Positions 1 through 64,000 of a stretch of 64,000 nucleotides of DNA are shown one piece after another. A program made the translations under genes and the position numbers. The notes beneath the pieces are model-generated. The model saw only the letters and a list, made by a program, of their open reading frames with translations. It searched no databases and was not told where the DNA came from. How positions within the stretch are numbered: position 1 is the first letter of the stretch; each line of letters begins with the position of its first letter. Source of the stretch: Methanocaldococcus sp. 16A (GTDB lineage: Archaea; AGJL01; Methanococci; Methanococcales; Methanocaldococcaceae); assembly GCA_049860595.1 (NCBI GenBank), contig CP187551.1; one strand, written 5' to 3'.

Positions 1-673
1 CCTCTTTAAATCTCTCTGCTGGATTATCACACTTTGGATAATTAACTTTAACAAAATCAGCACCTAAGCATGCTGCAACTCCTGCAGCTCCAGCAATTAA
101 ATGAGGGTCTTTTTCATCTTTAACATTCTTACCCCTTGGATAACTCCAAATTATTGCAATTAATCCATGCCTATGAGCTTCTAATATAACTTTAGATGCC
201 TCTTCAAACATAATATGTTCATATTCACTTCCTGGATATATAGTGTAGCCAACTCCTAATATATTTAGCCCAGAGTTTTCTTTAAACTCAACAACATCTC
301 TAACCGTTACTAACGCTCTGCTTATAGGGTCTCTACTTTTTACTAAATGTGTCTTTGAATTAATCTTTACAATATAAGGAATCTTTTTATAATCCATTCC
401 ATATCTTGCTATTAAACCAAGTTGGGTGGCAAAAGCACAAATCTTTCCCTTACTTGCTATATTAAATAAATGCTCAGGAGTTGCATCTTCTTTAGCAATA
501 TTTTCCCCAAAGAAGTCATCATTTAAATGCTCCATCTTTTGGTCTCCAGCAAATAACATAACATTTCCTGTCTTTTTTGTTAGTTCTAAATAGTTGCTAA
601 TATACTCTTTTTTAACGGTTTCTGGAACAGTTAATGGAATTTTTACATCTCTCTTTCTAAGTTTTTTTACCAT
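1..673 (-). CDS. Class I (DhnA-type) aldolase, fructose-bisphosphate aldolase/DKFP synthase-like; 3' end runs off the window
   Basis: Not in the ORF track. Manual translation from ATG at 673: MVKKLRKRDVKIP...MLFAGDQKMEH...VKINSKT...GYTIYPGSE...WSYPRG...LGADFVKVNYP, matching DhnA-family motifs including the Schiff-base Lys; resembles MJ1585. Confidence 0.85.
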   Translation of the reverse strand, partial: MVKKLRKRDVKIPLTVPETVKKEYISNYLELTKKTGNVMLFAGDQKMEHLNDDFFGENIAKEDATPEHLFNIASKGKICAFATQLGLIARYGMDYKKIPYIVKINSKTHLVKSRDPISRALVTVRDVVEFKENSGLNILGVGYTIYPGSEYEHIMFEEASKVILEAHRHGLIAIIWSYPRGKNVKDEKDPHLIAGAAGVAACLGADFVKVNYPKCDNPAERFKE

Positions 674-760
674 AAAAACCCCCACAATTAATATATGTAT
701 TATACCAAAATAGTATATTATTAACAACATCCTATTAATAAATTCCTGTTGGGGGAAAGT

Positions 761-2197
761 ATGGAACTATTTGAGACACTAAAGAAAAAAATTCCTAAAA
801 AAGAAGTTATAACACCTGAAGAAATGGCAATTATTGATGATAATGCAGAATATTTAGGAATTCCAAAAATATTGCTAATGGAAAATGCTGGAAAGGCTGT
901 TTATGAAGAAATTAAAGATATTGACGCTGAGGAGTATGTTATATTCTGTGGAACTGGAAATAACGGGGGAGATGGGTTTGTTGTGGCAAGGCATTTGGGA
1001 AGAGGGGAAGTTATATTAATAGGAAAAGAATCAGAGATAAAAACTTATGAAGCAAGAGAAAACTTTAAAATACTAAAAAATTTGGCTGAGTTTGGAAATA
1101 TTAATATTAGAGAAATTAAAAGGGCTGAGGAAGTTGAAGATATATTTGAAAGATTAAAGGATAAAAAGGCTGTTATTGTGGATGCGATGATTGGAACTGG
1201 AGTTAAAGGAGAGCTGAGAGAGCCGTTTAAAACAATTGTTGATAAAATTAACGAATTAAAAAAAATAAACAAAGATATTTTCGTTGTTAGTGTAGATGTT
1301 GAAACTGGAAACTTAGAGAGTGATTTAACCATAACTTTCCACAAAAGAAAGACGATAAATAAAGATAATTCCATTGTAAAAGAGATTGGTATTCCAAAAG
1401 AGGCTGAGTATATAGTCGGCTGGGGAGATTTAAAAGCTTTAAAAAGAAGAGATAAGAATAGTCATAAAGGGCAGAATGGAAAAGTTTTAATTATTGGAGG
1501 TAGTAGAGATTTCTTTGGGGCTCCAATATTAGCTGGCTTAGCGGCATTAAAAATTGCTGATTTGGTTGGAATTTTATCAGTTGATAAAGTTATAGACAAG
1601 CTAAATCATCCAGAGTTTATTTTATATAGAGTTGAAGGAGATTATTTAAGCTCTCAACATGTTGATTATGCTTTAAATATAGCTAAAAAGTATGATGTTG
1701 TTATTTTGGGTAATGGTTTATCAGCTAACAATAGAACTAAAGCATTTGTAAATGAATTCCTATCAAAATATGATAAAAAGGTTGTAATTGATGCTGACGC
1801 AATTAAAGTTATTGATTACAGCAACTTTGTATTTAAGGAGAATTATATCTTCACTCCACATAAAAAAGAGTTTGAATACATGAATATTGACTTAGATAAT
1901 ATTGAAGAAATAAAATCAACAATTGTGTTAAAGGGAAGATATGATATAATATTTAACGCCGATAATTTAAAAATAAATAAAACTGGAAATGCTGGTTTAA
2001 CAAAGGGGGGAACTGGAGATGTCTTAGCTGGTTTAATTGGAGCGTTGTTTGCTGTTAATGAACCATTTATTTCAGCATGCTGTGGGGCTTTTATTAATGG
2101 CTATGCTGGAGATTTGTTATTGAAAGAGAAAGGTTATTACTATACTCCCCTTGATTTAATTGAGAAAATCCCTAATGTCTTAAAAATCTTTAAATAG
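761..2197 (+). CDS. nnr: Bifunctional NAD(P)H-hydrate epimerase/dehydratase
   Basis: YjeF-N motifs LMENAG and GNNGGDG; YjeF-C motifs SHKGQNG, DADA, TPH and GGTGDVLAG. ATG at 761 follows a G-rich RBS. Confidence 0.93.
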   Translation: MELFETLKKKIPKKEVITPEEMAIIDDNAEYLGIPKILLMENAGKAVYEEIKDIDAEEYVIFCGTGNNGGDGFVVARHLGRGEVILIGKESEIKTYEARENFKILKNLAEFGNINIREIKRAEEVEDIFERLKDKKAVIVDAMIGTGVKGELREPFKTIVDKINELKKINKDIFVVSVDVETGNLESDLTITFHKRKTINKDNSIVKEIGIPKEAEYIVGWGDLKALKRRDKNSHKGQNGKVLIIGGSRDFFGAPILAGLAALKIADLVGILSVDKVIDKLNHPEFILYRVEGDYLSSQHVDYALNIAKKYDVVILGNGLSANNRTKAFVNEFLSKYDKKVVIDADAIKVIDYSNFVFKENYIFTPHKKEFEYMNIDLDNIEEIKSTIVLKGRYDIIFNADNLKINKTGNAGLTKGGTGDVLAGLIGALFAVNEPFISACCGAFINGYAGDLLLKEKGYYYTPLDLIEKIPNVLKIFK

Positions 2198-2205
2198 GAG
2201 GGATT

Positions 2206-3075
2206 ATGAAGGCGGATTTGCATATACACACAAAATATTCAGGAATTTGTAGATTTTGGAAACTTAAATTTCCCGACTCTGTTGAAGAGCCGAGAAATAT
2301 ATTAAAAGTTGCTAAGAAAAGAGGTATTGAAATTATAGCAATAACAGACCACAATACAATTAGGGGAGGAGTGGAAACAAAAAAATTAGAGAAAGAGTTT
2401 GGAGTAGAGGTTATTGTAGGAAGCGAAATTATGACTACTGAGGGGGAAATTATAGGATTATTTTTAAATGAGGATATACCAAAATATTTAACTCCTGAGG
2501 AGACAATAGAAAGAATTAAAGAACAAGGAGGTTTAGCTATAGCCCCACATCCATATAGCCCAATATGTAAAGCCCTTGGGGATAGAATATTTGATTTAGA
2601 TTTAGATGGAGTTGAGGTTTTTAATGCCTATCATAGAGATGGAATTGTAAATAATATAGCTTTAAATAAGGTTATAAAAAATTATTACAAAAAGCCATTT
2701 GCATTTATTGGTAGTAGTGATGCCCATATATCAAAAATGGTTGGTAATGCATACACCCTATTTGAAGGTAATTCAGCTGATGATTTATATAAAGCAATAA
2801 TTAAAAAAAGAACAACTTTTGGAGGAAAACCTACTCCTTTATATCAAGCCATATTATGGAGTTATGATATTGTTTATGAGTCAGAGAAAATGTTAATAAA
2901 ATCTTTAATATTTAAGATAGATGATGACACTATAGATTCAATAAAATTTCATAAAAAGATTTTAGGAGTTTTTGGAGGATTTATCTATATGTTTACACCT
3001 CTTCCAATAGTTTCAGGATTTTTAGGGAATTATTATCTTAAAAAGAAAGCAAAAGAAAAAATGAAAGAAATATAA
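2206..3075 (+). CDS. PHP-domain metal-dependent phosphoesterase
   Basis: DLHIHT, ITDHNT, APHPY and GSSDAH motifs. Confidence 0.88.
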   Translation: MKADLHIHTKYSGICRFWKLKFPDSVEEPRNILKVAKKRGIEIIAITDHNTIRGGVETKKLEKEFGVEVIVGSEIMTTEGEIIGLFLNEDIPKYLTPEETIERIKEQGGLAIAPHPYSPICKALGDRIFDLDLDGVEVFNAYHRDGIVNNIALNKVIKNYYKKPFAFIGSSDAHISKMVGNAYTLFEGNSADDLYKAIIKKRTTFGGKPTPLYQAILWSYDIVYESEKMLIKSLIFKIDDDTIDSIKFHKKILGVFGGFIYMFTPLPIVSGFLGNYYLKKKAKEKMKEI

Positions 3076-3105
3076 AATGTAATTTATAGTTTGAGAACAT
3101 GATGA

Positions 3106-3303
3106 TGGGGTCTGTCCAACATGTATAGCTTAACATCTATATTGGACTTGGGCGTCATCAACATCGCCTCCCTCTGGGTTCATTGGGAGGCTCTTCATCA
3201 GTCTCTGCCCCTGTCGAGGGGACCCCAACTCCTCCCATTACTTAAATTCGATAATAACTGCCCCTCTTGGGACTTCATTTTCTCCCGCATCTGGGGCAGT
3301 TAT
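3106..3303 (-). ncRNA. Candidate GC-rich structured RNA with a K-loop (unclassified)
   Basis: GC-rich island in AT-rich intergenic DNA. Helices: 3106-3112/3221-3227, 3114-3119/3142-3147, 3166-3172/3185-3191, 3208-3221, and 3254-3264/3293-3303 (11 bp). The minus strand has GCCUCCC-AAU-GA-ACCCA-GA-GGGAGGC (K-loop) and a TTTATATA box at about 3329-3336. Confidence 0.6.
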
Positions 3304-3366
3304 AACTTCTATTTCTTATATATGGATATATATAAACCTTTTGGTAATGAAAATCCATTAATCCAT

Positions 3367-4263
3367 ATGCTTATTGATGGACAGTTTCAAATGGCATTGC
3401 AGATATTTATAAAGATACTACCAATAATGTTTTTTGGAATTCTTTTAGCAAATCTTATGTGCCATCTAAATATTTTATACAAACTTCAAAAATATATAAA
3501 AAATAAATACTTCCCAATAATTGCTGTCTTTTTTGTTAGCTCAACATCAGGTAGTTTTTTATTAAAAAATTTATTAAATAAGGGAGCAATTTCAGAAGAA
3601 AATCTTTTGCCAATCTACTTTTTAGGGATGTTTGTATTTGGAATCCACATAATTTTATTTTATGCCATACCAATGGCTACAAGTTTGGGTTGGTATGTTG
3701 GAGGCAGCTATGTGCTAATAAAATTTTTAGTAACATGCAATTATTTGATTATAAGTGTTTTAATGCTTAAAAAAAGGAAATATGATATTGATATTGAATT
3801 TAAATCAAAATCAGAAGGTTTATATGGAGCTATAAGAGATACATTTAAGCAGTATTTTAGAGTTTTAACTTCGTTTGTCCCATCAGTTTTGATAATAACC
3901 TATCTGATAGAGCATGGTCTATTGGATGTTGTTGAAAATTTTGCAGGTTCTTTATTAAATGCCTTAAATTTATCCCCTACTATTTTAGTAATAGTGCTTA
4001 CAGGGTTAGCTACAATTTCAGGGGCTATAGGTATTGCATCTGGACTTTTAGATGAAAATATATTATCCCCAAATGAAGTTCTCTTTTCATTATTTCTTGC
4101 GGAATTTTTGAATAGGATAGTACTTTATTTGAGAAAGTATTTACCAATACAGCTCTCAATATTTGGAAAAATTGGGGCAAAGTTAGCTACTTTGCATTTA
4201 ATTGTTTATGAGGTATCTTTTTTAATTGTAATGGTTATTTGGTATCTCTTTTTTATTCTATAA
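3367..4263 (+). CDS. Polytopic membrane protein (Gate/nucleoside-recognition-like, uncharacterised)
   Basis: Many hydrophobic segments. The ORF-track start at 3121 runs through the GC-rich structured element, so the in-frame ATG at 3367 (or 3391) is more plausible. Confidence 0.65.
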   Translation: MLIDGQFQMALQIFIKILPIMFFGILLANLMCHLNILYKLQKYIKNKYFPIIAVFFVSSTSGSFLLKNLLNKGAISEENLLPIYFLGMFVFGIHIILFYAIPMATSLGWYVGGSYVLIKFLVTCNYLIISVLMLKKRKYDIDIEFKSKSEGLYGAIRDTFKQYFRVLTSFVPSVLIITYLIEHGLLDVVENFAGSLLNALNLSPTILVIVLTGLATISGAIGIASGLLDENILSPNEVLFSLFLAEFLNRIVLYLRKYLPIQLSIFGKIGAKLATLHLIVYEVSFLIVMVIWYLFFIL

Positions 4264-4304
4264 TGTTAAGAATTTAGTTTTAAAATTTATTTTTAAACAT
4301 CCCA

Positions 4305-4320
4305 ATTAATTTTTCTAATA
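4305..4320. promoter_or_regulatory. Candidate operator (ATTAG-N5-CTAAT family) upstream of the yedE-like genes
   Basis: ATTAATTTTTCTAATA is the exact reverse complement of 16732-16747. Weaker copies lie at 4332 and 4361. Confidence 0.55.
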
Positions 4321-4430
4321 ACCAAATATCCATTAGATTTTTTTACAAAAAATTTTTTATAATTAGAAATTTTAAATAAACCATAGCATCTTCTAAATAC
4401 CATATTAAAAAACCTAAAGATGGTGAGGAA

Positions 4431-4889
4431 ATGAGAATTTCCCCATTAACAGCAGGGTTGATAGGAGGTTTTACAGCAGCAATGTTGCAAGCATTGTTTA
4501 AAGTGTTTCCACCTCCAGCTTATGGTATCTGTATAGCATGTCACACAAGAGATTTAGTAAATTGGATTGTCAATCACTTATTTGGAACTTCATTAGGTTT
4601 AGCTCCTGTATCAAAAGTTTTTCCTGTTTTAACTGTTGTAGGTATCTTTATTGGGGCTTTAATAGCCGCATTTGTTCATAAAGAGTTTAAAATAAAACAA
4701 ACCCACAACCCAGCTATTGGTTTTATTTTAGGAATTTTGGTTATTAATTTTGCCCTATTAATGGGAGGTTGTCCTGTTAGAGAGACTTTAAGAACAGCTT
4801 ATGGAGATATTATAGCGTTGATTAGTTTAATAGCTATGTTTGCTGGGGTAGTTGTAGCTAGTGAGGTTTACTTAAAAAGAAACCTCTAA
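4431..4889 (+). CDS. YedE/YeeE-family sulfur/selenium compound transporter, N-terminal half
   Basis: Hydrophobic protein with GICIACH and GGCP motifs typical of YedE. Confidence 0.8.
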   Translation: MRISPLTAGLIGGFTAAMLQALFKVFPPPAYGICIACHTRDLVNWIVNHLFGTSLGLAPVSKVFPVLTVVGIFIGALIAAFVHKEFKIKQTHNPAIGFILGILVINFALLMGGCPVRETLRTAYGDIIALISLIAMFAGVVVASEVYLKRNL

Positions 4890-4908
4890 AAATGTTTAGG
4901 GTGGTTTT

Positions 4909-5382
4909 ATGGAATATCTTCACGTAATTGGAACATTTGTATTTGGAATAATTTTAGGTTATTTATTCCAGAGAGCAAGAATGTGTTTTGTTGGAGGAAT
5001 GAGAGATTTCTATTTAATAAAAGATACATGGTTAATCAAAGGTTTATTTGGGTTCTTTGCTGGAGCATTAATTGGATATATTATATTTAGTGCTGCTGGA
5101 TTAATTTCAGCATTTCCATGGTTTGTTGATAAAGGATTATCCCCAATACCAGGAGACCCATTGGGCGCAAGTGGAACTTTAATGGGGCATTTAATAGTGG
5201 CTATTATTGGTGGATTTGGAGTAGGATTTTTCTCAGTTATTCAAGGAGGTTGCCCATTAAGAAACTACGTTATGGCTGCTGAAGGGAATAAAACAGCTAT
5301 TGCCTACGTGTTTGGATTAGCCGTTGGAGCAGTTATATTCCATAAGTTTGTAGCTCCATTAGTAAAAGCAATATTAATTTAA
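4909..5382 (+). CDS. YedE/YeeE-family transporter, C-terminal half
   Basis: QRARMCFVGGMRD and GGCPLR...AEG motifs; hydrophobic. Confidence 0.8.
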   Translation: MEYLHVIGTFVFGIILGYLFQRARMCFVGGMRDFYLIKDTWLIKGLFGFFAGALIGYIIFSAAGLISAFPWFVDKGLSPIPGDPLGASGTLMGHLIVAIIGGFGVGFFSVIQGGCPLRNYVMAAEGNKTAIAYVFGLAVGAVIFHKFVAPLVKAILI

Positions 5383-5415
5383 AAATTTAAATCTCTTTTT
5401 TTCTTTTGTGAGAGT

Positions 5416-5886
5416 ATGAAAGGAAAAAAGATAGCTATTGTTTCTCACTGCATATTAAATCAAAATAGTGTTGTTAATGGTTTAGAGAGAGCTGAAGGGG
5501 CTTTTAATGAGGTTGTTGAAATTCTTTTAAAGAATAATTATGCTATAATCCAATTACCATGTCCAGAGTTGCTATATTTAGGAATTAATAGAGAAGGAAA
5601 AACAAAAGAGGAATATGACACAAAAGAATATAGAAAACTATGCAGAGAACTTTTAAAGCCGATAATTAAATATCTGCAAGAATATACAAAAGATGACTTC
5701 AAATTTATTTTAATTGGAATAGAAAACTCTCCAACATGTGATATTTTTAAAAATAGAGGAATCTTAATGGAAGAACTTTTAAAAGAGATTGAGATATTAG
5801 ACATTGATGTTGAGATAATTGCATATCCAAAAAATGAAGAAGATTATGAAGAATTTATAAAAAATTTAAAGAAGATGATAGAATGA
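5416..5886 (+). CDS. TudS-related (DUF523/CD3072-like) putative Fe-S desulfidase
   Basis: SHCILNQN, QLPCPE and SPTC cysteine motifs. Confidence 0.75.
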   Translation: MKGKKIAIVSHCILNQNSVVNGLERAEGAFNEVVEILLKNNYAIIQLPCPELLYLGINREGKTKEEYDTKEYRKLCRELLKPIIKYLQEYTKDDFKFILIGIENSPTCDIFKNRGILMEELLKEIEILDIDVEIIAYPKNEEDYEEFIKNLKKMIE

Positions 5887-6614
5887 TTTTGGGAATAGAT
5901 GTTGGCTCTACAACAACAAAAATGGTTTTAATAGAAGATGAGAGAATAGTTTGGTATAAAATAGAGGATATTGGAGTTGTTATTGAAGAAGATATTTTAT
6001 TAAAAATGGTTAAAGAAATTGAGCAGAAATATTCAATAGATAAAATTATAGCAACTGGATATGGAAGGCATAAGATTAGTTTTGCAGATAAAGTAGTTCC
6101 AGAAGTTATTGCTTTAGGAAAAGGAGCTAATTATTTCTTTAATGATGCGGATGGAGTTGTAGATATTGGAGGACAGGATACAAAGGTTTTAAAAATTAAT
6201 AAAGATGGAAAAGTTATTGATTTTATCCTATCAGATAAATGTGCCGCTGGAACTGGAAAATTCTTAGAAAAATCTTTAGATATTTTAAAAATTAATAAAA
6301 ATGAAGTAAATAAATATAAATCAGATAATGTTGCTAAAATATCATCAATGTGTGCAGTTTTTGCTGAAAGTGAAATAATAAGCTTACTGTCTAAAAAAAT
6401 TCCAAAAGAAGAGATTTTAATGGGAGTTTATGATAGTATAATAAATAGAGTTATTCCAATGATAAACAAGCTTAAAATACATAATATAGTATTTAGTGGT
6501 GGAGTCGCTAAAAATAAAGTTTTCGTTGATATGTTTGAAAAAAAGTTAAATAAAAAGCTTTTAATTCCAGAAGAACCGCAAATTGTTTGCTGCGTTGGAG
6601 CCATATTAGTGTAA
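5883..6614 (+). CDS. ATP-dependent [4Fe-4S] electron-transfer activase (HgdC/BadF; DCCP-reductase-like)
   Basis: GIDVGSTTTK, ATGYGR, DIGGQD, KCAAGTG and SSMCAVFAESE motifs; resembles MJ0004. Confidence 0.9.
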   Translation: MILGIDVGSTTTKMVLIEDERIVWYKIEDIGVVIEEDILLKMVKEIEQKYSIDKIIATGYGRHKISFADKVVPEVIALGKGANYFFNDADGVVDIGGQDTKVLKINKDGKVIDFILSDKCAAGTGKFLEKSLDILKINKNEVNKYKSDNVAKISSMCAVFAESEIISLLSKKIPKEEILMGVYDSIINRVIPMINKLKIHNIVFSGGVAKNKVFVDMFEKKLNKKLLIPEEPQIVCCVGAILV

Positions 6615-6625
6615 ATTTAATATTA

Positions 6626-7765
6626 TTATTTTTCACTTAAGAATAACGGTGGCAAGCTATCATCAACACCTGGAACATAACCAAAGGTATCTCTAATCTT
6701 CAACTGCATTCTGTGGAATATATAAGCTAAAGGGATATCCATTGGGCAGACATCTTCGCATTGCCCACAATTTATACAGCTTTGAGATATATGGCTCAAT
6801 CTAATCCCCTGGAACATTAAAGGATTTGGCGGGATTTTTCCTTTTTCATCAATATAATCTTTCTCTAATCTACATTCAACACAGAAGCAGAGTGGGCAGT
6901 TGTCTCTACAACCATAACACTTTATACACCTATTCCAATATTTCTGCCACTCTTTAAGATTTGGATATTCATCTTCCAAATGTATTTTTTGGAATTTTTT
7001 AGCCAACTTTATCATGACATTCTCTATTTTCTCTCTAATTTGAATTGCCTTTTCTGAAGGTTCTTTAATTTTGATATAGCCTTCTTTTTCAGCATCCTCA
7101 ACTAATTTTTTTCCTTTTTCTGAACAGATTTCAACAAACGTCCAGCCCTTTTCAGCTCCCCAATTTCCACAAGCTAAATCAGCCATTCTTGGAACCATAA
7201 CTTCACATCTTTGGCAGTTCTTCCTTCTACCAAAACCTTTTTCTTCTAACTCATCTATTTTGATAGCTTTATGTTCTCCATTTTTTAATTCAATAATAAA
7301 CTTCCCCTTATCTATTTCTTCCTTAACAACATCTAATGGATTAACTTCATAAAATAGCTCAATCATTTTCATAGCAGTTATTGGACTTATTGTCCCTCCA
7401 CAATTCAAACCAATCATATAGATGTTATCTAAATTTACCTGGTTTAACTTTGCCAACTCTCTAATCGCCATCGCATCACATGGTTTAGTAGAGACAGCAA
7501 TTTTTTTATTACTCAAATATTTGCTAATTATCTTTCCAAAATTTGTTGGTGCACAGTGCAAAGAGCCAGCAGTTTCTATCAATTCATCAGAATTCGTTAT
7601 AAATGCTGGAATTCCATCATAAATATCTTCTCCTCTCTTTAAAGCTAAAACTCCATCAACAAGCTTGTTATCTAATAAATATTTAAATAGGGCTGTTACT
7701 GCCCCTCCACATTCTGCTCTCTTTAAAATTTCATTATCTGTAGCTTGGATTAATGCATATTTCAT
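6626..7765 (-). CDS. fdhB: F420-reactive formate dehydrogenase beta-type subunit (FdhB/ElpB-like)
   Basis: ECGGAVT, GSLHCAP, KPCD, GLNCGG, RKNCQRC and two CxxCxxCxxxCP motifs. Confidence 0.88.
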
Positions 7766-8880
7766 AATACCACCTTAGTTATTTCTTTTTGAATGTCTTC
7801 TAATGAATTGAACCCTAAATCAATTCCAAGCTTTTCAGCTAAGCTTTTTATTATAAGATAATCATCCATAGCTTCTCCAGGAGGGTTTACAGCTTTGTTT
7901 ATTTTTTGAATTCTTTTATCAGTGTTTGTAAAGGTTCCCTCTTTCTCAGCCCAACAAGTTGAGGGTAGAACTACATCAGCTAATTCAGCTGTTTCACTCA
8001 TTATAATATCTTGGACAACTAAAAATTCAGTATTTTTTAGTGCATCTTTATCGATTAAAGCTGGATTTTCCCCCATTATGTATAAGAACTTTGAGTTTTT
8101 CAATAACTCAAAATATTCATCTTTATTTAAAGGAGGAATGCCAATAAGTGTTGCCCCTACAGTATTGCAGTGCTTAGCAACTGGCAAAACTTTAGCAATT
8201 TTAGGCATTTTATCAACATCTATTGGTGCATTGATTATAATAATAGTGTTTTCATCAACATTACCTAAATCAATATCCTCATAGCTATCAACCTTTACGA
8301 ACTTGTCGGCATTTAATTTTAGGATATCTTTCTCCTCTATATTGAAAATTGTTACCTTAGCCCCTTTATCCTTTGCCCTAACAACCTTTCTTCCAATTAA
8401 TGCATGTTGCCCAAAAACATCACCAATAATTATGATGTTTTTTGCGTTCTCAATGTCATCAATTGTTGTAGAAATTTCAGCATAATTGGCTTTAGGAGAA
8501 TTGCAGATACAATGCCCAATTTTAGCTTTTAAATTATCAGCCAACTTTTTTAATGCATAGTTGTCTTCATTTGTACATTTTCCAGAGGCAATAAATGTTA
8601 TGTCATCAGCATCATAGCTCTTTAATTTCTCTGCAATAAAGCTTAAAGCTTCATCCCAACTGACTTCAACAAACTTTCCATTCTTTTTAATTAATGGCTT
8701 TTTTAATCTTTTCTCATGGTAGATTATTTTGTAGCTATTTTTTCCATTTAGACAGTTTTTTCCTTCACTTATTGGATGTCTCTTGTATGGATAAGTACCA
8801 ACAACTTTGTTATCTTTGACGATCAAATCAATTCCACACCCAACACTACAAGTTGGGCAAATTGTATGAACAACCTTCAT
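7762..8880 (-). CDS. Truncated FdhA-like Fe-S protein (ElpA-like)
   Basis: N-terminal CPTCSVGC...C cluster and [22 protein letters not shown] motifs. Only 372 aa, lacking the central region and C-terminal domain present in the 675-aa FdhA at 51010-53037. Confidence 0.8.
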
Positions 8881-8899
8881 GTTATCACCTTATTATTAT

Positions 8900-9274
8900 T
8901 CATGAGGCAACCTTTTGAGCTGAGATCTCAACAACTGGAATTGTCTTGATTTCAACATGCATTTCCTTTGTGAGATTTATCATGCCTACTAAAATTTGAA
9001 GCAATCTATCCAATATTGATTGTGAGATGTCCTTTGAAATACAGTCAATATTTTCATCGAACTCTACAACTCCCTCAACAATAAACGATATTGAAAGTTC
9101 ATCTATTTTTAAATTGTATACATAACCATATGAGTTGTCACTAATTTTCTTGTATTCAATGTTCCAATCCATATCTAACTCCAACCTCTGATTTTTTGGA
9201 TTTTCTTTTGGTCTTACTAATCTTAGCTTTTCTATGCTTATTTTCATATTCATTATAATCACCGTATTACTCAT
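8900..9274 (-). CDS. Hypothetical protein, first gene of the fdhA-like/fdhB unit
   Basis: 124-aa ORF with a GGAGGTGA RBS and its own TATA box (about 9300-9307); alternating beta-strand pattern. Confidence 0.7.
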   Translation of the reverse strand: MSNTVIIMNMKISIEKLRLVRPKENPKNQRLELDMDWNIEYKKISDNSYGYVYNLKIDELSISFIVEGVVEFDENIDCISKDISQSILDRLLQILVGMINLTKEMHVEIKTIPVVEISAQKVAS

Positions 9275-9403
9275 ACATTAATATCACCTCCCATTTTTGT
9301 ATATAAAATTTACTACTTAATTCAAATTATTATTACTAAAATAATACAAAATTTTAAAAAGTATTACTCAACTGACAAAAAATTATAATTGGGCATTATT
9401 AAT

Positions 9404-10711
9404 CTACAAAAACTCCTTAACTTTCTTAATGAGCATCTTTAATATCTCTCTATCTGGTAAAACTCCATCTGGAGGGTCTATAACCTTCTTTAACTGAATT
9501 GGAACTCCATCCATTCTATAGGCAGTTCCTTCGCATTCTACTCCTGCAATTGCTGGTGGGATAATGATGTTAGCCAACTCTGATGTAGGTGTGTTATGAG
9601 GGTCTATGCAAATTAATGGGATTTCTGCCATTCTTTCAACTGCTTTTTGTGGAAAGTGTGCTCCAGGGTCTGAGGCAATGTTGAGCATAGCATCTGCCTC
9701 TTTTCTAATTAATAAATCTGTTATACTCGTATCTCCTGGATTGAATCTCGGATAGCCTCTTGAAAAATCTACACATAATGGAAAACCAGTAACCCATGTA
9801 CATACTTGATTAAATCCATTTACGTTGTAGTGTCCTCTCATTGGCATTAGTTCAAATTTTGTATAAGCATTTAAATCAATGATTAATTGTATAGCATTAT
9901 CTATATTCCTATGCTTACCTCTTGATTGAGTAACTCCCATACCAAAGAATAAACATCCAAACTGAGCTTTTTTACAAATTTCCATTGCTTCATAGATTAA
10001 ATCTGCTGGAACTCCAGCGACTCTATCTACTTGCAATTCAAATCCTTTTAACACTGCTCTCATTGCACTAACTAATTCATAATCCTTATGCTGTTCAACT
10101 TGCAAGTGTATATCTGCTAATTTTGCAGTATCTGTCTCTCTTGGGTCTACAACAATAACTGTTCTATCTTCTCTTCCTCTTTCTCTGAAAAATCCTCTTG
10201 CAAATACTGAATATCTACTCATATGTCTTGGGTGGGCGTGCATTGGATTGCTACCCCAAAAGATAATTACATCAGCTCTATTTTTAACCTCTCCTAATGT
10301 ACAAACTGGGTATCCTACATCTTGCAATGCCCAAACACTTGGACCGTGGCAAACTTCTGCTGTATTACTAACAACTCCTCTAATCAATTCTGCCAATTCT
10401 ATACCATATACATGTGCATGGCATTCAGTAGCAGAGAATCCATAAATTACAGGTAAATTTGATTCAGCCAATATTCTTGCTGTCTCTTCAATTGCTGTGT
10501 CAATATCAACTTTTTTGAAGTTATCTTTCTTGTTTTCTCTCATTAATGGCTCTCTCCATCTAATTGCCCCTTCAAAATGCATGAACTTAGCATGTCCAAT
10601 TCTACAAGCATTTCTTGTTCCTATAATATGCCCATCATCATCCACTATAACTACAATATCATCACATAATGTTCCACAGAATGGACAGACAACATTTTTT
10701 ATCTCTCTCAT
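9404..10711 (-). CDS. fwdB: Formylmethanofuran dehydrogenase subunit B, cysteine isoform (FwcB-type)
   Basis: VCPFCGTLCDD, AEVCHGPS (Cys at the W/Mo-ligand position), KNRAD, HPRHMSRY and MRGHYNV motifs. Confidence 0.93.
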   Translation of the reverse strand: MREIKNVVCPFCGTLCDDIVVIVDDDGHIIGTRNACRIGHAKFMHFEGAIRWREPLMRENKKDNFKKVDIDTAIEETARILAESNLPVIYGFSATECHAHVYGIELAELIRGVVSNTAEVCHGPSVWALQDVGYPVCTLGEVKNRADVIIFWGSNPMHAHPRHMSRYSVFARGFFRERGREDRTVIVVDPRETDTAKLADIHLQVEQHKDYELVSAMRAVLKGFELQVDRVAGVPADLIYEAMEICKKAQFGCLFFGMGVTQSRGKHRNIDNAIQLIIDLNAYTKFELMPMRGHYNVNGFNQVCTWVTGFPLCVDFSRGYPRFNPGDTSITDLLIRKEADAMLNIASDPGAHFPQKAVERMAEIPLICIDPHNTPTSELANIIIPPAIAGVECEGTAYRMDGVPIQLKKVIDPPDGVLPDREILKMLIKKVKEFL

Positions 10712-10741
10712 CTTTATCACCCTTAAAAAAGATTTAAAAAT

Positions 10742-12706
10742 TTAAGCAGGGTCTTTGAAAGCTCCTTCAATTTGTTTATACAGTTGAATTGTTTTGAAGT
10801 GATTCTGCTCTAAAGCTCCACTTGGACATCCTGCAACGCAAGTTCCACATCCTTTGCATAACGCAGCAATAACCTCACAAACTACTCTGCCATCTTTCTC
10901 AACCAACCTTGGAGCTCCATAAGGGCATTGTTTTACACAAACTCCACAGCCCCCACAGATTTCTTCATTTACTGTTGCAACTATAGGTTCTACTTCAACC
11001 TCCCCCTTAGCTAATGGAATTGCTGCCCTTGCAGCTGCTGCAGAACCTTGTGCAACTGATGCTGGAATATCCTTTGGCCCTTGACAAGCTCCTGCTAAAT
11101 AAACTCCATCTGTTGCTGTATCAACTGGTCTCAATTTTGGGTGTGCCTCCATGAAGAAATTATCCGGAGTTCTTGAAATTCCTAATATTCTTTGGATTTC
11201 ATCTGCTGATTTTGTTGGAACCATTCCTACAGATAAAACAACCAAATCATACTCCTTCTCAATAATTTCTCCTAATAAAGTATCTTCTGCTCTAATAATG
11301 AGATTTTTAGTTTTTGGGTCCTCTAAGATTTGAGCAGGTCTTCCTCTTATGAAGTTAATGCCATATTGCTTTGCACTCCTTTCGTAAAACTCTTCATATC
11401 CTTTGCTAAATGCCCTAATATCCATATAGTAAATATCTATCTCAGTATCTGGAGATTTTTCTTTGATTAATTGAGAGTTTTTCATTGCATACATACAGCA
11501 GACATTGGAGCAGTATTTGTTTCCAACTTTTGCATCTCTTGAACCAACACATTGAATGAATGCAATTCTTTTTGGCTTTTTGCCATCACTTAACCTAATA
11601 ACCTTTCCTCCTGTTGGACCAGAAGCATTAATCATCCTTTCTAATTCAAGAGCTGTTATAACATTATCGTAAATTCCATATCCATACTCTTCCCTAACTG
11701 TTGGGTCAAATACATCATAACCAATAGCACAAATTATTGTACCTACTTCAACCTCAATGTACTCTGGTTTTTGATTAAAGTTTATAGCTTTAGGACCGCA
11801 AACTTTAGCACATAATCCACATTCTATACAGTGCTCTTTGTCAATTGTGTATTTTGATGGAACTGCCTGTGGAAATGGCTTGTAGATAGCTTTTCTCATC
11901 CCTAAGCCCATATCAAATTCATTCGGCACTTCTATTGGGCAAACTTCTGCACACTGTCCACAACCCGTGCATTTTGTCTCATCAATGTATCTTGGCTTTT
12001 TCATAATCGTAACTTTAAAATTCCCTATGTATCCTTGAACATCTACAACCTCTGAGTATGCATAAAGTTTTATGTTAGGATGTTTTGCAACATCAACCAT
12101 CTTTGGAGCTAAGATACAGATAGAGCAATCATTTGTTGGGAAAGTTTTATCTAGTTGAGCCATTCTACCTCCAACAGAAGGAGATTTCTCAACCAATATT
12201 GTTTCAAATCCCATATCTCCCAAATCCAATGCCGCTTGAATTCCTGCTACCCCTCCTCCAATAACCAATGCTCTCTTTGTAACTCCAACTTTAATAAATT
12301 CTAATGGCTCTAACAGCCTTGCTTTTGCAACAGCCATTCTAACTAAATCTTTTGCTTTTTCAGTAGCTTTCTCTTTTTCATGCATATGAACCCATGAACA
12401 ATGTTCCCTTATATTTGCAAACTCAAATAAAAATGGGTTGAGACCAGCTTCAGCAACACATCTTCTAAATGTTGGTTCGTGCAACCTTGGAGAGCAAGCT
12501 GCGACAACAACTCTGTTTAGATTGTATTCTTTAATGTCTCTTTTAATCATCTCTTGCCCAGGATCTGCACACATATACTTATAATCTCTCGCAACAACGA
12601 CATTTTTTAATGTCTTGGCAAATTCAGCAACTTCCTTGCAATCAACTACTCCTCCAATATTTACCCCACAATGGCAAACATAAACACCAATTCTTGGTTC
12701 TTCCAT
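10742..12706 (-). CDS. hdrA: Heterodisulfide reductase subunit A, cysteine isoform
   Basis: [27 protein letters not shown] motif, [16 protein letters not shown] and C-terminal ferredoxin motifs; no in-frame TGA. Confidence 0.96.
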
Positions 12707-12727
12707 ATTACCACCTTCAATATGGCA

Positions 12728-12743
12728 ATTAGATTTTCTAATA
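12728..12743. promoter_or_regulatory. Candidate operator upstream of hdrA
   Basis: ATTAGATTTTCTAATA is the exact reverse complement of 16999-17014 and lies 22 bp upstream of the hdrA ATG. Confidence 0.6.
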
Positions 12744-12790
12744 GGTTGAAGAATGAAATTATAATGATGAATCTTAATATATTAAAAAAT

Positions 12791-13963
12791 TTATTTCAAC
12801 TCTAAAACTTTCTTTTTTTCGGCTTCAGCGCAGGAGAGACAGAGGAGGCACATTACGCAATAACCTTTTAGAGGCAATTTGCCTCTTGATAATCTTAAGG
12901 TTTTCATTGGGCAGACTTCGACACATTTTCCGCATTTATCACACAAGTATGGGCTAAATTCAATTCTGTTGTATTCCTTACCATTATGCTCTATCTTACC
13001 CAACTTTAAAGCACCAGTTGGGCAAGCTACAGTACATGCTCCACAGACAATACACATTCTAACTTCTTTTTTCTTATCATCTACAACAATCGCTTCAGTT
13101 GGACAGACAGAAGCACATTTCTTCAATACATCGAAATCCTCTTCTACAATAACTAAACCTTCATCAGTTATCGGATGTGGAGAGGCTAATTTAACATCCA
13201 ATTCTAAAGCATCGACTGGACAGATATTTACACATAGCTTACAAGCAGGACATGATTTTGGTGGAACAACAATCATATTTTCCTCATCGACCTTAATCAT
13301 ATCTCCTGGACAGATTTCAACACACTTTAGACAGTAAATACATTTTTCTGCATCAACATCAAATTTCTTAACTTCTTTTCTCCTCTTCTTAGGTATCTTA
13401 CCTGCTACAAAGATGGCATTCCATGGACACGTTTGGGCACAAATACTGCAGTAAATACACTTGCTTTTATCAATAACTGCCTTGTTATCTTCTAAGGTTA
13501 TTGCATCTACAGGACATTCTGGAACACAGATTCCGCAGCCTACACAAGCGTCTGTAACCGCTATAGGTTCTTTTGGAGCTTTAACTTCTTTTTTAGGTTT
13601 GTCTATAATCCCTGGTAAAGAGATAATTTCAATTGGACAAACTTCTATACATTTTTGACATAAAACGCAATGTCCTTTTGAGTAAGGGAAATCATCATCA
13701 ACCTTCTTAATCCCTACAGGACATACCTCCGCACAGGCTCCACACTTCTCACACTTATGAGCTAAGTAATTAACTCTCTTCACAGTTTTTCCTTCAATCT
13801 CTATCTCTTCCTCTACTAACGCCCCTGTCGGGCATACATTGACACACTGCATGCATAATGTACACACATTAAAACTGTCTATATCTATCGCTTTTGTCGG
13901 ACATTCTGCCTGACATGCATAGCACACTAAACACGCTTCTCTCTGGATTGATACTCCACTCAT
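12791..13963 (-). CDS. vhcB: Polyferredoxin of the F420-non-reducing hydrogenase
   Basis: About 12 CxxCxxCxxxCP-type motifs, directly downstream of the hydrogenase large subunit. Confidence 0.9.
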
Positions 13964-13964
13964 A

Positions 13965-15383
13965 TTATCCCACTATTTTCTTTAATAATCTACTTCCTTG
14001 GAAGATTTCTAATGATAATTTGCTTTCACCGCCAATTATGTGGGTTGCACATGATAAGCATGGGTCGTAAGCTCTAATTACCATTTCCATATAGTTTAAA
14101 ACTTGGGAAGTAGCATCTTCAGGTCTTCCAATGTATTTTTCAGCAACTTTTCTAACACCAATATCCATAGCAGGGTTGTTTTGAACTGTCGCAACTATTA
14201 GGTTTGCATCAGTTATAATTCCATCTTCATTTGTCTTGAAGTGGTGAATTAAAGTGCCTCTTGGTGCTTCTACACATCCCACACCTTCTCCAACAATATC
14301 CTCTGGTTCTGCTCTAATGTCAGTATCCACAATCTTATCATTCTCTAAAAGCTCTTTTACTTTTTCAGAACTTGATAAAAGCTCTATTAACCTTGCATAG
14401 TGGAAGAGCATTGGATAATGGCATGGCTTTCCAAATTCTTTAATGAATTCTTCATAATACTTTTGTGCTAATGGTGTAGCCATTTTATCTGCAACATTTA
14501 GTCTTGATAAGGTATTTACTCTATATATTCCCTCTTCTGGGCCTTTATCTTTTAAGTATGGGAATTTTAAATAAGAGTAGGGTTTAACTCCCTCAGCTAT
14601 ATAATTTAGATACTCTGATGGATGAAATTCATACTCAACTTTTCCCTCTGCATTTACAACTCTCAATTTTCCATCGTAGAGTTCATGAACTCCATCATTC
14701 ACCATTCCCATATGGTAGGATTCAAAATATCCAATATCTAACAAATCATTTTCTTTTAAGTTTTCAATAAGTTTTTTTCCAATTTCAATGGATTTTTCAG
14801 AAAGTTCAATCGCTCTTTCTGAGAGTTTTAATAGTTCATCCCTCTCTTCTTCTTTTAACGGTTTTGACTGACCTCCAACAACTGCTGTAACTGGGTGGAT
14901 TGCCCTACCTCCAACAACTTTAACAATTGTCTGCCCTATTTTTCTCAACTCTATTGCATCTTTAACAATTTCCTTATTTTCCTTAGAAATTGTCAAGATG
15001 TTTCTTTTTAAAATATCATCTGTTGTTGGGAACATTAAATCAGGAGAAGCTAAGAAATAAAAGTGTAGAGCATGACTGTGGATTGTTGCCCCTTGATGCA
15101 TTAAATTTCTTAAAAGTTCAGCAGTTTCAGGAATTTTTACACCAAAAACTTCATCAACAGCCTTAGCACTTGCTAAATGGTGAGCTACTTGGCAAATTCC
15201 ACATATTCTTGGAGTGTAGATTGGTGCATCCTCTATATATCTCCCTTCCAAAAATTTTTCAAATCCCCTTACTTCAACAACATGAAAATGAACTTTATCT
15301 AAATTCCCATTCTCATCAAAGGATATTGTTATTTTTCCATGCCCTTCGACTCTTGTTACTGGTTCAACTGACAATTTTACCAT
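13965..15383 (-). CDS. vhcA: F420-non-reducing [NiFe] hydrogenase large subunit, cysteine isoform
   Basis: RVEGH, RGFE, RICGIC and C-terminal [12 protein letters not shown] in a single polypeptide, not split into VhuA+VhuU and with no Sec. Confidence 0.93.
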
Positions 15384-15396
15384 CTTACCACCTAAA

Positions 15397-16302
15397 TTAT
15401 CTTAATTTTCCAGGAATTAAAGCACTTGGAAGAGTAAATTTGTAAAAACTACCAATTTTATCTTTTATTGATTTTGGCAATGTAGTTGGGTCTGTTTCTC
15501 TATCTTTATCAATTCCAAAGTCTGAGCATAAGGCGGAAATCATCTTAGCCCCTTGGTCAATAACAGCATCTGTTTTACCATAACAACCGCTACATGGAAC
15601 TCCAACTTTTGGGCATATAGCTCCACAACCAGCTCTTGTTGCAACACCTAAACAAAGATAACCCTGTTCTAAAAGACATATCTCTGGGTCTACTTTCCCT
15701 TCATATTTTCTTTTTATTGTTTCAATTACAACACCATCACTACTTTTTTTCCTTGGACACTCATCACATAAGTTTTTCTTTGGCAATTCTGGTTTTTTAC
15801 CTTCTAATAATGCTTTAAATACCTTGGCTATAATTTCTGGATTTGGTGGGCATCCAGGGATGAAATAATCAACATCTATAACTTCAGAGAGCGGTTTAAC
15901 TCTTGAAGTTAATTGAGGAACTTCTTCACTTGGGATAATGCCTTCATCATTCTTTGTTGATAGAGTTGTTTTATACACCTTCTCCAAGATTTCGTCTTTT
16001 GAATATAGGTTTCCTAAACCAGGAACTCCCCCATAAACAGCACAAGTTCCAAAAGCAATAACTATTTTTGCCTTTTCTCTCATTTCTTTTGCAATTTCTA
16101 AGTTCTCTTCATTTCTTATTCCACCTTCAATTAATGCGATATCAATCTCATCCGGAATTTCCTTAACATCCATTAACACTGGGCAATGAATGAGCTCAAC
16201 ATTCTCTAACAAGTTTAAAAGCTCTTCATGTAAATCTAACAAGCTTATATGGCATCCAGAGCAACAGCAAAGCCAAGTAGTTGCTATTTTCACTACAATC
16301 AC
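15397..16302 (-). CDS. vhcG: F420-non-reducing [NiFe] hydrogenase small subunit
   Basis: CSGC, FGTCA, PGCPP, LCDECPR, CLG and CSGCYG motifs. Confidence 0.92.
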
Positions 16303-16722
16303 CTATTCTTTTAATTTTTCATTTAATTTTAATGGACCGAGAGATTTTATTGTATTGTAGAATTCAATCATTGTTTGCTGGAATTTTTCTCCCTCTGATG
16401 CTGAAATCCATTCAAATCTAAATCTCTCTGGCTCAATTCCAAACTCTGGAAGTAATTCTTTTAAGAAAATAGATCTTCTTTGCCATTTGTAGTTTCCAGC
16501 ATCATAGTGGCAATCTCCTAAGTGGCAACCTCCAACAAAAACACCATCTGCCCCCTCTTTAAAAGCCTTTAAAACAAGAGATGGCTCAATTCTTCCAGAG
16601 CACATCACTCTAATTATCCTTATACTTGGAGGATACTGCATTCTACCAACTCCAGCAGTATCTGCCCCTCCATATGTGCACCAGTTACAACAAAAGCCTA
16701 TAATTTTTGGCTCCCACTCCAT
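16303..16722 (-). CDS. vhcD: MvhD-family [2Fe-2S] subunit, cysteine isoform
   Basis: [37 protein letters not shown] and WISASEG. Likely start is ATG at 16722 after a GGTGA RBS. Confidence 0.93.
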
Positions 16723-16731
16723 CCTCTCACC

Positions 16732-16747
16732 TATTAGAAAAATTAAT
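16732..16747. promoter_or_regulatory. Candidate operator abutting the vhcD RBS
   Basis: TATTAGAAAAATTAAT matches 16999-17014 at 14/16 and is an exact inverted match to 4305-4320. Confidence 0.55.
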
Positions 16748-16998
16748 ATGTATATTACTTTTTTCAATATTTGCTTAAAACATAACCAATATTTAAAAAA
16801 TACTATTGAAATCAAATAGAAAATTTTATATATGATATTATACTATTTAATATTGTTAATTTACATATATAAATTTTATACCATCACATTTTCTAATAAT
16901 TACTAAGACATCAAGAAAATTGAAGGTAAAATTTTTAATATTGGCAATATAGTTTTTTAGTAAAAATTTTCAAAAATTTGGACAAAATATATACAATA

Positions 16999-17014
16999 TA
17001 TTAGAAAATCTAAT
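16999..17014. promoter_or_regulatory. Candidate operator upstream of the double-cubane reductase gene
   Basis: TATTAGAAAATCTAAT (TTAG-N5-CTAA, a T-N11-A dyad). Another 14/16 copy lies at 16883-16898. Confidence 0.6.
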
Positions 17015-17044
17015 GACTAAATAGATATTAGATTTGGTGATATA

Positions 17045-18163
17045 ATGCAACTAAAGGCAATAGAAAAATTAATGCAAAAATTTTCTAATAGAAAAGAACA
17101 ACTCTATAAGCAAAAAGAAGAAGGGAGAAAAGTTTTTGGAATGTTCTGTGCTTATGTTCCAATAGAAATAATTTTAGCAGCAAATGCAATTCCTGTTGGT
17201 TTATGTGGAGGTAAAAATGACACAATCCCAATAGCAGAGGAGGATTTACCAAGAAATCTCTGCCCATTAATAAAATCATCCTATGGATTTAAGAAGGCAA
17301 AATCATGTCCTTACTTTGAAGCATCAGATATTGTTATTGGTGAAACTACTTGTGAAGGGAAGAAAAAGATGTTTGAATTAATGGAAAGGCTCGTTCCTAT
17401 GCATATAATGCATCTTCCACATATGAAAGATGAAGAATCTTTAAAAATCTGGATTAATGAAGTTGAAAAGTTAAAAGAGTTGGTTGAAAAAGAAACAGGG
17501 AATGAAATAACTGAAGAGAAATTAAAAGAAGCTATAGATAAAGTAAATAAACTTAGAGAGTTATTCTATAAGCTTTATGAATTAAGAAAAAATAAACCAG
17601 TCCCAATTAAAGGATTAGATGTTTTAAAAATATTCCAATTTGCTTACTTATTAGATATTGATGACACAATAGAAGTTTTAGAAGATTTAATTAAAGAGTT
17701 AGAAGAGAGAGCTAAGAAAGGAGAAGGTTTTGAAGGAAAGAGAATCCTAATAACTGGCTGTCCTATGGTTGCTGGAAACACTAAAATTGTTGAACTCATT
17801 GAAGAAGTTGGTGGAGTTGTGGTTGGTGAAGAAAGCTGTACTGGAACAAGATTCTTTGAAAACTTTGTTGAAGGTTATAGTATAAAAGATATAGCAAAAA
17901 GATACTTCAAAATACCTTGTGCTTGTAGATATAAGAATAATGAGAGAATAGAGAATATAAAAAGATTGGCTAAAGAGTTGGATGTTGATGGGGTTGTTTA
18001 TTACACATTACAGTGCTGTCACACATTCAATATTGAAGGAACTAAAGTAGAAGAGGCATTAAAAGAGGAAGGCATTCCAATTATTAGAATTGAAACTGAT
18101 TACTCTGAAAGTGATAGAGAGCAGTTAAAAACCAGGTTGGAGGCATTTATTGAGATGATTTAA
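17045..18163 (+). CDS. Double-cubane cluster protein (DCCP)-like reductase, 2-hydroxyacyl-CoA dehydratase family
   Basis: [50 protein letters not shown] and IETDYS...TRLEAF motifs; resembles MJ0007. Confidence 0.85.
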
Positions 18164-18225
18164 AATAAAAATCCTTTAATTTTCTATTTTTAATTTCCAA
18201 CTGGCAAGTTTCTATATCATAAGAT

Positions 18226-18241
18226 ATTAGATTTCTTAATA
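18226..18241. promoter_or_regulatory. Candidate operator upstream of the TIM-barrel/PP-loop/iPGM genes
   Basis: ATTAGATTTCTTAATA matches 12728-12743 at 14/16. Confidence 0.45.
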
Positions 18242-18288
18242 TCCAATTTTATATATCTTAATTACATTAATACATTTTTTGTGAGAAC

Positions 18289-18936
18289 ATGATAGGAATT
18301 TGCATGCGCTCCGAGAAAGAATATACTTTTAATAATAAATTGGTGGATTGGGGTTTACATTATAATCCAAAAATAGTTAAAAAAAATAATATTATAGGCT
18401 ATCATGCACCAATTTTAAATTTGGATGAAAAAGAGAGTGTTTTTATTTTAAAAAATATAATTGAAAATATTAAAGGAAGAGATTATTTAACAATCCACCT
18501 ACATAATGGAAAAAATAAAGATATTGATAAAGAACTTTTAATTGAAAATCTATCAATAGTTAATGAATTTGCACAAAAAAATAATGTAAAATTATGCATA
18601 GAAAATTTAAGAGAAGGTTTTTCATCTAATCCAAACAATATAACTGAGATAGCAGATGAAATTAACTGCTTTATAACATTTGATATTGGACATATCCCAT
18701 ACAACAAACGATTAGAATTTTTAGACATTTGCTCTGATAGAATTTACAACTCCCACGTTTATGAGATTGAAATGAATGGAAAACATCTACCTCCTAAAAA
18801 TCTTAACAATTTAAAACCAATATTAGATGCTCTCTTAGACGTTAAATGTAAAATGTTTTTAATTGAATTAATGGATATTAATGAGATTTTAAGTACTGAA
18901 AAGATGATAAAAGAATACTTAGAAACTTATAAATAA
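18289..18936 (+). CDS. Xylose isomerase/AP endonuclease 2-like metal TIM-barrel protein
   Basis: TIHLH, CIENL, TFDIGH, SHVYE and HLPP motifs. Confidence 0.75.
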   Translation: MIGICMRSEKEYTFNNKLVDWGLHYNPKIVKKNNIIGYHAPILNLDEKESVFILKNIIENIKGRDYLTIHLHNGKNKDIDKELLIENLSIVNEFAQKNNVKLCIENLREGFSSNPNNITEIADEINCFITFDIGHIPYNKRLEFLDICSDRIYNSHVYEIEMNGKHLPPKNLNNLKPILDALLDVKCKMFLIELMDINEILSTEKMIKEYLETYK

Positions 18937-18968
18937 ATTCAAAAGCTAAGGATAAAGGTGGATAAGTT

Positions 18969-19799
18969 ATGTTATTTCATCAAAACCTCCAAAATTTTAT
19001 TGATTTTAAGAAATCTTTTAAAGAGCTAACGCTATCTGATGAAACATTTAAAATAATTGAAGAAAATGGTATAAAGTTAAAAGATATTGCCATAGGAGAA
19101 TTTTCAGGTAGAGATAGTGTAGCAGCAATAATTAAAGCTATGGATGAAGGTATCGATTTCGTTTTGCCAGTTGTTGCATTTACTGGAACTGATTATGGAA
19201 ATATAAACATTTTTTACAAAAACTGGGAAATTACAAATAAAAGAGTTAAAGAAATTGATAGAGATAAAGTTTTATTGCCATTACATTTTATGTTCGAACC
19301 AAAACTTTGGAATGCATTAAATGGAAGATGGGCAGTTTTACTTTCAAAAAAATATAACTATTACAGCCCATGTATTGGATGCCATGCATATTTGAGGATA
19401 TTGAGAATCCCTTTGACTAAGCATTTAGGAAATAAAATAATCAGTGGGGAGAGGGTTTATCATAACGGAGATTTTAAAATCGACCAAATAGAAGAAGTTT
19501 TAGATGTTTATAGTAAAATTTGTAGAGAATTTGATGTTGAGCTAATTTTGCCTATAAGATACATAAAAGAGGGAAAGAAAATCAAAGAAATTATAGGAGA
19601 TGAATGGGAACAAGGACAAAATCAATTTTCATGTGTTTTTAGTGGAAATTATAGAGATAAAGACGGAAAAGTAATTTTTGAGAAAGATAGCATTTTAAAG
19701 TTATTAAATGAGTTTATATATCCTGCATCAATTGAGATTTTAAAAGAAGGATACAGAGGGAATTTTAATTATCAGAATATTGTAAAAAAGTTCCTTTAG
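18969..19799 (+). CDS. PP-loop (adenine nucleotide alpha-hydrolase-like) protein with CxxC
   Basis: GEFSGRDS resembles the SGGxDS PP-loop; PCIGCH, SGER, LPIR and a distal SCVF. Confidence 0.6.
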   Translation: MLFHQNLQNFIDFKKSFKELTLSDETFKIIEENGIKLKDIAIGEFSGRDSVAAIIKAMDEGIDFVLPVVAFTGTDYGNINIFYKNWEITNKRVKEIDRDKVLLPLHFMFEPKLWNALNGRWAVLLSKKYNYYSPCIGCHAYLRILRIPLTKHLGNKIISGERVYHNGDFKIDQIEEVLDVYSKICREFDVELILPIRYIKEGKKIKEIIGDEWEQGQNQFSCVFSGNYRDKDGKVIFEKDSILKLLNEFIYPASIEILKEGYRGNFNYQNIVKKFL

Positions 19800-19806
19800 T
19801 GAGAAA

Positions 19807-21093
19807 ATGAGGGCTATTTTAATATTATTAGATGGTTTAGGAGACAGGGGTTGTGAGATTTTAGATAACAAAACACCATTACAATTTGCAAAAACACCAA
19901 ACTTAGATAAATTGGCTGAAAATGGCATGTGCGGTTTAATGACAACATATAAAGAAGGAATTCCCTTAGGAACTGAAGTTGCCCATTTTTTACTTTGGGG
20001 TTATTCCTTAGAAGAATTTCCGGGAAGAGGAGTTATTGAGGCATTAGGAGAGGATATAGAAATAGAGGAAAATGCCATATATTTGAGGGCTTCTTTAGGA
20101 TTCGTAAAAAAGGATGAGAAAGGATTTTTAGTTGTAGATAGAAGAGCTAAAGATATCAGCAGAGAAGAAATTGAGAATTTAATAAATTCTTTACCTACAT
20201 GCATAGATGGATATAAGTTTGAGCTATTCTATTCTTTTGATGTCCATTTTATATTAAAAATTAAAGAAAAAAATGGATGGATTTCAGATAAAATCTCTGA
20301 TTCTGACCCATTCTATAAAAATAGATATGTTATGAAAGTTCAACCAATAAAAGAGTTATGCAAAAGTAGTGTAGAATATAACAAAGCAAAAGACACTGCA
20401 AGGGCTTTAAACAAATATCTTTTAAATGTTTATAAAACCCTACAAAATCATAAAATAAATAGAAAAAGAAGAAAAATGGAAAAAATGCCTGCTAATTTTT
20501 TATTAACAAAATGGGCATCAAGATATAAAAAGGTAGAGAGTTTTAAAGAAAGATGGGGTATGAATGCTGTAGTTTTAGGTAGTAGTTCATTATTTAAAGG
20601 ATTAGCAAAATTCTTAGGAATGGATTTTATAAAGATTGAAAGTTTTGAGGAAGGAATAAATTTAATTCCTGAGCTAAATTATGATTTCATTCACTTGCAT
20701 ACAAAAGAAACTGATGAGGCTGCCCACACAAAAAATCCCTTAAATAAAGTAAAAGTTATTGAAAAGATTGATAAACTTATAGGCAATTTAAAATTAAATG
20801 ATGATGATTTACTTATAATAACTGCAGACCACTCAACACCTTCTGTTGGAGATTTAATTCATTCTGGTGAAAGTGTTCCAATAATATTTTATGGAAAAAA
20901 CGTTAGAATCGATAATGTTAAAGAATTTAATGAAATAGCCTGCTCAAATGGACATTTAAGAATAAAAGGTGAAGAATTAATGCCTCTAATTTTAAACTAT
21001 ACAAATAGGGCACTATTATATGGTTTAAGAGCTGGAAATAGGTTAAGATACTATATTCCAAAGGATGATGACATAGAACTTTTGCAGGACTAA
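19807..21093 (+). CDS. apgM: Cofactor-independent phosphoglycerate mutase (archaeal type)
   Basis: LLDGLGD, TPLQ.A.TPNLD, GTEVAH, ETDEAAH, TADHSTP and HSGESVP motifs; resembles MJ0010. Confidence 0.85.
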   Translation: MRAILILLDGLGDRGCEILDNKTPLQFAKTPNLDKLAENGMCGLMTTYKEGIPLGTEVAHFLLWGYSLEEFPGRGVIEALGEDIEIEENAIYLRASLGFVKKDEKGFLVVDRRAKDISREEIENLINSLPTCIDGYKFELFYSFDVHFILKIKEKNGWISDKISDSDPFYKNRYVMKVQPIKELCKSSVEYNKAKDTARALNKYLLNVYKTLQNHKINRKRRKMEKMPANFLLTKWASRYKKVESFKERWGMNAVVLGSSSLFKGLAKFLGMDFIKIESFEEGINLIPELNYDFIHLHTKETDEAAHTKNPLNKVKVIEKIDKLIGNLKLNDDDLLIITADHSTPSVGDLIHSGESVPIIFYGKNVRIDNVKEFNEIACSNGHLRIKGEELMPLILNYTNRALLYGLRAGNRLRYYIPKDDDIELLQD

Positions 21094-21167
21094 GTTTTTT
21101 GAATGGTATCCAATTTCTAAAATATTTAATTATAAAAGTCATATGATTGAGCTGTTGGAGGGATAAT

Positions 21168-21728
21168 TTGATAGGAAAATTAAAGAGTATGTTTGGATTA
21201 AAAAAAGAAAAAGAAACAGAAAAAGATAGCTTAGAAGGAAAGGGATTAATTATATTTGAAAATACAAAGGATGCCATGAAGGCAGAGAATATTTTAAAAG
21301 ATAAATATAAAATTAAGGTGGTTGCTCCTCCAGTAGAGATTAGAGAGGGATGTGATTTGGCAATAGAATATGAGTTAATTGACGAATTTGGAATTAAAAG
21401 AGAATTAGAGAATAACAACATAAAACCTTTAAAATTTATCTCTTTAAATGATTATTCTTTAAAACCATTAGAGTTAATAAAAATTAAAGAAGTTGATGGA
21501 TTTATTTTAGTTAGATGTGGAAATATGAAGATAACTATTGATAAAGAAGGAAATATAGTTAATATCTCTGGTGGTGGTTGTCCTGATGTTCCTTATTTAG
21601 CATTAAAATTAAAAGGAAGAAATATTAAGGATATTAAAGAAGATGAAACTCCAAAAAATTTAGGCTTTACCTTATGTGCATACACATTAAATAAAGCATT
21701 TGAAAAGGCAAAAGAATTAATATCTTAA
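21168..21728 (+). CDS. DUF3343-domain protein with a Cys-containing C-terminal domain
   Basis: FENTKDAMKAE...PPVEIREGCDLAI (DUF3343), then SGGGCPDVP and TLCAY. TTG start after GGAGG. Confidence 0.75.
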   Translation: MIGKLKSMFGLKKEKETEKDSLEGKGLIIFENTKDAMKAENILKDKYKIKVVAPPVEIREGCDLAIEYELIDEFGIKRELENNNIKPLKFISLNDYSLKPLELIKIKEVDGFILVRCGNMKITIDKEGNIVNISGGGCPDVPYLALKLKGRNIKDIKEDETPKNLGFTLCAYTLNKAFEKAKELIS

Positions 21729-22219
21729 ACTTATCTTTATTTTTTATTGTGGTTTTTTCTATTAGTTTTTTCGTTATTTAATAACTATTTTTGGAGTTTA
21801 TTCTATTAACCATTCGTTTTTATGGATTAGTTCTATTATTTTATAACTATTTTAAAATATGGTATTTACTATTCTAAATATAAAACCACAAAATACACAA
21901 CCATTAAAACGAGTCCAATTGGTTCACCAGTTTTCACCTACTCATTCATTATAATTCCCAACTATCCTACTGTCACAATGATTGGTATGTTTTTTATTCT
22001 TTATAATAGTTTTAAATATTTTGTAACCCAAAATCGACAATACTTAAAAGATATTTACTAGAGAGCTCTTATGGTTGCTATAACATCATTATACACAATA
22101 CACAGACAGTGGAAGAAAAAATCATAATTAAATAATCATAACGATTAAATATTCATTATAATAATAAAAATAAAATTAAGATAAACTAAATCCACAAGCT
22201 AAGAAGGGTGTTATCATAA

Positions 22220-24265
22220 ATGAGTCGCTATAGAGTTGGTATCGATATTGGTGGGACATTTACGGACTTAGTTTACTTTGATGAGAAATCCAAGGAGTTC
22301 TCTGTGGTTAAGGTACCTACAACTCCAAAAAAACCTGCAGATGGTGCACTTAAAGCTATAGAGACTGCCAAAATTGAGCTAAAGGATATCTATATGCTAA
22401 TTCATGCTACAACACTTGGAACAAATATGTTTCTTGGTCAGGAAGGTCTAAACCCACCAAAGCTTGCCCTAATAACTACAAAGGGATTTAGAGACATTGT
22501 TGAAATTGGAAGGCAGAGAAGAGCCGATTTATACAATCTATTCTTTGAAAAGCCAAAGCCAATAGTGCTGAGAAGAGACAGGTACGAAGTTGAAGAAAGA
22601 ATCAATGCAAAAGGAGAAATTATCACACCACTTAACGAAGAAGAGTTACGTAGGATTGTTAGGGAGATCTACAGTAAGGGATACGAAATCATAGTAGTGT
22701 CGTTCCTACACAGCTACAGAAACCCTATCCACGAAATTAAAGCTAAAAAGATAATAAAAGAAGTATGCCCGGAGATTGAAGTAATTACATCACATGAAAT
22801 CAACCCCGAATATAAGGAGTATGAGAGAACTAGTACAGCCATCATCAACGCATTTCTAAGGCCAATGATGTCTAAATATTTAACAGCCCTTTTGGAAGCT
22901 TTAAAGAGCAAAGGATTCAAAGGTAGATTCTTCGTAATGCAGAGCAGTGGTGGAATTTCCACCATAGACTACGTAATCAAAAAATCAGCGGCGTTTGTAG
23001 AATCTGGACCGGCTGCTGGAGCAATAGCTGTTGCTTACTACTCTAAAATTACGGGAGATTCGAATATAATCGGATTTGACATGGGTGGAACAACAGCTAA
23101 AGCTTCTACAGTCATAAATCACGAGCCGTCAATAACGACAGAGTATGAGATCGGTGGCAAGGTTCATGCTGGAAGGCTTGTAAAAGGTTCTGGATATCCT
23201 GTTAGGTTTCCGTTTATAGATTTGGCTGAAGTAAGTGCAGGTGGAGGCACTATAGCCTGGGTTGATGAAGGAGGAGCTTTAAGAGTAGGGCCTATTAGTG
23301 CTGGGGCTGATCCTGGACCAGTTTGCTATGGAAGAGGTAATACAAAGCCAACGATTACCGATGCAAACTTTATTTTGGGTAGGCTAGGAGATAAGCTTGG
23401 TGGAGGAGTATTAACACTTAGAAGGGATTTAGCTGAAGATGCATTATCTAAGCTTGCAGATCAGCTTGGAATGAGCTTGGAAGAGACAGCATTCGGGATA
23501 ATAAAGCTTGCAAATACCGTGATGGCTAAAGCTTTGAGAATTGTTACTGTTGAGAGAGGTTATGATCCAAGAGACTTTACGATGTTCGTCTTTGGAGGAG
23601 CTGGAGGTTTGCACGGTGTTGAACTCGCTGAAGAACTGAATGTTAAATCCGTGCTGATTCCACAACACGCTGGAGTGTTCTCAGCTTTAGGACTTCTGCT
23701 TTCAGACTACAGAGTAGACAAGGTTAAGAGTGTAATAAAGGTAGTTGATGATATCAGTGAGGATGAAATAGAAAAAATATACACAAAGCTTGTTGATGAA
23801 GCCGTTAAAGAAGTTAGAGTTGAGAACGCAGAGATAAAAGTAATTAAACAAGTAGATATACGTTATAAAGGACAAGCTTATGAGATTACTATTCCTTGGT
23901 TGGGTAATATTGATGAATGCGTAGAGGCTTTCCACAAAAAGCATGAAGCACTTTACAGTTTCAGCTCTCCAGATGAGAATGTTGAGATTGTAAATCTAAG
24001 AGTTACAGCTATCGGTGTTATGCTTAAACCAGAGATAAAGCCTGAGAAAGTTGTAGAATATATACCAAAGCCTGAATATCACAGAGAAGTCTATTTCAGT
24101 GATGGTTGGATGAACTCGCCAATATATGCTCGTAATAAGCTAAAAGCTGGAGCTAAGATTGAAGGTCCGGCTGTGATTGAAGACTATGACACTACAATAG
24201 TCATTCCTCCGAACTATACAGCTTTTGTTGATGGCCACTTCAACATAAGGATTGTAAGGGATTAG
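22220..24265 (+). CDS. hyuA: Hydantoinase A/5-oxoprolinase ATP-binding subunit
   Basis: GIDIGGTFTD, HATTLGTN, EYERTST, ESGPAAG, DMGGTT, SAGADPGP and GGAG motifs. Confidence 0.92.
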   Translation: MSRYRVGIDIGGTFTDLVYFDEKSKEFSVVKVPTTPKKPADGALKAIETAKIELKDIYMLIHATTLGTNMFLGQEGLNPPKLALITTKGFRDIVEIGRQRRADLYNLFFEKPKPIVLRRDRYEVEERINAKGEIITPLNEEELRRIVREIYSKGYEIIVVSFLHSYRNPIHEIKAKKIIKEVCPEIEVITSHEINPEYKEYERTSTAIINAFLRPMMSKYLTALLEALKSKGFKGRFFVMQSSGGISTIDYVIKKSAAFVESGPAAGAIAVAYYSKITGDSNIIGFDMGGTTAKASTVINHEPSITTEYEIGGKVHAGRLVKGSGYPVRFPFIDLAEVSAGGGTIAWVDEGGALRVGPISAGADPGPVCYGRGNTKPTITDANFILGRLGDKLGGGVLTLRRDLAEDALSKLADQLGMSLEETAFGIIKLANTVMAKALRIVTVERGYDPRDFTMFVFGGAGGLHGVELAEELNVKSVLIPQHAGVFSALGLLLSDYRVDKVKSVIKVVDDISEDEIEKIYTKLVDEAVKEVRVENAEIKVIKQVDIRYKGQAYEITIPWLGNIDECVEAFHKKHEALYSFSSPDENVEIVNLRVTAIGVMLKPEIKPEKVVEYIPKPEYHREVYFSDGWMNSPIYARNKLKAGAKIEGPAVIEDYDTTIVIPPNYTAFVDGHFNIRIVRD

Positions 24266-24266
24266 A

Positions 24267-25979
24267 ATGGATGCTGTAACGATTGAAATTATAAGAAACT
24301 CTACAGAGTATATCGCTGAGGAGATGGGAATAGTTCTAAGAAATACAGCTTACTCTCCAAACATAAGGGACAGAATGGACTGTAGCTGTGCTGTTTTGTC
24401 TGCTAAAGGAGAGCTTGTTGCTCAAGCTGAGCACATTCCAGTCCATTTGGGTAGTATGGCTGTTGGAGCGAAAAACATAGTAGAATACATCGAAAAAGAA
24501 GGTATAGAGATTGAAGACGGCGATGTAATAGTCGTAAATGATCCATATATAGCTGGAACGCATCTAAACGACATAACTCTACTCAAGCCGATATTTTACA
24601 ACAGCAGAATGCTCGGTTTCGTTGCGAATAAAGCCCACCATGTCGATGTTGGTGGGAGAGTTCCAGGAAGCATAGGTATCAATGCAAAGGAGTTTGTTGA
24701 GGAAGGTATAGTTATTCCACCCACAAAGCTAGTCAAGAAGGGCAAGCTCGACAACGAGATCCTTAGGCTGATAGCTTCGAACGTCAGAGTTCCCAAGTGT
24801 ACTATTGGAGATCTAAAGGCTCAAATAGCCTCACTAAACATCGGAACGAAGAGGATTTTGGAGTTAGTAAAGAAATATGGCTATGAATGCGTTGTTGAAG
24901 CTTGGAATAGGAGCTTGGATTATACGGAGAACTATCTAAAGTCTAAGATAGATCAGATTCCAGATTGTGAAAGCGAAGCTGTAGATTACCTTGAGCTGGG
25001 TGATGAACTGATTAACATAAACGCTAAGATCGAAATAAAAGGCAACAGACTTAGAGTAGATTTTACGGGGACTCATGAGCAAATTGACGCTCCACTGAAT
25101 GCCGTTTACGGAGTAACAGTTGCATCAACATCCTTCGCATTGAAGGCTGTTTTAGATCCAGATCTACCTATGAACTACGGCTTTTTTAGAGCGGTTGATA
25201 TCTACGCTCCAGAAGAGACAATTGTAAATCCAGTAAAACCAGCTCCGGTATCGGCAGGTAATGTCGAAACTTCTCAGCGTATTGTAGATGTTCTTCTGAA
25301 AGCTTTATCGGAGATATTTCCAGATAGGGTGCCAGCCGCTTCGCATGGAAGTATGAACAACGTAGTTATCGGTAGTCAAACTTGGACTTTCTACGAAACG
25401 CTCGGAGGAGGTATGGGAGCTCGGCCTAGTAAAGATGGAGTAGATGGTGTACATACGAACATGACAAATACTATGAATACGCCAATAGAGGTTATTGAAA
25501 ACGAATATCCGATACTCGTGCTCGAATATTCTCTGCGAGATGATTCTGGAGGGGCTGGAAAGTTCAGAGGTGGGTTGGGCATAAAAAGGGTCTACAAGGT
25601 TCTATCTAACGCTGTTCTATCGATTATAGCTGAAAGAGTGAAACTCAGACCTTGGGGACTTAAGGGGGGCATGGACGGAGCTTCTGGTGAGCATTACGTG
25701 ATAAAAGCTAATGGAAAAAAGATTCAGCTTTCTGGTAAGGATACTGCTACCTTAAGTAAGGGAGATGTGGTTGTCATAAACACCCCTAGTGGAGGTGGCT
25801 ATGGCAAGCCAGAGGAGAGAGATCCATATTTAGTTTTAGAGGATGTTAAGGATGGTAAGATTTCATTGTCTTCCGCGTATGAGCAATATCTGGTTAAAAT
25901 TGTTGAGAAAAATGGAAAACTTATTGTCGATTTTGATGAAACTGAAAGGATGAGAAGATTTGGCTTGAAAGGTGATTAG
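24267..25979 (+). CDS. hyuB: Hydantoinase B/5-oxoprolinase subunit
   Basis: HIPVHLGS, NDPY..GTHLND, AHHVDVGG, SGGAGKFRGG and TPSGGGYG motifs. Confidence 0.92.
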   Translation: MDAVTIEIIRNSTEYIAEEMGIVLRNTAYSPNIRDRMDCSCAVLSAKGELVAQAEHIPVHLGSMAVGAKNIVEYIEKEGIEIEDGDVIVVNDPYIAGTHLNDITLLKPIFYNSRMLGFVANKAHHVDVGGRVPGSIGINAKEFVEEGIVIPPTKLVKKGKLDNEILRLIASNVRVPKCTIGDLKAQIASLNIGTKRILELVKKYGYECVVEAWNRSLDYTENYLKSKIDQIPDCESEAVDYLELGDELININAKIEIKGNRLRVDFTGTHEQIDAPLNAVYGVTVASTSFALKAVLDPDLPMNYGFFRAVDIYAPEETIVNPVKPAPVSAGNVETSQRIVDVLLKALSEIFPDRVPAASHGSMNNVVIGSQTWTFYETLGGGMGARPSKDGVDGVHTNMTNTMNTPIEVIENEYPILVLEYSLRDDSGGAGKFRGGLGIKRVYKVLSNAVLSIIAERVKLRPWGLKGGMDGASGEHYVIKANGKKIQLSGKDTATLSKGDVVVINTPSGGGYGKPEERDPYLVLEDVKDGKISLSSAYEQYLVKIVEKNGKLIVDFDETERMRRFGLKGD

Positions 25980-26419
25980 AGAGATTGATAACCTTATGAA
26001 ATAGATTTTGTAGTCTTCTACATCTTGATGATATAACATCTAATAGTACAACCACAAACATCGTCGCTCTTAATCTTTCCCAATATTGAATCAACTATTG
26101 CAACAAATCGTTATCTAAAATATCGAGAGGTTAGATAGTTGATTAGAGGCCTTCTATTTATTAGAATATCATTTGTGTTGCTAACTTATTCTTTATCACT
26201 GTTTTTTATGAAGTATTTAAGTTATATCTATTTCTATTTTTTTGATTTTAAGGCAGATATCGTTAATTCACACTCAGTAAAATATGGTGTAGTGTGATAA
26301 TATAAATATTACAAAAATTTTGTCACCTAAAATATTACTAAACAAATAGAAATTATTATATATTGATGACTATTATGCATATAATTATTTGTAAAAATTT
26401 TAAAAATGTGATATTTTGA

Positions 26420-26776
26420 ATATGAAAAGAATTAGAATTTTGTTATGGGGATTATGCGATTTGAGGCAGTGATTTTTACATAATGATAAATCATATCCTA
26501 CAAAATGCTGTAATACCAATAATTCCTCTTGTAACTCTAATGTATTGCTAGTTTGAGTTTTCTTGGTTGGGTGTTCAGCTACAACTCCTGAACTAGGGCT
26601 TATGTTGAAAGAAAATGACATACATGGATACAGCATCACGGTTGATGTTTTTTCTAGGTTTGTTGTTGTCAATTTGCATATTATTATTTAATACTCTTGG
26701 AAATGCACTAAGAGGCATTCTCGATCCAGGAAGGGAAAAATGTAATATAAAGATATTATCAAAAAAGGTGATATAA
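26420..26776 (+). pseudogene. Frameshifted 3' remnant of a DppC/NikC-type ABC permease
   Basis: Fragments across frames (GSDFYIMINHILQNAVIPIIPLVTL / SLSFLG / TTPELGLMLKE / TYMDTASRLMFFLG...FNTLGNALRGILDP) align with the intact permease at 30683-31546 (GASDLWILLKHIIPNAIPPIIVLATL / SLGFLG / PTPEWG / FNLLGDGLRDVLEP). The stop at 26774-26776 overlaps the next ATG (TAATG). Confidence 0.8.
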
Positions 26777-27408
26777 TGGATATTAAAGAATATATTAAAT
26801 CAAGATGGGATCATCATGCAAAAAACTACGATGATATACCAGCACACGGTATAAATTCTGAAAAAGATAAAAAAGTTATTAAAAATGCTTTACAGAACAT
26901 ACTTGGAAAAGGAAAAAAAGTTCTTGATGTTGGGTGTGGAACAGGTTTTTTATCATTAATCTTGGCTGAATTAGGACATGAAGTTATAGGTGTTGATATA
27001 TCGGAAGGGATGATAAGTAAAGCGAAAAAGAAAGCCAAAGAGAAGGGATATGATATTTTATTTATGATTGCAGATGCAGAAAATTTGCCTTTTGAAAATA
27101 ACTCTTTTGATGCAGTTGTGGAGAGACACATACTATGGACACTCCCAAATCCAGAAAAAGCCATTAGTGGATGGTCTAAACTTCTAAAAAATGGAGGTAA
27201 ATTAATATTAATCGAAAGTGAAAAAAAGGAAGAAAATATTGCCAGCCACCATTACAATGAAGAAATTGCAAAGAAACTCCCTTTTTCAAACGGTATAGAT
27301 TTGGAAAAATTCAAAGAGATTGCAAATAAATGCAATTTAACATTTAAAGTAGAAACTTTGGACTGCGAAAGAATAAATTTAATGATTATTTGTGAAAAAA
27401 TTTTCTAA
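26776..27408 (+). CDS. Class I SAM-dependent methyltransferase
   Basis: VLDVGCGTG, DAENLPF and RHILWTLPNP motifs. Confidence 0.9.
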   Translation: MDIKEYIKSRWDHHAKNYDDIPAHGINSEKDKKVIKNALQNILGKGKKVLDVGCGTGFLSLILAELGHEVIGVDISEGMISKAKKKAKEKGYDILFMIADAENLPFENNSFDAVVERHILWTLPNPEKAISGWSKLLKNGGKLILIESEKKEENIASHHYNEEIAKKLPFSNGIDLEKFKEIANKCNLTFKVETLDCERINLMIICEKIF

Positions 27409-27594
27409 TTTTTTTGTTTATTTAATTTATTTAATTTTGATGTTATTGTTAATTGTATATAATATGTGCGTAATTAAGATTATTAAAAAATTAATTTTTG
27501 GTTGTAGAATGATAGGACTGTTAGAGTATTTAATTGAATCCTTGATATACAATTGAAAAGATTCATGTAGAATTTTCTTCATTGTATCCAATGC

Positions 27595-27610
27595 TATTAA
27601 AAAATCTAAT
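27595..27610. promoter_or_regulatory. Candidate operator upstream of the cyclophilin-like gene
   Basis: TATTAAAAAATCTAAT matches 16999-17014 at 15/16. Confidence 0.4.
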
Positions 27611-27695
27611 TGCTAAATTATTAAAATTATTTATACCAATTCATCCCAAAAAAAAAATAAGAAGTTTCAAACAGCAAAAGAATTGGTGATGAAAA

Positions 27696-28070
27696 ATGAA
27701 AGTTAAAATTAAAGTTAAGGATTTTGAAGTTGAAGCAGAGCTTTATGAAGATATTGCCCCAAAAACGGTAAGTGCAATAGCTAAAGCACTACCAATAAAA
27801 GGTGTTGTGAATAGATGGGGAGATGAGATTTATTTTGAAACTGATGTTGTTGTTAATGAAGAGGAGAATTCAAAGGAATATGTTGAGTTAGGAGACATTG
27901 CTTATTGGATTCCTGGAAGAGCTATTTGTATCTTCTTTGGAAAGACACCAATAAGCGATGACGACAAAATAAAACCTGCGAGTGCTGTAAATGTTATTGG
28001 GAAAGTTAAGGACTGGAAGAAGTTTAAAGATGTTTGGGATGGAGAGATAATTGAAATTGTTAAGGCATAA
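27696..28070 (+). CDS. Cyclophilin-like fold protein (TM1367/DUF369-like)
   Basis: RWGDEIYF, GDIAYW.PG.AICIFFGKTP and PASAVNVIG motifs. Confidence 0.85.
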   Translation: MKVKIKVKDFEVEAELYEDIAPKTVSAIAKALPIKGVVNRWGDEIYFETDVVVNEEENSKEYVELGDIAYWIPGRAICIFFGKTPISDDDKIKPASAVNVIGKVKDWKKFKDVWDGEIIEIVKA

Positions 28071-28850
28071 TTAAACTTTATGCCCTTCAACAAGGAAATA
28101 AGATTTATTTTTCCAAGCTATTCTGTATAGATATGGAACATTTTTATTTAACTCTTCTCTAATCCATTTAAGATTTTTTACAGAAATATTAGTTAAATTT
28201 GCATTTTTAAATAAATTTACAATATCTTCTGGATTTGAACCTCCATAAAATGGGAGTTTTTTATTAATCTCTTTGTCATAGATATTTTTATTTTTCCAAG
28301 GATTTCTTTTTTCATATATCATTATTGCTATCTGTCCAATAAGTTTTCTAATTTTTTCTTCAAAAGTCTTTTCCATCCATTTACCATCAATAGCAACAAC
28401 CTTACCTCCTTTCTTCACAACTCTACTCCACTCATTAATAGCTTTTTGTGGATTTGGCAGAGTCCATAAGAGATGCCTATTTATAACAGCATCAAACTCT
28501 TTATCATCAAATGGTAGGTTTTCAGCATCTGCAATCATAAATTCTATATCTAAACCTCTATCTTTAGCCTTATTTTTAGCCCTTTCAAGCATTTTTTCAG
28601 ATAAATCGATACCAACAACCTCATGCCCTAACTCTGCCAATAAAATTGCCAAAAATCCAGTTCCTGTCCCTACATCCAATATCCTCAATTTTTTATCTCC
28701 AAATGTCTCATATAATACACTTTTCCAGACTTCTGGCAAACCAGAGTGTCCTGGTGAGTTATCATAAGTTTCACTTCTCATGTCCCAATATTTTTTGATA
28801 TAATTTTTTACATCTTCCATAATATCCCTCTTTATGCATATAAGTGGCAT
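28071..28850 (-). CDS. Class I SAM-dependent methyltransferase, last gene of the ABC operon
   Basis: ILDVGTGTG, DAENLPF and RHLLWTLPNP motifs; paralogue of 26776-27408. The real start is probably the internal Met (MEDVKN). Confidence 0.88.
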   Translation of the reverse strand: MPLICIKRDIMEDVKNYIKKYWDMRSETYDNSPGHSGLPEVWKSVLYETFGDKKLRILDVGTGTGFLAILLAELGHEVVGIDLSEKMLERAKNKAKDRGLDIEFMIADAENLPFDDKEFDAVINRHLLWTLPNPQKAINEWSRVVKKGGKVVAIDGKWMEKTFEEKIRKLIGQIAIMIYEKRNPWKNKNIYDKEINKKLPFYGGSNPEDIVNLFKNANLTNISVKNLKWIREELNKNVPYLYRIAWKNKSYFLVEGHKV

Positions 28851-29749
28851 CTAACCTTTCTTTTTTTATCAACTTCAACCAATGGAGGAGTTTCTTTTAG
28901 GCATTTTTCACAGCGTTGTGGGCAGAGATTGTAATATTTACAACCCTCGACAAAACCTAAGCTTTTTTTAATCTCCAATTCTGTATCGGCTATTTCTTCC
29001 TCCATCTTTAGAGATTTTACAAGGAGTTGTGTGTATGGATGTAAAGGCTCATCCAAAATATCTTTTCCTTCTTCAACAATCTGCCCAGCATACATTACAG
29101 CCATTCTATGCCCCATTATGTTTGCAACATCCAAATCATGGGTTATAAATAGATAAGAGAGATTTCTCTCTTTCTGTAATTCTATAAGGAGATTAAGGAT
29201 AGATGCCTGAACAGAAACATCTAACATAGATGTTGGCTCATCACAGACAATAAATTTAGGGTTTAAGGACATTGCCCTTGCTATAACTGCTCTCTGTAGT
29301 TCCCCTCCACTAAGCTCATGTGGAAATCTATTTAAATGGTCTTCTTTTAACCCAACAACTTCTATGAGTTCTTTAATTTTATCATACTCATTATCTGCAA
29401 TTTTGTGAATCCTTAACGGCTCTGCAATGCTATCATATATTGTCCATCTTGGGTCTAATGCAGTATCTGGATATTGAGGAATTAGCTGCATTTCCTTCCT
29501 AATCTTCCTTAATTCTGATTTCTTCATTTTTGTGAGGTTTTTTCCTTCAAAGATAACCTCTCCTTTAGTTGGTTCTGTTAGCATTAACAGCATTCTACCC
29601 AATGTTGATTTCCCACTACCACTCTCACCAATCAACGCCAATGTTTCTCCTTTTTTAATTTCTATATCAACCCCATCAACTGCAACAACCCTTCGTTTTG
29701 AAAATATTCCAAATTCAAAGATCTTATACAAATTTTTACCTTCAATCAT
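28832..29749 (-). CDS. Peptide/nickel ABC transporter ATPase (DppF/OppF type)
   Basis: GESGSGKS, LSGGE, CDEPT and a C-terminal Cys cluster. Confidence 0.93.
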   Translation of the reverse strand: MIEGKNLYKIFEFGIFSKRRVVAVDGVDIEIKKGETLALIGESGSGKSTLGRMLLMLTEPTKGEVIFEGKNLTKMKKSELRKIRKEMQLIPQYPDTALDPRWTIYDSIAEPLRIHKIADNEYDKIKELIEVVGLKEDHLNRFPHELSGGELQRAVIARAMSLNPKFIVCDEPTSMLDVSVQASILNLLIELQKERNLSYLFITHDLDVANIMGHRMAVMYAGQIVEEGKDILDEPLHPYTQLLVKSLKMEEEIADTELEIKKSLGFVEGCKYYNLCPQRCEKCLKETPPLVEVDKKRKVRCHLYA

Positions 29750-30683
29750 AGAGATAGCACCTCACAAAGTTCCCATTATGTTCAAAGAATGGGGGCTCTT
29801 TTAGACATTTTTCTGTAGCAAATTCACATCTTGGATGAAACTTGCAACCTTTTGGAGGATTTATCATACTTGGGGAGTTTCCTGGAATTGGTTTTAATCC
29901 ATTGGATGGAAGGGATTCTAAGAGGGCTTTTGAATATGGGTGTAAAGGATTTTTAAAGAAATCTTCTGCTTTACTAATCTCAACCACTTGCCCACAATAC
30001 ATAACTGCAACTCTATCAGCCAATTTTTTAGCAAATGGGATGTCATGAGTTATTAAAAGCAGAGAAAGCTTATCATTATCTTTTTTAATCTTTTCAAAAA
30101 GCTTAACAACTCTAACTTTCTTTATTACATCAACACCCTTTGTCGGCTCATCTGCAATAATTAGCTTAGGTTTTGTTGAAGTTCCCATAGCCACTAAAGC
30201 CCTCTGCCGCATTCCTCCACTGTATTGGTGAGGGTATTCGTAAGCTCTCTTTCTTGCAGGATGAATGCCAAAGTAATCTAAAAGCTCAACAGACCTTTCT
30301 AATGCATCTTTTTTGTTTAATTTTAGATGTAACATCATCGGCTCCGCTACTTGATAACCAACTTTTAATACTGGATTTAGAGATGTTGAAGGACTTTGAG
30401 GAACCCATGCTATTTCTTTCCCCCTAATCTTTCTCATTTCCCTCTCTGGCAGAGAGAGGAGGTTTTTTCCATTAAAGATTATTTCTCCACTAATCTCAGT
30501 ATTTTCTGGCAATAATCTTAGTATTGAAAGTCCCAAAACAGATTTCCCACTACCACTCTCTCCTATTAGGCAGAGAGTTTCACCCTCTTTTATGCTAATG
30601 CTAACACCATTAACTGCCCTAACTTTAACATCCTCTAACAAAAAATTCACATATAGATTTTTAACAATCAGCAAATCATTCAT
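29742..30683 (-). CDS. Peptide/nickel ABC transporter ATPase (DppD/OppD type)
   Basis: GESGSGKS, YSGGMRQR, ADEPT and GCKFHPRC motifs. Confidence 0.93.
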   Translation of the reverse strand: MNDLLIVKNLYVNFLLEDVKVRAVNGVSISIKEGETLCLIGESGSGKSVLGLSILRLLPENTEISGEIIFNGKNLLSLPEREMRKIRGKEIAWVPQSPSTSLNPVLKVGYQVAEPMMLHLKLNKKDALERSVELLDYFGIHPARKRAYEYPHQYSGGMRQRALVAMGTSTKPKLIIADEPTKGVDVIKKVRVVKLFEKIKKDNDKLSLLLITHDIPFAKKLADRVAVMYCGQVVEISKAEDFFKNPLHPYSKALLESLPSNGLKPIPGNSPSMINPPKGCKFHPRCEFATEKCLKEPPFFEHNGNFVRCYLYD

Positions 30684-31546
30684 TATGTCACTCTCCTTGA
30701 TTTTGGCTCTAAAACATCTCTTAAACCATCACCAAGTAAGTTAAATCCAAGTATAGCAAGCATTATAGCTAAACCAGGAAATACCATAATCCAAGGAGCT
30801 GTTGTTAGATAGTTTTTTCCAGAGTTTAGAATTTGTCCCCATTCTGGTGTTGGTGGCTGAATCCCTAAGCCTAAAAAACCTAAACTGGCTATGGTCATAA
30901 TCACATTTCCAACATTTAGTGTGGCAAGTACAATTATTGGTGGAATTGCATTTGGGATAATATGCTTTAATAAAATCCATAAATCAGAAGCTCCCATCAT
31001 CCTTGCAGAGGTTATAAATTCCCTCTCTTTTATTGATAAAACAATTCCTCTTGTTAACCTTGCATAGGTAACCCAGTTCGTAAATATAATTGCAAATATA
31101 ACAACCCAAATTGAGGATGTGGATTCTAAAACCACGCACAAAACTCCAACCAATGCAATGTTGAATATAAGTTCTGGAATCGCCAAAAATACATCTATAA
31201 TTCTCCCAATAATGTCATCTACTACTCCTCCAACATATCCACTTATAGCTCCAATTAAACATCCAACAGTTAATGAAATGATTGATATTGTTATAGCAAC
31301 AATTAGAGTTACTCTTGCCCCATAAACAATCCTTGAGAACAAATCCCTTCCCAATTGGTCTGTGCCAAATGGATGTTCTAATGATGGAGGTGACAATCTT
31401 TCAACCATGTTTGTTTTGTAAGGGTCTTTTGCTATTATTGGGGCTAATAAACCAGCTAATGTTATTAAAGAGATAATTATCAAACCCGCAAGACATGTTT
31501 TGTTTTTTAGCATTGCCTTTATTGTATCCTTCAATCTAATCACCAT
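30683..31546 (-). CDS. Peptide/nickel ABC transporter permease (DppC/NikC)
   Basis: HPFGTDQLGRD, EAA-like loop, PPTPEWG and GDGLRD motifs. Confidence 0.93.
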   Translation of the reverse strand: MVIRLKDTIKAMLKNKTCLAGLIIISLITLAGLLAPIIAKDPYKTNMVERLSPPSLEHPFGTDQLGRDLFSRIVYGARVTLIVAITISIISLTVGCLIGAISGYVGGVVDDIIGRIIDVFLAIPELIFNIALVGVLCVVLESTSSIWVVIFAIIFTNWVTYARLTRGIVLSIKEREFITSARMMGASDLWILLKHIIPNAIPPIIVLATLNVGNVIMTIASLGFLGLGIQPPTPEWGQILNSGKNYLTTAPWIMVFPGLAIMLAILGFNLLGDGLRDVLEPKSRRVT

Positions 31547-32471
31547 ATCTTATTCTTGGGTCTATGATTGCATAGAGAATATCAACAATCAAGTTTGTTA
31601 GTGTAAAGATTACTGCACTTAATAGCACTAAAGCCTGAACTACTGGAAAATCCCTCTCTAAAACAGATTTTACAAATAAAGACCCTAAACCAGGCCAGGC
31701 AAATACAACCTCAACCATAACAGAACCTATAATTAAATGGCTTATTGACATGGAGAGATAGGTTAAAATTGGGATTAAGGCATTTCTCAATGCATGTTTT
31801 AAGACAACAGCTTTTTCAGAAAGTCCTTTAGCCCTTGCGGTTAAAATATAATCCTCATTTAAAATATCTAAAAGAACTGCCCTAATAAACCTTGATTTAA
31901 TTGCCATAAAGGATATGGACCAAGTGATAACTGGGAGTATGGCATGTTTAATTGTTCCATACCCATAAGATGGCAAAAGATGTAAATGGACTGCAAACAA
32001 CCATATAAACATTAAACCCAACCAAAAACTTGGAATACTTATACCAATAAGTGACCAAATCCTGCAGAGATGGTCTATTCCTTTATTTCTATATAATGCA
32101 GAAACGATACCAAACAAAAACGCAAATGCAACTGAAATTATAAACGTTGAAAAAAACAACTCTGCAGATGCCGGAAATTTCTCTAAAATCTCATTTAAAA
32201 CAGGCTCTCCACTACACCATGAAGTTCCAAAATCTCCTCTAACAACATGAGATAACCAATTTATATACTGAACAATTAATGGCTTATCTAAACCTGCCTC
32301 AACTCTAAATCTCTCAATCTCTTCTGGGCTTGGCTCTGTTCCTGTATTTATCGTTAATATAAACTCTGCCGGGTCACCAGGAAATACATAAAGTAAAGAA
32401 AATGATAAAAAAGATGCTCCTATAAGCGTTGGAATTATCTGTAAGATTCTTTTTAGAATGTATTTTTTCAT
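31536..32471 (-). CDS. Peptide/nickel ABC transporter permease (DppB/NikB)
   Basis: PGDPA, GDFGTS, PSFWLG, TARAKGL..HALRNA and DPRIR motifs. Confidence 0.93.
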   Translation of the reverse strand: MKKYILKRILQIIPTLIGASFLSFSLLYVFPGDPAEFILTINTGTEPSPEEIERFRVEAGLDKPLIVQYINWLSHVVRGDFGTSWCSGEPVLNEILEKFPASAELFFSTFIISVAFAFLFGIVSALYRNKGIDHLCRIWSLIGISIPSFWLGLMFIWLFAVHLHLLPSYGYGTIKHAILPVITWSISFMAIKSRFIRAVLLDILNEDYILTARAKGLSEKAVVLKHALRNALIPILTYLSMSISHLIIGSVMVEVVFAWPGLGSLFVKSVLERDFPVVQALVLLSAVIFTLTNLIVDILYAIIDPRIRYGD

Positions 32472-32527
32472 CTTACCACCAAAAAACTTTAAATTAAATT
32501 TAAAATTAAAAAATTAAAAGAGAAAAA

Positions 32528-34138
32528 TTATTTTTTAACTCCAACTTCAGCAAAGAATGGCTCTCCACTGATTGTGAAGAATTTGTCTGGGCTTGGAGCA
32601 TCTACCTTTGGACTCATTACTGCTGTCATAATATCATGGTAGAGTGGAACAACTCCCATCTCATCATACAACGCCTTGTAGAACTCAATTAAATCCTTCT
32701 TTCTAACTTCTGGATTAATATCTGCTGGATCTTCAAGGATTTTTTTGCATAAGCTACAGACCTTTTCACTTTCGTATGCATCCCATTTTCCTCCTGGGTA
32801 GAATCTCCAATACAATCTTAAGTAGAATCTTCTGTCAGTACCTCCAATGTAATATAACCTCATGTCATAATCTCCAGAATCTCTCTTCTGCTTGTAAGCT
32901 CCACTTTCTAAGATTTCAAGTTCTGGGTTAAATCCAGCTTTCTTAAGTTGTTCTTGAATGAGTTGGGCTACTAATATTTGGTCTCCTTGGCTCTTATCAA
33001 CTATGAATTTAACTTTCACGCCCTCTAAACCTTTCTTCTTTAATATTTCTCTAGCCTTCTCTGGGTTGTATTCATACTTAATGCCTGCTTCTTTCATTCC
33101 TGGAGCTTCTGGAACAAACATACCATTCCATGCAGGTCTAACTTGATTACCAAATATCTTAACAATTTCATCTCTGTTTATTGCTAAACTGACAGCTTTT
33201 CTAACCTCTGGGTCGTTAAATGGAGCTTTCTTGTAGTTGAAGGCAATAACCCATGTAATTGGCACATCATGCTTATAAACCTTGAAGCCATCTTTTTCTA
33301 ATAATGGGAGTTGGTTTCTTGGAGTGTATTCAGAACCTCCATGAACATAGTCAGAGATTGCATCAACTTCCCCACTTCTTAAAGCCATGACTCTTGTATC
33401 CTCATCTGGAATGATTTTAACAACAAATCTCTTGAATTTTGGTGTAATGTTATGTCTTTCATACCAGTATGGGTTTGGTTCATAGATTGCGTATTGGTCT
33501 TTTTTGTAATCTACAACCTTAAATGGTCCAGTTCCAATTGGCTTAACCAATGTTCCGTTAGGGTCTCCAACTGGATTAACTGATGTAGGTGCCATTATTC
33601 CAAGGTGATACTCTGCCATCTTAGCCAAGTTGAAGAATCCTGGTTTTTCAAAGTGTATAGCAACTGTATAGTTGTCTATAACATCACACCCCCTTGGAGC
33701 TAAGCTATGCTTTTTCACAATCAATCTATCCATTGTGAATTTTACAGCATAGGCATTGAATTCAAATCCATCAGAAAATTTAATTCCTTTTTTAAGGTGG
33801 AAGATTATTGTTTTACCTCCATCCTTAATTTCCCAGCTTTCTGCTAATGCTGGGACTATCTTATCATGTGCCATATCATATTCTACCAATCTCTCAAGGA
33901 CATGAGTTTTTGGGAAGAACCCTATTCCCCATTTACCTCCTGTAAGTCTATGGTCTTTTCCATAGCCTAAGATGAAGGTATCTTTGTATTCAACAGCCTT
34001 GGTCTCTGCAGGTTTGGTTTCAGTGGTTGTTGGTTTTGTTTCTTCAGTACTTACTTCAGTTTTTTGTGTACAGCCTGCTATAGCTACGCTTCCAAGTAGT
34101 AGGAGGGCTATAGTCAATATAGATATTACCTTTTTCAT
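32528..34138 (-). CDS. Family 5 ABC substrate-binding lipoprotein (peptide/nickel/metallophore)
   Basis: Signal peptide with IAGC lipobox, T/E/K linker, PALAESWE, FSDG, IGTGPF and VRKAVSLAINR motifs. Confidence 0.9.
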   Translation of the reverse strand: MKKVISILTIALLLLGSVAIAGCTQKTEVSTEETKPTTTETKPAETKAVEYKDTFILGYGKDHRLTGGKWGIGFFPKTHVLERLVEYDMAHDKIVPALAESWEIKDGGKTIIFHLKKGIKFSDGFEFNAYAVKFTMDRLIVKKHSLAPRGCDVIDNYTVAIHFEKPGFFNLAKMAEYHLGIMAPTSVNPVGDPNGTLVKPIGTGPFKVVDYKKDQYAIYEPNPYWYERHNITPKFKRFVVKIIPDEDTRVMALRSGEVDAISDYVHGGSEYTPRNQLPLLEKDGFKVYKHDVPITWVIAFNYKKAPFNDPEVRKAVSLAINRDEIVKIFGNQVRPAWNGMFVPEAPGMKEAGIKYEYNPEKAREILKKKGLEGVKVKFIVDKSQGDQILVAQLIQEQLKKAGFNPELEILESGAYKQKRDSGDYDMRLYYIGGTDRRFYLRLYWRFYPGGKWDAYESEKVCSLCKKILEDPADINPEVRKKDLIEFYKALYDEMGVVPLYHDIMTAVMSPKVDAPSPDKFFTISGEPFFAEVGVKK

Positions 34139-34368
34139 ATGCCCACCTCATACTTATGTGCTATTTTATATTATTTAATCATAGCATTTTTAAAAAACAT
34201 TACTTTAGGTATATAAAATTTTCTATTTTATATTATTAAATATGAATAATTAAAATTTTTATATTACACAAATTACAAAAATGAAAATAAAGAAAAACGA
34301 TTCAGAACAAAGAGTATTTATAATTACGATGCCAAACTGTTAAATAAATTACACAAAAGGTTGATATC

Positions 34369-35187
34369 ATGATTATAGCGGGAACTATGCCAATAAAAGG
34401 TTTAGAATTAATAGAAGGAAAACCAGAGTTAAAAGGAAATAAAATAATAATTAACAACAAAGAGTTTCCGATATCTATGGGGACTGGTGCTTTGATAGGA
34501 GCAGTTTTAAAAACGTTGGAATATTTTGACGATGATGATGTTAGAGTAATAACTGCTGGGGATATTGGAGAAGGAGATGGAAGTTTAAAGATTTATGATG
34601 CGTTAAAAGATGTTGATGATGATTTATTAGTTATTCATTACATAAAACCAAAAATATCAAAAATTAAGGAGATTGATTTCTCTCCAAAGATTATTGCAGA
34701 TGCTGGAGGAATGTATGTAGCAAAAGCGGCAAACATAGGGGATAAGTTTTATCTGTTTCTACCAGATGTTGGTGAATTGGCATTTTTGGCAGATGAGAAA
34801 GCTACACATCCTGCCTATGTTAGAGGCTTTATATCTGAGATTGACGATAAAGAAGTTCCTAAATTAATAGAAAGAGCTTACAAATTGAAAATGCCTAAGT
34901 ATATGGTTGTTAAAGGAGAAACTGATTATGTTGTCAATGAAGGAAAAATAATTGACACAATAAAAGAACCAAAAATAGAGGCAATGGAGTGTATAGGAGG
35001 TACAGGAGACACTTTAACAGGAATAATATCCTCCTTAATAAGTGTTGGATTTAAGACAGAAGATGCTATGAGCTTAGGATGTAAAATAAATAGAAAACTT
35101 GGAGAAGTTGTCAATGCTAAGCCAGATACACAGATTGTGGAAATAATTAACGCCATTCCTAAGGTTTTAGAAGAATATATAAAATAA
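34369..35187 (+). CDS. Ribokinase/YjeF-C-like kinase (uncharacterised)
   Basis: ADAGGMY, PDVGELAFLADE.A.HP and IGGTGDTLTG anion-hole motif. Confidence 0.75.
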   Translation: MIIAGTMPIKGLELIEGKPELKGNKIIINNKEFPISMGTGALIGAVLKTLEYFDDDDVRVITAGDIGEGDGSLKIYDALKDVDDDLLVIHYIKPKISKIKEIDFSPKIIADAGGMYVAKAANIGDKFYLFLPDVGELAFLADEKATHPAYVRGFISEIDDKEVPKLIERAYKLKMPKYMVVKGETDYVVNEGKIIDTIKEPKIEAMECIGGTGDTLTGIISSLISVGFKTEDAMSLGCKINRKLGEVVNAKPDTQIVEIINAIPKVLEEYIK

Positions 35188-35271
35188 AAATCTTTTTTAT
35201 TAAAAAAAGGTTATTAATAAAAGTAATAGCAAATTATATTTTTTTTAATATCATTAACAATCTATGAACCT

Positions 35272-35287
35272 TATTAGAAAAAATAAT
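35272..35287. promoter_or_regulatory. Candidate operator upstream of the Hmd paralogue
   Basis: TATTAGAAAAAATAAT matches 16732-16747 at 15/16. Confidence 0.4.
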
Positions 35288-35351
35288 AAAATATTTATAG
35301 CAAATTTCTAAACTTTATTATGCAAAACCTATAACGTTGAAGGTTGAGAAT

Positions 35352-36380
35352 ATGAAAGTGTCTGTTTATGGAGCTGGAAATCAAAATTTATATATAAACC
35401 AGTTAAATCTACCAGAAAAATTTGGTGGGGAACCTCCCTACGGTGGAGCAAGAATGGCTATAGAGTTTGCTAAAGCCGGGCATGATGTTATCTTAGCAGA
35501 ACCAAATAAAGATATAATGAGCGATGATTTATGGAAGAAAGTTGAAGATGCAGGAGTTAAAGTTGTTAGTGATGATATAGAAGCAGCAAAGCATGGAGAA
35601 GTGCATATCTTATTTACACCGTTCGGTAAAACAACATTTAACATAGCAAAAACTATTATTGAGTATATTCCCGAAAATGCTGTTATTTGTAATACTTGTA
35701 CAGTTTCACCTGTTGTTTTATACTATTCTTTAGAACCGATTTTAAGAACAAAAAGAAAAGATGTAGGAATTAGCTCAATGCATCCAGCAGCTGTTCCTGG
35801 GACTCCACAACATGGACATTATGTTATTGGTGGGAAAACAACCGATGGTAGAGAATTAGCAAGCGAAAGTCAAATAAACAAATTGGTAGAGCTTGCTAAA
35901 AGTGCTGGAAAAGAGGCCTATGTAGTTCCTGCTGATGTATCTTCAGTTGTTTCGGATATGGGTTCTTTGGTAACAGCAGTAGCGTTATCTGGAGTTTTAG
36001 ATTACTATACTGTGGGGAGTAAAATTATAAAAGCTCCTAAAAAGATGATTGAACAGCAAGTTATTATGACTTTACAAACAATGGCATCTCTTGTAGAAAC
36101 TTCAGGTATTGAAGGCTTGATAAAAGCGTTAAATCCAGAGTTGCTAATAAGAAGTGCTTCATCAATGAAGTTGTTAGATATGCAGAAAGATTTAGACGCT
36201 GCTTTAGAAATTCTTAAAAACTTAGATGAAACTTTGAAAAAAGATATTGAAAATGCAGAGATAAAACCTACAACGCTTGTAGCGGCTCAATCATTAGTTA
36301 ACGAGATAAAAACATTAATAGGAGGAGCTGCTGCTGAAGGAGCAATAAAAAGAAGTGCAAGAAAACTATTTGAGCGTTAA
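35352..36380 (+). CDS. H2-forming methylene-H4MPT dehydrogenase-related protein (HmdII/III paralogue)
   Basis: VYGAGNQ, PYGG, LFTPFG, CNTCT and SSMHPAAVPGTP motifs; resembles MJ1338. Confidence 0.88.
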   Translation: MKVSVYGAGNQNLYINQLNLPEKFGGEPPYGGARMAIEFAKAGHDVILAEPNKDIMSDDLWKKVEDAGVKVVSDDIEAAKHGEVHILFTPFGKTTFNIAKTIIEYIPENAVICNTCTVSPVVLYYSLEPILRTKRKDVGISSMHPAAVPGTPQHGHYVIGGKTTDGRELASESQINKLVELAKSAGKEAYVVPADVSSVVSDMGSLVTAVALSGVLDYYTVGSKIIKAPKKMIEQQVIMTLQTMASLVETSGIEGLIKALNPELLIRSASSMKLLDMQKDLDAALEILKNLDETLKKDIENAEIKPTTLVAAQSLVNEIKTLIGGAAAEGAIKRSARKLFER

Positions 36381-36412
36381 ATTGAATTATTATTTATTTT
36401 TAGGGGAGATTT

Positions 36413-36880
36413 ATGAAGAAAGTTGGGGAAATAAAAGTTGTAGTAGTTGGTTCAAGTGATGTTGGAAAAACCACATTAATGGAAAATTTAATTGGTAGAA
36501 TTGGAAAAGTTGAACATAATGGCATTACAACAGCCATTGATTATGGTTCATTAACAATAAATGCTAAAAAAATTCACTTCTTTGGAACTCCAGGTCAAAA
36601 AAGGTTTGAATTTATGAGAGAATTAGCATTAAAAGGAACAAATTTAGCTTTAGTAGTTTTAGATGCATCAAGAGGAATAACTAAAGAAGACGAAGAAATA
36701 ATAAAACTATTAGAATCTAAACAAATCCCATACGGAGTTTTTATAAACAAAACAGATATTGGGAAAATTAACATAAATGAAGTCTATAATTTATGTAACC
36801 CAAAATTTGTGGTTAAAGGTTGTGCAATAAAAAAAGAAGGATTTGATGAGCTTATCAACAATATTATATCACACATTTAG
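36413..36880 (+). CDS. Small GTPase (MglA/ATP_bind_1-like)
   Basis: G1 GSSDVGKT, G2 TTAIDYG, G3 GTPGQ.RF and G4 NKTD. Confidence 0.88.
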   Translation: MKKVGEIKVVVVGSSDVGKTTLMENLIGRIGKVEHNGITTAIDYGSLTINAKKIHFFGTPGQKRFEFMRELALKGTNLALVVLDASRGITKEDEEIIKLLESKQIPYGVFINKTDIGKININEVYNLCNPKFVVKGCAIKKEGFDELINNIISHI

Positions 36881-36954
36881 TGAAAAAATTTAAAAAATTT
36901 TATATAACAAAAGTACATAACTTATAGGGTTAAGGTATTTAATAAGGTGAAAAT

Positions 36955-37299
36955 ATGATTGATAGAGTATTAATAGAGCTAAATAAAACAGAAGGGATTA
37001 AAGGTTCAATGGTTGTAGGAAAAGATGGTTTGGTTATAGCTACTCAATTGCCAGGGAATGTTGATGCCGAGTTAGTAGGGGCTATGGCATCAGCAGCATT
37101 TGGGGCTGCTGAGAGAACAGCTGCAGAAATTGGTATGGGTAATTTAGAACAAACAATGATTGAAGGGGAGCATGGTAAAACTTTAATGGTCGATGCAGGA
37201 GAGGGAATCTTAGTTGTTTTAACAGATGCAAAAGTTAATTTAGGTCTAATTAGAATTACTATGAAAAGAGCTGCAGAGAAAATAAAAGCTATGTTCTAA
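36955..37299 (+). CDS. Roadblock/LC7 (MglB-like) protein
   Basis: [13 protein letters not shown]...LVGAMASA...NLGLIR pattern. Confidence 0.9.
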
Positions 37300-37309
37300 G
37301 TTTATAATG

Positions 37310-38248
37310 TTATAATATAGAATTTAATAATACAATGATTTCATTTATAACTTCTTTGTTTAGCTCTGAAACATCAATTTTCTTTGTTTCAAATACAATT
37401 CCATTTTTTAAAACCCTATCATAATTTGGGCATATTGTAGTTATTGATTTTTTGTTGTCTAATTTTATTAGGCTGTTAATTTTTTTAGACATATTTTTTG
37501 GATTTTCGCATTCAATAAATATAGATATTCCTTCATATTCTTTAAAATAAGCGTTTTCAATTTCATTTTTAATCACTTCATTTGCCATAATATATTTTTT
37601 GTAGGTTTTTTTAGCGTTCAATAGTTCTTCTTTTAAAAGACCAAAATAATTTATTGTTTTATATGTTTTGGATATTATTTTAATATCATTTAAAGCATTT
37701 CCTAATTTTTCTTCGATTTCTTTACTTATTCCTAAAAAACCACCGTATTCACAATTTAATATCTTTGGACTTCCAGTGGAACAAACAATAATATCACCAT
37801 ATCCGCAATCTCCACCAATTTTTCCTGAAATATCTTCAATAAACAAAATTTCTTTCTCTTCACATAATTTTTTTATTTCTTTTAATGGTTGTGGAGCTAA
37901 ATATCCTGCTAATGATGTTAAAATAACAGATGAATTTTCTTTTATGGCTTTATCCAAATTTTCTATATCGACAATCCCCAAATTTGTTTTTAGCGTTCTA
38001 GTCTTTAAATTCAATACTTTTGGAAATTTTAAAAACCCTTGCCAACCTCCCATATCAGGGATTAAAATCTCATCACTATAAGTTTTTGCTATCCACATTG
38101 ATAGAAATACTGCAGAACTTCCTGATGGGAGAAAAGTTATTTTGTAATCCCTATTTAATAGCTCATTTATAATCATCTCAACTTCTTCTTTATTCCCTTC
38201 TTTATTTATTAATCCATAGGTATTCGGTCTTCTATGCTTAAGAATCAT
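37310..38248 (-). CDS. PLP-dependent aminotransferase-like protein (DegT/DnrJ-like fold)
   Basis: PSGSSA, IEDISG and [11 protein letters not shown] motifs. ATG at 38248 after GGTGA. Confidence 0.7.
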
Positions 38249-38724
38249 TATATCACCACTATTTACTATCAACGAAATCAACAAGAAGTATTTACTAATG
38301 ATTAATAAAAGAAAAATAACCGCATTTATGGTAAAAGAATTAAATAAAGAAGTATGATACATATTTAAATGGAAGAAAAATTATACTAGGAAGGGATATT
38401 AAAGTTAAAAGAAAATATCTCACAAATAAATAATAAATTTAGGTTGTTGCAGAATTAATATGGGCTATTGAGAATACTTGTATTTATACTAATCGCTGAT
38501 ATGCTTGGAAATCTTAATCTATTTATCTGAAGAAAAAATAACTGAAGATAAATTAAAAAAATATAAAAAAGTTTTAGACTAATCTTTTTTACTAAATTTT
38601 TTAAGTTACTAAAAAAGAAAAAAAGTAAAGAAAAAGAGTTTAGTATAATTTTTACCCCTCCCCCGTAAATTATGATTAAATTAATCGTTATAAACTTAAT
38701 TATTAAAGAAAGGGATAATATAAT

Positions 38725-39975
38725 TTAGAGGACAGTTTCTTCTGGGTAAGCAGGCATCTTGTGCTCTGCCAAGTCCAATCCTATTTTCTCTTCTTCTTCA
38801 CTAACTCTCAATCCTCCAAGAACTATTCCTACAATCTTAGCAAGTATAAATCCTAAACCAGTTCCGTAAATGATACAGAATATTGATGCAATAATTTGTT
38901 CAACTAAATTGACATCTCCAGTACCTCCTAAAGCAGTCATTCCAAAGATTCCTGCTAATATAGCTCCAACAACTCCTGCAGTTCCATGAACTGGAACGAC
39001 ACCACAGACATCATCTATACCATACTTTTCAAGTAATCTGTAGACAATTGGAACTTGTAATCCTGCAATTAAACCTATCAATAATCCACCAATTGGACTT
39101 ACAATATCTGTTCCTGAACAGATAGCTACTAAACCAGCAACAATTCCGTTAGCTGTAAAGAGGACATCTTTCTTTGAAGCAATTAAAGCTCCAATTCCTC
39201 CTCCAGCCATTGCCAAGGTTGTTGTTGCACATACGAGTCCTGAGATATCTCCTAATGCTAATGAACTACCTACGTTGAATCCATACCAACCAATAGCCAA
39301 TGCCAATGCTCCAAAGACAGCCATTGGTATGTTATGCCCTAATATTGGCACTGGTTTTCCATTAACGAATCTTCCTACTCTTGGACCTAATGCCATTATA
39401 GCTCCTAAAGCTAAGAATCCTCCCAAACCGTGTACTACCAAACTTCCAGCATAGTCATGCCATGGGACAATTCCAGCTCCCCAAGGTCCTAAATATACAA
39501 AGAACGGATACAAGAACGCTGTAATAATCAAAGATATTAATACATAAGCACTAAATTTAATTCTCTCTGCAACTCCTCCAGATACAATTGTTGCCGCTGT
39601 TGCACAGAATACCAAACCAAAGAACCAGTTTGCCAACTCTAAACCATTATCTACTAAGAAAGGTGATGCTGAGAATATTTTACTCCACCAGTCAATGAAA
39701 TCAGCTGGATTTATTGAGGCATATAAAACTCCACCAATTAATAACCATGAAACACAACCAATAAACCAATCAACCATGTTTTTCATCATAACATTATTAA
39801 CATTTTTCTTTCTAACCTGCCCTCCTTCAAGCATTGCAAAGCCCCACTGCATCATGAAGACAAGAACACCCATAACAACAAGGAAGAAAACATCTGAAGC
39901 ATTAGCCATTACAGTCAAGGCCTGAACTATTGAATTTATATCAGTTGCATTTGCTAATAAATCTGCTGTAGCCAT
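38725..39975 (-). CDS. amt: Ammonium transporter
   Basis: GFAMLEGG, SGGVAER, DYAGSLVVH, GWYGFN and DDVCGVVPVHG motifs. Confidence 0.96.
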   Translation of the reverse strand: MATADLLANATDINSIVQALTVMANASDVFFLVVMGVLVFMMQWGFAMLEGGQVRKKNVNNVMMKNMVDWFIGCVSWLLIGGVLYASINPADFIDWWSKIFSASPFLVDNGLELANWFFGLVFCATAATIVSGGVAERIKFSAYVLISLIITAFLYPFFVYLGPWGAGIVPWHDYAGSLVVHGLGGFLALGAIMALGPRVGRFVNGKPVPILGHNIPMAVFGALALAIGWYGFNVGSSLALGDISGLVCATTTLAMAGGGIGALIASKKDVLFTANGIVAGLVAICSGTDIVSPIGGLLIGLIAGLQVPIVYRLLEKYGIDDVCGVVPVHGTAGVVGAILAGIFGMTALGGTGDVNLVEQIIASIFCIIYGTGLGFILAKIVGIVLGGLRVSEEEEKIGLDLAEHKMPAYPEETVL

Positions 39976-40006
39976 TGCCTTCACCTCTATGTTTTATTTT
40001 TTAATC

Positions 40007-40357
<351 letters not shown>

Positions 40358-40376
40358 CTATATCATACTTGGAAAC

Positions 40377-40413
40377 GGAAATCTTATTCTTAGGGAAAAG
40401 GAAATTACATTCC
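40377..40413. promoter_or_regulatory. NrpR operators upstream of glnK-amt
   Basis: GGAA-ATTACA-TTCC at 40400-40413 is a perfect GGAA-N6-TTCC; GGAA-ATCTTA-TTCT at 40377-40390 has one mismatch. Confidence 0.85.
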
Positions 40414-40758
40414 TATCTACTCTAAAAAATGGTATAAAAACTTTTCGGTAATTTGTAAAAATAAATATAAAAATTTATAATAACTAAATTATATAAATTT
40501 ATCAATAATAAGGAAGATAAAAGAAGCTGTTGAATGTTACAATAATACTTAAAATTCATAAATAAATTCTATTTTTTAATTTTTAATTTTTTACAAAATC
40601 AAATATAAAAATAAAAATAAATGTTTTAAGATATGGAAAAGTATATATTTCTGCACCTTATTTTAATAATATTATAAATTATAGTTATTATTATTGACGA
40701 AATTCGTAGATTATATTGTTAACTTATCTTATTATTAAAATCGGGGGAGGGGAGAGCT

Positions 40759-41685
40759 ATGGAAATGCACAATGAAAGCATTTTATGGGATGAATATTTT
40801 GATGCACTTGAAAAAAAGAACTACGAAAAAGCTCTTTATCTAATAGACAAAATCTTAGAAATTAGAAAAGCTCCAGACATCTACGTAAGAAAAGGAAAAA
40901 TATTAAGAACAATAGGAAAAAATGACGAAGCATTAGAATACTTCAATAAAGCATTAAAAATAAAACCAAAATACATCTTGGCAAATTTCTTAAAAGGGGC
41001 TTTATTAGTAAGTTTAGGTAGATTAGAAGAAGCAAAAGAAGTGTTTTTAAAATTATATAAATTAAAAAAATCTGACTTATCTGTCAAATATGCTATTGCT
41101 TTTATACTAAAAAAACTTGGAGAATATGATTCAGCATTAAAAATTCTTGAAGATATATTAGAAAAATATCCAAACTCAGCCATTGCCTGGGCAGAGAAAG
41201 GAGAGATATTATATAGAGAAGGAAAGCTTAAAAAATCTTTAGAATGCTTTGATAAAGCTCTAAAAATAAATCCTAATGATTGTCAATCTTTACAATACAA
41301 AGGAGAAATATTATTTAAACTTGGAAGGTATGGAGAGGCGTTAAAATGCTTTAAAAAGGTTTTTGAGAGAAGTGGTAAAGATATACGCGCATTAATGTAC
41401 ATAATACAGATTTTAATTTACCTTGGGAGATTAAGTCAAGCTCTCGAATATACAAAAAAAGCTCTAAAATTAAACCCAGAAGACCCACTACTATATTTAT
41501 ATAAAGGAATTATCTTAAACAAATTAGGAAAATATGAAGAAGCTATAAAGTGTTTTGATAAAGTATTAGAGATTAATCCAAATTTCCCAGAAGCTTGGAA
41601 TGGTAAAGCTGTAGCTCTTGAAAAACTTGGAAGAATCAATGAAGCTATAGAATGCTACAATAGAGCACTTGAAATCTATGAATAG
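40759..41685 (+). CDS. Tetratricopeptide repeat protein
   Basis: Repeated 34-aa units (KG..L..LG.YEEA..CFDK.L.INP). Confidence 0.92.
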   Translation: MEMHNESILWDEYFDALEKKNYEKALYLIDKILEIRKAPDIYVRKGKILRTIGKNDEALEYFNKALKIKPKYILANFLKGALLVSLGRLEEAKEVFLKLYKLKKSDLSVKYAIAFILKKLGEYDSALKILEDILEKYPNSAIAWAEKGEILYREGKLKKSLECFDKALKINPNDCQSLQYKGEILFKLGRYGEALKCFKKVFERSGKDIRALMYIIQILIYLGRLSQALEYTKKALKLNPEDPLLYLYKGIILNKLGKYEEAIKCFDKVLEINPNFPEAWNGKAVALEKLGRINEAIECYNRALEIYE

Positions 41686-41750
41686 ATTTTTATATTTTTA
41701 TATGTTATTTAATACTGAATTATACCGTAAATTATATATATATGGAAGTA

Positions 41751-41764
41751 GGAAACTTACTTCC
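41751..41764. promoter_or_regulatory. NrpR operator upstream of glnA
   Basis: GGAA-ACTTAC-TTCC just downstream of a TATA-rich box. Confidence 0.88.
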
Positions 41765-41787
41765 AGAATTTGCATTGGGGGATAGAA

Positions 41788-43134
41788 ATGAATGTCGAAC
41801 AAGCAATAGAATATGTAAAGAAGAACAATGTTAAGTTCATAAGATTTCAGTTTGTTGACATATTAGGATTCCCAAAGAACGTTGCATATCCTGTTAAAGC
41901 TGGAGAAAAGGGAATTGAAGAATTAAGAGATATCTTTGAAAATGGAGTTTGGTTTGACGGTTCATCAATTACTGGTTTTGTAGGTATTGAAGAATCAGAT
42001 ATGTTATTAAAACCAGACTTATCAACACTCTCTGTTTTACCATGGAGACCAGAAGAGAAAAGCGTTGCGAGAGTTATCTGTGATGTTTACAAAGATGAGA
42101 AAACACCATTCGAAGGAGACCCAAGAAGCAGATTAAAAGCTATTTTAAATGAGTTAAAAGAAGAAATGAATGGAGAGTTTTTCGTTGGTCCAGAGCCAGA
42201 GTTCTTCTTGTTAAAGAGAGACCCACACAACCCACACAGATGGATTCCTGCAGATGATGGTGGCTACTTCGATGTTGAGCCATTAGACGATGCTCCAGAC
42301 ATTAGAAGAGATATAGTCTTAGCTTTAGAAAACTTAGGATTCCATGTTGAAGCATCCCACCACGAAGTAGCTCCAGGACAGCACGAAGTTGATTTCAAAT
42401 TCGACAACGCTTTAAAAACTGCTGACAGTGTTGTAACCTTCAAGATGACAATTAAAAACATTGCTAAGAAACATGGCTTAAGAGCTACATTCATGCCAAA
42501 ACCATTCTTTGGAATGAACGGAAACGGAATGCACTGCCACCAGAGTGTTTGGTTTAATGGAGAACCATCATTCTACGACCCAGAAGGTCCATACAATGGA
42601 TTAAGTGAAACATGTTTAAGCTACATTGCAGGTATTTTAAGCCACGCTAAGGCATTAGTTGCTATAACAAACCCAACAGTCAACTCATACAAAAGATTGG
42701 TCCCTGGTTACGAAGCTCCAGTAAACATTGCATGGGCTAACAAGAACAGAAGTGCTATCATCAGAGTCCCAGCTGCAAGAGGAAAAGCTACAAGAATCGA
42801 GTTCAGAGCTCCAGACCCAACATGCAACCCATACTTAGCATTTGCTTGTATGTTAGCAGCTGGATTAGATGGAATTAAGAAGAAAATGGAAGCTCCAGAA
42901 CCTGTTGAGAGAAACATCTTTAGAATGTCAGAAGAAGAGAAAAAGCAGTTAGGAATTGAGTCAGTTCCTGCAAACTTGGCTGCTGCATTAGATGAGTTAG
43001 AATGTGATGAAGTCTTGCAAAAAGCTTTAGGTAAGCACATCTACGAAAACTACATGGAGATTAAGAGAGCTGAATGGGATGATTTCAGAACATCAGTTAC
43101 AGACTGGGAGTTTGGTAAATACTTAGTCTACTAA
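41788..43134 (+). CDS. glnA: Glutamine synthetase type I
   Basis: FDGSSI, GPEPEFF, HHEVAPGQHE, FMPKP, NGMHCH, SYKRLVPGYEAP and RIEFR motifs. Confidence 0.98.
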   Translation: MNVEQAIEYVKKNNVKFIRFQFVDILGFPKNVAYPVKAGEKGIEELRDIFENGVWFDGSSITGFVGIEESDMLLKPDLSTLSVLPWRPEEKSVARVICDVYKDEKTPFEGDPRSRLKAILNELKEEMNGEFFVGPEPEFFLLKRDPHNPHRWIPADDGGYFDVEPLDDAPDIRRDIVLALENLGFHVEASHHEVAPGQHEVDFKFDNALKTADSVVTFKMTIKNIAKKHGLRATFMPKPFFGMNGNGMHCHQSVWFNGEPSFYDPEGPYNGLSETCLSYIAGILSHAKALVAITNPTVNSYKRLVPGYEAPVNIAWANKNRSAIIRVPAARGKATRIEFRAPDPTCNPYLAFACMLAAGLDGIKKKMEAPEPVERNIFRMSEEEKKQLGIESVPANLAAALDELECDEVLQKALGKHIYENYMEIKRAEWDDFRTSVTDWEFGKYLVY

Positions 43135-43218
43135 ATTCCTAAATCTCTAACTTTATCTTTTTTTATTCAAACAAAATTTTAAAAATTTCAATTATTCAAT
43201 CTAAAAAAGGATGAGATT

Positions 43219-43917
43219 ATGAAAGCGATAACTGTTTTAAGTGGGGGGTTAGATTCTACAGTAGCTACATTGATAGCTAAAGATTTAGGTTATGAGATTA
43301 CAGCAATAACTTTCAATTATGGGCAGAAATCTGTTAAAAGAGAGATTAATTCAGCAAAGAAAATTTGTGAGATTTTAGGGATTGAGCATATTGTTGTTGA
43401 TTTACCTTTTATTAAGCAGTTTAAAAAAAGCTCTTTAATAACTGAAAAAGAAATTCCTTCACTAAAAATAGAAGAGTTAGATAGTGAAAAAGCTTATGAA
43501 ACAATGAAAGCAGTATGGGTTCCAGCAAGGAATTTAATAATGTTTAGTATAGCAAGTGGTTTTGCTGAGGCATTAGATGCAAAGAAGGTATTTATTGGAA
43601 TAAATAAGGAGGAAGGAGTAACTTTCCCAGACAACACAATAGAATTTGTTGAATCATTAAATAAAGCCTTAGAATATGGAACCCTAAATAAGGTTAAAAT
43701 AGAGGCTCCTTTATATGATAAAACAAAAGAGGAAATTGTTAAAATTGGTCATGAGATAGAGAAAAAGCTTGGCGTAGAGGTTTTGAAGTATAGTTATTCA
43801 TGTTATAGAGATAATGGAGAGGACTTTTTACATTGTGGGAAGTGTGAGAGTTGTATGAGGAGGAAAAGAGCTTTTTTAATATCGGGAGTTGAAGATAAAA
43901 CAAAATATATTGAATAA
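43219..43917 (+). CDS. queC: 7-cyano-7-deazaguanine synthase
   Basis: SGGLDS, YGQ, VPARN, FPD and SC...CGKCESC motifs. Confidence 0.95.
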   Translation: MKAITVLSGGLDSTVATLIAKDLGYEITAITFNYGQKSVKREINSAKKICEILGIEHIVVDLPFIKQFKKSSLITEKEIPSLKIEELDSEKAYETMKAVWVPARNLIMFSIASGFAEALDAKKVFIGINKEEGVTFPDNTIEFVESLNKALEYGTLNKVKIEAPLYDKTKEEIVKIGHEIEKKLGVEVLKYSYSCYRDNGEDFLHCGKCESCMRRKRAFLISGVEDKTKYIE

Positions 43918-43931
43918 ATTATTAATTTTTA

Positions 43932-44999
43932 TTATTCTCCTCTTTTTTTCTTCAATTCAACAAGTTTTTTAACTGCATCTAAATTAACATTCTCATCGTA
44001 GGTTATATAACCGTTATAAACAGCTCTCTTAAAGAACCCTTCTCCCCATTTGTTTCTTATTAAGACAGTTGAATATCCTTCATCACTACCTACATTACCC
44101 ACAGAAATATCTGATGTCAAGCCAGTAAAATCTTTACAAACCTTACAGCCCTCTCTCATTGCAAATTCAACATCTTTCAGCTTATATTCGATAACATCCC
44201 CGTTAACTAATGTAACCTTCAATTTTCCTGATTCAATATCCATCTTTTTAATTTCCCATGGTTCTATTCCATCTGTTTTAAGCTTTTTAATCATCTTACT
44301 ATAATCATAAGTTTCAAAACAGAATAAAGCAATTTTTAACCTTATAGCTTCCCTAAATGGCTTTAATAAATCATTATCTGATGATAGTATTTGATAAATT
44401 GCATTTATTACACATGGTGTTCCTACAACAGCCAATTTTTTTAATTTCTTATCCATAACCGCTGTTTTTAATGCTTTTAATATTGGCCCCTTCCATAGAT
44501 ATTTACTTCCAGCTGCTTTAATAACATCTTCTTTTGATAATGCTAAGCATGACTCTGGCTCTAATGTCCATTTATCATCAATCATTACAATAGCTCCATC
44601 AATTAATCCTTCATCAAATGCATTAGCTAATATAGCTGTTACAACTCCTCCATTTTGAGCATTTTTTATTTCTATGGATGCCTTTGCCTTTACAGCTTTT
44701 AATATATTTCCTAAATCTGTTGGTTTAGGAACTGACGATTTTTTTATTCTTGGACATGCATCGTAGCAAGCTCCACAAGGGACATCATAAACTACAGTTT
44801 TACAAAACTCTGCTGAAATTGGATGCTCAATAATATCTGCTGGGACTATTATGCAAGAGCAGTCATCACACTCAAACTTTACTGGACTTTCCTCTCTAAA
44901 ATATAGATTATTTACTGGACAGACAGCTACACAAGCTCCACAACCGCTACATATATTTGTATCCCAGACTTCCTCTTTTAAATTTTTATATGATTTCAT
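43932..44999 (-). CDS. FrhB/FdhB-family subunit of the glutamate synthase cluster (putative F420H2-oxidising)
   Basis: CSGCGACVAVCP, GGVVT, AGSKY, GTPC, LFC, GCKVC and DISVG motifs; co-oriented with the glt genes. Confidence 0.85.
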   Translation of the reverse strand: MKSYKNLKEEVWDTNICSGCGACVAVCPVNNLYFREESPVKFECDDCSCIIVPADIIEHPISAEFCKTVVYDVPCGACYDACPRIKKSSVPKPTDLGNILKAVKAKASIEIKNAQNGGVVTAILANAFDEGLIDGAIVMIDDKWTLEPESCLALSKEDVIKAAGSKYLWKGPILKALKTAVMDKKLKKLAVVGTPCVINAIYQILSSDNDLLKPFREAIRLKIALFCFETYDYSKMIKKLKTDGIEPWEIKKMDIESGKLKVTLVNGDVIEYKLKDVEFAMREGCKVCKDFTGLTSDISVGNVGSDEGYSTVLIRNKWGEGFFKRAVYNGYITYDENVNLDAVKKLVELKKKRGE

Positions 45000-45085
45000 T
45001 AATCTCACCTAAGGCCTATTTTGGTGTTTCTTCTCCTAATAATCTTAAAAAATTGATAAAAATTTTGATATATCACTACATAAAA

Positions 45086-45862
45086 TTACATTAAGTCAGG
45101 AGTATAGAGTTTTCCAAATGGTCTCTTTGAAATTGGTGCTATTTTTGTCCATTTTGAATTTAACAATTTATTTTTAACATCTTCTGGCAGATTAAACCAT
45201 TTGCAGAATTCTTCAATATATGGTTTTATTTTTTCTAAATCTTCTTGAGTAAATTCTTTTATATCAGCTGCAACACCTAATTGGTCTTTGTCTATCTCCC
45301 CTCTAATGTAAATAGCTCCTCCATGAATTCCAGTTCCTATCATTCTTCCCTTAACTTTTCCTAAGTCATTTCCTTTTTCATCAATGTTTAAAACAATTAT
45401 AATACCTCCAGCCATATATTCTCCTAAGAAATCCTTAGCTCTTCCTCCTATCACAAGAACAGGGACTTTATCTTTATAAGCTTTCATATGTATACCGCTT
45501 CTATAACCAACATCCCCTCTAACAAAAACCTTTCCTCCTCTCATTGAATGGGCTGTTACATCTCCACTACTACCATAGATAACTATTGTTCCATCATCCA
45601 TAGTGTTTCCTGGGGCAAATTCAGCATTTCCATGAACTATTATTGTAGGACCGCTCATAAACATTCCTAAATCTCCGCCAGGAATTCCGTAAATCTCTAT
45701 AGTCAAATCCTTCTTCTGTAATCCATTCCCAATAAATCTCTGCCCTAAAACATTTTTCAATACAATTTTTTTGATATCAGGATTTTCTTTTAAAATTTGG
45801 TGTATTTTTTCATTTAACTCCCTATAATGCATGTCCTTTGCATCTATAACAACCTCTTCCAT
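45086..45862 (-). CDS. Glutamate synthase GXGXG-domain subunit
   Basis: GQRFIG, repeated G-rich beta-helix motifs and GEYMAGG. Confidence 0.9.
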   Translation of the reverse strand: MEEVVIDAKDMHYRELNEKIHQILKENPDIKKIVLKNVLGQRFIGNGLQKKDLTIEIYGIPGGDLGMFMSGPTIIVHGNAEFAPGNTMDDGTIVIYGSSGDVTAHSMRGGKVFVRGDVGYRSGIHMKAYKDKVPVLVIGGRAKDFLGEYMAGGIIIVLNIDEKGNDLGKVKGRMIGTGIHGGAIYIRGEIDKDQLGVAADIKEFTQEDLEKIKPYIEEFCKWFNLPEDVKNKLLNSKWTKIAPISKRPFGKLYTPDLM

Positions 45863-45894
45863 GTCTTTCACCTTTTAAAAAATTGAAAATATTT

Positions 45895-47427
45895 TTACTC
45901 TCCAGCAGCTTTTATTCCTAAAACTTCTAACTCCTTCTCATTTAGTCCAACTCCTCTCAACCTATCTCTGTTTCCTCTTAAGCTTTCAATTGAGTTAATT
46001 CCAGCAGCTCCTAAGAGTTCTTTAATTTCATGTGTCCATGCTTTAATTAAGTTAGCAACTCTTTTAGCTCCAACTTCTGGGTCTAATCTCTTAACTAACT
46101 CTGGTCTTTGTGTAGCTATTCCCCAAGCACACAATCCAGTGTAACATCTTCCACAAACTCTACAGCCAAGAGCAACCATTGCAGCAGTTCCAATATAAAC
46201 AGCATCTGCTCCTAAAGCTATAGCTTTAAATACATCTGCTGAACATCTGATTCCTCCACTTGCTATAATACTGATTTCATTTCTCAACCCTTCCTCTCTC
46301 AATCTTTGGTCTACTGCGGCAATAGCCATCTCTATTGGAATTCCTACATGGTCTCTAAATACCTTTGGAGCAGCTCCAGTACCTCCCTTATATCCATCAA
46401 TAACAACTGCATCAGCATCACTTGTTGCTATTCCAACAGCTATAGCTGGGGCATTATGGACTGCTGCAATTTTAACAAACACTGGCTTTTTCCATCTTGT
46501 TGCTTCTTTTAAACTTCTAACTAATTGAGCCAAATCCTCAATTGAGTAAATGTCATGATGAGGAGCTGGAGAAATTGCATCAGAACCTTCAGGAATCATT
46601 CTTGTTGCAGATATTTCAGCAGTAACTTTCTCTCCAGGCAAGTGCCCTCCAATTCCTGGCTTAGCCCCTTGTCCTATTTTAATCTCTATTGCAGAACCTT
46701 TCATTAAATATTCTTCATTAACTCCGAATCTTCCACTTGCAACTTGTGTAATTATGTGGTCAGCATAAGGATAGAGAGCTTTTGGCAACCCTCCTTCACC
46801 AGTTCCCATGAATGTTCCACATTCTTTAACTGCTTTAGCAAATGATAAGTGAGCGTTTAAAGATAAAGCCCCATAGGACATGTGAGCAATCATTATTGGC
46901 GTATCTAACTTTAAGTTTGGAGCTATTTTTGTTTTTAACTTAGCTTTTTTAATCTTCTTACCATCAATCTCCTCTTCAACAAATTCAAACTCTAATTGCT
47001 TTGGTTTTTTACCAATGTAGGTTCTCAATTCCATTGGCTCTCTTAGAGGGTCGATAGATGGATTTGTAACTTGGCAAGCATCTAAAACAATCTTATCAAA
47101 ATAGATTGGATGGTCTTTAGCGTTAGCCATTCCACTCAATAAAATACATCCTGTTTTTGCTTGGTTGTAAATATCTGCTCTCGCATCGATATCCCATAAT
47201 GGATGGCTTCTCCAAGATACAGCATTTTCTTTAATTGTTATAGCATCTCTTGGACACATAGCAACACATCTATGGCAAGCTCCGCATCTGTTTGAATAAC
47301 TAATTATTCTATCTCCTTCTCTTCTATGAACTCCCCAAGAACACTCTATTGTACATCTTTCACATAGCATACATTTGTTTGGGTCTACCTCTACCTTATA
47401 CTTTGGTGGAACATAGCTTGGAATCAT
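45895..47427 (-). CDS. gltB: Archaeal glutamate synthase FMN-binding subunit with N-terminal ferredoxin
   Basis: MSYGALS, TGEGG, EIKIGQGAKPG, HHDIYSIEDL, GGTGAAP and CRVCGRCYTGLC motifs. Confidence 0.93.
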   Translation of the reverse strand: MIPSYVPPKYKVEVDPNKCMLCERCTIECSWGVHRREGDRIISYSNRCGACHRCVAMCPRDAITIKENAVSWRSHPLWDIDARADIYNQAKTGCILLSGMANAKDHPIYFDKIVLDACQVTNPSIDPLREPMELRTYIGKKPKQLEFEFVEEEIDGKKIKKAKLKTKIAPNLKLDTPIMIAHMSYGALSLNAHLSFAKAVKECGTFMGTGEGGLPKALYPYADHIITQVASGRFGVNEEYLMKGSAIEIKIGQGAKPGIGGHLPGEKVTAEISATRMIPEGSDAISPAPHHDIYSIEDLAQLVRSLKEATRWKKPVFVKIAAVHNAPAIAVGIATSDADAVVIDGYKGGTGAAPKVFRDHVGIPIEMAIAAVDQRLREEGLRNEISIIASGGIRCSADVFKAIALGADAVYIGTAAMVALGCRVCGRCYTGLCAWGIATQRPELVKRLDPEVGAKRVANLIKAWTHEIKELLGAAGINSIESLRGNRDRLRGVGLNEKELEVLGIKAAGE

Positions 47428-47488
47428 GTTTTCACATCCCAAGTATTTTTTTTGATATTATTTGTTTTATTGTTATGTTGAGCATATT

Positions 47489-48577
47489 TTATTTCCAAGG
47501 TCTTGCAATAACTGGCATTCCAGCATCAGGCATCCAAACTCTATCTAAATCAGGGCATATTCTTCTTATGGCAGATTCCTCACTTGAAATAAATAGCATA
47601 TCATCTTTTTCAGCAGCTATTAAAGGTCTTAACTTAATTCTATCTGTTAAACCAAACATAGTTGTATCTTTTTCAACGTCTCCATTCATGAATAACAAAC
47701 CATGCGGTGTTCCAGCAGCAATAGCGAAAGGCCCATTTAGCATGGCTCCTCCATAAGTTAATCTTATTGCGGTATGCAATTCTCTCTCTTCCTCTGGCAT
47801 CTTATCTATCTCATCCCAGAATCTTGGTGCTAAAGCAGATAATGCATATTCAACAGGGATTTTGTGTTTTCTCATCAATAAATCTAAGATATAGGCAACA
47901 ACTTCAGTATCAGTCAATAATCTACACTTATAACCAAACATTTCAACAAATCTCTTGTTTGTTCCATAGCTTGTTATCTCTCCATTATGAACTACACTCC
48001 AATTTAATAAATTGAATGGGTGAGCTCCTCCCCACCATGCCTTTGTGTTTGTTGGATATCTTGCATGAGCTAACCACATATAACCTTCATATTTATCTAT
48101 TCTGTAAAACTCAGCAACCTCATTTGGCCATCCAACGGCTTTAAAAACACCTAAATCTTTACCACTTGAAATGACAAAAGCTCCATCAATCTTATCGTTT
48201 ATCTCCATAACGATATCTACGACAACATCTTCTTCTCTATCTGAATATTTTTCATCAACTTCATAGAAGTATCTCCAAGGAATCTGGACTTTTTCAATTA
48301 TTCCATCCTCTGTTGGAATTTCCTCATCTTTAACTATAGTCCCATACTGTTCTAAAACATTCTCAACTTCCACCTTTATCTTTTCAAATTTTGGGGTGTT
48401 GTCAATTAAAATATGGAAAGCATAGCAATCTTTATATTTTGTTGGGTATATCCCATAACCTACATAACCAGAACCTTTTCCGTTTCCCCTCTCTTTTAAA
48501 CTATCTAAAGCTAAGGCTATCTTGTCCCCTTTTATCATTCTTTTTTTTCTACTCATAAAACCGATAATACCACACAT
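47489..48577 (-). CDS. Glutamate synthase glutamine amidotransferase (class II) subunit
   Basis: MCGI N-terminal nucleophile, [20 protein letters not shown] and NGPF motifs. Confidence 0.92.
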
Positions 48578-48743
48578 AAACAACCCTCCATAATTAGGTA
48601 TAAAAGAGATAGTTTTTGGGTTTTGTAAATATTGGTTGAAGTTATATTTAAATAATTATGGTTTGAAAAGTATTTATTATAAATTCCAATATAAAAATCA
48701 ATATTCTTAATGGCTTTTGTCTTTCAATAATTTTGATTGATAG

Positions 48744-48841
48744 TAATAGGATTTTCGCAGGAATAAATATTAAAAGGCATTTTTGATGCCTTTAGCATCA
48801 TTTTTTCATTACTTAATATATAAACTGCGAAAGTCCTATTA
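48744..48841. mobile_element. MITE-like element, family A
   Basis: Terminal inverted repeats TAATAGGATTTTCGCAG...CTGCGAAAGTCCTATTA around an internal GATGC-CTTTA-GCATC hairpin; related ends recur elsewhere in the window. Confidence 0.75.
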
Positions 48842-50093
48842 GCAAGTCATCATATCCATAACTTTTTAGTAAATCCTCAATATTTTTAACAGTTTTTTTA
48901 ACTCTTTCCATGTAATCTTCTCCATTTATATTTGCATATTCTTGAACTAATAGAACAATGTCTAAAGATTTTTTAAATATTTTTATAAAATCATCTTTAT
49001 CAAGAATTTTTATGCTTTCCTTTATAATCACTTCTAAAATATTCAGCAACTCATCAAAAAATTTATAAATTTTATCGTTTGGAGTTTTTGTTAATAATTC
49101 CTCTGAAATTTTATTTAAATTTTTTAAAGCGTATAATACAATTATTTTTATCCTACTTTTATTTTCAGTATTAATATTAGCTAATACTATTTTTTTTATT
49201 CCTTTTAATGCATAAATTGCTCTATTTACATTGTTAGATAGCTCATAAGCAATTATCTTTTTTAAGGATATCATTGCCTCTCTGGTAATTGAAATTGGTG
49301 AATCTGTGGATAAACAGGCTATTTTAACAATAATATCAATGTATATCCTAAAAAACCTCTCATCTTGGTTTTTTGTTTTAGCATTTAGCTCTTCATAATA
49401 ACTTCCTAATAAAATCATCGCATTTCTTACAGTCATATAATGTTTTAAATATAATGCCTTTTCTATTATATAATAAACTGTTCTTAAAGGATTCCTTGGA
49501 ATATCTTTTGCTGATTGGTAATTCACATATTCAGAATTCACTAACCTATAGTTTTCAATTTCCTTCTTATCAATTGATTTTATTAACTTCTCTATAACAA
49601 CTTCAGGTCTTAAATTGTAGATTGTGCTTTTTATATATGGGATTACAATTAAAAAATCAAAGTATGCAAAGAAAAACACTAAAGCTACTAAAAAATTGTA
49701 TGGAATTGTGAAACTTCCAATAATAATATCTTTTTTTACTGGTAAAAAACCTAAAGCAAAAACCTCATAACCCATTGAAATTAAATAAGATAAAATAAAT
49801 GCCCAAAATGTTTTGTTTAATATTATATGCCCAATTCTTGTTGAATATTGCTGACTAACCATCTGTATAGCAATAATTGTAATTGAAACTATTATTCCAA
49901 TCATCCCTGCCTGAGTTTGTAGTAAAGCGCTTAAAATATATCTAACATTATCTGAAAATCCCTCATCCCAAGAAAAGCAGTGTATGGAGATTATTGCAAG
50001 GATTACTGCAATTATTGAAATAAAAATTATATTTTTTAACTCATCCTCTTTAAATCTTTCAACAATTCTCAATAAATCCAAGTTTATCACCAA
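48813..50093 (-). CDS. DUF2254-like membrane protein
   Basis: Four N-terminal TM segments with AIQMVSQQYS and NLRPE, followed by a helical soluble domain. Confidence 0.7.
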   Translation of the reverse strand: MVINLDLLRIVERFKEDELKNIIFISIIAVILAIISIHCFSWDEGFSDNVRYILSALLQTQAGMIGIIVSITIIAIQMVSQQYSTRIGHIILNKTFWAFILSYLISMGYEVFALGFLPVKKDIIIGSFTIPYNFLVALVFFFAYFDFLIVIPYIKSTIYNLRPEVVIEKLIKSIDKKEIENYRLVNSEYVNYQSAKDIPRNPLRTVYYIIEKALYLKHYMTVRNAMILLGSYYEELNAKTKNQDERFFRIYIDIIVKIACLSTDSPISITREAMISLKKIIAYELSNNVNRAIYALKGIKKIVLANINTENKSRIKIIVLYALKNLNKISEELLTKTPNDKIYKFFDELLNILEVIIKESIKILDKDDFIKIFKKSLDIVLLVQEYANINGEDYMERVKKTVKNIEDLLKSYGYDDLLIGLSQFIY

Positions 50094-50147
50094 ATTAGTT
50101 AAAATTTAAAAGGCCTTTAGTAGAGAATTAATTTTTAAAGACATAGT

Positions 50148-50161
50148 GCGAAAGTCCTATT
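50148..50161. repeat. Solo family-A terminal repeat
   Basis: GCGAAAGTCCTATT matches the right end of the element at 48744-48841. Confidence 0.55.
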
Positions 50162-50195
50162 TAAAAATAGTAAGAAAATTTATAAATTTAATTAG

Positions 50196-50957
50196 TTAAA
50201 TCTCTGGTGTTGGAGGAAGAGTTCTTTTATGCTCACTCTTTTTAATTAAATCAAATACATGTTCAACATCATCTATTGGGATATTTAGCTCTTTAGAAAT
50301 TTCTTCTGCAGATTTGCCTTCTTCATACAATTTCAATATTTTATCTAAAGTTTCATATTTAATGCCAAGCTCTCCCTCATCAGTTTGCCCTTCCCAAAGC
50401 CCAGCTGATGGAGGTTTTTCAATAATCTCTTTTGGAACACCAAGATATTTAGCAAGCTCTCTAACCTCTGTTTTAAACAAATTACCTATTGGTCTTATAT
50501 CACAAGCAATATCCCCATGCTTTGTACCATAACCAACATAAATCTCTGATTTATTAGAAGTTCCTGCAACTAATAAATTGTATTTGTTTGCAAAGTAATA
50601 GAGAATACACATTCTAATTCTTGCCTTTAAATTTCCATCAGCTATTTTATCAAATTCTTTTGTTGGAACATAACCTCCAGCTCCAAATGCTTTTAAAATA
50701 TCAGTTATATCTGAGATAATATATTTTATTCCTAAACGCTCAGCAACCATCTTTGCATGTCCAACATCTCTTGGATTAGTGTTTTTCTCTGGCATTATTA
50801 TTCCAAGAACCTTATCTTTTCCAAGTGCTTGAACGCATAGATAGGCAGTAACTGAAGAATCAATACCACCACTCAATCCAACAACAACTCCATTAGCCTT
50901 TGCTTCCTCAACCTTCTCTTTGATAAAATTCGTTATTTTTTTAACAATCTCTTCCAT
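50196..50957 (-). CDS. nadE: NH3-dependent NAD+ synthetase
   Basis: GLSGGIDS, GNLKARIRM, GYGTKHGD and PSAGLWEGQTDE. ATG at 50957. Confidence 0.96.
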   Translation of the reverse strand: MEEIVKKITNFIKEKVEEAKANGVVVGLSGGIDSSVTAYLCVQALGKDKVLGIIMPEKNTNPRDVGHAKMVAERLGIKYIISDITDILKAFGAGGYVPTKEFDKIADGNLKARIRMCILYYFANKYNLLVAGTSNKSEIYVGYGTKHGDIACDIRPIGNLFKTEVRELAKYLGVPKEIIEKPPSAGLWEGQTDEGELGIKYETLDKILKLYEEGKSAEEISKELNIPIDDVEHVFDLIKKSEHKRTLPPTPEI

Positions 50958-51009
50958 TTTCTCACCTATATTAATAGGAAATATATTTCCTATTTTAGTA
51001 TATAAATTT

Positions 51010-53037
51010 TTATAAGTTAATTTTTTCAATCTTTACGGCACATGCTTTAAGCTCTGGAATCTTACATAGCTCATCTAATGAAGTATTAGTCAATAAATTA
51101 GGATTTGCTTCAACAAAGTGGAATGGCATAAATACTACTCCTTTTTTGATATCTTCAGTAATTTTTGCCTTTACAATTAACTCTCCTCTTCTTGAACTAA
51201 CCTTTATTAAATCTCCATCTCTAATTTTTAGTAATTTGGCATCATCAGGATTTATCTCTATGAAGGGCTCATTAATCTCTTCAACTAAATTTCTACTTCT
51301 TCTTGTCATTGTTCCTGTATGGTAATGAAAAATAATCCTACCTGTGGTTAAGATGAATGGATAATCTTTATTAGGTAATTCAGCTATTTCTCTATACTCA
51401 ACAGGAAATATTTTTCCTCTACCATTATCTGTTAAAAATCTATCTCTATACAAAATTTTTGTCCCTACATAATTTTCATCCAAACAAGGCCAGTGAATTC
51501 CTCCAGTTTTTAATCTATTATAAGTTATTCCTCTATATTGAGGAACAGTTATTCTAATCTCATTGAATATGTCTTCAGCCATATTATAGTTGAATTTATA
51601 TTTATAATCAAGTTTTTCAGCCAATTTTTTAATTATTATCCAATCTTCTAAAGCTTTTCCTGGTGGATCTATAGCTTTTCTTATTAATTGAACTCTTCTA
51701 TCAGTATTTGTAAATGTTCCATCTTTCTCTGCCCAACATGCAGCTGGCAACACTATATCTGCCAATTCAGCTGTTTCAGTTAAGAATATATCCTGAACTA
51801 CTAAAAAATCTAAGCTTTTTAATGCCTTTTCAACATGCTTAACATCTGGGTCTGAAACCATTGGATTCTCTCCAACAATATATAAAGATTTAATTTCTCT
51901 TCCAGCCTTTTCAATCATTTCTGGTATAGTTAAACCAGGATTTGGATTTAAATCAGTTCTCCAATACTCTTCAAATAATTTATAGCTATCTTCAACTTTC
52001 TGATAGCCAGGAAATACATTTGGCAAAGCTCCCATATCACAAGCTCCTTGGACATTATTCTGCCCTCTTAATGGATTAACTCCAGCTCCTTCTTTACCAA
52101 TATTTCCTGTTATCATAGCTAAATTACATAATGCTTTAACAGCATCAACACCATGTGTAAATTGAGTAACTCCCATACAGTATATTATAGATGCCTTCTC
52201 AGCATTTCCATAAATTTTGGCACTCTCAATTATTAGCTCTTTATCAACTCCGCATATTTTTGAGGCATACTCTGGATTATATTTTTCAACAACCTCTTTT
52301 AATTTCTCAAAGTTTTCAGTTCTATTTTTTATAAATTCTTCATCTATCAATCCTTCTTTTATAATTACATGAATCATGGCATTTATTAAAGCTACATTTG
52401 TCCCAGGAATTATTTGAAGATATATATCAGAGTTTTTTGCAGTCATTGTTTTTCTTGGGTCAATAACAATAATCTTCGCCCCTTTATCTTTAGCTCGCAT
52501 TATTCTTCTTGCAATTAATGGATGTTGTTCAAAAGTATTAGAGCCAATTATCAATATGCAATCTGCTTTTTCTATATCTTCTATAGTGTTTGTCATAGCA
52601 CCAGACCCGAAGCATGCACTCATTCCAGTAACAGTTGCTGAGTGTCAAAGCCTTGCACAATGGTCAATATTGTTTGTCTTTAAAACAACTCTTGCAAATT
52701 TTTGTAAAATGTAGTTGTCTTCATTTGTGCATCTTGCAGATGAGAAAAAGCCAATTTCATCTCTATAGGCCTTTAAATATTCTGCTATTATGTTTAGTGC
52801 TTTATTCCAAGTAGTTTCAACAAAACCACTTTCTTTTTTTATCAATGGCTTTGTTAATCTATCTTTGCTATGTATAAATTGATAACAATAATTTCCTTTA
52901 GCACACAACTTTCCCTCGTTTATTGGATGCCTTTTGTTAGGATGAACACCAACAACTCTATTATTTTTAACTATTAAACCTAAACCACAACCAACACCAC
53001 AATAAGGGCATATAGTATTTACAATCTTAAATTCCAT
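51010..53037 (-). CDS. fdhA: Formate dehydrogenase alpha subunit, selenocysteine-containing (UGA at 52645-52647)
   Basis: The two ORFs are in frame and joined by one TGA, reading DHCARL-U-HSATVTG. N-terminal CPYCGVGC...[11 protein letters not shown] and C-terminal LTTGR/MPFH motifs; 675 aa. Confidence 0.96.
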
Positions 53038-53085
53038 GGTTTCACCTATTTTTTTATATTTTGGTGCATGCTTCGGGTCTTTTTT

Positions 53086-53120
53086 CGCCACCTGCTCCTA
53101 AAAAGGTTCGCAGGGTGGCG
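53086..53120 (-). promoter_or_regulatory. Archaeal SECIS element in the 5' UTR of fdhA
   Basis: Minus strand reads CGCCAC-C-CUGC-GAA-CCU-UUUU-AGG-A-GCAG-GUGGCG: a GC-rich helix, GAA/A internal loop and 3-bp apical stem. Confidence 0.9.
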
Positions 53121-53198
53121 GGTGCTATGACATAAATAATTCAATAAAATAGAGTCATTTTTAACTAAAATTTTTAAATTTTAATTTAAAATTGATTA

Positions 53199-53648
53199 TT
53201 AGCAAAGTTTTTTGAGTTCTCCAGTTTCAATATCTATCAGATATCCTTCAACAGTTATGTCCTTTGGAATTGCAGGATGGTTTTTTATTATGTTTACACC
53301 TTCAATTACATTTTTCTCTTCATCGTCAATCTTGCCTAACCAACATTTGAGATTTGGAATGAAGTAAGGATTAGCCCCTCTCTCAATCATCTTCTTCTTA
53401 ATTTCTTCAACATCAATGGATTTCATTCCACAATCCGTATGCCCAACAACTAAAACCTTTTCTACACCTAAACAATAAATTGCAACAACAAGAGACCTTA
53501 TTACATCATCAGTTACTATGTTTCCTGCATTTTTGATAACTTTGGCATCTCCTCTTTTTATTCCTAATTTTTCAGATAGGAAATTTACAAGACGAGCATC
53601 CATACATGTAACTACAGCAAGCTTTTTCTTTGGTTTTGCGTTCCCCAT
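53199..53648 (-). CDS. Beta-class carbonic anhydrase (Cab/clade D-like)
   Basis: TCMDARL, KNAGN and GHTDCG zinc-ligand motifs. Confidence 0.9.
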   Translation of the reverse strand: MGNAKPKKKLAVVTCMDARLVNFLSEKLGIKRGDAKVIKNAGNIVTDDVIRSLVVAIYCLGVEKVLVVGHTDCGMKSIDVEEIKKKMIERGANPYFIPNLKCWLGKIDDEEKNVIEGVNIIKNHPAIPKDITVEGYLIDIETGELKKLC

Positions 53649-53684
53649 TTTTATCCCTCATTAGTGGATATTTAATCAATTTAA

Positions 53685-53721
53685 ATAGAACTTTTATATA
53701 TATTCCTGCGAAAGTCCTATT
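53685..53721. repeat. Internally deleted family-A element
   Basis: AATAGAACTTTT...TATTCCTGCGAAAGTCCTATT. Confidence 0.55.
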
Positions 53722-53835
53722 ATAGTTGTGTGCAAAATAAAATAAAGTTTAAAAAGGAAAATTTGAATGCCTTCCTTTTGGAAGGCATTCTTTAATTCCT
53801 TATTTTAATTAAGATACTTTTGCACACAACTATAA
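53720..53835. mobile_element. MITE-like element, family B
   Basis: Perfect 18-bp TIR TTATAGTTGTGTGCAAAA/TTTTGCACACAACTATAA and a perfect 11-bp internal hairpin GAATGCCTTCC-TTTT-GGAAGGCATTC (53765-53790). Confidence 0.8.
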
Positions 53836-54030
53836 AAAAACCTTGATACTTGATTTTAGCAAGTTTTATTTTTATCTTTTATTTTTATAAATTTTGCAAA
53901 TATTTTATTATTTAAATTAATCAATTATAGAAAAGTTTTTATAGAACTTCATAAACATAAAAAAATTAAGAACTTTAAGTAATAAAAAATGAACATAATT
54001 TGAAAATATTAGAATTGCAGAGGTGAAATA

Positions 54031-55722
54031 TTGTTCCTAAAAAAGAGACACTTAGAAATATTGAAAAAGATGAAAGAGACAGAACTGCAAAATGAGATAG
54101 AAAAAGCTCTACCAGAAGAGTTTAAAACAAGAGCTTTAGAGTTATTTATATTAGGATTTGCTGAATTAAAAGATAATAAAATAATATTTACCGAAGCTGG
54201 AAAAAGATTGATGGAAATTGTTGATAAAATTGATTTAGAAAAAATACCTGATGTGTTTGTAGATACTGAAATCATAAAAATTATGGAATTATTAGACGAA
54301 ACTGGAAATATTCCAGATGAATGGATGGTAATGTTAAAAGAGAGATTCTTAGCAGACGAGAATGGATTAACAGATATTGGAAAAGAGATTTTGAAAATAT
54401 ATAAAGAGACTCATCCAGTTGTTTATCTAACTCCTGAGATATTGGCATTTATAAAAGATATGCCAAAGATAGGGATTTATAATGAGCTAATAGCATACAA
54501 AAACACTAAAGAATATGGGGACAATATAATTAATGCACTTCAAGCTATGAGGTTGCTTTTAATCTCACCAAAAACAGAAGGTAGGGCATTTACTACAACA
54601 AAAGCTTTAAACTATGCTTTAAAAGTAGCTTCATTAGTTCCAAACTTAAATAGGGCATTGATATTGAGAAATGAAGACTTTGAAATTTTAAAGAGAGGAG
54701 AAACTACTGAAGAGATGACAGAAAGCGGTTTCTATGCTGAAGGAAAAGTTACTGAATTAGGGCAAGCTATGATGAATACCTATAAAGAAATGGGTAAAGT
54801 TGAAGAGAAAACTCTTCCTATCTATATCTTAGATGATGAAATTAAAGTTTTGAAGGCTATTGAAGAGATTAAAGAAAAGTATGAAACTAATCCAGAGATT
54901 CTTCCAACATACAATGAGATTAAAAAGAGAACAAATATTGATGATTTAGGAGCTATATTGCATACTCTTGAATCAAAAGAATTGATAAAGAGAGAAGTTA
55001 TTAAAAATAAAGATACCTATTGGATAACAGAGTTTGGAGAAAAGGTTAAGGAGCTTGGAGAAGTATCAACAGATGGAATGAAAGCTATAACCTATCCAGA
55101 AAGTGGAGATGTTCCAATTGTTGAATGGGTAATTAAAAGTAAAGAAGAGGGAACAGTAAATAGAGGAATAACAGAAAAAGGTAAATACCTAATAAAATTA
55201 TCAAAAACAATTAAAAGAAAGCCATATCTAACAAAATATGATATCTCAACTCTTATTAAGATTCCAAGAAAGAGATACATTCACAGAGATGATTTAGTTA
55301 AATTAATCCAAGACCATGTTGGTGGAGATGAGAAGGAGATTATCAAAGCTTTAAATGAGGCGGAATCAAAAGGATTTATTAAAGAGTTGCAAAATAAAAT
55401 GATTAAATTGACAGAGTTGGGGGAGAATATAAAAGATGCTATAGAGATGGCGAAGGTTCAAGAGTTATTGGCTACAAAGTTTGCAGTAACTCCAACAACA
55501 TTCAATATATTAAAAACAATCTATGAGCACAAAGAAGAGTTTGATAAGGTTTGGAAGGAGAAAAAAGAGGATGAAGTTGAGTTATTAGCCAAATATCTAT
55601 CATTAACAAAAGAAGAGATTAAAAAGAATTTGGTTATATTGAGAAATGTTGGTTTAATTGGTAAAAAAGGACTAACAGATGCTGGAGTTAAATTGGTAGA
55701 GGCATATACGAAACTTTGGTAA
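54031..55722 (+). CDS. DUF505-like protein with repeated winged-helix-like (LTE.G) units
   Basis: 563-aa ORF with a GAGGTGA RBS and recurring TEAG/TDIG/TELG/TEFG motifs. Confidence 0.7.
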   Translation: MFLKKRHLEILKKMKETELQNEIEKALPEEFKTRALELFILGFAELKDNKIIFTEAGKRLMEIVDKIDLEKIPDVFVDTEIIKIMELLDETGNIPDEWMVMLKERFLADENGLTDIGKEILKIYKETHPVVYLTPEILAFIKDMPKIGIYNELIAYKNTKEYGDNIINALQAMRLLLISPKTEGRAFTTTKALNYALKVASLVPNLNRALILRNEDFEILKRGETTEEMTESGFYAEGKVTELGQAMMNTYKEMGKVEEKTLPIYILDDEIKVLKAIEEIKEKYETNPEILPTYNEIKKRTNIDDLGAILHTLESKELIKREVIKNKDTYWITEFGEKVKELGEVSTDGMKAITYPESGDVPIVEWVIKSKEEGTVNRGITEKGKYLIKLSKTIKRKPYLTKYDISTLIKIPRKRYIHRDDLVKLIQDHVGGDEKEIIKALNEAESKGFIKELQNKMIKLTELGENIKDAIEMAKVQELLATKFAVTPTTFNILKTIYEHKEEFDKVWKEKKEDEVELLAKYLSLTKEEIKKNLVILRNVGLIGKKGLTDAGVKLVEAYTKLW

Positions 55723-55727
55723 ATTAT

Positions 55728-56753
55728 TTATTTTTTCTTCTTTTTTACAAGATTCTCTAAATAATTTAAATTCTCTTCAGTTCCAAATGCATATATTATA
55801 TCACCAGGTTTTATAACAAATTCTGGATAAGGATTTATATAAAAATCATTTCCTCTCTTTATTCCCAAAATAGTAGCTCCTGTTTTTCCCCTAATATTTG
55901 CCTGTTTTAAGTTTTTATATGCCAATTCAGAATCTTTTTCAATAACAAATTTTTTTAACTCAATATCTTCTTCATATTCATCCTTAGCTATTTTAATAAA
56001 TGTACTTAGAAAATCTAAAACTCCTGGTCTGACAGAAACTTCAGCCATTCTTAATCCTCCAATTAAATATGGCGACACTACTCTATTAGCCCCTGCTATT
56101 TTTAATTTTCTTATAGCTTCTTTCTCATCCGCTTTAGCAGTAATTAAAATATTTGGATTTAATTCTCTTGCAGTTAATGTAACAAACACATTATCAGCAT
56201 CACTTGGTAAAGTGGCAATTAATCCCTTTGCCTTATCAATTTTTGCTTTTTTCAGCACTTCATCTTTTTTAGCATCCCCCACTATGTATAAAAACTTATC
56301 TGGATATTTTTCATACTCTTCCTTTAAAATATCTTCATTAATATCTATAGCTATAAACGGCACACCTTCTTGAATAAATTTCTCCCCCACAACTCTCCCC
56401 AATCTTCCATACCCACAAATAATATAATGGTCTTTTAGAGTTTTAATTTTGTTTTTCATCTTTTTCAACCTCATAATCTCTTCAAATTTACCTTCAACAA
56501 TAAACTCCGCTATTAAGCTAAAAAGATACATCACTATACCGACACCAATACATAAGTAAATTACAGTTAATGCCCTCCCTATAAACGTTTTTGGAGTAAA
56601 ATCTCCATAACCTGTTGTTGTTATTGTAATAACACTAAAGTATAATGCAGTGAAGTAATCAACTCCTTCAATTATACTTATTAAATAGGCATAAGTCAAA
56701 ATTAATGTAATAGAAAGAACTACAACAATTACTACCTTTTTTGACGTCTCCAT
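55728..56753 (-). CDS. RCK-gated potassium channel
   Basis: TTTGYGD filter, GYGRLG RCK-N motif and TrkA-C domain. Confidence 0.95.
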   Translation of the reverse strand: METSKKVVIVVVLSITLILTYAYLISIIEGVDYFTALYFSVITITTTGYGDFTPKTFIGRALTVIYLCIGVGIVMYLFSLIAEFIVEGKFEEIMRLKKMKNKIKTLKDHYIICGYGRLGRVVGEKFIQEGVPFIAIDINEDILKEEYEKYPDKFLYIVGDAKKDEVLKKAKIDKAKGLIATLPSDADNVFVTLTARELNPNILITAKADEKEAIRKLKIAGANRVVSPYLIGGLRMAEVSVRPGVLDFLSTFIKIAKDEYEEDIELKKFVIEKDSELAYKNLKQANIRGKTGATILGIKRGNDFYINPYPEFVIKPGDIIYAFGTEENLNYLENLVKKKKK

Positions 56754-56803
56754 GGTTTCACAATAATTACTTTATTTAAATTTATATTGAATTATATAAT
56801 TTA

Positions 56804-59224
56804 TTATGGATTTTCTATTTTTTCTTTTAGTTCATTAACTTTTTCAGCATATTTCTTATTAAATATTCTTGCAATTCTCTCTATAGCATCTAAGAGGTTT
56901 AATAACTGTTCTAAGTAATAGTAGATGTCTCCTGAATATGTTTGAATTTTAAACTCTTCATATAATGTTTTTGAAATTTGCCCTGGAGTTTTTCCTGAAA
57001 TTCTTAGATTAATAATCATCTCTAAAATTTTTTCCTCAACTTCAACTCCTTCAAATTCCATAATAATTATTGTTAATTCATCTTTTAATTTTTTGTCCCT
57101 AATTTTTTCCATCCCCTCCCTAATAACTTCCAAAGCATCAAAGAACCTTGAAGGGACATTTATATTCAAAATTTTTGAAAGCTTTATTTTTAAATTGTTT
57201 GAAAGATAAACGTTTTCAAATGGCATAATCTCCGTGATTAATTTAATGATGTGTTTATTTTCAGCAATTCCTTCTCTAATTTTTTCAGCAATCTTTGGAT
57301 ATAAAAATGAGATTGCAACAGCCTTTCCATAATTTGTTAATTTCACATCATTATTAACTTTTATCATTCCGTAACTCTCCAAATTCCCTAAAATTTTGTT
57401 TAAAGAAAATGCCCTTCCAATATATGGAACTCTATCTATATCATTCCTATTAGTTATTCCAGCTGAGATTGTTGCCAATATCTGCTCTTCTTCTTCATCT
57501 TCGCTATACTCAACCTTAACATCTTCAGGAACTGCATTCAATAATTTAAAAGCAATTTCATCCTCAGTATTTTCCATCTTTGCATGATACTTCTTTCCTA
57601 TTTCTACCAAAAGATAAACTTTTCCAATTTCATGCATGCCCTTTCTTCCAGCCCTTCCACACATTTGCTGGAATTCAGCAGGAGTTAGCCAATCTCCCCC
57701 CATTGCTAAGCTTTCCAAAATAACAGTAGATGCTGGAAAATCTACTCCTGCAGATAACGCTGCAGTTGTAACAACACACTGAATTTTTTGATTTGCAAAA
57801 TCATCTTCAACTTTCCTCCTCCTTATATATTCCATTCCTCCATGGTAAAATTCTGCTTTAATCCCCTTAGATTTCAAAGCTTTAGCTAAATGCTCTGCTC
57901 TCTTTCTTGAGTAAGTGAAAATTAAGCACTGCCCCCTATATCCAAATTTTGAAATACTCTGCCACTCTCTTTTAACAATTTCTTTGATAATATTTAGCTT
58001 AGCAAAGTCATTTTTACAAAATATAAGATGTCTCTCTAAAGGAACAGGTCTTCCATTGTATAAAACTAATTTAGCATTTAATTGCTTAGCCAACTCCTTT
58101 GGATTTCCAATTGTTGCTGATAAATATATTTTTTGAGCATCTTTAAATAAAAATCTTAACCTACCAATTAAACCATCTAATCTGGCTCCTCTTTCCTCTA
58201 AATTTAAAGAGTGGATTTCATCAATAACGACAGTTCCAATATCTTTTAATCTTTTAGTCCTAATTAAATAATCAATCCCTTCGTAAGTCCCAACTATAAT
58301 ATCAGCATCTAATGATGTCTCAACATCACATTTCTTTCCAATTCTTCCCAATCCTACTCTTAAACTAACTTTTAAACCCAATTTTTCATATCTTTCTTTA
58401 AATTCTAAGTATTTTTGATTAGCTAAAGCCACTAAAGGAACTAAAAATAGAAATTTTCCTTTTCCTTCAATTAAATTTTTAATTCCTGCTAATTCCCCAA
58501 TTAAAGTTTTTCCTGAAGAAGTTGCTGAGACAATTAATAAATTCTCTCCTTTTAATAAACCCGCTTTAACAGCCAACGTTTGTACTGGCAAAAGCTCATA
58601 AATATTTCTACTTTTTATTAGCTCTTTAAGTTTTTCTGGGATATCTAACTCGTCTATTTTATAATTTTCAATTTTGTCCTCTTCACTACCAGTTATAATA
58701 TCATATCTTGTCAATTCTGGGTTATCTAATGGATTTCTTATTCTTAACAAAGATAAAACTTTATCAACATCTTTAAATTTTTTTAAAAATTTTTCTATAA
58801 ATTCCTCATTAAGTTTAACTTCTTCTTTAATTTCATTAACCCCACAACTTATACAGATTTCTAAATTTCCATACCTACATCTATTATTTCTTGTTAATCT
58901 TTTGTAAATATTTTTTAATAAGCAAAATGGACAAAGTTCTATGTAATCAAACTTTAAATTGTATGATTTTAAAACATCTTCTACTTCTTCATTTTCTTTT
59001 AATATGAATATTTTGTCAGATTTTAATATATCTAAAACCTTAGATGGCTGAATTAACTTATCACCAACTCTACACCTATATAGCTTGTATTTATCACCAA
59101 CTTTTTTATAGTTGGCAAATATTTTTTGGTTATTCTTAATCTCTATTCCATCTTCTATTTTTCCTTCAACCTTAACTATTTCAATCTCATCCTTCTTCTT
59201 TTTTGGCTTCCTAACGATAAGCAT
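56804..59224 (-). CDS. SF2 DEAD/DEAH-box (Ski2-like) helicase with N-terminal Cys motifs
   Basis: ATSSGKT, DEIH, SAT, YHGG and QMCGRAGR motifs; CPFC...CISC. Confidence 0.93.
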   Translation of the reverse strand: MLIVRKPKKKKDEIEIVKVEGKIEDGIEIKNNQKIFANYKKVGDKYKLYRCRVGDKLIQPSKVLDILKSDKIFILKENEEVEDVLKSYNLKFDYIELCPFCLLKNIYKRLTRNNRCRYGNLEICISCGVNEIKEEVKLNEEFIEKFLKKFKDVDKVLSLLRIRNPLDNPELTRYDIITGSEEDKIENYKIDELDIPEKLKELIKSRNIYELLPVQTLAVKAGLLKGENLLIVSATSSGKTLIGELAGIKNLIEGKGKFLFLVPLVALANQKYLEFKERYEKLGLKVSLRVGLGRIGKKCDVETSLDADIIVGTYEGIDYLIRTKRLKDIGTVVIDEIHSLNLEERGARLDGLIGRLRFLFKDAQKIYLSATIGNPKELAKQLNAKLVLYNGRPVPLERHLIFCKNDFAKLNIIKEIVKREWQSISKFGYRGQCLIFTYSRKRAEHLAKALKSKGIKAEFYHGGMEYIRRRKVEDDFANQKIQCVVTTAALSAGVDFPASTVILESLAMGGDWLTPAEFQQMCGRAGRKGMHEIGKVYLLVEIGKKYHAKMENTEDEIAFKLLNAVPEDVKVEYSEDEEEEQILATISAGITNRNDIDRVPYIGRAFSLNKILGNLESYGMIKVNNDVKLTNYGKAVAISFLYPKIAEKIREGIAENKHIIKLITEIMPFENVYLSNNLKIKLSKILNINVPSRFFDALEVIREGMEKIRDKKLKDELTIIIMEFEGVEVEEKILEMIINLRISGKTPGQISKTLYEEFKIQTYSGDIYYYLEQLLNLLDAIERIARIFNKKYAEKVNELKEKIENP

Positions 59225-59284
59225 TATAAACCACCATTTGTAAAAATATTAATTACATTAATAAAACCTTATTTATGTGATAAA

Positions 59285-59476
59285 ATGATATTTATAAAAT
59301 CTAATAAAGGACAGATATCTCTCGAGTTCTCTATGATTGTTATGGTAGTTATACTTTCGGCATTGATAGTTGGATATTATTTAATATCAACAGCCATTGA
59401 AACGAAAAAAGCTAATGTAGAGATTATAAATCATAGTTCTAATGTGGCAGAGGAAGCTTTAAGTAAAGTATCATAG
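59285..59476 (+). CDS. Small class III signal peptide (pilin-like) protein
   Basis: MIFIKSNKG/QISLEF followed by a hydrophobic helix; ATG at 59285 after GTGA. Confidence 0.85.
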   Translation: MIFIKSNKGQISLEFSMIVMVVILSALIVGYYLISTAIETKKANVEIINHSSNVAEEALSKVS

Positions 59477-59640
59477 ATTTATAGTTTTATGCAAAAGTAT
59501 TTAGAAATGAATTAGTATATATGATTTTCACACTTTATATTATCGAATAAGGAAAAAATAATGCCAAAGGCATCAAATAACGGTCTGAATGCATTATTAA
59601 ACATATACTAAGGTACTTTGAAGCCATGGGATTCATATCT

Positions 59641-59745
59641 TGGGACTTTTGCAATTTATATTTCATTTATTTATATTTCATTTAAGGTATTTATGATACT
59701 AAAAGCATCAAAGTTCATTATTACTTTTTCCTGCGAAAGTCCCTA
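59641..59745. mobile_element. MITE-like element, family A (degenerate)
   Basis: GGGACTTTTGCA...CTGCGAAAGTCCC ends with an internal GATACTAAAAGCATC hairpin variant. Degraded ends of both families lie at about 59480-59575. Confidence 0.65.
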
Positions 59746-59790
59746 TAGTAAGATAATTTATTACTATTTAAAACTTTACAAGGGAAGAAT

Positions 59791-60384
59791 ATGCTACTAA
59801 TAGGTATTACAGGAATGCCTGGTGCTGGAAAAAGTGCAATAAATGAAGTAGCAAAAAAATATAATCTGCCAGTAGTTTCTATGGGAGACGTTGTTAGGTA
59901 TGAAACAAAAAAAAGGGGTTTAGAGTTAAATCCTGAAAATGTTGGAAATACTGCTATAAAGTTGAGGGAAGAATTTGGAAATGAAGCAATTGCAGTAGCA
60001 TGTCTAAGATATATAGAGGAAAATTTAAAAGATAAGGATGTGGTTATTGTTGAGGGTATAAGAAGTTTATATGAAGTAAATTATTTTAGAAAACATAAAC
60101 CATTGGTTTTAATAGCTATCCATTCCTCTCCATTAACAAGATTTGAGAGGTTGAAGAGAAGAGGAAGAGAAGACGATTCAACAAATTGGGAGGTGTTTGT
60201 AGAGAGGGACTTAAGGGAATTAGGATTTAGTATTGGCCATGCTATTGCGTTGGCTGATTTTGTTGTAATAAATGAAGGTAGTTTTGAGGATTGTATAAAC
60301 CAGTTGGATAATATTTTAAATGAAATTTTAAATAATTTAGAAAAATACAAAAAATATGATTTCATTTATGAAATTCTAAAATAG
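59791..60384 (+). CDS. P-loop NMP kinase/dephospho-CoA kinase-like protein (UPF0200)
   Basis: [19 protein letters not shown] and R.REDD motifs. Confidence 0.85.
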
Positions 60385-61519
60385 ATTCATCTATATAATA
60401 TATGATTCTATTTTTCTCTTCTTTATGTTTTACAATTCCAAGAGTCTCTAATTTTCTTAAATTGTATCTTACAGTTTCAACATTAAGGTTTAAGTCTTCA
60501 GCTATTTTTCTTATATGTGCAGGATTTTTTAATAGATATTCAAATATTCTTTTTTGTGTTTCATTTAAAAATAATAAAGGTATATCTCTCATATTCATAT
60601 TTGCAGGATAGTAGATTAATCTATTTCTAAATTTTTTACTTTTAATTAGTTTAGCCTTCTCTAAGATTCTTAAATGCCAAATAAGTGTTGAAACAGGTTT
60701 ATTTAAGTTTTTAGATATTTCTCTCAAATAAGTTCCTGGATTATCCGATATATACTTATAAATTTCCTTTCTTGTATCATTTAAGAGAACTTCCTTTTCA
60801 TCGAAGGTATTTAAACGGAATATAATAAACGCTTTTATTGATGCTAATTTGGATAGTAATCCCAAATATTTCTTTTTTAGAGTTTCTTGAAAAGTTATTA
60901 TTAAGGATATAAAGGATAAAAAAACAAACAAGAGTATATAAGGTAGGGGATTTGATGTCTTCTTAACTATATGGATATATATAAGATTAGCTAAAACTTC
61001 CTCATTTGGTTTAAAACCAACATATATTTTGTTGTTTATCTTTACTGCTGCAGGCATTCCGTTTTTGTATCTTGCTATAATCTCTCCTTTTTCAGGTAGT
61101 ATATATAAAGCTTCAACATTTGATTTCTTTAATCTAAGTGGATCATTTATCCATAAAATCGTTTTATTCCCATAAAATTTTTTTGAACCATTTATTGGTG
61201 CAAAAATAATTGCCATTTTATCTGTATTTACATCTGTACTTGTAACAATTAAATTATACGATTTATTATTTAATTTAAATTTTAGTTGTTTGATTAAAGG
61301 AGATATATTTTTATCAGATTTTATATATGGAGGAATAATTACAAACTCCTTTTTTTCTCCAATATAAAAATAAGGAATGTCATTTTCATAGGAAAGATAG
61401 ATTGAAGTATTATAAATATATTTATTAACATTCTCCAAGCTAATATTAAAAACATGAGCTGCATTATCAATATTCACCAAAAATACTAAAATCATAACCA
61501 ACAAAACAATTTTTTTCAT
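60362..61519 (-). CDS. Membrane-anchored tandem winged-HTH regulator with extracellular domain
   Basis: Signal peptide MKKIVLLV..., TM helix [19 protein letters not shown], then two ArsR/MarR-like wHTH domains (TRKEIY...HLRILEK; TQKRIF...NLRKLE). Confidence 0.8.
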
Positions 61520-61523
61520 TATT

Positions 61524-61769
61524 TCACTCAATAACTATTGGTGGAACATGAACAATTAGATATATCCCTACAGACAAAAAAACTAATGAAATTAACAATA
61601 ACATCAATCCAATGTTTATATCTATTTCAAACATGCCAACAAATATAAGTATTGACGCTTCAGACAATATTATAGCCATGGAAACCAAAAATGAGCCAAT
61701 GAGTGTTCTCTTTTTTCTAATTTTTCTAATCGTTTTTAATCTTTCTATAATTTCTTCATCACTCGTCAT
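61524..61769 (-). CDS. Small two-TM membrane protein
   Basis: Basic N-terminus and two hydrophobic helices; tightly packed between its neighbours. Confidence 0.75.
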   Translation of the reverse strand: MTSDEEIIERLKTIRKIRKKRTLIGSFLVSMAIILSEASILIFVGMFEIDINIGLMLLLISLVFLSVGIYLIVHVPPIVIE

Positions 61770-63260
61770 TTAGTTCACCTCATTAAAAAAGTATGCTTCA
61801 AGACCTATTTTAAGAGCTAGTCTATAAGCTTTTTTATCACTCAAAAATATCCTACCTCCATATTTAACACCTAAAATCATAGCTTTAGCTGAATTTATTG
61901 GAATATCGTAAATATCATGTAAATCTTTTGCGACTTCATTTTCTGTATCAGTAAGTTGAATAACAGATATCCCTCCAGGTAATATTTTTCCAAGTTCACA
62001 ACCTTCTGGAACATATATTGTACTATGTAATATTTTAAGTTCATCAATAGTAAAAATCCCTTTATCAGCTATATCTGGGGATCTTCTAAACAGTGGAGGA
62101 ATAAACATTAAAGTTAATGTAGTAGTTGTAGTTACTGTAGCAACAGCCACTTTTTTTATTTTTTCTTTTTTTTCTTCTTCAATAATTACTGGGAATTCTC
62201 TACTTTCTTGTTTATATCCTTCACTTTTATGTATTTCTTCTTTGTTTGATGTAGTTTTTTCTTTACCTTCTTTTTGTCTTTGTTCTCCAGTTTTATATGA
62301 AGTTCTCTTTCCACTTTTTGTTACTACTTCATTTTTTAATATTGCCTCTTTATTATTTCCCTCAATTTTTTTTCTGTATGCTATATTAAAATTTACATCT
62401 TTTACTTTTGCTATACCAATAATGTATGAGTTCCCTACTTTAAGTGCAGGCTTTATTTTTATATTCTTATAAATATCTCTACAAGCATAGAATTTTAGAT
62501 AAAAAATGGGGACATGATCTGAGACAATTTTAAATGACTGTGTAATATTTTCGTTAGGATTTAAAGTGTATGAATAATTCCCAAAATTAATTTTTTTATT
62601 ATTTACATTAGCCCAATAACTAACATTTACATTTAAAGATACATTTTTGTCATTTTTTATAATATAAATAGCAGTCCATTCAATTGAACCATTACTTAAA
62701 ATTCTACTTGACTTTATTATAGAAAATGGTATAGACAAGGAGTATCTTATTTTAACTCTTGTAGGTACCTCAAAACTTATGTTATGTTCTCCAAAATATA
62801 AGGTATTTGAATTTTGTATTTTTGATAGTGTTACTACTCTATAAGAGTTAGCTGGAACTAAAATTGACATATTTTTAATATTAAATCCCTCTGGAAATGA
62901 AACATTAAATAAAATATCTTGGGAGTAATTATTTGTTATTTTATAATATACTTCCCATTCGTCTTCATTAATTTTATTTGCAAATATAGTTACAGATATG
63001 TTAAATTTTTGGGGAGATAAATCAATAGTTATATTTTTTGGATATGAAAGATAAGTAGTAGTATTTCTATAAAATATATAAATACTAAAAGATTCTGAGT
63101 TTTCGTAATCTACATACAATTTAGATATATCAATAGTTTGTGTACCGTTTGGATAAAATACTACATCCCTATACTCATATATCTCCCCAAAACTTAAAGA
63201 GAATATTGCAAAAAATATTATTGGAAGTATTAAATATACTGGCTTCATATTCTCAAACAT
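61770..63260 (-). CDS. Surface protein with beta-rich extracellular domains, charged linker, putative TM and PIN-like C-terminal domain
   Basis: Signal peptide, many N-x-S/T sequons, K/E-rich linker, VAVATVTTTTTLTLMFIPPLF, then DIADKG...IYVPEG...SAKAMILG...LSDKKAYRLA..IGL. Confidence 0.65.
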   Translation of the reverse strand: MFENMKPVYLILPIIFFAIFSLSFGEIYEYRDVVFYPNGTQTIDISKLYVDYENSESFSIYIFYRNTTTYLSYPKNITIDLSPQKFNISVTIFANKINEDEWEVYYKITNNYSQDILFNVSFPEGFNIKNMSILVPANSYRVVTLSKIQNSNTLYFGEHNISFEVPTRVKIRYSLSIPFSIIKSSRILSNGSIEWTAIYIIKNDKNVSLNVNVSYWANVNNKKINFGNYSYTLNPNENITQSFKIVSDHVPIFYLKFYACRDIYKNIKIKPALKVGNSYIIGIAKVKDVNFNIAYRKKIEGNNKEAILKNEVVTKSGKRTSYKTGEQRQKEGKEKTTSNKEEIHKSEGYKQESREFPVIIEEEKKEKIKKVAVATVTTTTTLTLMFIPPLFRRSPDIADKGIFTIDELKILHSTIYVPEGCELGKILPGGISVIQLTDTENEVAKDLHDIYDIPINSAKAMILGVKYGGRIFLSDKKAYRLALKIGLEAYFFNEVN

Positions 63261-63384
63261 GATTTTTATTATAGTTATTTTAAAATTATTTTAAATAAAG
63301 TAACATTAAAGTATTTAAAATTTATAAAACAATTTTTAGACATTTTCTGTACCTAACATTTAATTATACATTTATATAAGTTTA

Positions 63385-63473
63385 ATAGGACTTTTACATT
63401 TTATATTTTTAGAGTAGTTGAATTCTTTTAGGCTTCAAAATGCTTTGAAAATTTATTCCTGCAAAAGTCCTAT
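63385..63473. mobile_element. MITE-like element, family A (degenerate)
   Basis: ATAGGACTTTTACA...TTTATTCCTGCAAAAGTCCTAT. Confidence 0.7.
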
Positions 63474-63538
63474 GTTAATAGCATATCATTAAAATCTACC
63501 GTATATATATTGACTGAGGATGTGAAATTAGTAAATTA

Positions 63539-64000
63539 TTATCCTTCAACATATTTTTTTAACTTCTCAAGTTGTTCTTTAGTACCAAAAGCATATATTA
63601 TATCCCCAACATTAATTACTGTATCAGAAGGAGGGCTCGTAATCATTTTATCTCCTTTTTTAATAGCTAAAACGGTAGCTCCAGTATTTTCTCTAATTTT
63701 TGAATTTTTTAAAAGTTTATTGTCAAGTTCTTTATTTTTTAAAATATACCTCCTAACTTCCATATCTTCTTCTGTAGCTACTAAGGAATGGAGAAATTCA
63801 ACAACATCTGGATTTAAGGCTATTCTCGCAATTTCCATTCCTCCAACTATATATGGACATACAGCCCTATCAGCACCTGCTTTTATTAACTTATCAAGAG
63901 TCGAGGGTTTTTCTGCTTTTGCAACTACATAAATACTTGGATTTAGCTTCTTTGCTGAAAGAGTAATAAAAACGTTTTCAGCATCTGAAGTAACTACTGA
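63539..64000 (-). CDS. Second RCK/TrkA-domain potassium channel-type protein, 3' part only
   Basis: Open to the window edge: SDAENVFITLSAKKLNP...AGADRAVCPYIVGG...TGATVLAIK...GDIIYAFGT; paralogous to the C-terminus of 55728-56753. Confidence 0.88.
   Translation of the reverse strand, partial: SVVTSDAENVFITLSAKKLNPSIYVVAKAEKPSTLDKLIKAGADRAVCPYIVGGMEIARIALNPDVVEFLHSLVATEEDMEVRRYILKNKELDNKLLKNSKIRENTGATVLAIKKGDKMITSPPSDTVINVGDIIYAFGTKEQLEKLKKYVEG

Follow-up and report, generated by a model that had tools for sequence, protein, structure and literature searches.

A palindromic motif of Methanocaldococcus sp. 16A as the candidate operator of a Methanococcales selenium regulon, probably bound by an HrsM orthologue

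A recurrent palindrome (ATTAG-N5-CTAAT) in a stretch of 64,000 nucleotides of Methanocaldococcus sp. 16A DNA (the window) is probably the operator of a selenium regulon found throughout the Methanococcales, and a single LysR-type regulator, the orthologue of HrsM, is the protein most likely to bind it. In Methanococcus, HrsM keeps the Cys-isoform hydrogenase genes repressed as long as selenium is available. The regulator is therefore already known; the operator consensus and the wide regulon were not found in a literature search that covered papers other than the three primary HrsM reports.

Results

Copies of the palindrome in the window

The consensus of the motif is the 16-mer TATTAGAAAATCTAAT; the fuller palindrome, TATTAG-N5-CTAATA, spans 17-19 bp, and its extended form is (C)TATTAG-A-WWW-T-CTAATA(G). 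All ten positions named in the original prediction carry the sequences quoted for them (Table 1). Two pairs of copies had been described as exact inverted 16-mers, and indeed 12728-12743 is the exact reverse complement of 16999-17014, as is 4305-4320 of 16732-16747. The copies said to match at 14-15 of the 16 positions do so, and the motif is found in both orientations relative to the downstream gene.

The centre of the 12728 copy lies 30 bp 5' of the hdrA start, behind a T-run and a TATA-like stretch, and that of the 16732 copy lies 19 bp from the vhcD start codon. The 16883 copy is located just 5' of a TTTATATA box facing vhcD, with the TATA box starting 17 bp from the motif centre. The 16999 copy is positioned directly 3' of the TATA-like sequence AAATATATAC, and at the 18226 copy a TTTATATA box starts 15 bp past the motif centre.

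Table 1. Motif copies and genes in the window (PWM, score with the position weight matrix)
Feature	Position	Strand	Location or content	Evidence
Candidate operator	4305..4320		centre 120 bp 5' of split yedE	PWM 14.6
Candidate operator	12728..12743		between vhcB and hdrA(Cys)	exact consensus; PWM 21.6
Candidate operator	16732..16747		adjoins vhcD ribosome-binding site GGTGA	PWM 15.5
Candidate operator	16883..16898		vhcD-DCCP divergent region	2 mismatches; PWM 14.2
Candidate operator	16999..17014		centre 39 bp 5' of DCCP gene	exact consensus; PWM 18.2
Candidate operator	18226..18241		centre 57 bp 5' of TIM-barrel gene	2 mismatches; PWM 12.9
Candidate operator	27595..27610		centre 94 bp 5' of cyclophilin-like gene	1 mismatch; PWM 18.1
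Doubtful copy	35272..35287		5' of Hmd paralogue (35355-36380)	2 mismatches, A-rich; PWM 13.5
"Weaker copy", not accepted	4332..4347		half-site only	PWM 7.2
"Weaker copy", not accepted	17027..17042		overlaps DCCP ribosome-binding site GGTGAT	PWM 6.3
yedE halves	4431-4889, 4909-5382	+		Pfam Sulf_transp, 35.2 and 44.7 bits
DUF523/TudS-like gene	5416-5886	+		PF04463, 20.1 bits (cut-off 34.7)
BcrAD/BadFG-type activase	5883-6614	+		Pfam BcrAD_BadFG, 148.4 bits
Cys-isoform gene string	6626..16722	-	the genes in the next three rows	ORFs without in-frame stop; Pfam
vhc genes		-	vhcD 16303-16722, then vhcG, vhcA, vhcB (12791-13963)	
hdrA to unassigned gene		-	hdrA(Cys) 10742-12706; fwdB-like 9404-10720; gene of no assigned family 8900-9274	
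fdh-like genes		-	fdhA-like 7762-8880; fdhB-like 6626-7765	
Double-cubane-cluster-type protein (DCCP)	17045..18163	+	HGD-D family	PF06050, 408 bits
Operon headed by 18226 copy	18289..21728	+	the genes in the next four rows	Pfam
TIM barrel	18289-18936	+		Pfam
276-aa protein, PP-loop-like leads	18969-19799	+		language-model leads to QueC/ThiI clusters only
iPGM-like metalloenzyme	19807-21093	+		Pfam
DUF3343 Se/S-carrier-like protein	21147-21728	+		Pfam
Cyclophilin-like gene	27696-28070			Pfam

The names originally given to the split yedE, the BcrAD/BadFG activase, hdrA, vhcDGAB, fwdB, the HGD-D protein, the TIM barrel, the iPGM-like metalloenzyme, the cyclophilin-like protein and the Hmd paralogue all held. 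The HGD-D protein matches PDB 6eno_A (E 3.3e-104), which we take to be the double-cubane cluster protein. "TudS-like" is a weak assignment, with a PF04463 score below the cut-off, and the "PP-loop" name comes solely from the language-model leads; the 276-aa protein had no match in PDB or NCBIfam. Because their spacing is tight, the yedE halves, the DUF523/TudS-like gene and the activase gene (4431..6614) presumably form one transcription unit 3' of the 4305 site.

Frequency of the motif in the window and the genome

When up to two mismatches were allowed, the 16-mer was found eight times in the window, exactly at the eight main sites of the original prediction, against 0.61 expected (at most three copies in a shuffle; 0/100 shuffles reached eight). 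The strict pattern ATTAG-N5-CTAAT is present twice (0.22 expected; two copies were reached by 1/100 shuffles), and the short core TTAG-N5-CTAA, with three copies versus 2.46 expected, shows no enrichment in the window.

The scan was extended to the 1.62 Mb genome, of which 162,296 bp were called intergenic (24% G+C). This intergenic DNA contains three exact copies, six with at most one mismatch and 16 with at most two; Markov models of order 1, 3 and 5 gave means of 0.01, 0.18-0.31 and 3.8-4.0 for these three classes, and never more than 1, 3 and 10 copies. The 16-mer exceeds the shuffle null in the window and the Markov nulls in the genome. As a control, we took 1200 random intergenic 16-mers: 5.9% had three or more exact copies and 10% had six or more with at most one mismatch; the proportion recurring as often as the motif is 6-19%, and the recurrent ones are mostly CRISPR repeats and A/T runs. 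Because many random 16-mers recur equally, recurrence by itself is unexceptional, and the case rests on gene context and conservation.

A symmetric PWM was built from 14 sites of this genome. Since it was trained on these sites, its ranks within this genome are circular; the evidence that does not depend on it lies in the mismatch counts and in the other genomes. The matrix has arms ATTAG/CTAAT with dyad symmetry, and T at -6 and A at +6 are present in 28 of 28 half-site readings.

The best PWM site of the genome (21.9) is centred 34 bp 5' of the gene for a selenium-type LysR protein, the HrsM orthologue. Other strong copies outside the window are located 5' of selD, of a Sec-type hdrA split by TGA (locus L007), of a tusA/yedF-like and dsrE-like gene pair, and of a CBS-domain gene, and an exact copy precedes the gene for a modA-like binding protein, which is followed by NapH-like and permease genes. 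At a small ATPase-fragment-like gene, the motif lies 5' of the TATA box. Copies 10-30 nt before the start codon, beside the ribosome-binding site, are present at vhcD, the modA-like gene, the CBS gene and hdrA. Besides the TGA-split hdrA, vhuD-like matches with two TGA codons in relatives are Sec-type counterparts of the Cys genes. A HesB-like selenoprotein gene was also among the features that we counted as pointing to selenium.

Conservation in relatives

A copy with at most one mismatch is present in 29 of 31 genomes, belonging to four genera. The 30 relatives contain 119 such near-exact copies versus 34 for the reversed pattern, a control of the same composition. Of 101 inspected sites, 58 are located within 400 bp 5' of orthologues of 14 targets of the genome under study, which has about 1,650 genes in total. 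In G022, a member of the sister family, about 10 of the 15 matches with at most two mismatches precede the same gene families, although these 15 matches, against 16 for the reversed control, are no overall excess.

In an alignment of the DCCP upstream regions of 20 genomes, the motif and the ribosome-binding site are the only blocks conserved at 85% or more, and G at -3 and C at +3 are retained inside otherwise diverged promoters. The motif, with at most one mismatch, precedes the DCCP orthologues of 15 relatives and was also found at the TIM-barrel orthologues of eight. yedE orthologues have sites in G013, G026, G030, G022 and G002, and the hdrA(Cys) upstream motif is conserved in G001, G011, G014 and G027. 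In G001, G025, G029 and G030, sites equivalent to the 16732 copy precede vhcD by 18-28 bp, and copies related to the 16883 site are present in G016 and G011. Divergent vhcD/FrhA-like regions (vhc-frc type) contain sites scoring 12.2-14.5 and 16.6-18.8 in G025, G029, G030 and G034; in G022, G026 and G027 (sister family) they contain clusters of weak sites only (9.8-11.3). In four of the five relatives that have it, the cyclophilin-like gene directly follows the DUF3343 gene and lacks a site of its own, and is therefore part of that same unit elsewhere.

Two parts of the original prediction were not supported. The Hmd paralogue had been proposed as a member of the regulon, but none of its 26 homologues in relatives has an upstream site scoring at least 9 (best 8.0). 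Weaker copies had been noted 27 bp beyond two sites; they are present, but are neither general nor conserved. No recurrent second PWM match was found at any spacing 12-60 bp around 110 strong sites, only five of which have a half-site at +27, and the copy at 17027 is kept only in close relatives, being missing in G002, G003, G012 and G028.

HrsM as the candidate binding protein

The selenium-type LysR protein scores 273.8 bits with NF040786 ("selenium metabolism-associated LysR"; cut-off 250), and it is the only protein of this genome with both LysR domains above the cut-off (HTH_1, 71.1 bits; LysR_substrate, 137.8 bits). An orthologue above the NF040786 cut-off is encoded in 31 of the 31 genomes searched. 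Of 30 genomes, 23 have a site scoring at least 13.9 within 200 bp 5' of hrsM, directly after a TATA box; five have no good site in this upstream region (3.8-11.0; in one of the five our start codon was misplaced), and the same is true of several Methanothermococcus records. A second protein (282 aa, C1:1252175-1253023, after dapF) has a LysR-type HTH_1 domain (43-47 bits) but no LysR substrate domain, and the PWM list holds no site scoring at least 9.4 near its gene.

LysR-type transcriptional regulators (LTTRs) recognize, according to a review (PMC11495319), a box with a T-N11-A core and imperfect dyad symmetry. The palindrome has both this spacing and dyad symmetry, as originally proposed for TTAG-N5-CTAA, and a site lies in the promoter of the regulator gene itself, which is an LTTR feature. 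The review also states that LTTR activation sites are often unrecognisable by sequence and that some LTTRs use single sites. In Methanococcus, HrsM binds the vhc-frc intergenic region (PMC11097638). On this sequence evidence, it is most likely HrsM, the selenium-responsive regulator, that docks at the motif. The proposal of an HrsM-like operator that would unite Cys-isoform and uncharacterised genes is supported by the hrsM-promoter site, by the copies at selD, the Sec-type hdrA and the modA-like and tusA/yedF-like genes, by conservation in four genera and by the agreement of the targets with the selenium-depletion response of M. maripaludis.

The link to selenium

In M. maripaludis JJ, according to PMC11097638, selenium depletion raises vhcDGAB-hdrA-fwdB, yedE (log2 +5.3), a periplasmic molybdate-binding protein (+5.8) and tusA/D (+4.5), as well as hmd, hcgA and hcgG, and lowers hdrAU/vhu and mtd. 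Every gene family in this response bears the motif in at least one of the genomes analysed here. By orthology with M. maripaludis JJ, these genes may respond to selenium in Methanocaldococcus sp. 16A as well. A selenium or sulfur system had been suggested; the targets match the selenium-depletion response, and this analysis found no pointers to sulfur rather than selenium. An independent association comes from a comparative study of bacteria (Lin et al. 2015, PMC5322559), in which LysR_Se goes together with a 2-hydroxyglutaryl-CoA dehydratase subunit, and an activase with YedE, YedF and DUF3343.

Discussion

Our data suggest a model in which an HrsM dimer would contact both half-sites, ATTAG and CTAAT, which together form the T-N11-A box. 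The sites fall into classes according to their position, from which we infer the sign of regulation at each promoter. Class 1 comprises hrsM, the DCCP and CBS genes and probably hdrA(Cys), where the site lies between the TATA box and the transcription start; in class 2 (vhcD, the TIM-barrel operon and the small ATPase-fragment-like gene) it abuts the BRE/TATA elements. In both classes, HrsM on its site would keep the transcription machinery from assembling, and selenium shortage would release the genes. At the Sec-type hdrA/vhu operon, selD, yedE and the tusA-like gene, the site is at least 40-60 bp 5' of the TATA box, and HrsM may have another role there, perhaps that of an activator.

The palindrome could be the true operator of this same conserved regulon and yet be bound by another factor, hrsM being merely one of the targets. 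We consider this unlikely, though worth weighing, since the pairing of HrsM and motif is deduced from sequence. Candidates are the second HTH_1 protein encoded after dapF or a sensor of sulfur, molybdenum/tungsten, nickel or H2. Among the targets, fwdB, the fdhA-like gene and the modA-like gene belong to molybdo- or tungsto-enzymes or resemble Mo-transport genes, and hmd and mtd respond to H2 and Ni. However, no site is better or more widely conserved than that in the hrsM promoter, as LTTR autoregulation predicts, the gene of the second HTH_1 protein lacks a nearby site, and selD, the Sec/Cys isoform pairs, the HesB-like selenoprotein gene, yedE and DUF3343 all indicate selenium, in agreement with the selenium-depletion transcriptome.

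Two further explanations were considered. Chance similarity, or generic AT-rich promoter sequence of the TATA/BRE type, could be suspected from the base composition of the intergenic DNA, the unenriched short core, the random 16-mers that recur equally, and the A-rich, unconserved 35272 copy. Yet the observed counts are far above those of the Markov and shuffle nulls, and this very improbable reading is already contradicted by the reversed-control count, by the orthologue context and by the DCCP promoter alignment, with its G at -3 and C at +3 kept amid promoter divergence. A small 5'-UTR hairpin affecting translation or stability is hardly to be expected either. The inverted repeat is able to pair, and several copies do lie 10-30 nt 5' of a start codon, but the predicted energies are just -1.9 to -2.7 kcal/mol at 37 °C, and Methanocaldococcus grows at about 80 °C or above. 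Moreover, both orientations occur, and at the second vhcD site, the TIM-barrel operon and the ATPase-fragment-like gene the motif is 5' of the TATA box and would not be transcribed.

The operator read as an HrsM site has counterparts in other systems. NrpR of M. maripaludis is an archaeal repressor with a palindromic operator over or after the TATA box; such operators are likewise short dyads near the TATA box or transcription start, taken as sites of steric repression, whereas regulator family, sequence and signal differ. Bacterial LTTR sites, such as the BenM ATAC-N7-GTAT box, share the T-N11-A dyad, the site in the regulator's own promoter and the single high-symmetry site per promoter. The classical LTTR model has a second, lower-symmetry activation site two to three helical turns from the main site; no conserved site of this kind was found beside the 110 strong sites. 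The host, moreover, is an archaeon with TATA/BRE promoters, so that repression would act on the recruitment of TBP, TFB and RNA polymerase. The bacterial LysR_Se neighbourhood comprises the same gene families as those found here; that study (Lin et al. 2015) relied on gene neighbourhood and STRING scores, whereas here a cis-element is shared by dispersed loci.

Another counterpart is the vhc and frc repressor HrsM of Methanococcus voltae and M. maripaludis. The orthologue and the same Cys-isoform targets are present here, the motif is found in the vhc-frc type intergenic region of the sister family, and the M. maripaludis selenium-depletion response spans the same gene families. Unlike in Methanococcus, vhc in this other genus is divergent from the DCCP gene and not from frc. 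Eight isoform genes were at first linked to selenium, and the proposed regulon goes far beyond them, its additional targets being yedE with the activase, the DCCP gene, the TIM-barrel/PP-loop-like/phosphomutase-like/DUF3343 operon, the modA-like, tusA-like and CBS genes, selD, the Sec-type hdrA and hrsM itself.

A palindromic motif recurs in the window and in the genome

The window corresponds to G000:C1:224001-288000 in the genome of Methanocaldococcus sp. 16A (1.62 Mb, 30% G+C). The original prediction named ten positions with copies of a dyad; the described sequences are present at all ten, and the genes flanking them agree with those it named. Two pairs of copies are exact reverse complements: 12728-12743 with 16999-17014, and 4305-4320 with 16732-16747. 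Placed in the same orientation, the eight main copies give the consensus TATTAG-AAAAT-CTAAT, from which each differs by 0-2 changes. Allowing up to two mismatches, this 16-mer retrieves exactly these eight sites from the window versus 0.61 expected, and eight matches were reached in none of 100 shuffles. The strict pattern under which the motif was proposed, ATTAG-N5-CTAAT, fits only two window copies, versus 0.22 expected. The bare core TTAG-N5-CTAA is not enriched in the window (3 found versus 2.46 expected); as it is not avoided either, a restriction-modification site was dropped as an explanation. Within an ORF there is a third exact TTAGAAAATCTAA core, which is taken as chance, since it falls short of the two-mismatch limit.

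The whole genome contains 30 matches to the 16-mer with at most two mismatches. Intergenic DNA (162,296 bp, as defined by a crude gene caller) holds 3 exact copies, 6 with at most one mismatch and 16 with at most two, versus 0.01, 0.18-0.31 and 3.8-4.0, respectively, under Markov nulls of order 1, 3 and 5 (maxima 1, 3 and 10). Over-extension of the vhcD ORF is the only reason why the copy at 16732 was tallied among coding matches. Among 1200 random intergenic 16-mers used as control, 5.9% had at least three exact copies and 10% had at least six copies with at most one mismatch; those that recur are mainly CRISPR repeats and A/T runs. A CRISPR-type repeat containing a ATCAGACCGATTCGGTATGGAAA-like sequence, present in well over 100 copies genome-wide, all outside the window, dominates this control. 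Because random intergenic 16-mers also recur, the recurrence of the motif is not decisive by itself, and it is gene context and conservation that decide.

Genes preceded by the motif

The genes preceded by the motif, and other features discussed here, are listed in the table. The 14 accepted sites were combined into a symmetric matrix with the consensus (C)TATTAG-A-WWW-T-CTAATA(G). The top-scoring site of the genome (21.9) lies before the LysR gene, hereafter hrsM, although matrix ranks in this genome are circular because the matrix was trained on it. Just one new intergenic site scoring at least 14 was found, before a gene for a 149-aa P-type-ATPase-fragment-like protein, and it is conserved in three relatives (G005, G013 and G028). 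Three more matches (in the S13 operon region, at mdh, and an A/T-only copy near an Eha/Ehb-like gene) look like chance, and high scores inside secD and archaellin genes were taken as chance or coding similarity. The secD match, CTATCAGTATTTCTAATAG, which may be chance, scores 19.1 and lies 69 bp past the secD start, with a divergent SemiSWEET gene 134 bp off.

Genes and features considered. Positions without prefix are window coordinates; C1 is the contig of the Methanocaldococcus sp. 16A genome (G000), and L-numbers are fetched loci. Promoter groups are inferred from site position relative to promoter elements. Genome counts refer to the 101 inspected sites with at most one mismatch in the relatives.
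Feature	Location	Site or remark	Promoter group	Genomes with site
yedE (two ORFs)	4431-5382	4305-4320	third	3
fdhA-like gene	7762-8880			
hdrA (Cys-type)		12728-12743	A (probably)	4
vhcD		16732-16747	B (site 2, at 16883)	2
DCCP gene	17045-18163	16999-17014	A	15
TIM-barrel operon		18226	B	8
Hydantoinase A and B genes, methyltransferase gene	22220-27408			
Hmd-paralogue cluster	35355-38362	35272		
350-aa protein	37310-38362			
ORF with third exact core	55728-56753 (-)	56006-56018		
modA-like substrate-binding protein, then NapH-like protein and permease	outside window	exact copy 12 bp before ribosome-binding site		5
tusA/yedF-like and dsrE/tusD-like pair	outside window	good copy upstream	third	8
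hrsM	outside window	good copy upstream	A	5
selD (ORF interrupted by its Sec codon)	outside window	good copy upstream	third	4
Sec-type hdrA (split by in-frame TGA)	outside window	good copy upstream	third	
CBS-domain gene	outside window	good copy upstream	A	
ATPase-fragment-like gene		new intergenic site	B	
HesB/IscA-like gene, TGA presumably Sec	L026:1178-1474 (-), same place in L027-L029; G000 C1:1145780-1146064			
secD match	G000 C1:1214313			
IS6-family transposase gene	L006:2676-3314 (G000 C1:1224175-1224813)	adjoins operator-bearing selD upstream region		
282-aa HTH_1 protein	G000 C1:1252175-1253023 (L217:1176-2024)			

The motif is conserved among the Methanococcales

A copy with at most one mismatch is present in 29 of 31 genomes of the order, which represent four genera and two families. 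The 30 relatives together contain 119 such copies versus 34 for the reversed pattern, both being our own sums of per-genome counts. We inspected the surroundings of 101 of the relatives' sites: 58 precede orthologues of 14 strain 16A targets by no more than 400 bp, 33 are in other intergenic places, and 10 inside ORFs as called, at least three of the latter being DCCP starts over-extended in calling. Besides the targets in the table, mtd and its neighbour (four genomes each), hmd (two) and the SepSecS/rhomboid gap (two) recur; the hmd gene of strain 16A itself has no site.

DCCP, a double-cubane-cluster-type HGD-D family protein (E 3.3e-104 against PDB 6eno_A), is the target of inspected sites in 15 genomes. 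In an alignment of its upstream region from 20 genomes, with the start mis-set in one row (G022), only TATTA.AAAATCTAATA and the ribosome-binding site are kept at a level of at least 85%. In some relatives (L010, L014, L015 and L068) an fdhA-like orthologue, not vhcD, is divergent from the DCCP gene.

In G022, a genome of genus g4 of the sister family, about 10 of the 15 matches with at most two mismatches precede tusA-like genes (two), hrsM, yedE, the DCCP gene, hmd, the CBS gene, Sec-type hdrA (two) and a HesB-like gene, although the total of 15 is not above that of the reversed control (16). An exact copy is present in four genus g4 genomes 34 bp before this HesB-like gene, which has an in-frame TGA; translated with Sec at the TGA, it matches PF01521 with 28.9 bits. 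The site had also made psmA a candidate target; psmA was dropped since the site belongs to the HesB-like gene on the opposite strand. The HesB-like gene of strain 16A contains the TGA and has no operator (best score 6.7). A PgtC-like binding protein was rejected as a sister-family target because its sites are only weak (8.7-11.9).

Some of the copies proposed originally did not hold up. Before the Hmd paralogue there is an A-rich site with a score of 13.5, but none of 26 homologues in relatives has an upstream site scoring at least 9, the best (8.0) being that of the closest relative. Even so, in the sister family only 2-6 kb separate the Hmd-paralogue cluster from hrsM, whereas in strain 16A the two are far apart. 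The weaker copies said to start 27 bp further on at two loci reach scores of only 7.2 and 6.3; the ribosome-binding site of the DCCP gene is overlapped by one of them. Around 110 strong sites no second site recurs at any fixed spacing; a half-site 27 bp on accompanies five of them and is lost beyond close relatives.

The cyclophilin-like gene has a site of its own in strain 16A only. In four of the five relatives having the gene it directly follows that for DUF3343, a 'Se/S carrier-like' protein encoded by the last gene of the operon downstream of the 18226 site. It is thus a member of this operon there, which gives indirect support. This adjacency also makes the segment containing the hydantoinase and methyltransferase genes, which separates the two genes in strain 16A, look like an insertion; past it, the cyclophilin-like gene has its own operator.

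HrsM is the candidate regulator

The motif has, as had been claimed, the features of a LysR box: T-N11-A spacing and dyad symmetry define sites of LysR-type regulators (PMC11495319). HrsM, the selenium-responsive LysR-type regulator of Methanococcus, binds between frc and vhc and thereby represses the Cys-isoform genes (PMC11097638). In four sister-family genomes in which vhcD is divergent from an FrhA-like gene, the region between them has sites scoring 12.2-14.5 and 16.6-18.8; in three others the same region has weak-site clusters only (9.8-11.3).

The product of hrsM in strain 16A (C1:1090903-1091793) matches NF040786, 'selenium metabolism-associated LysR family transcriptional regulator', with 273.8 bits (cut-off 250). 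One such protein above cut-off is encoded in each of the 31 genomes, and the regulator is also present in all 30 genomes examined for the 'phylum'. No other protein of strain 16A has the LysR HTH and LysR substrate domains both above threshold. The only other candidate with such a DNA-binding domain is a 282-aa protein with a LysR-type HTH_1 and without the substrate domain, whose gene begins 4 bp past dapF.

Within 200 bp upstream of hrsM, directly after the TATA box, 23 of 30 genomes have a site scoring at least 13.9 and 25 have one of at least 12.6; the remaining five, in one of which the start codon is mis-set, score 3.8-11.0. Several Methanothermococcus records have no such site upstream of hrsM. 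In the sister family (L042, L094, L096, L101 and L112), hrsM and the gene for a 350-aa protein, which has no family match, face away from each other across a common operator region.

Promoter geometry suggests a mode of action

The position of the sites relative to promoter elements suggests how the regulator might act. In class A the site starts a few bases past the TATA box; at hrsM, TTTATATA lies 23 bp before the motif centre. A bound dimer would here cover the transcription start. In class B the site ends where BRE/TATA starts, with TTTATATA 15-17 bp past the motif centre, so that TFB/TBP would have to compete with a bound dimer. The two layouts fit repression under sufficient selenium with release on shortage, the behaviour established for the Methanococcus vhc and frc genes. 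A further copy at vhcD (16732-16747) abuts the ribosome-binding site and is kept in G001, G025, G029 and G030. In the third group the site is at least 40-60 bp upstream of TATA. Selenium depletion lowers expression of the Sec-type hdrA/vhu operon and mtd in M. maripaludis (PMC11097638); given this fall of the Sec-type operon, the regulator may activate at the promoters of this group.

A palindrome could alternatively act as an RNA hairpin, which we consider unlikely, because the predicted hairpins are weak (-1.9 to -2.7 kcal/mol at 37 C), the motif is found in either orientation, and TATA follows some of the copies.

Relation to the selenium response

Already known are the regulator and its effect on vhc and frc, as well as how M. 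maripaludis responds to selenium depletion, with 126 selenium-responsive transcripts. This depletion raises vhcDGAB-hdrA-fwdB, yedE, tusA/D, hmd, hcgA and hcgG, and also a periplasmic molybdate-binding protein and a nearby permease (PMC11097638). Together with the Sec-type hdrA/vhu operon and mtd, which fall, these families are those that carry the motif in the genomes studied here. In a comparative study of gene associations, bacterial LysR_Se is independently linked to a 2-hydroxyglutaryl-CoA dehydratase subunit, and YedE, YedF and DUF3343 are linked to an activase; work cited there found that loss of hrsM lowered selenoprotein gene expression (PMC5322559).

What this analysis adds is the predicted HrsM operator and regulon, extended to Methanocaldococcus and to uncharacterised genes. 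The open literature searched yielded no operator consensus or cis-element-defined regulon, and the main text of PMC11097638 contains no occurrence of 'motif', 'palindrom' or 'binding site'. The primary papers on the element and on HrsM lie outside that search, so the M. voltae element may already be mapped.

A broader reading, tentative and on balance doubtful, is that the operator marks out a selenium-scavenging programme common to all Methanococcales, with HrsM serving both as repressor and as activator. On selenium shortage, the uncharacterised members would capture the element from poor sources and reduce it for SelD. This pathway would comprise the double-cubane-cluster protein and its ATP-driven activase, the split YedE, the TusA/DsrE-like pair, the modA-like protein with the NapH-like protein and permease, and the operon for the TIM-barrel, PP-loop-like, phosphomutase-like, DUF3343 and cyclophilin-like proteins. 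If true, it would give a double-cubane cluster protein its first physiological role.

To our knowledge, archaea have no known selenium-responsive regulator other than HrsM, whose target recognition is poorly described in the accessible literature. A defined operator cuts the long list of selenium-responsive transcripts of Methanococcus to a short, testable list of direct targets, predicts autoregulation of hrsM, and takes the regulon into the hyperthermophilic Methanocaldococcus. It also links to selenium supply several proteins without an assigned role, namely DCCP and its activase, the PP-loop-like and TIM-barrel proteins, the phosphomutase-like metalloenzyme and the CBS protein, all amenable to ordinary genetics in M. 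maripaludis.

Two window genes have an unusual structure. The fdhA-like gene of the Cys-isoform string encodes only 372 aa, which is short for a formate dehydrogenase alpha subunit by its usual length. The two ORFs of yedE are in swapped order, with matches to the Sulf_transp profile at positions 177-310 for the first ORF and 1-115 for the second.
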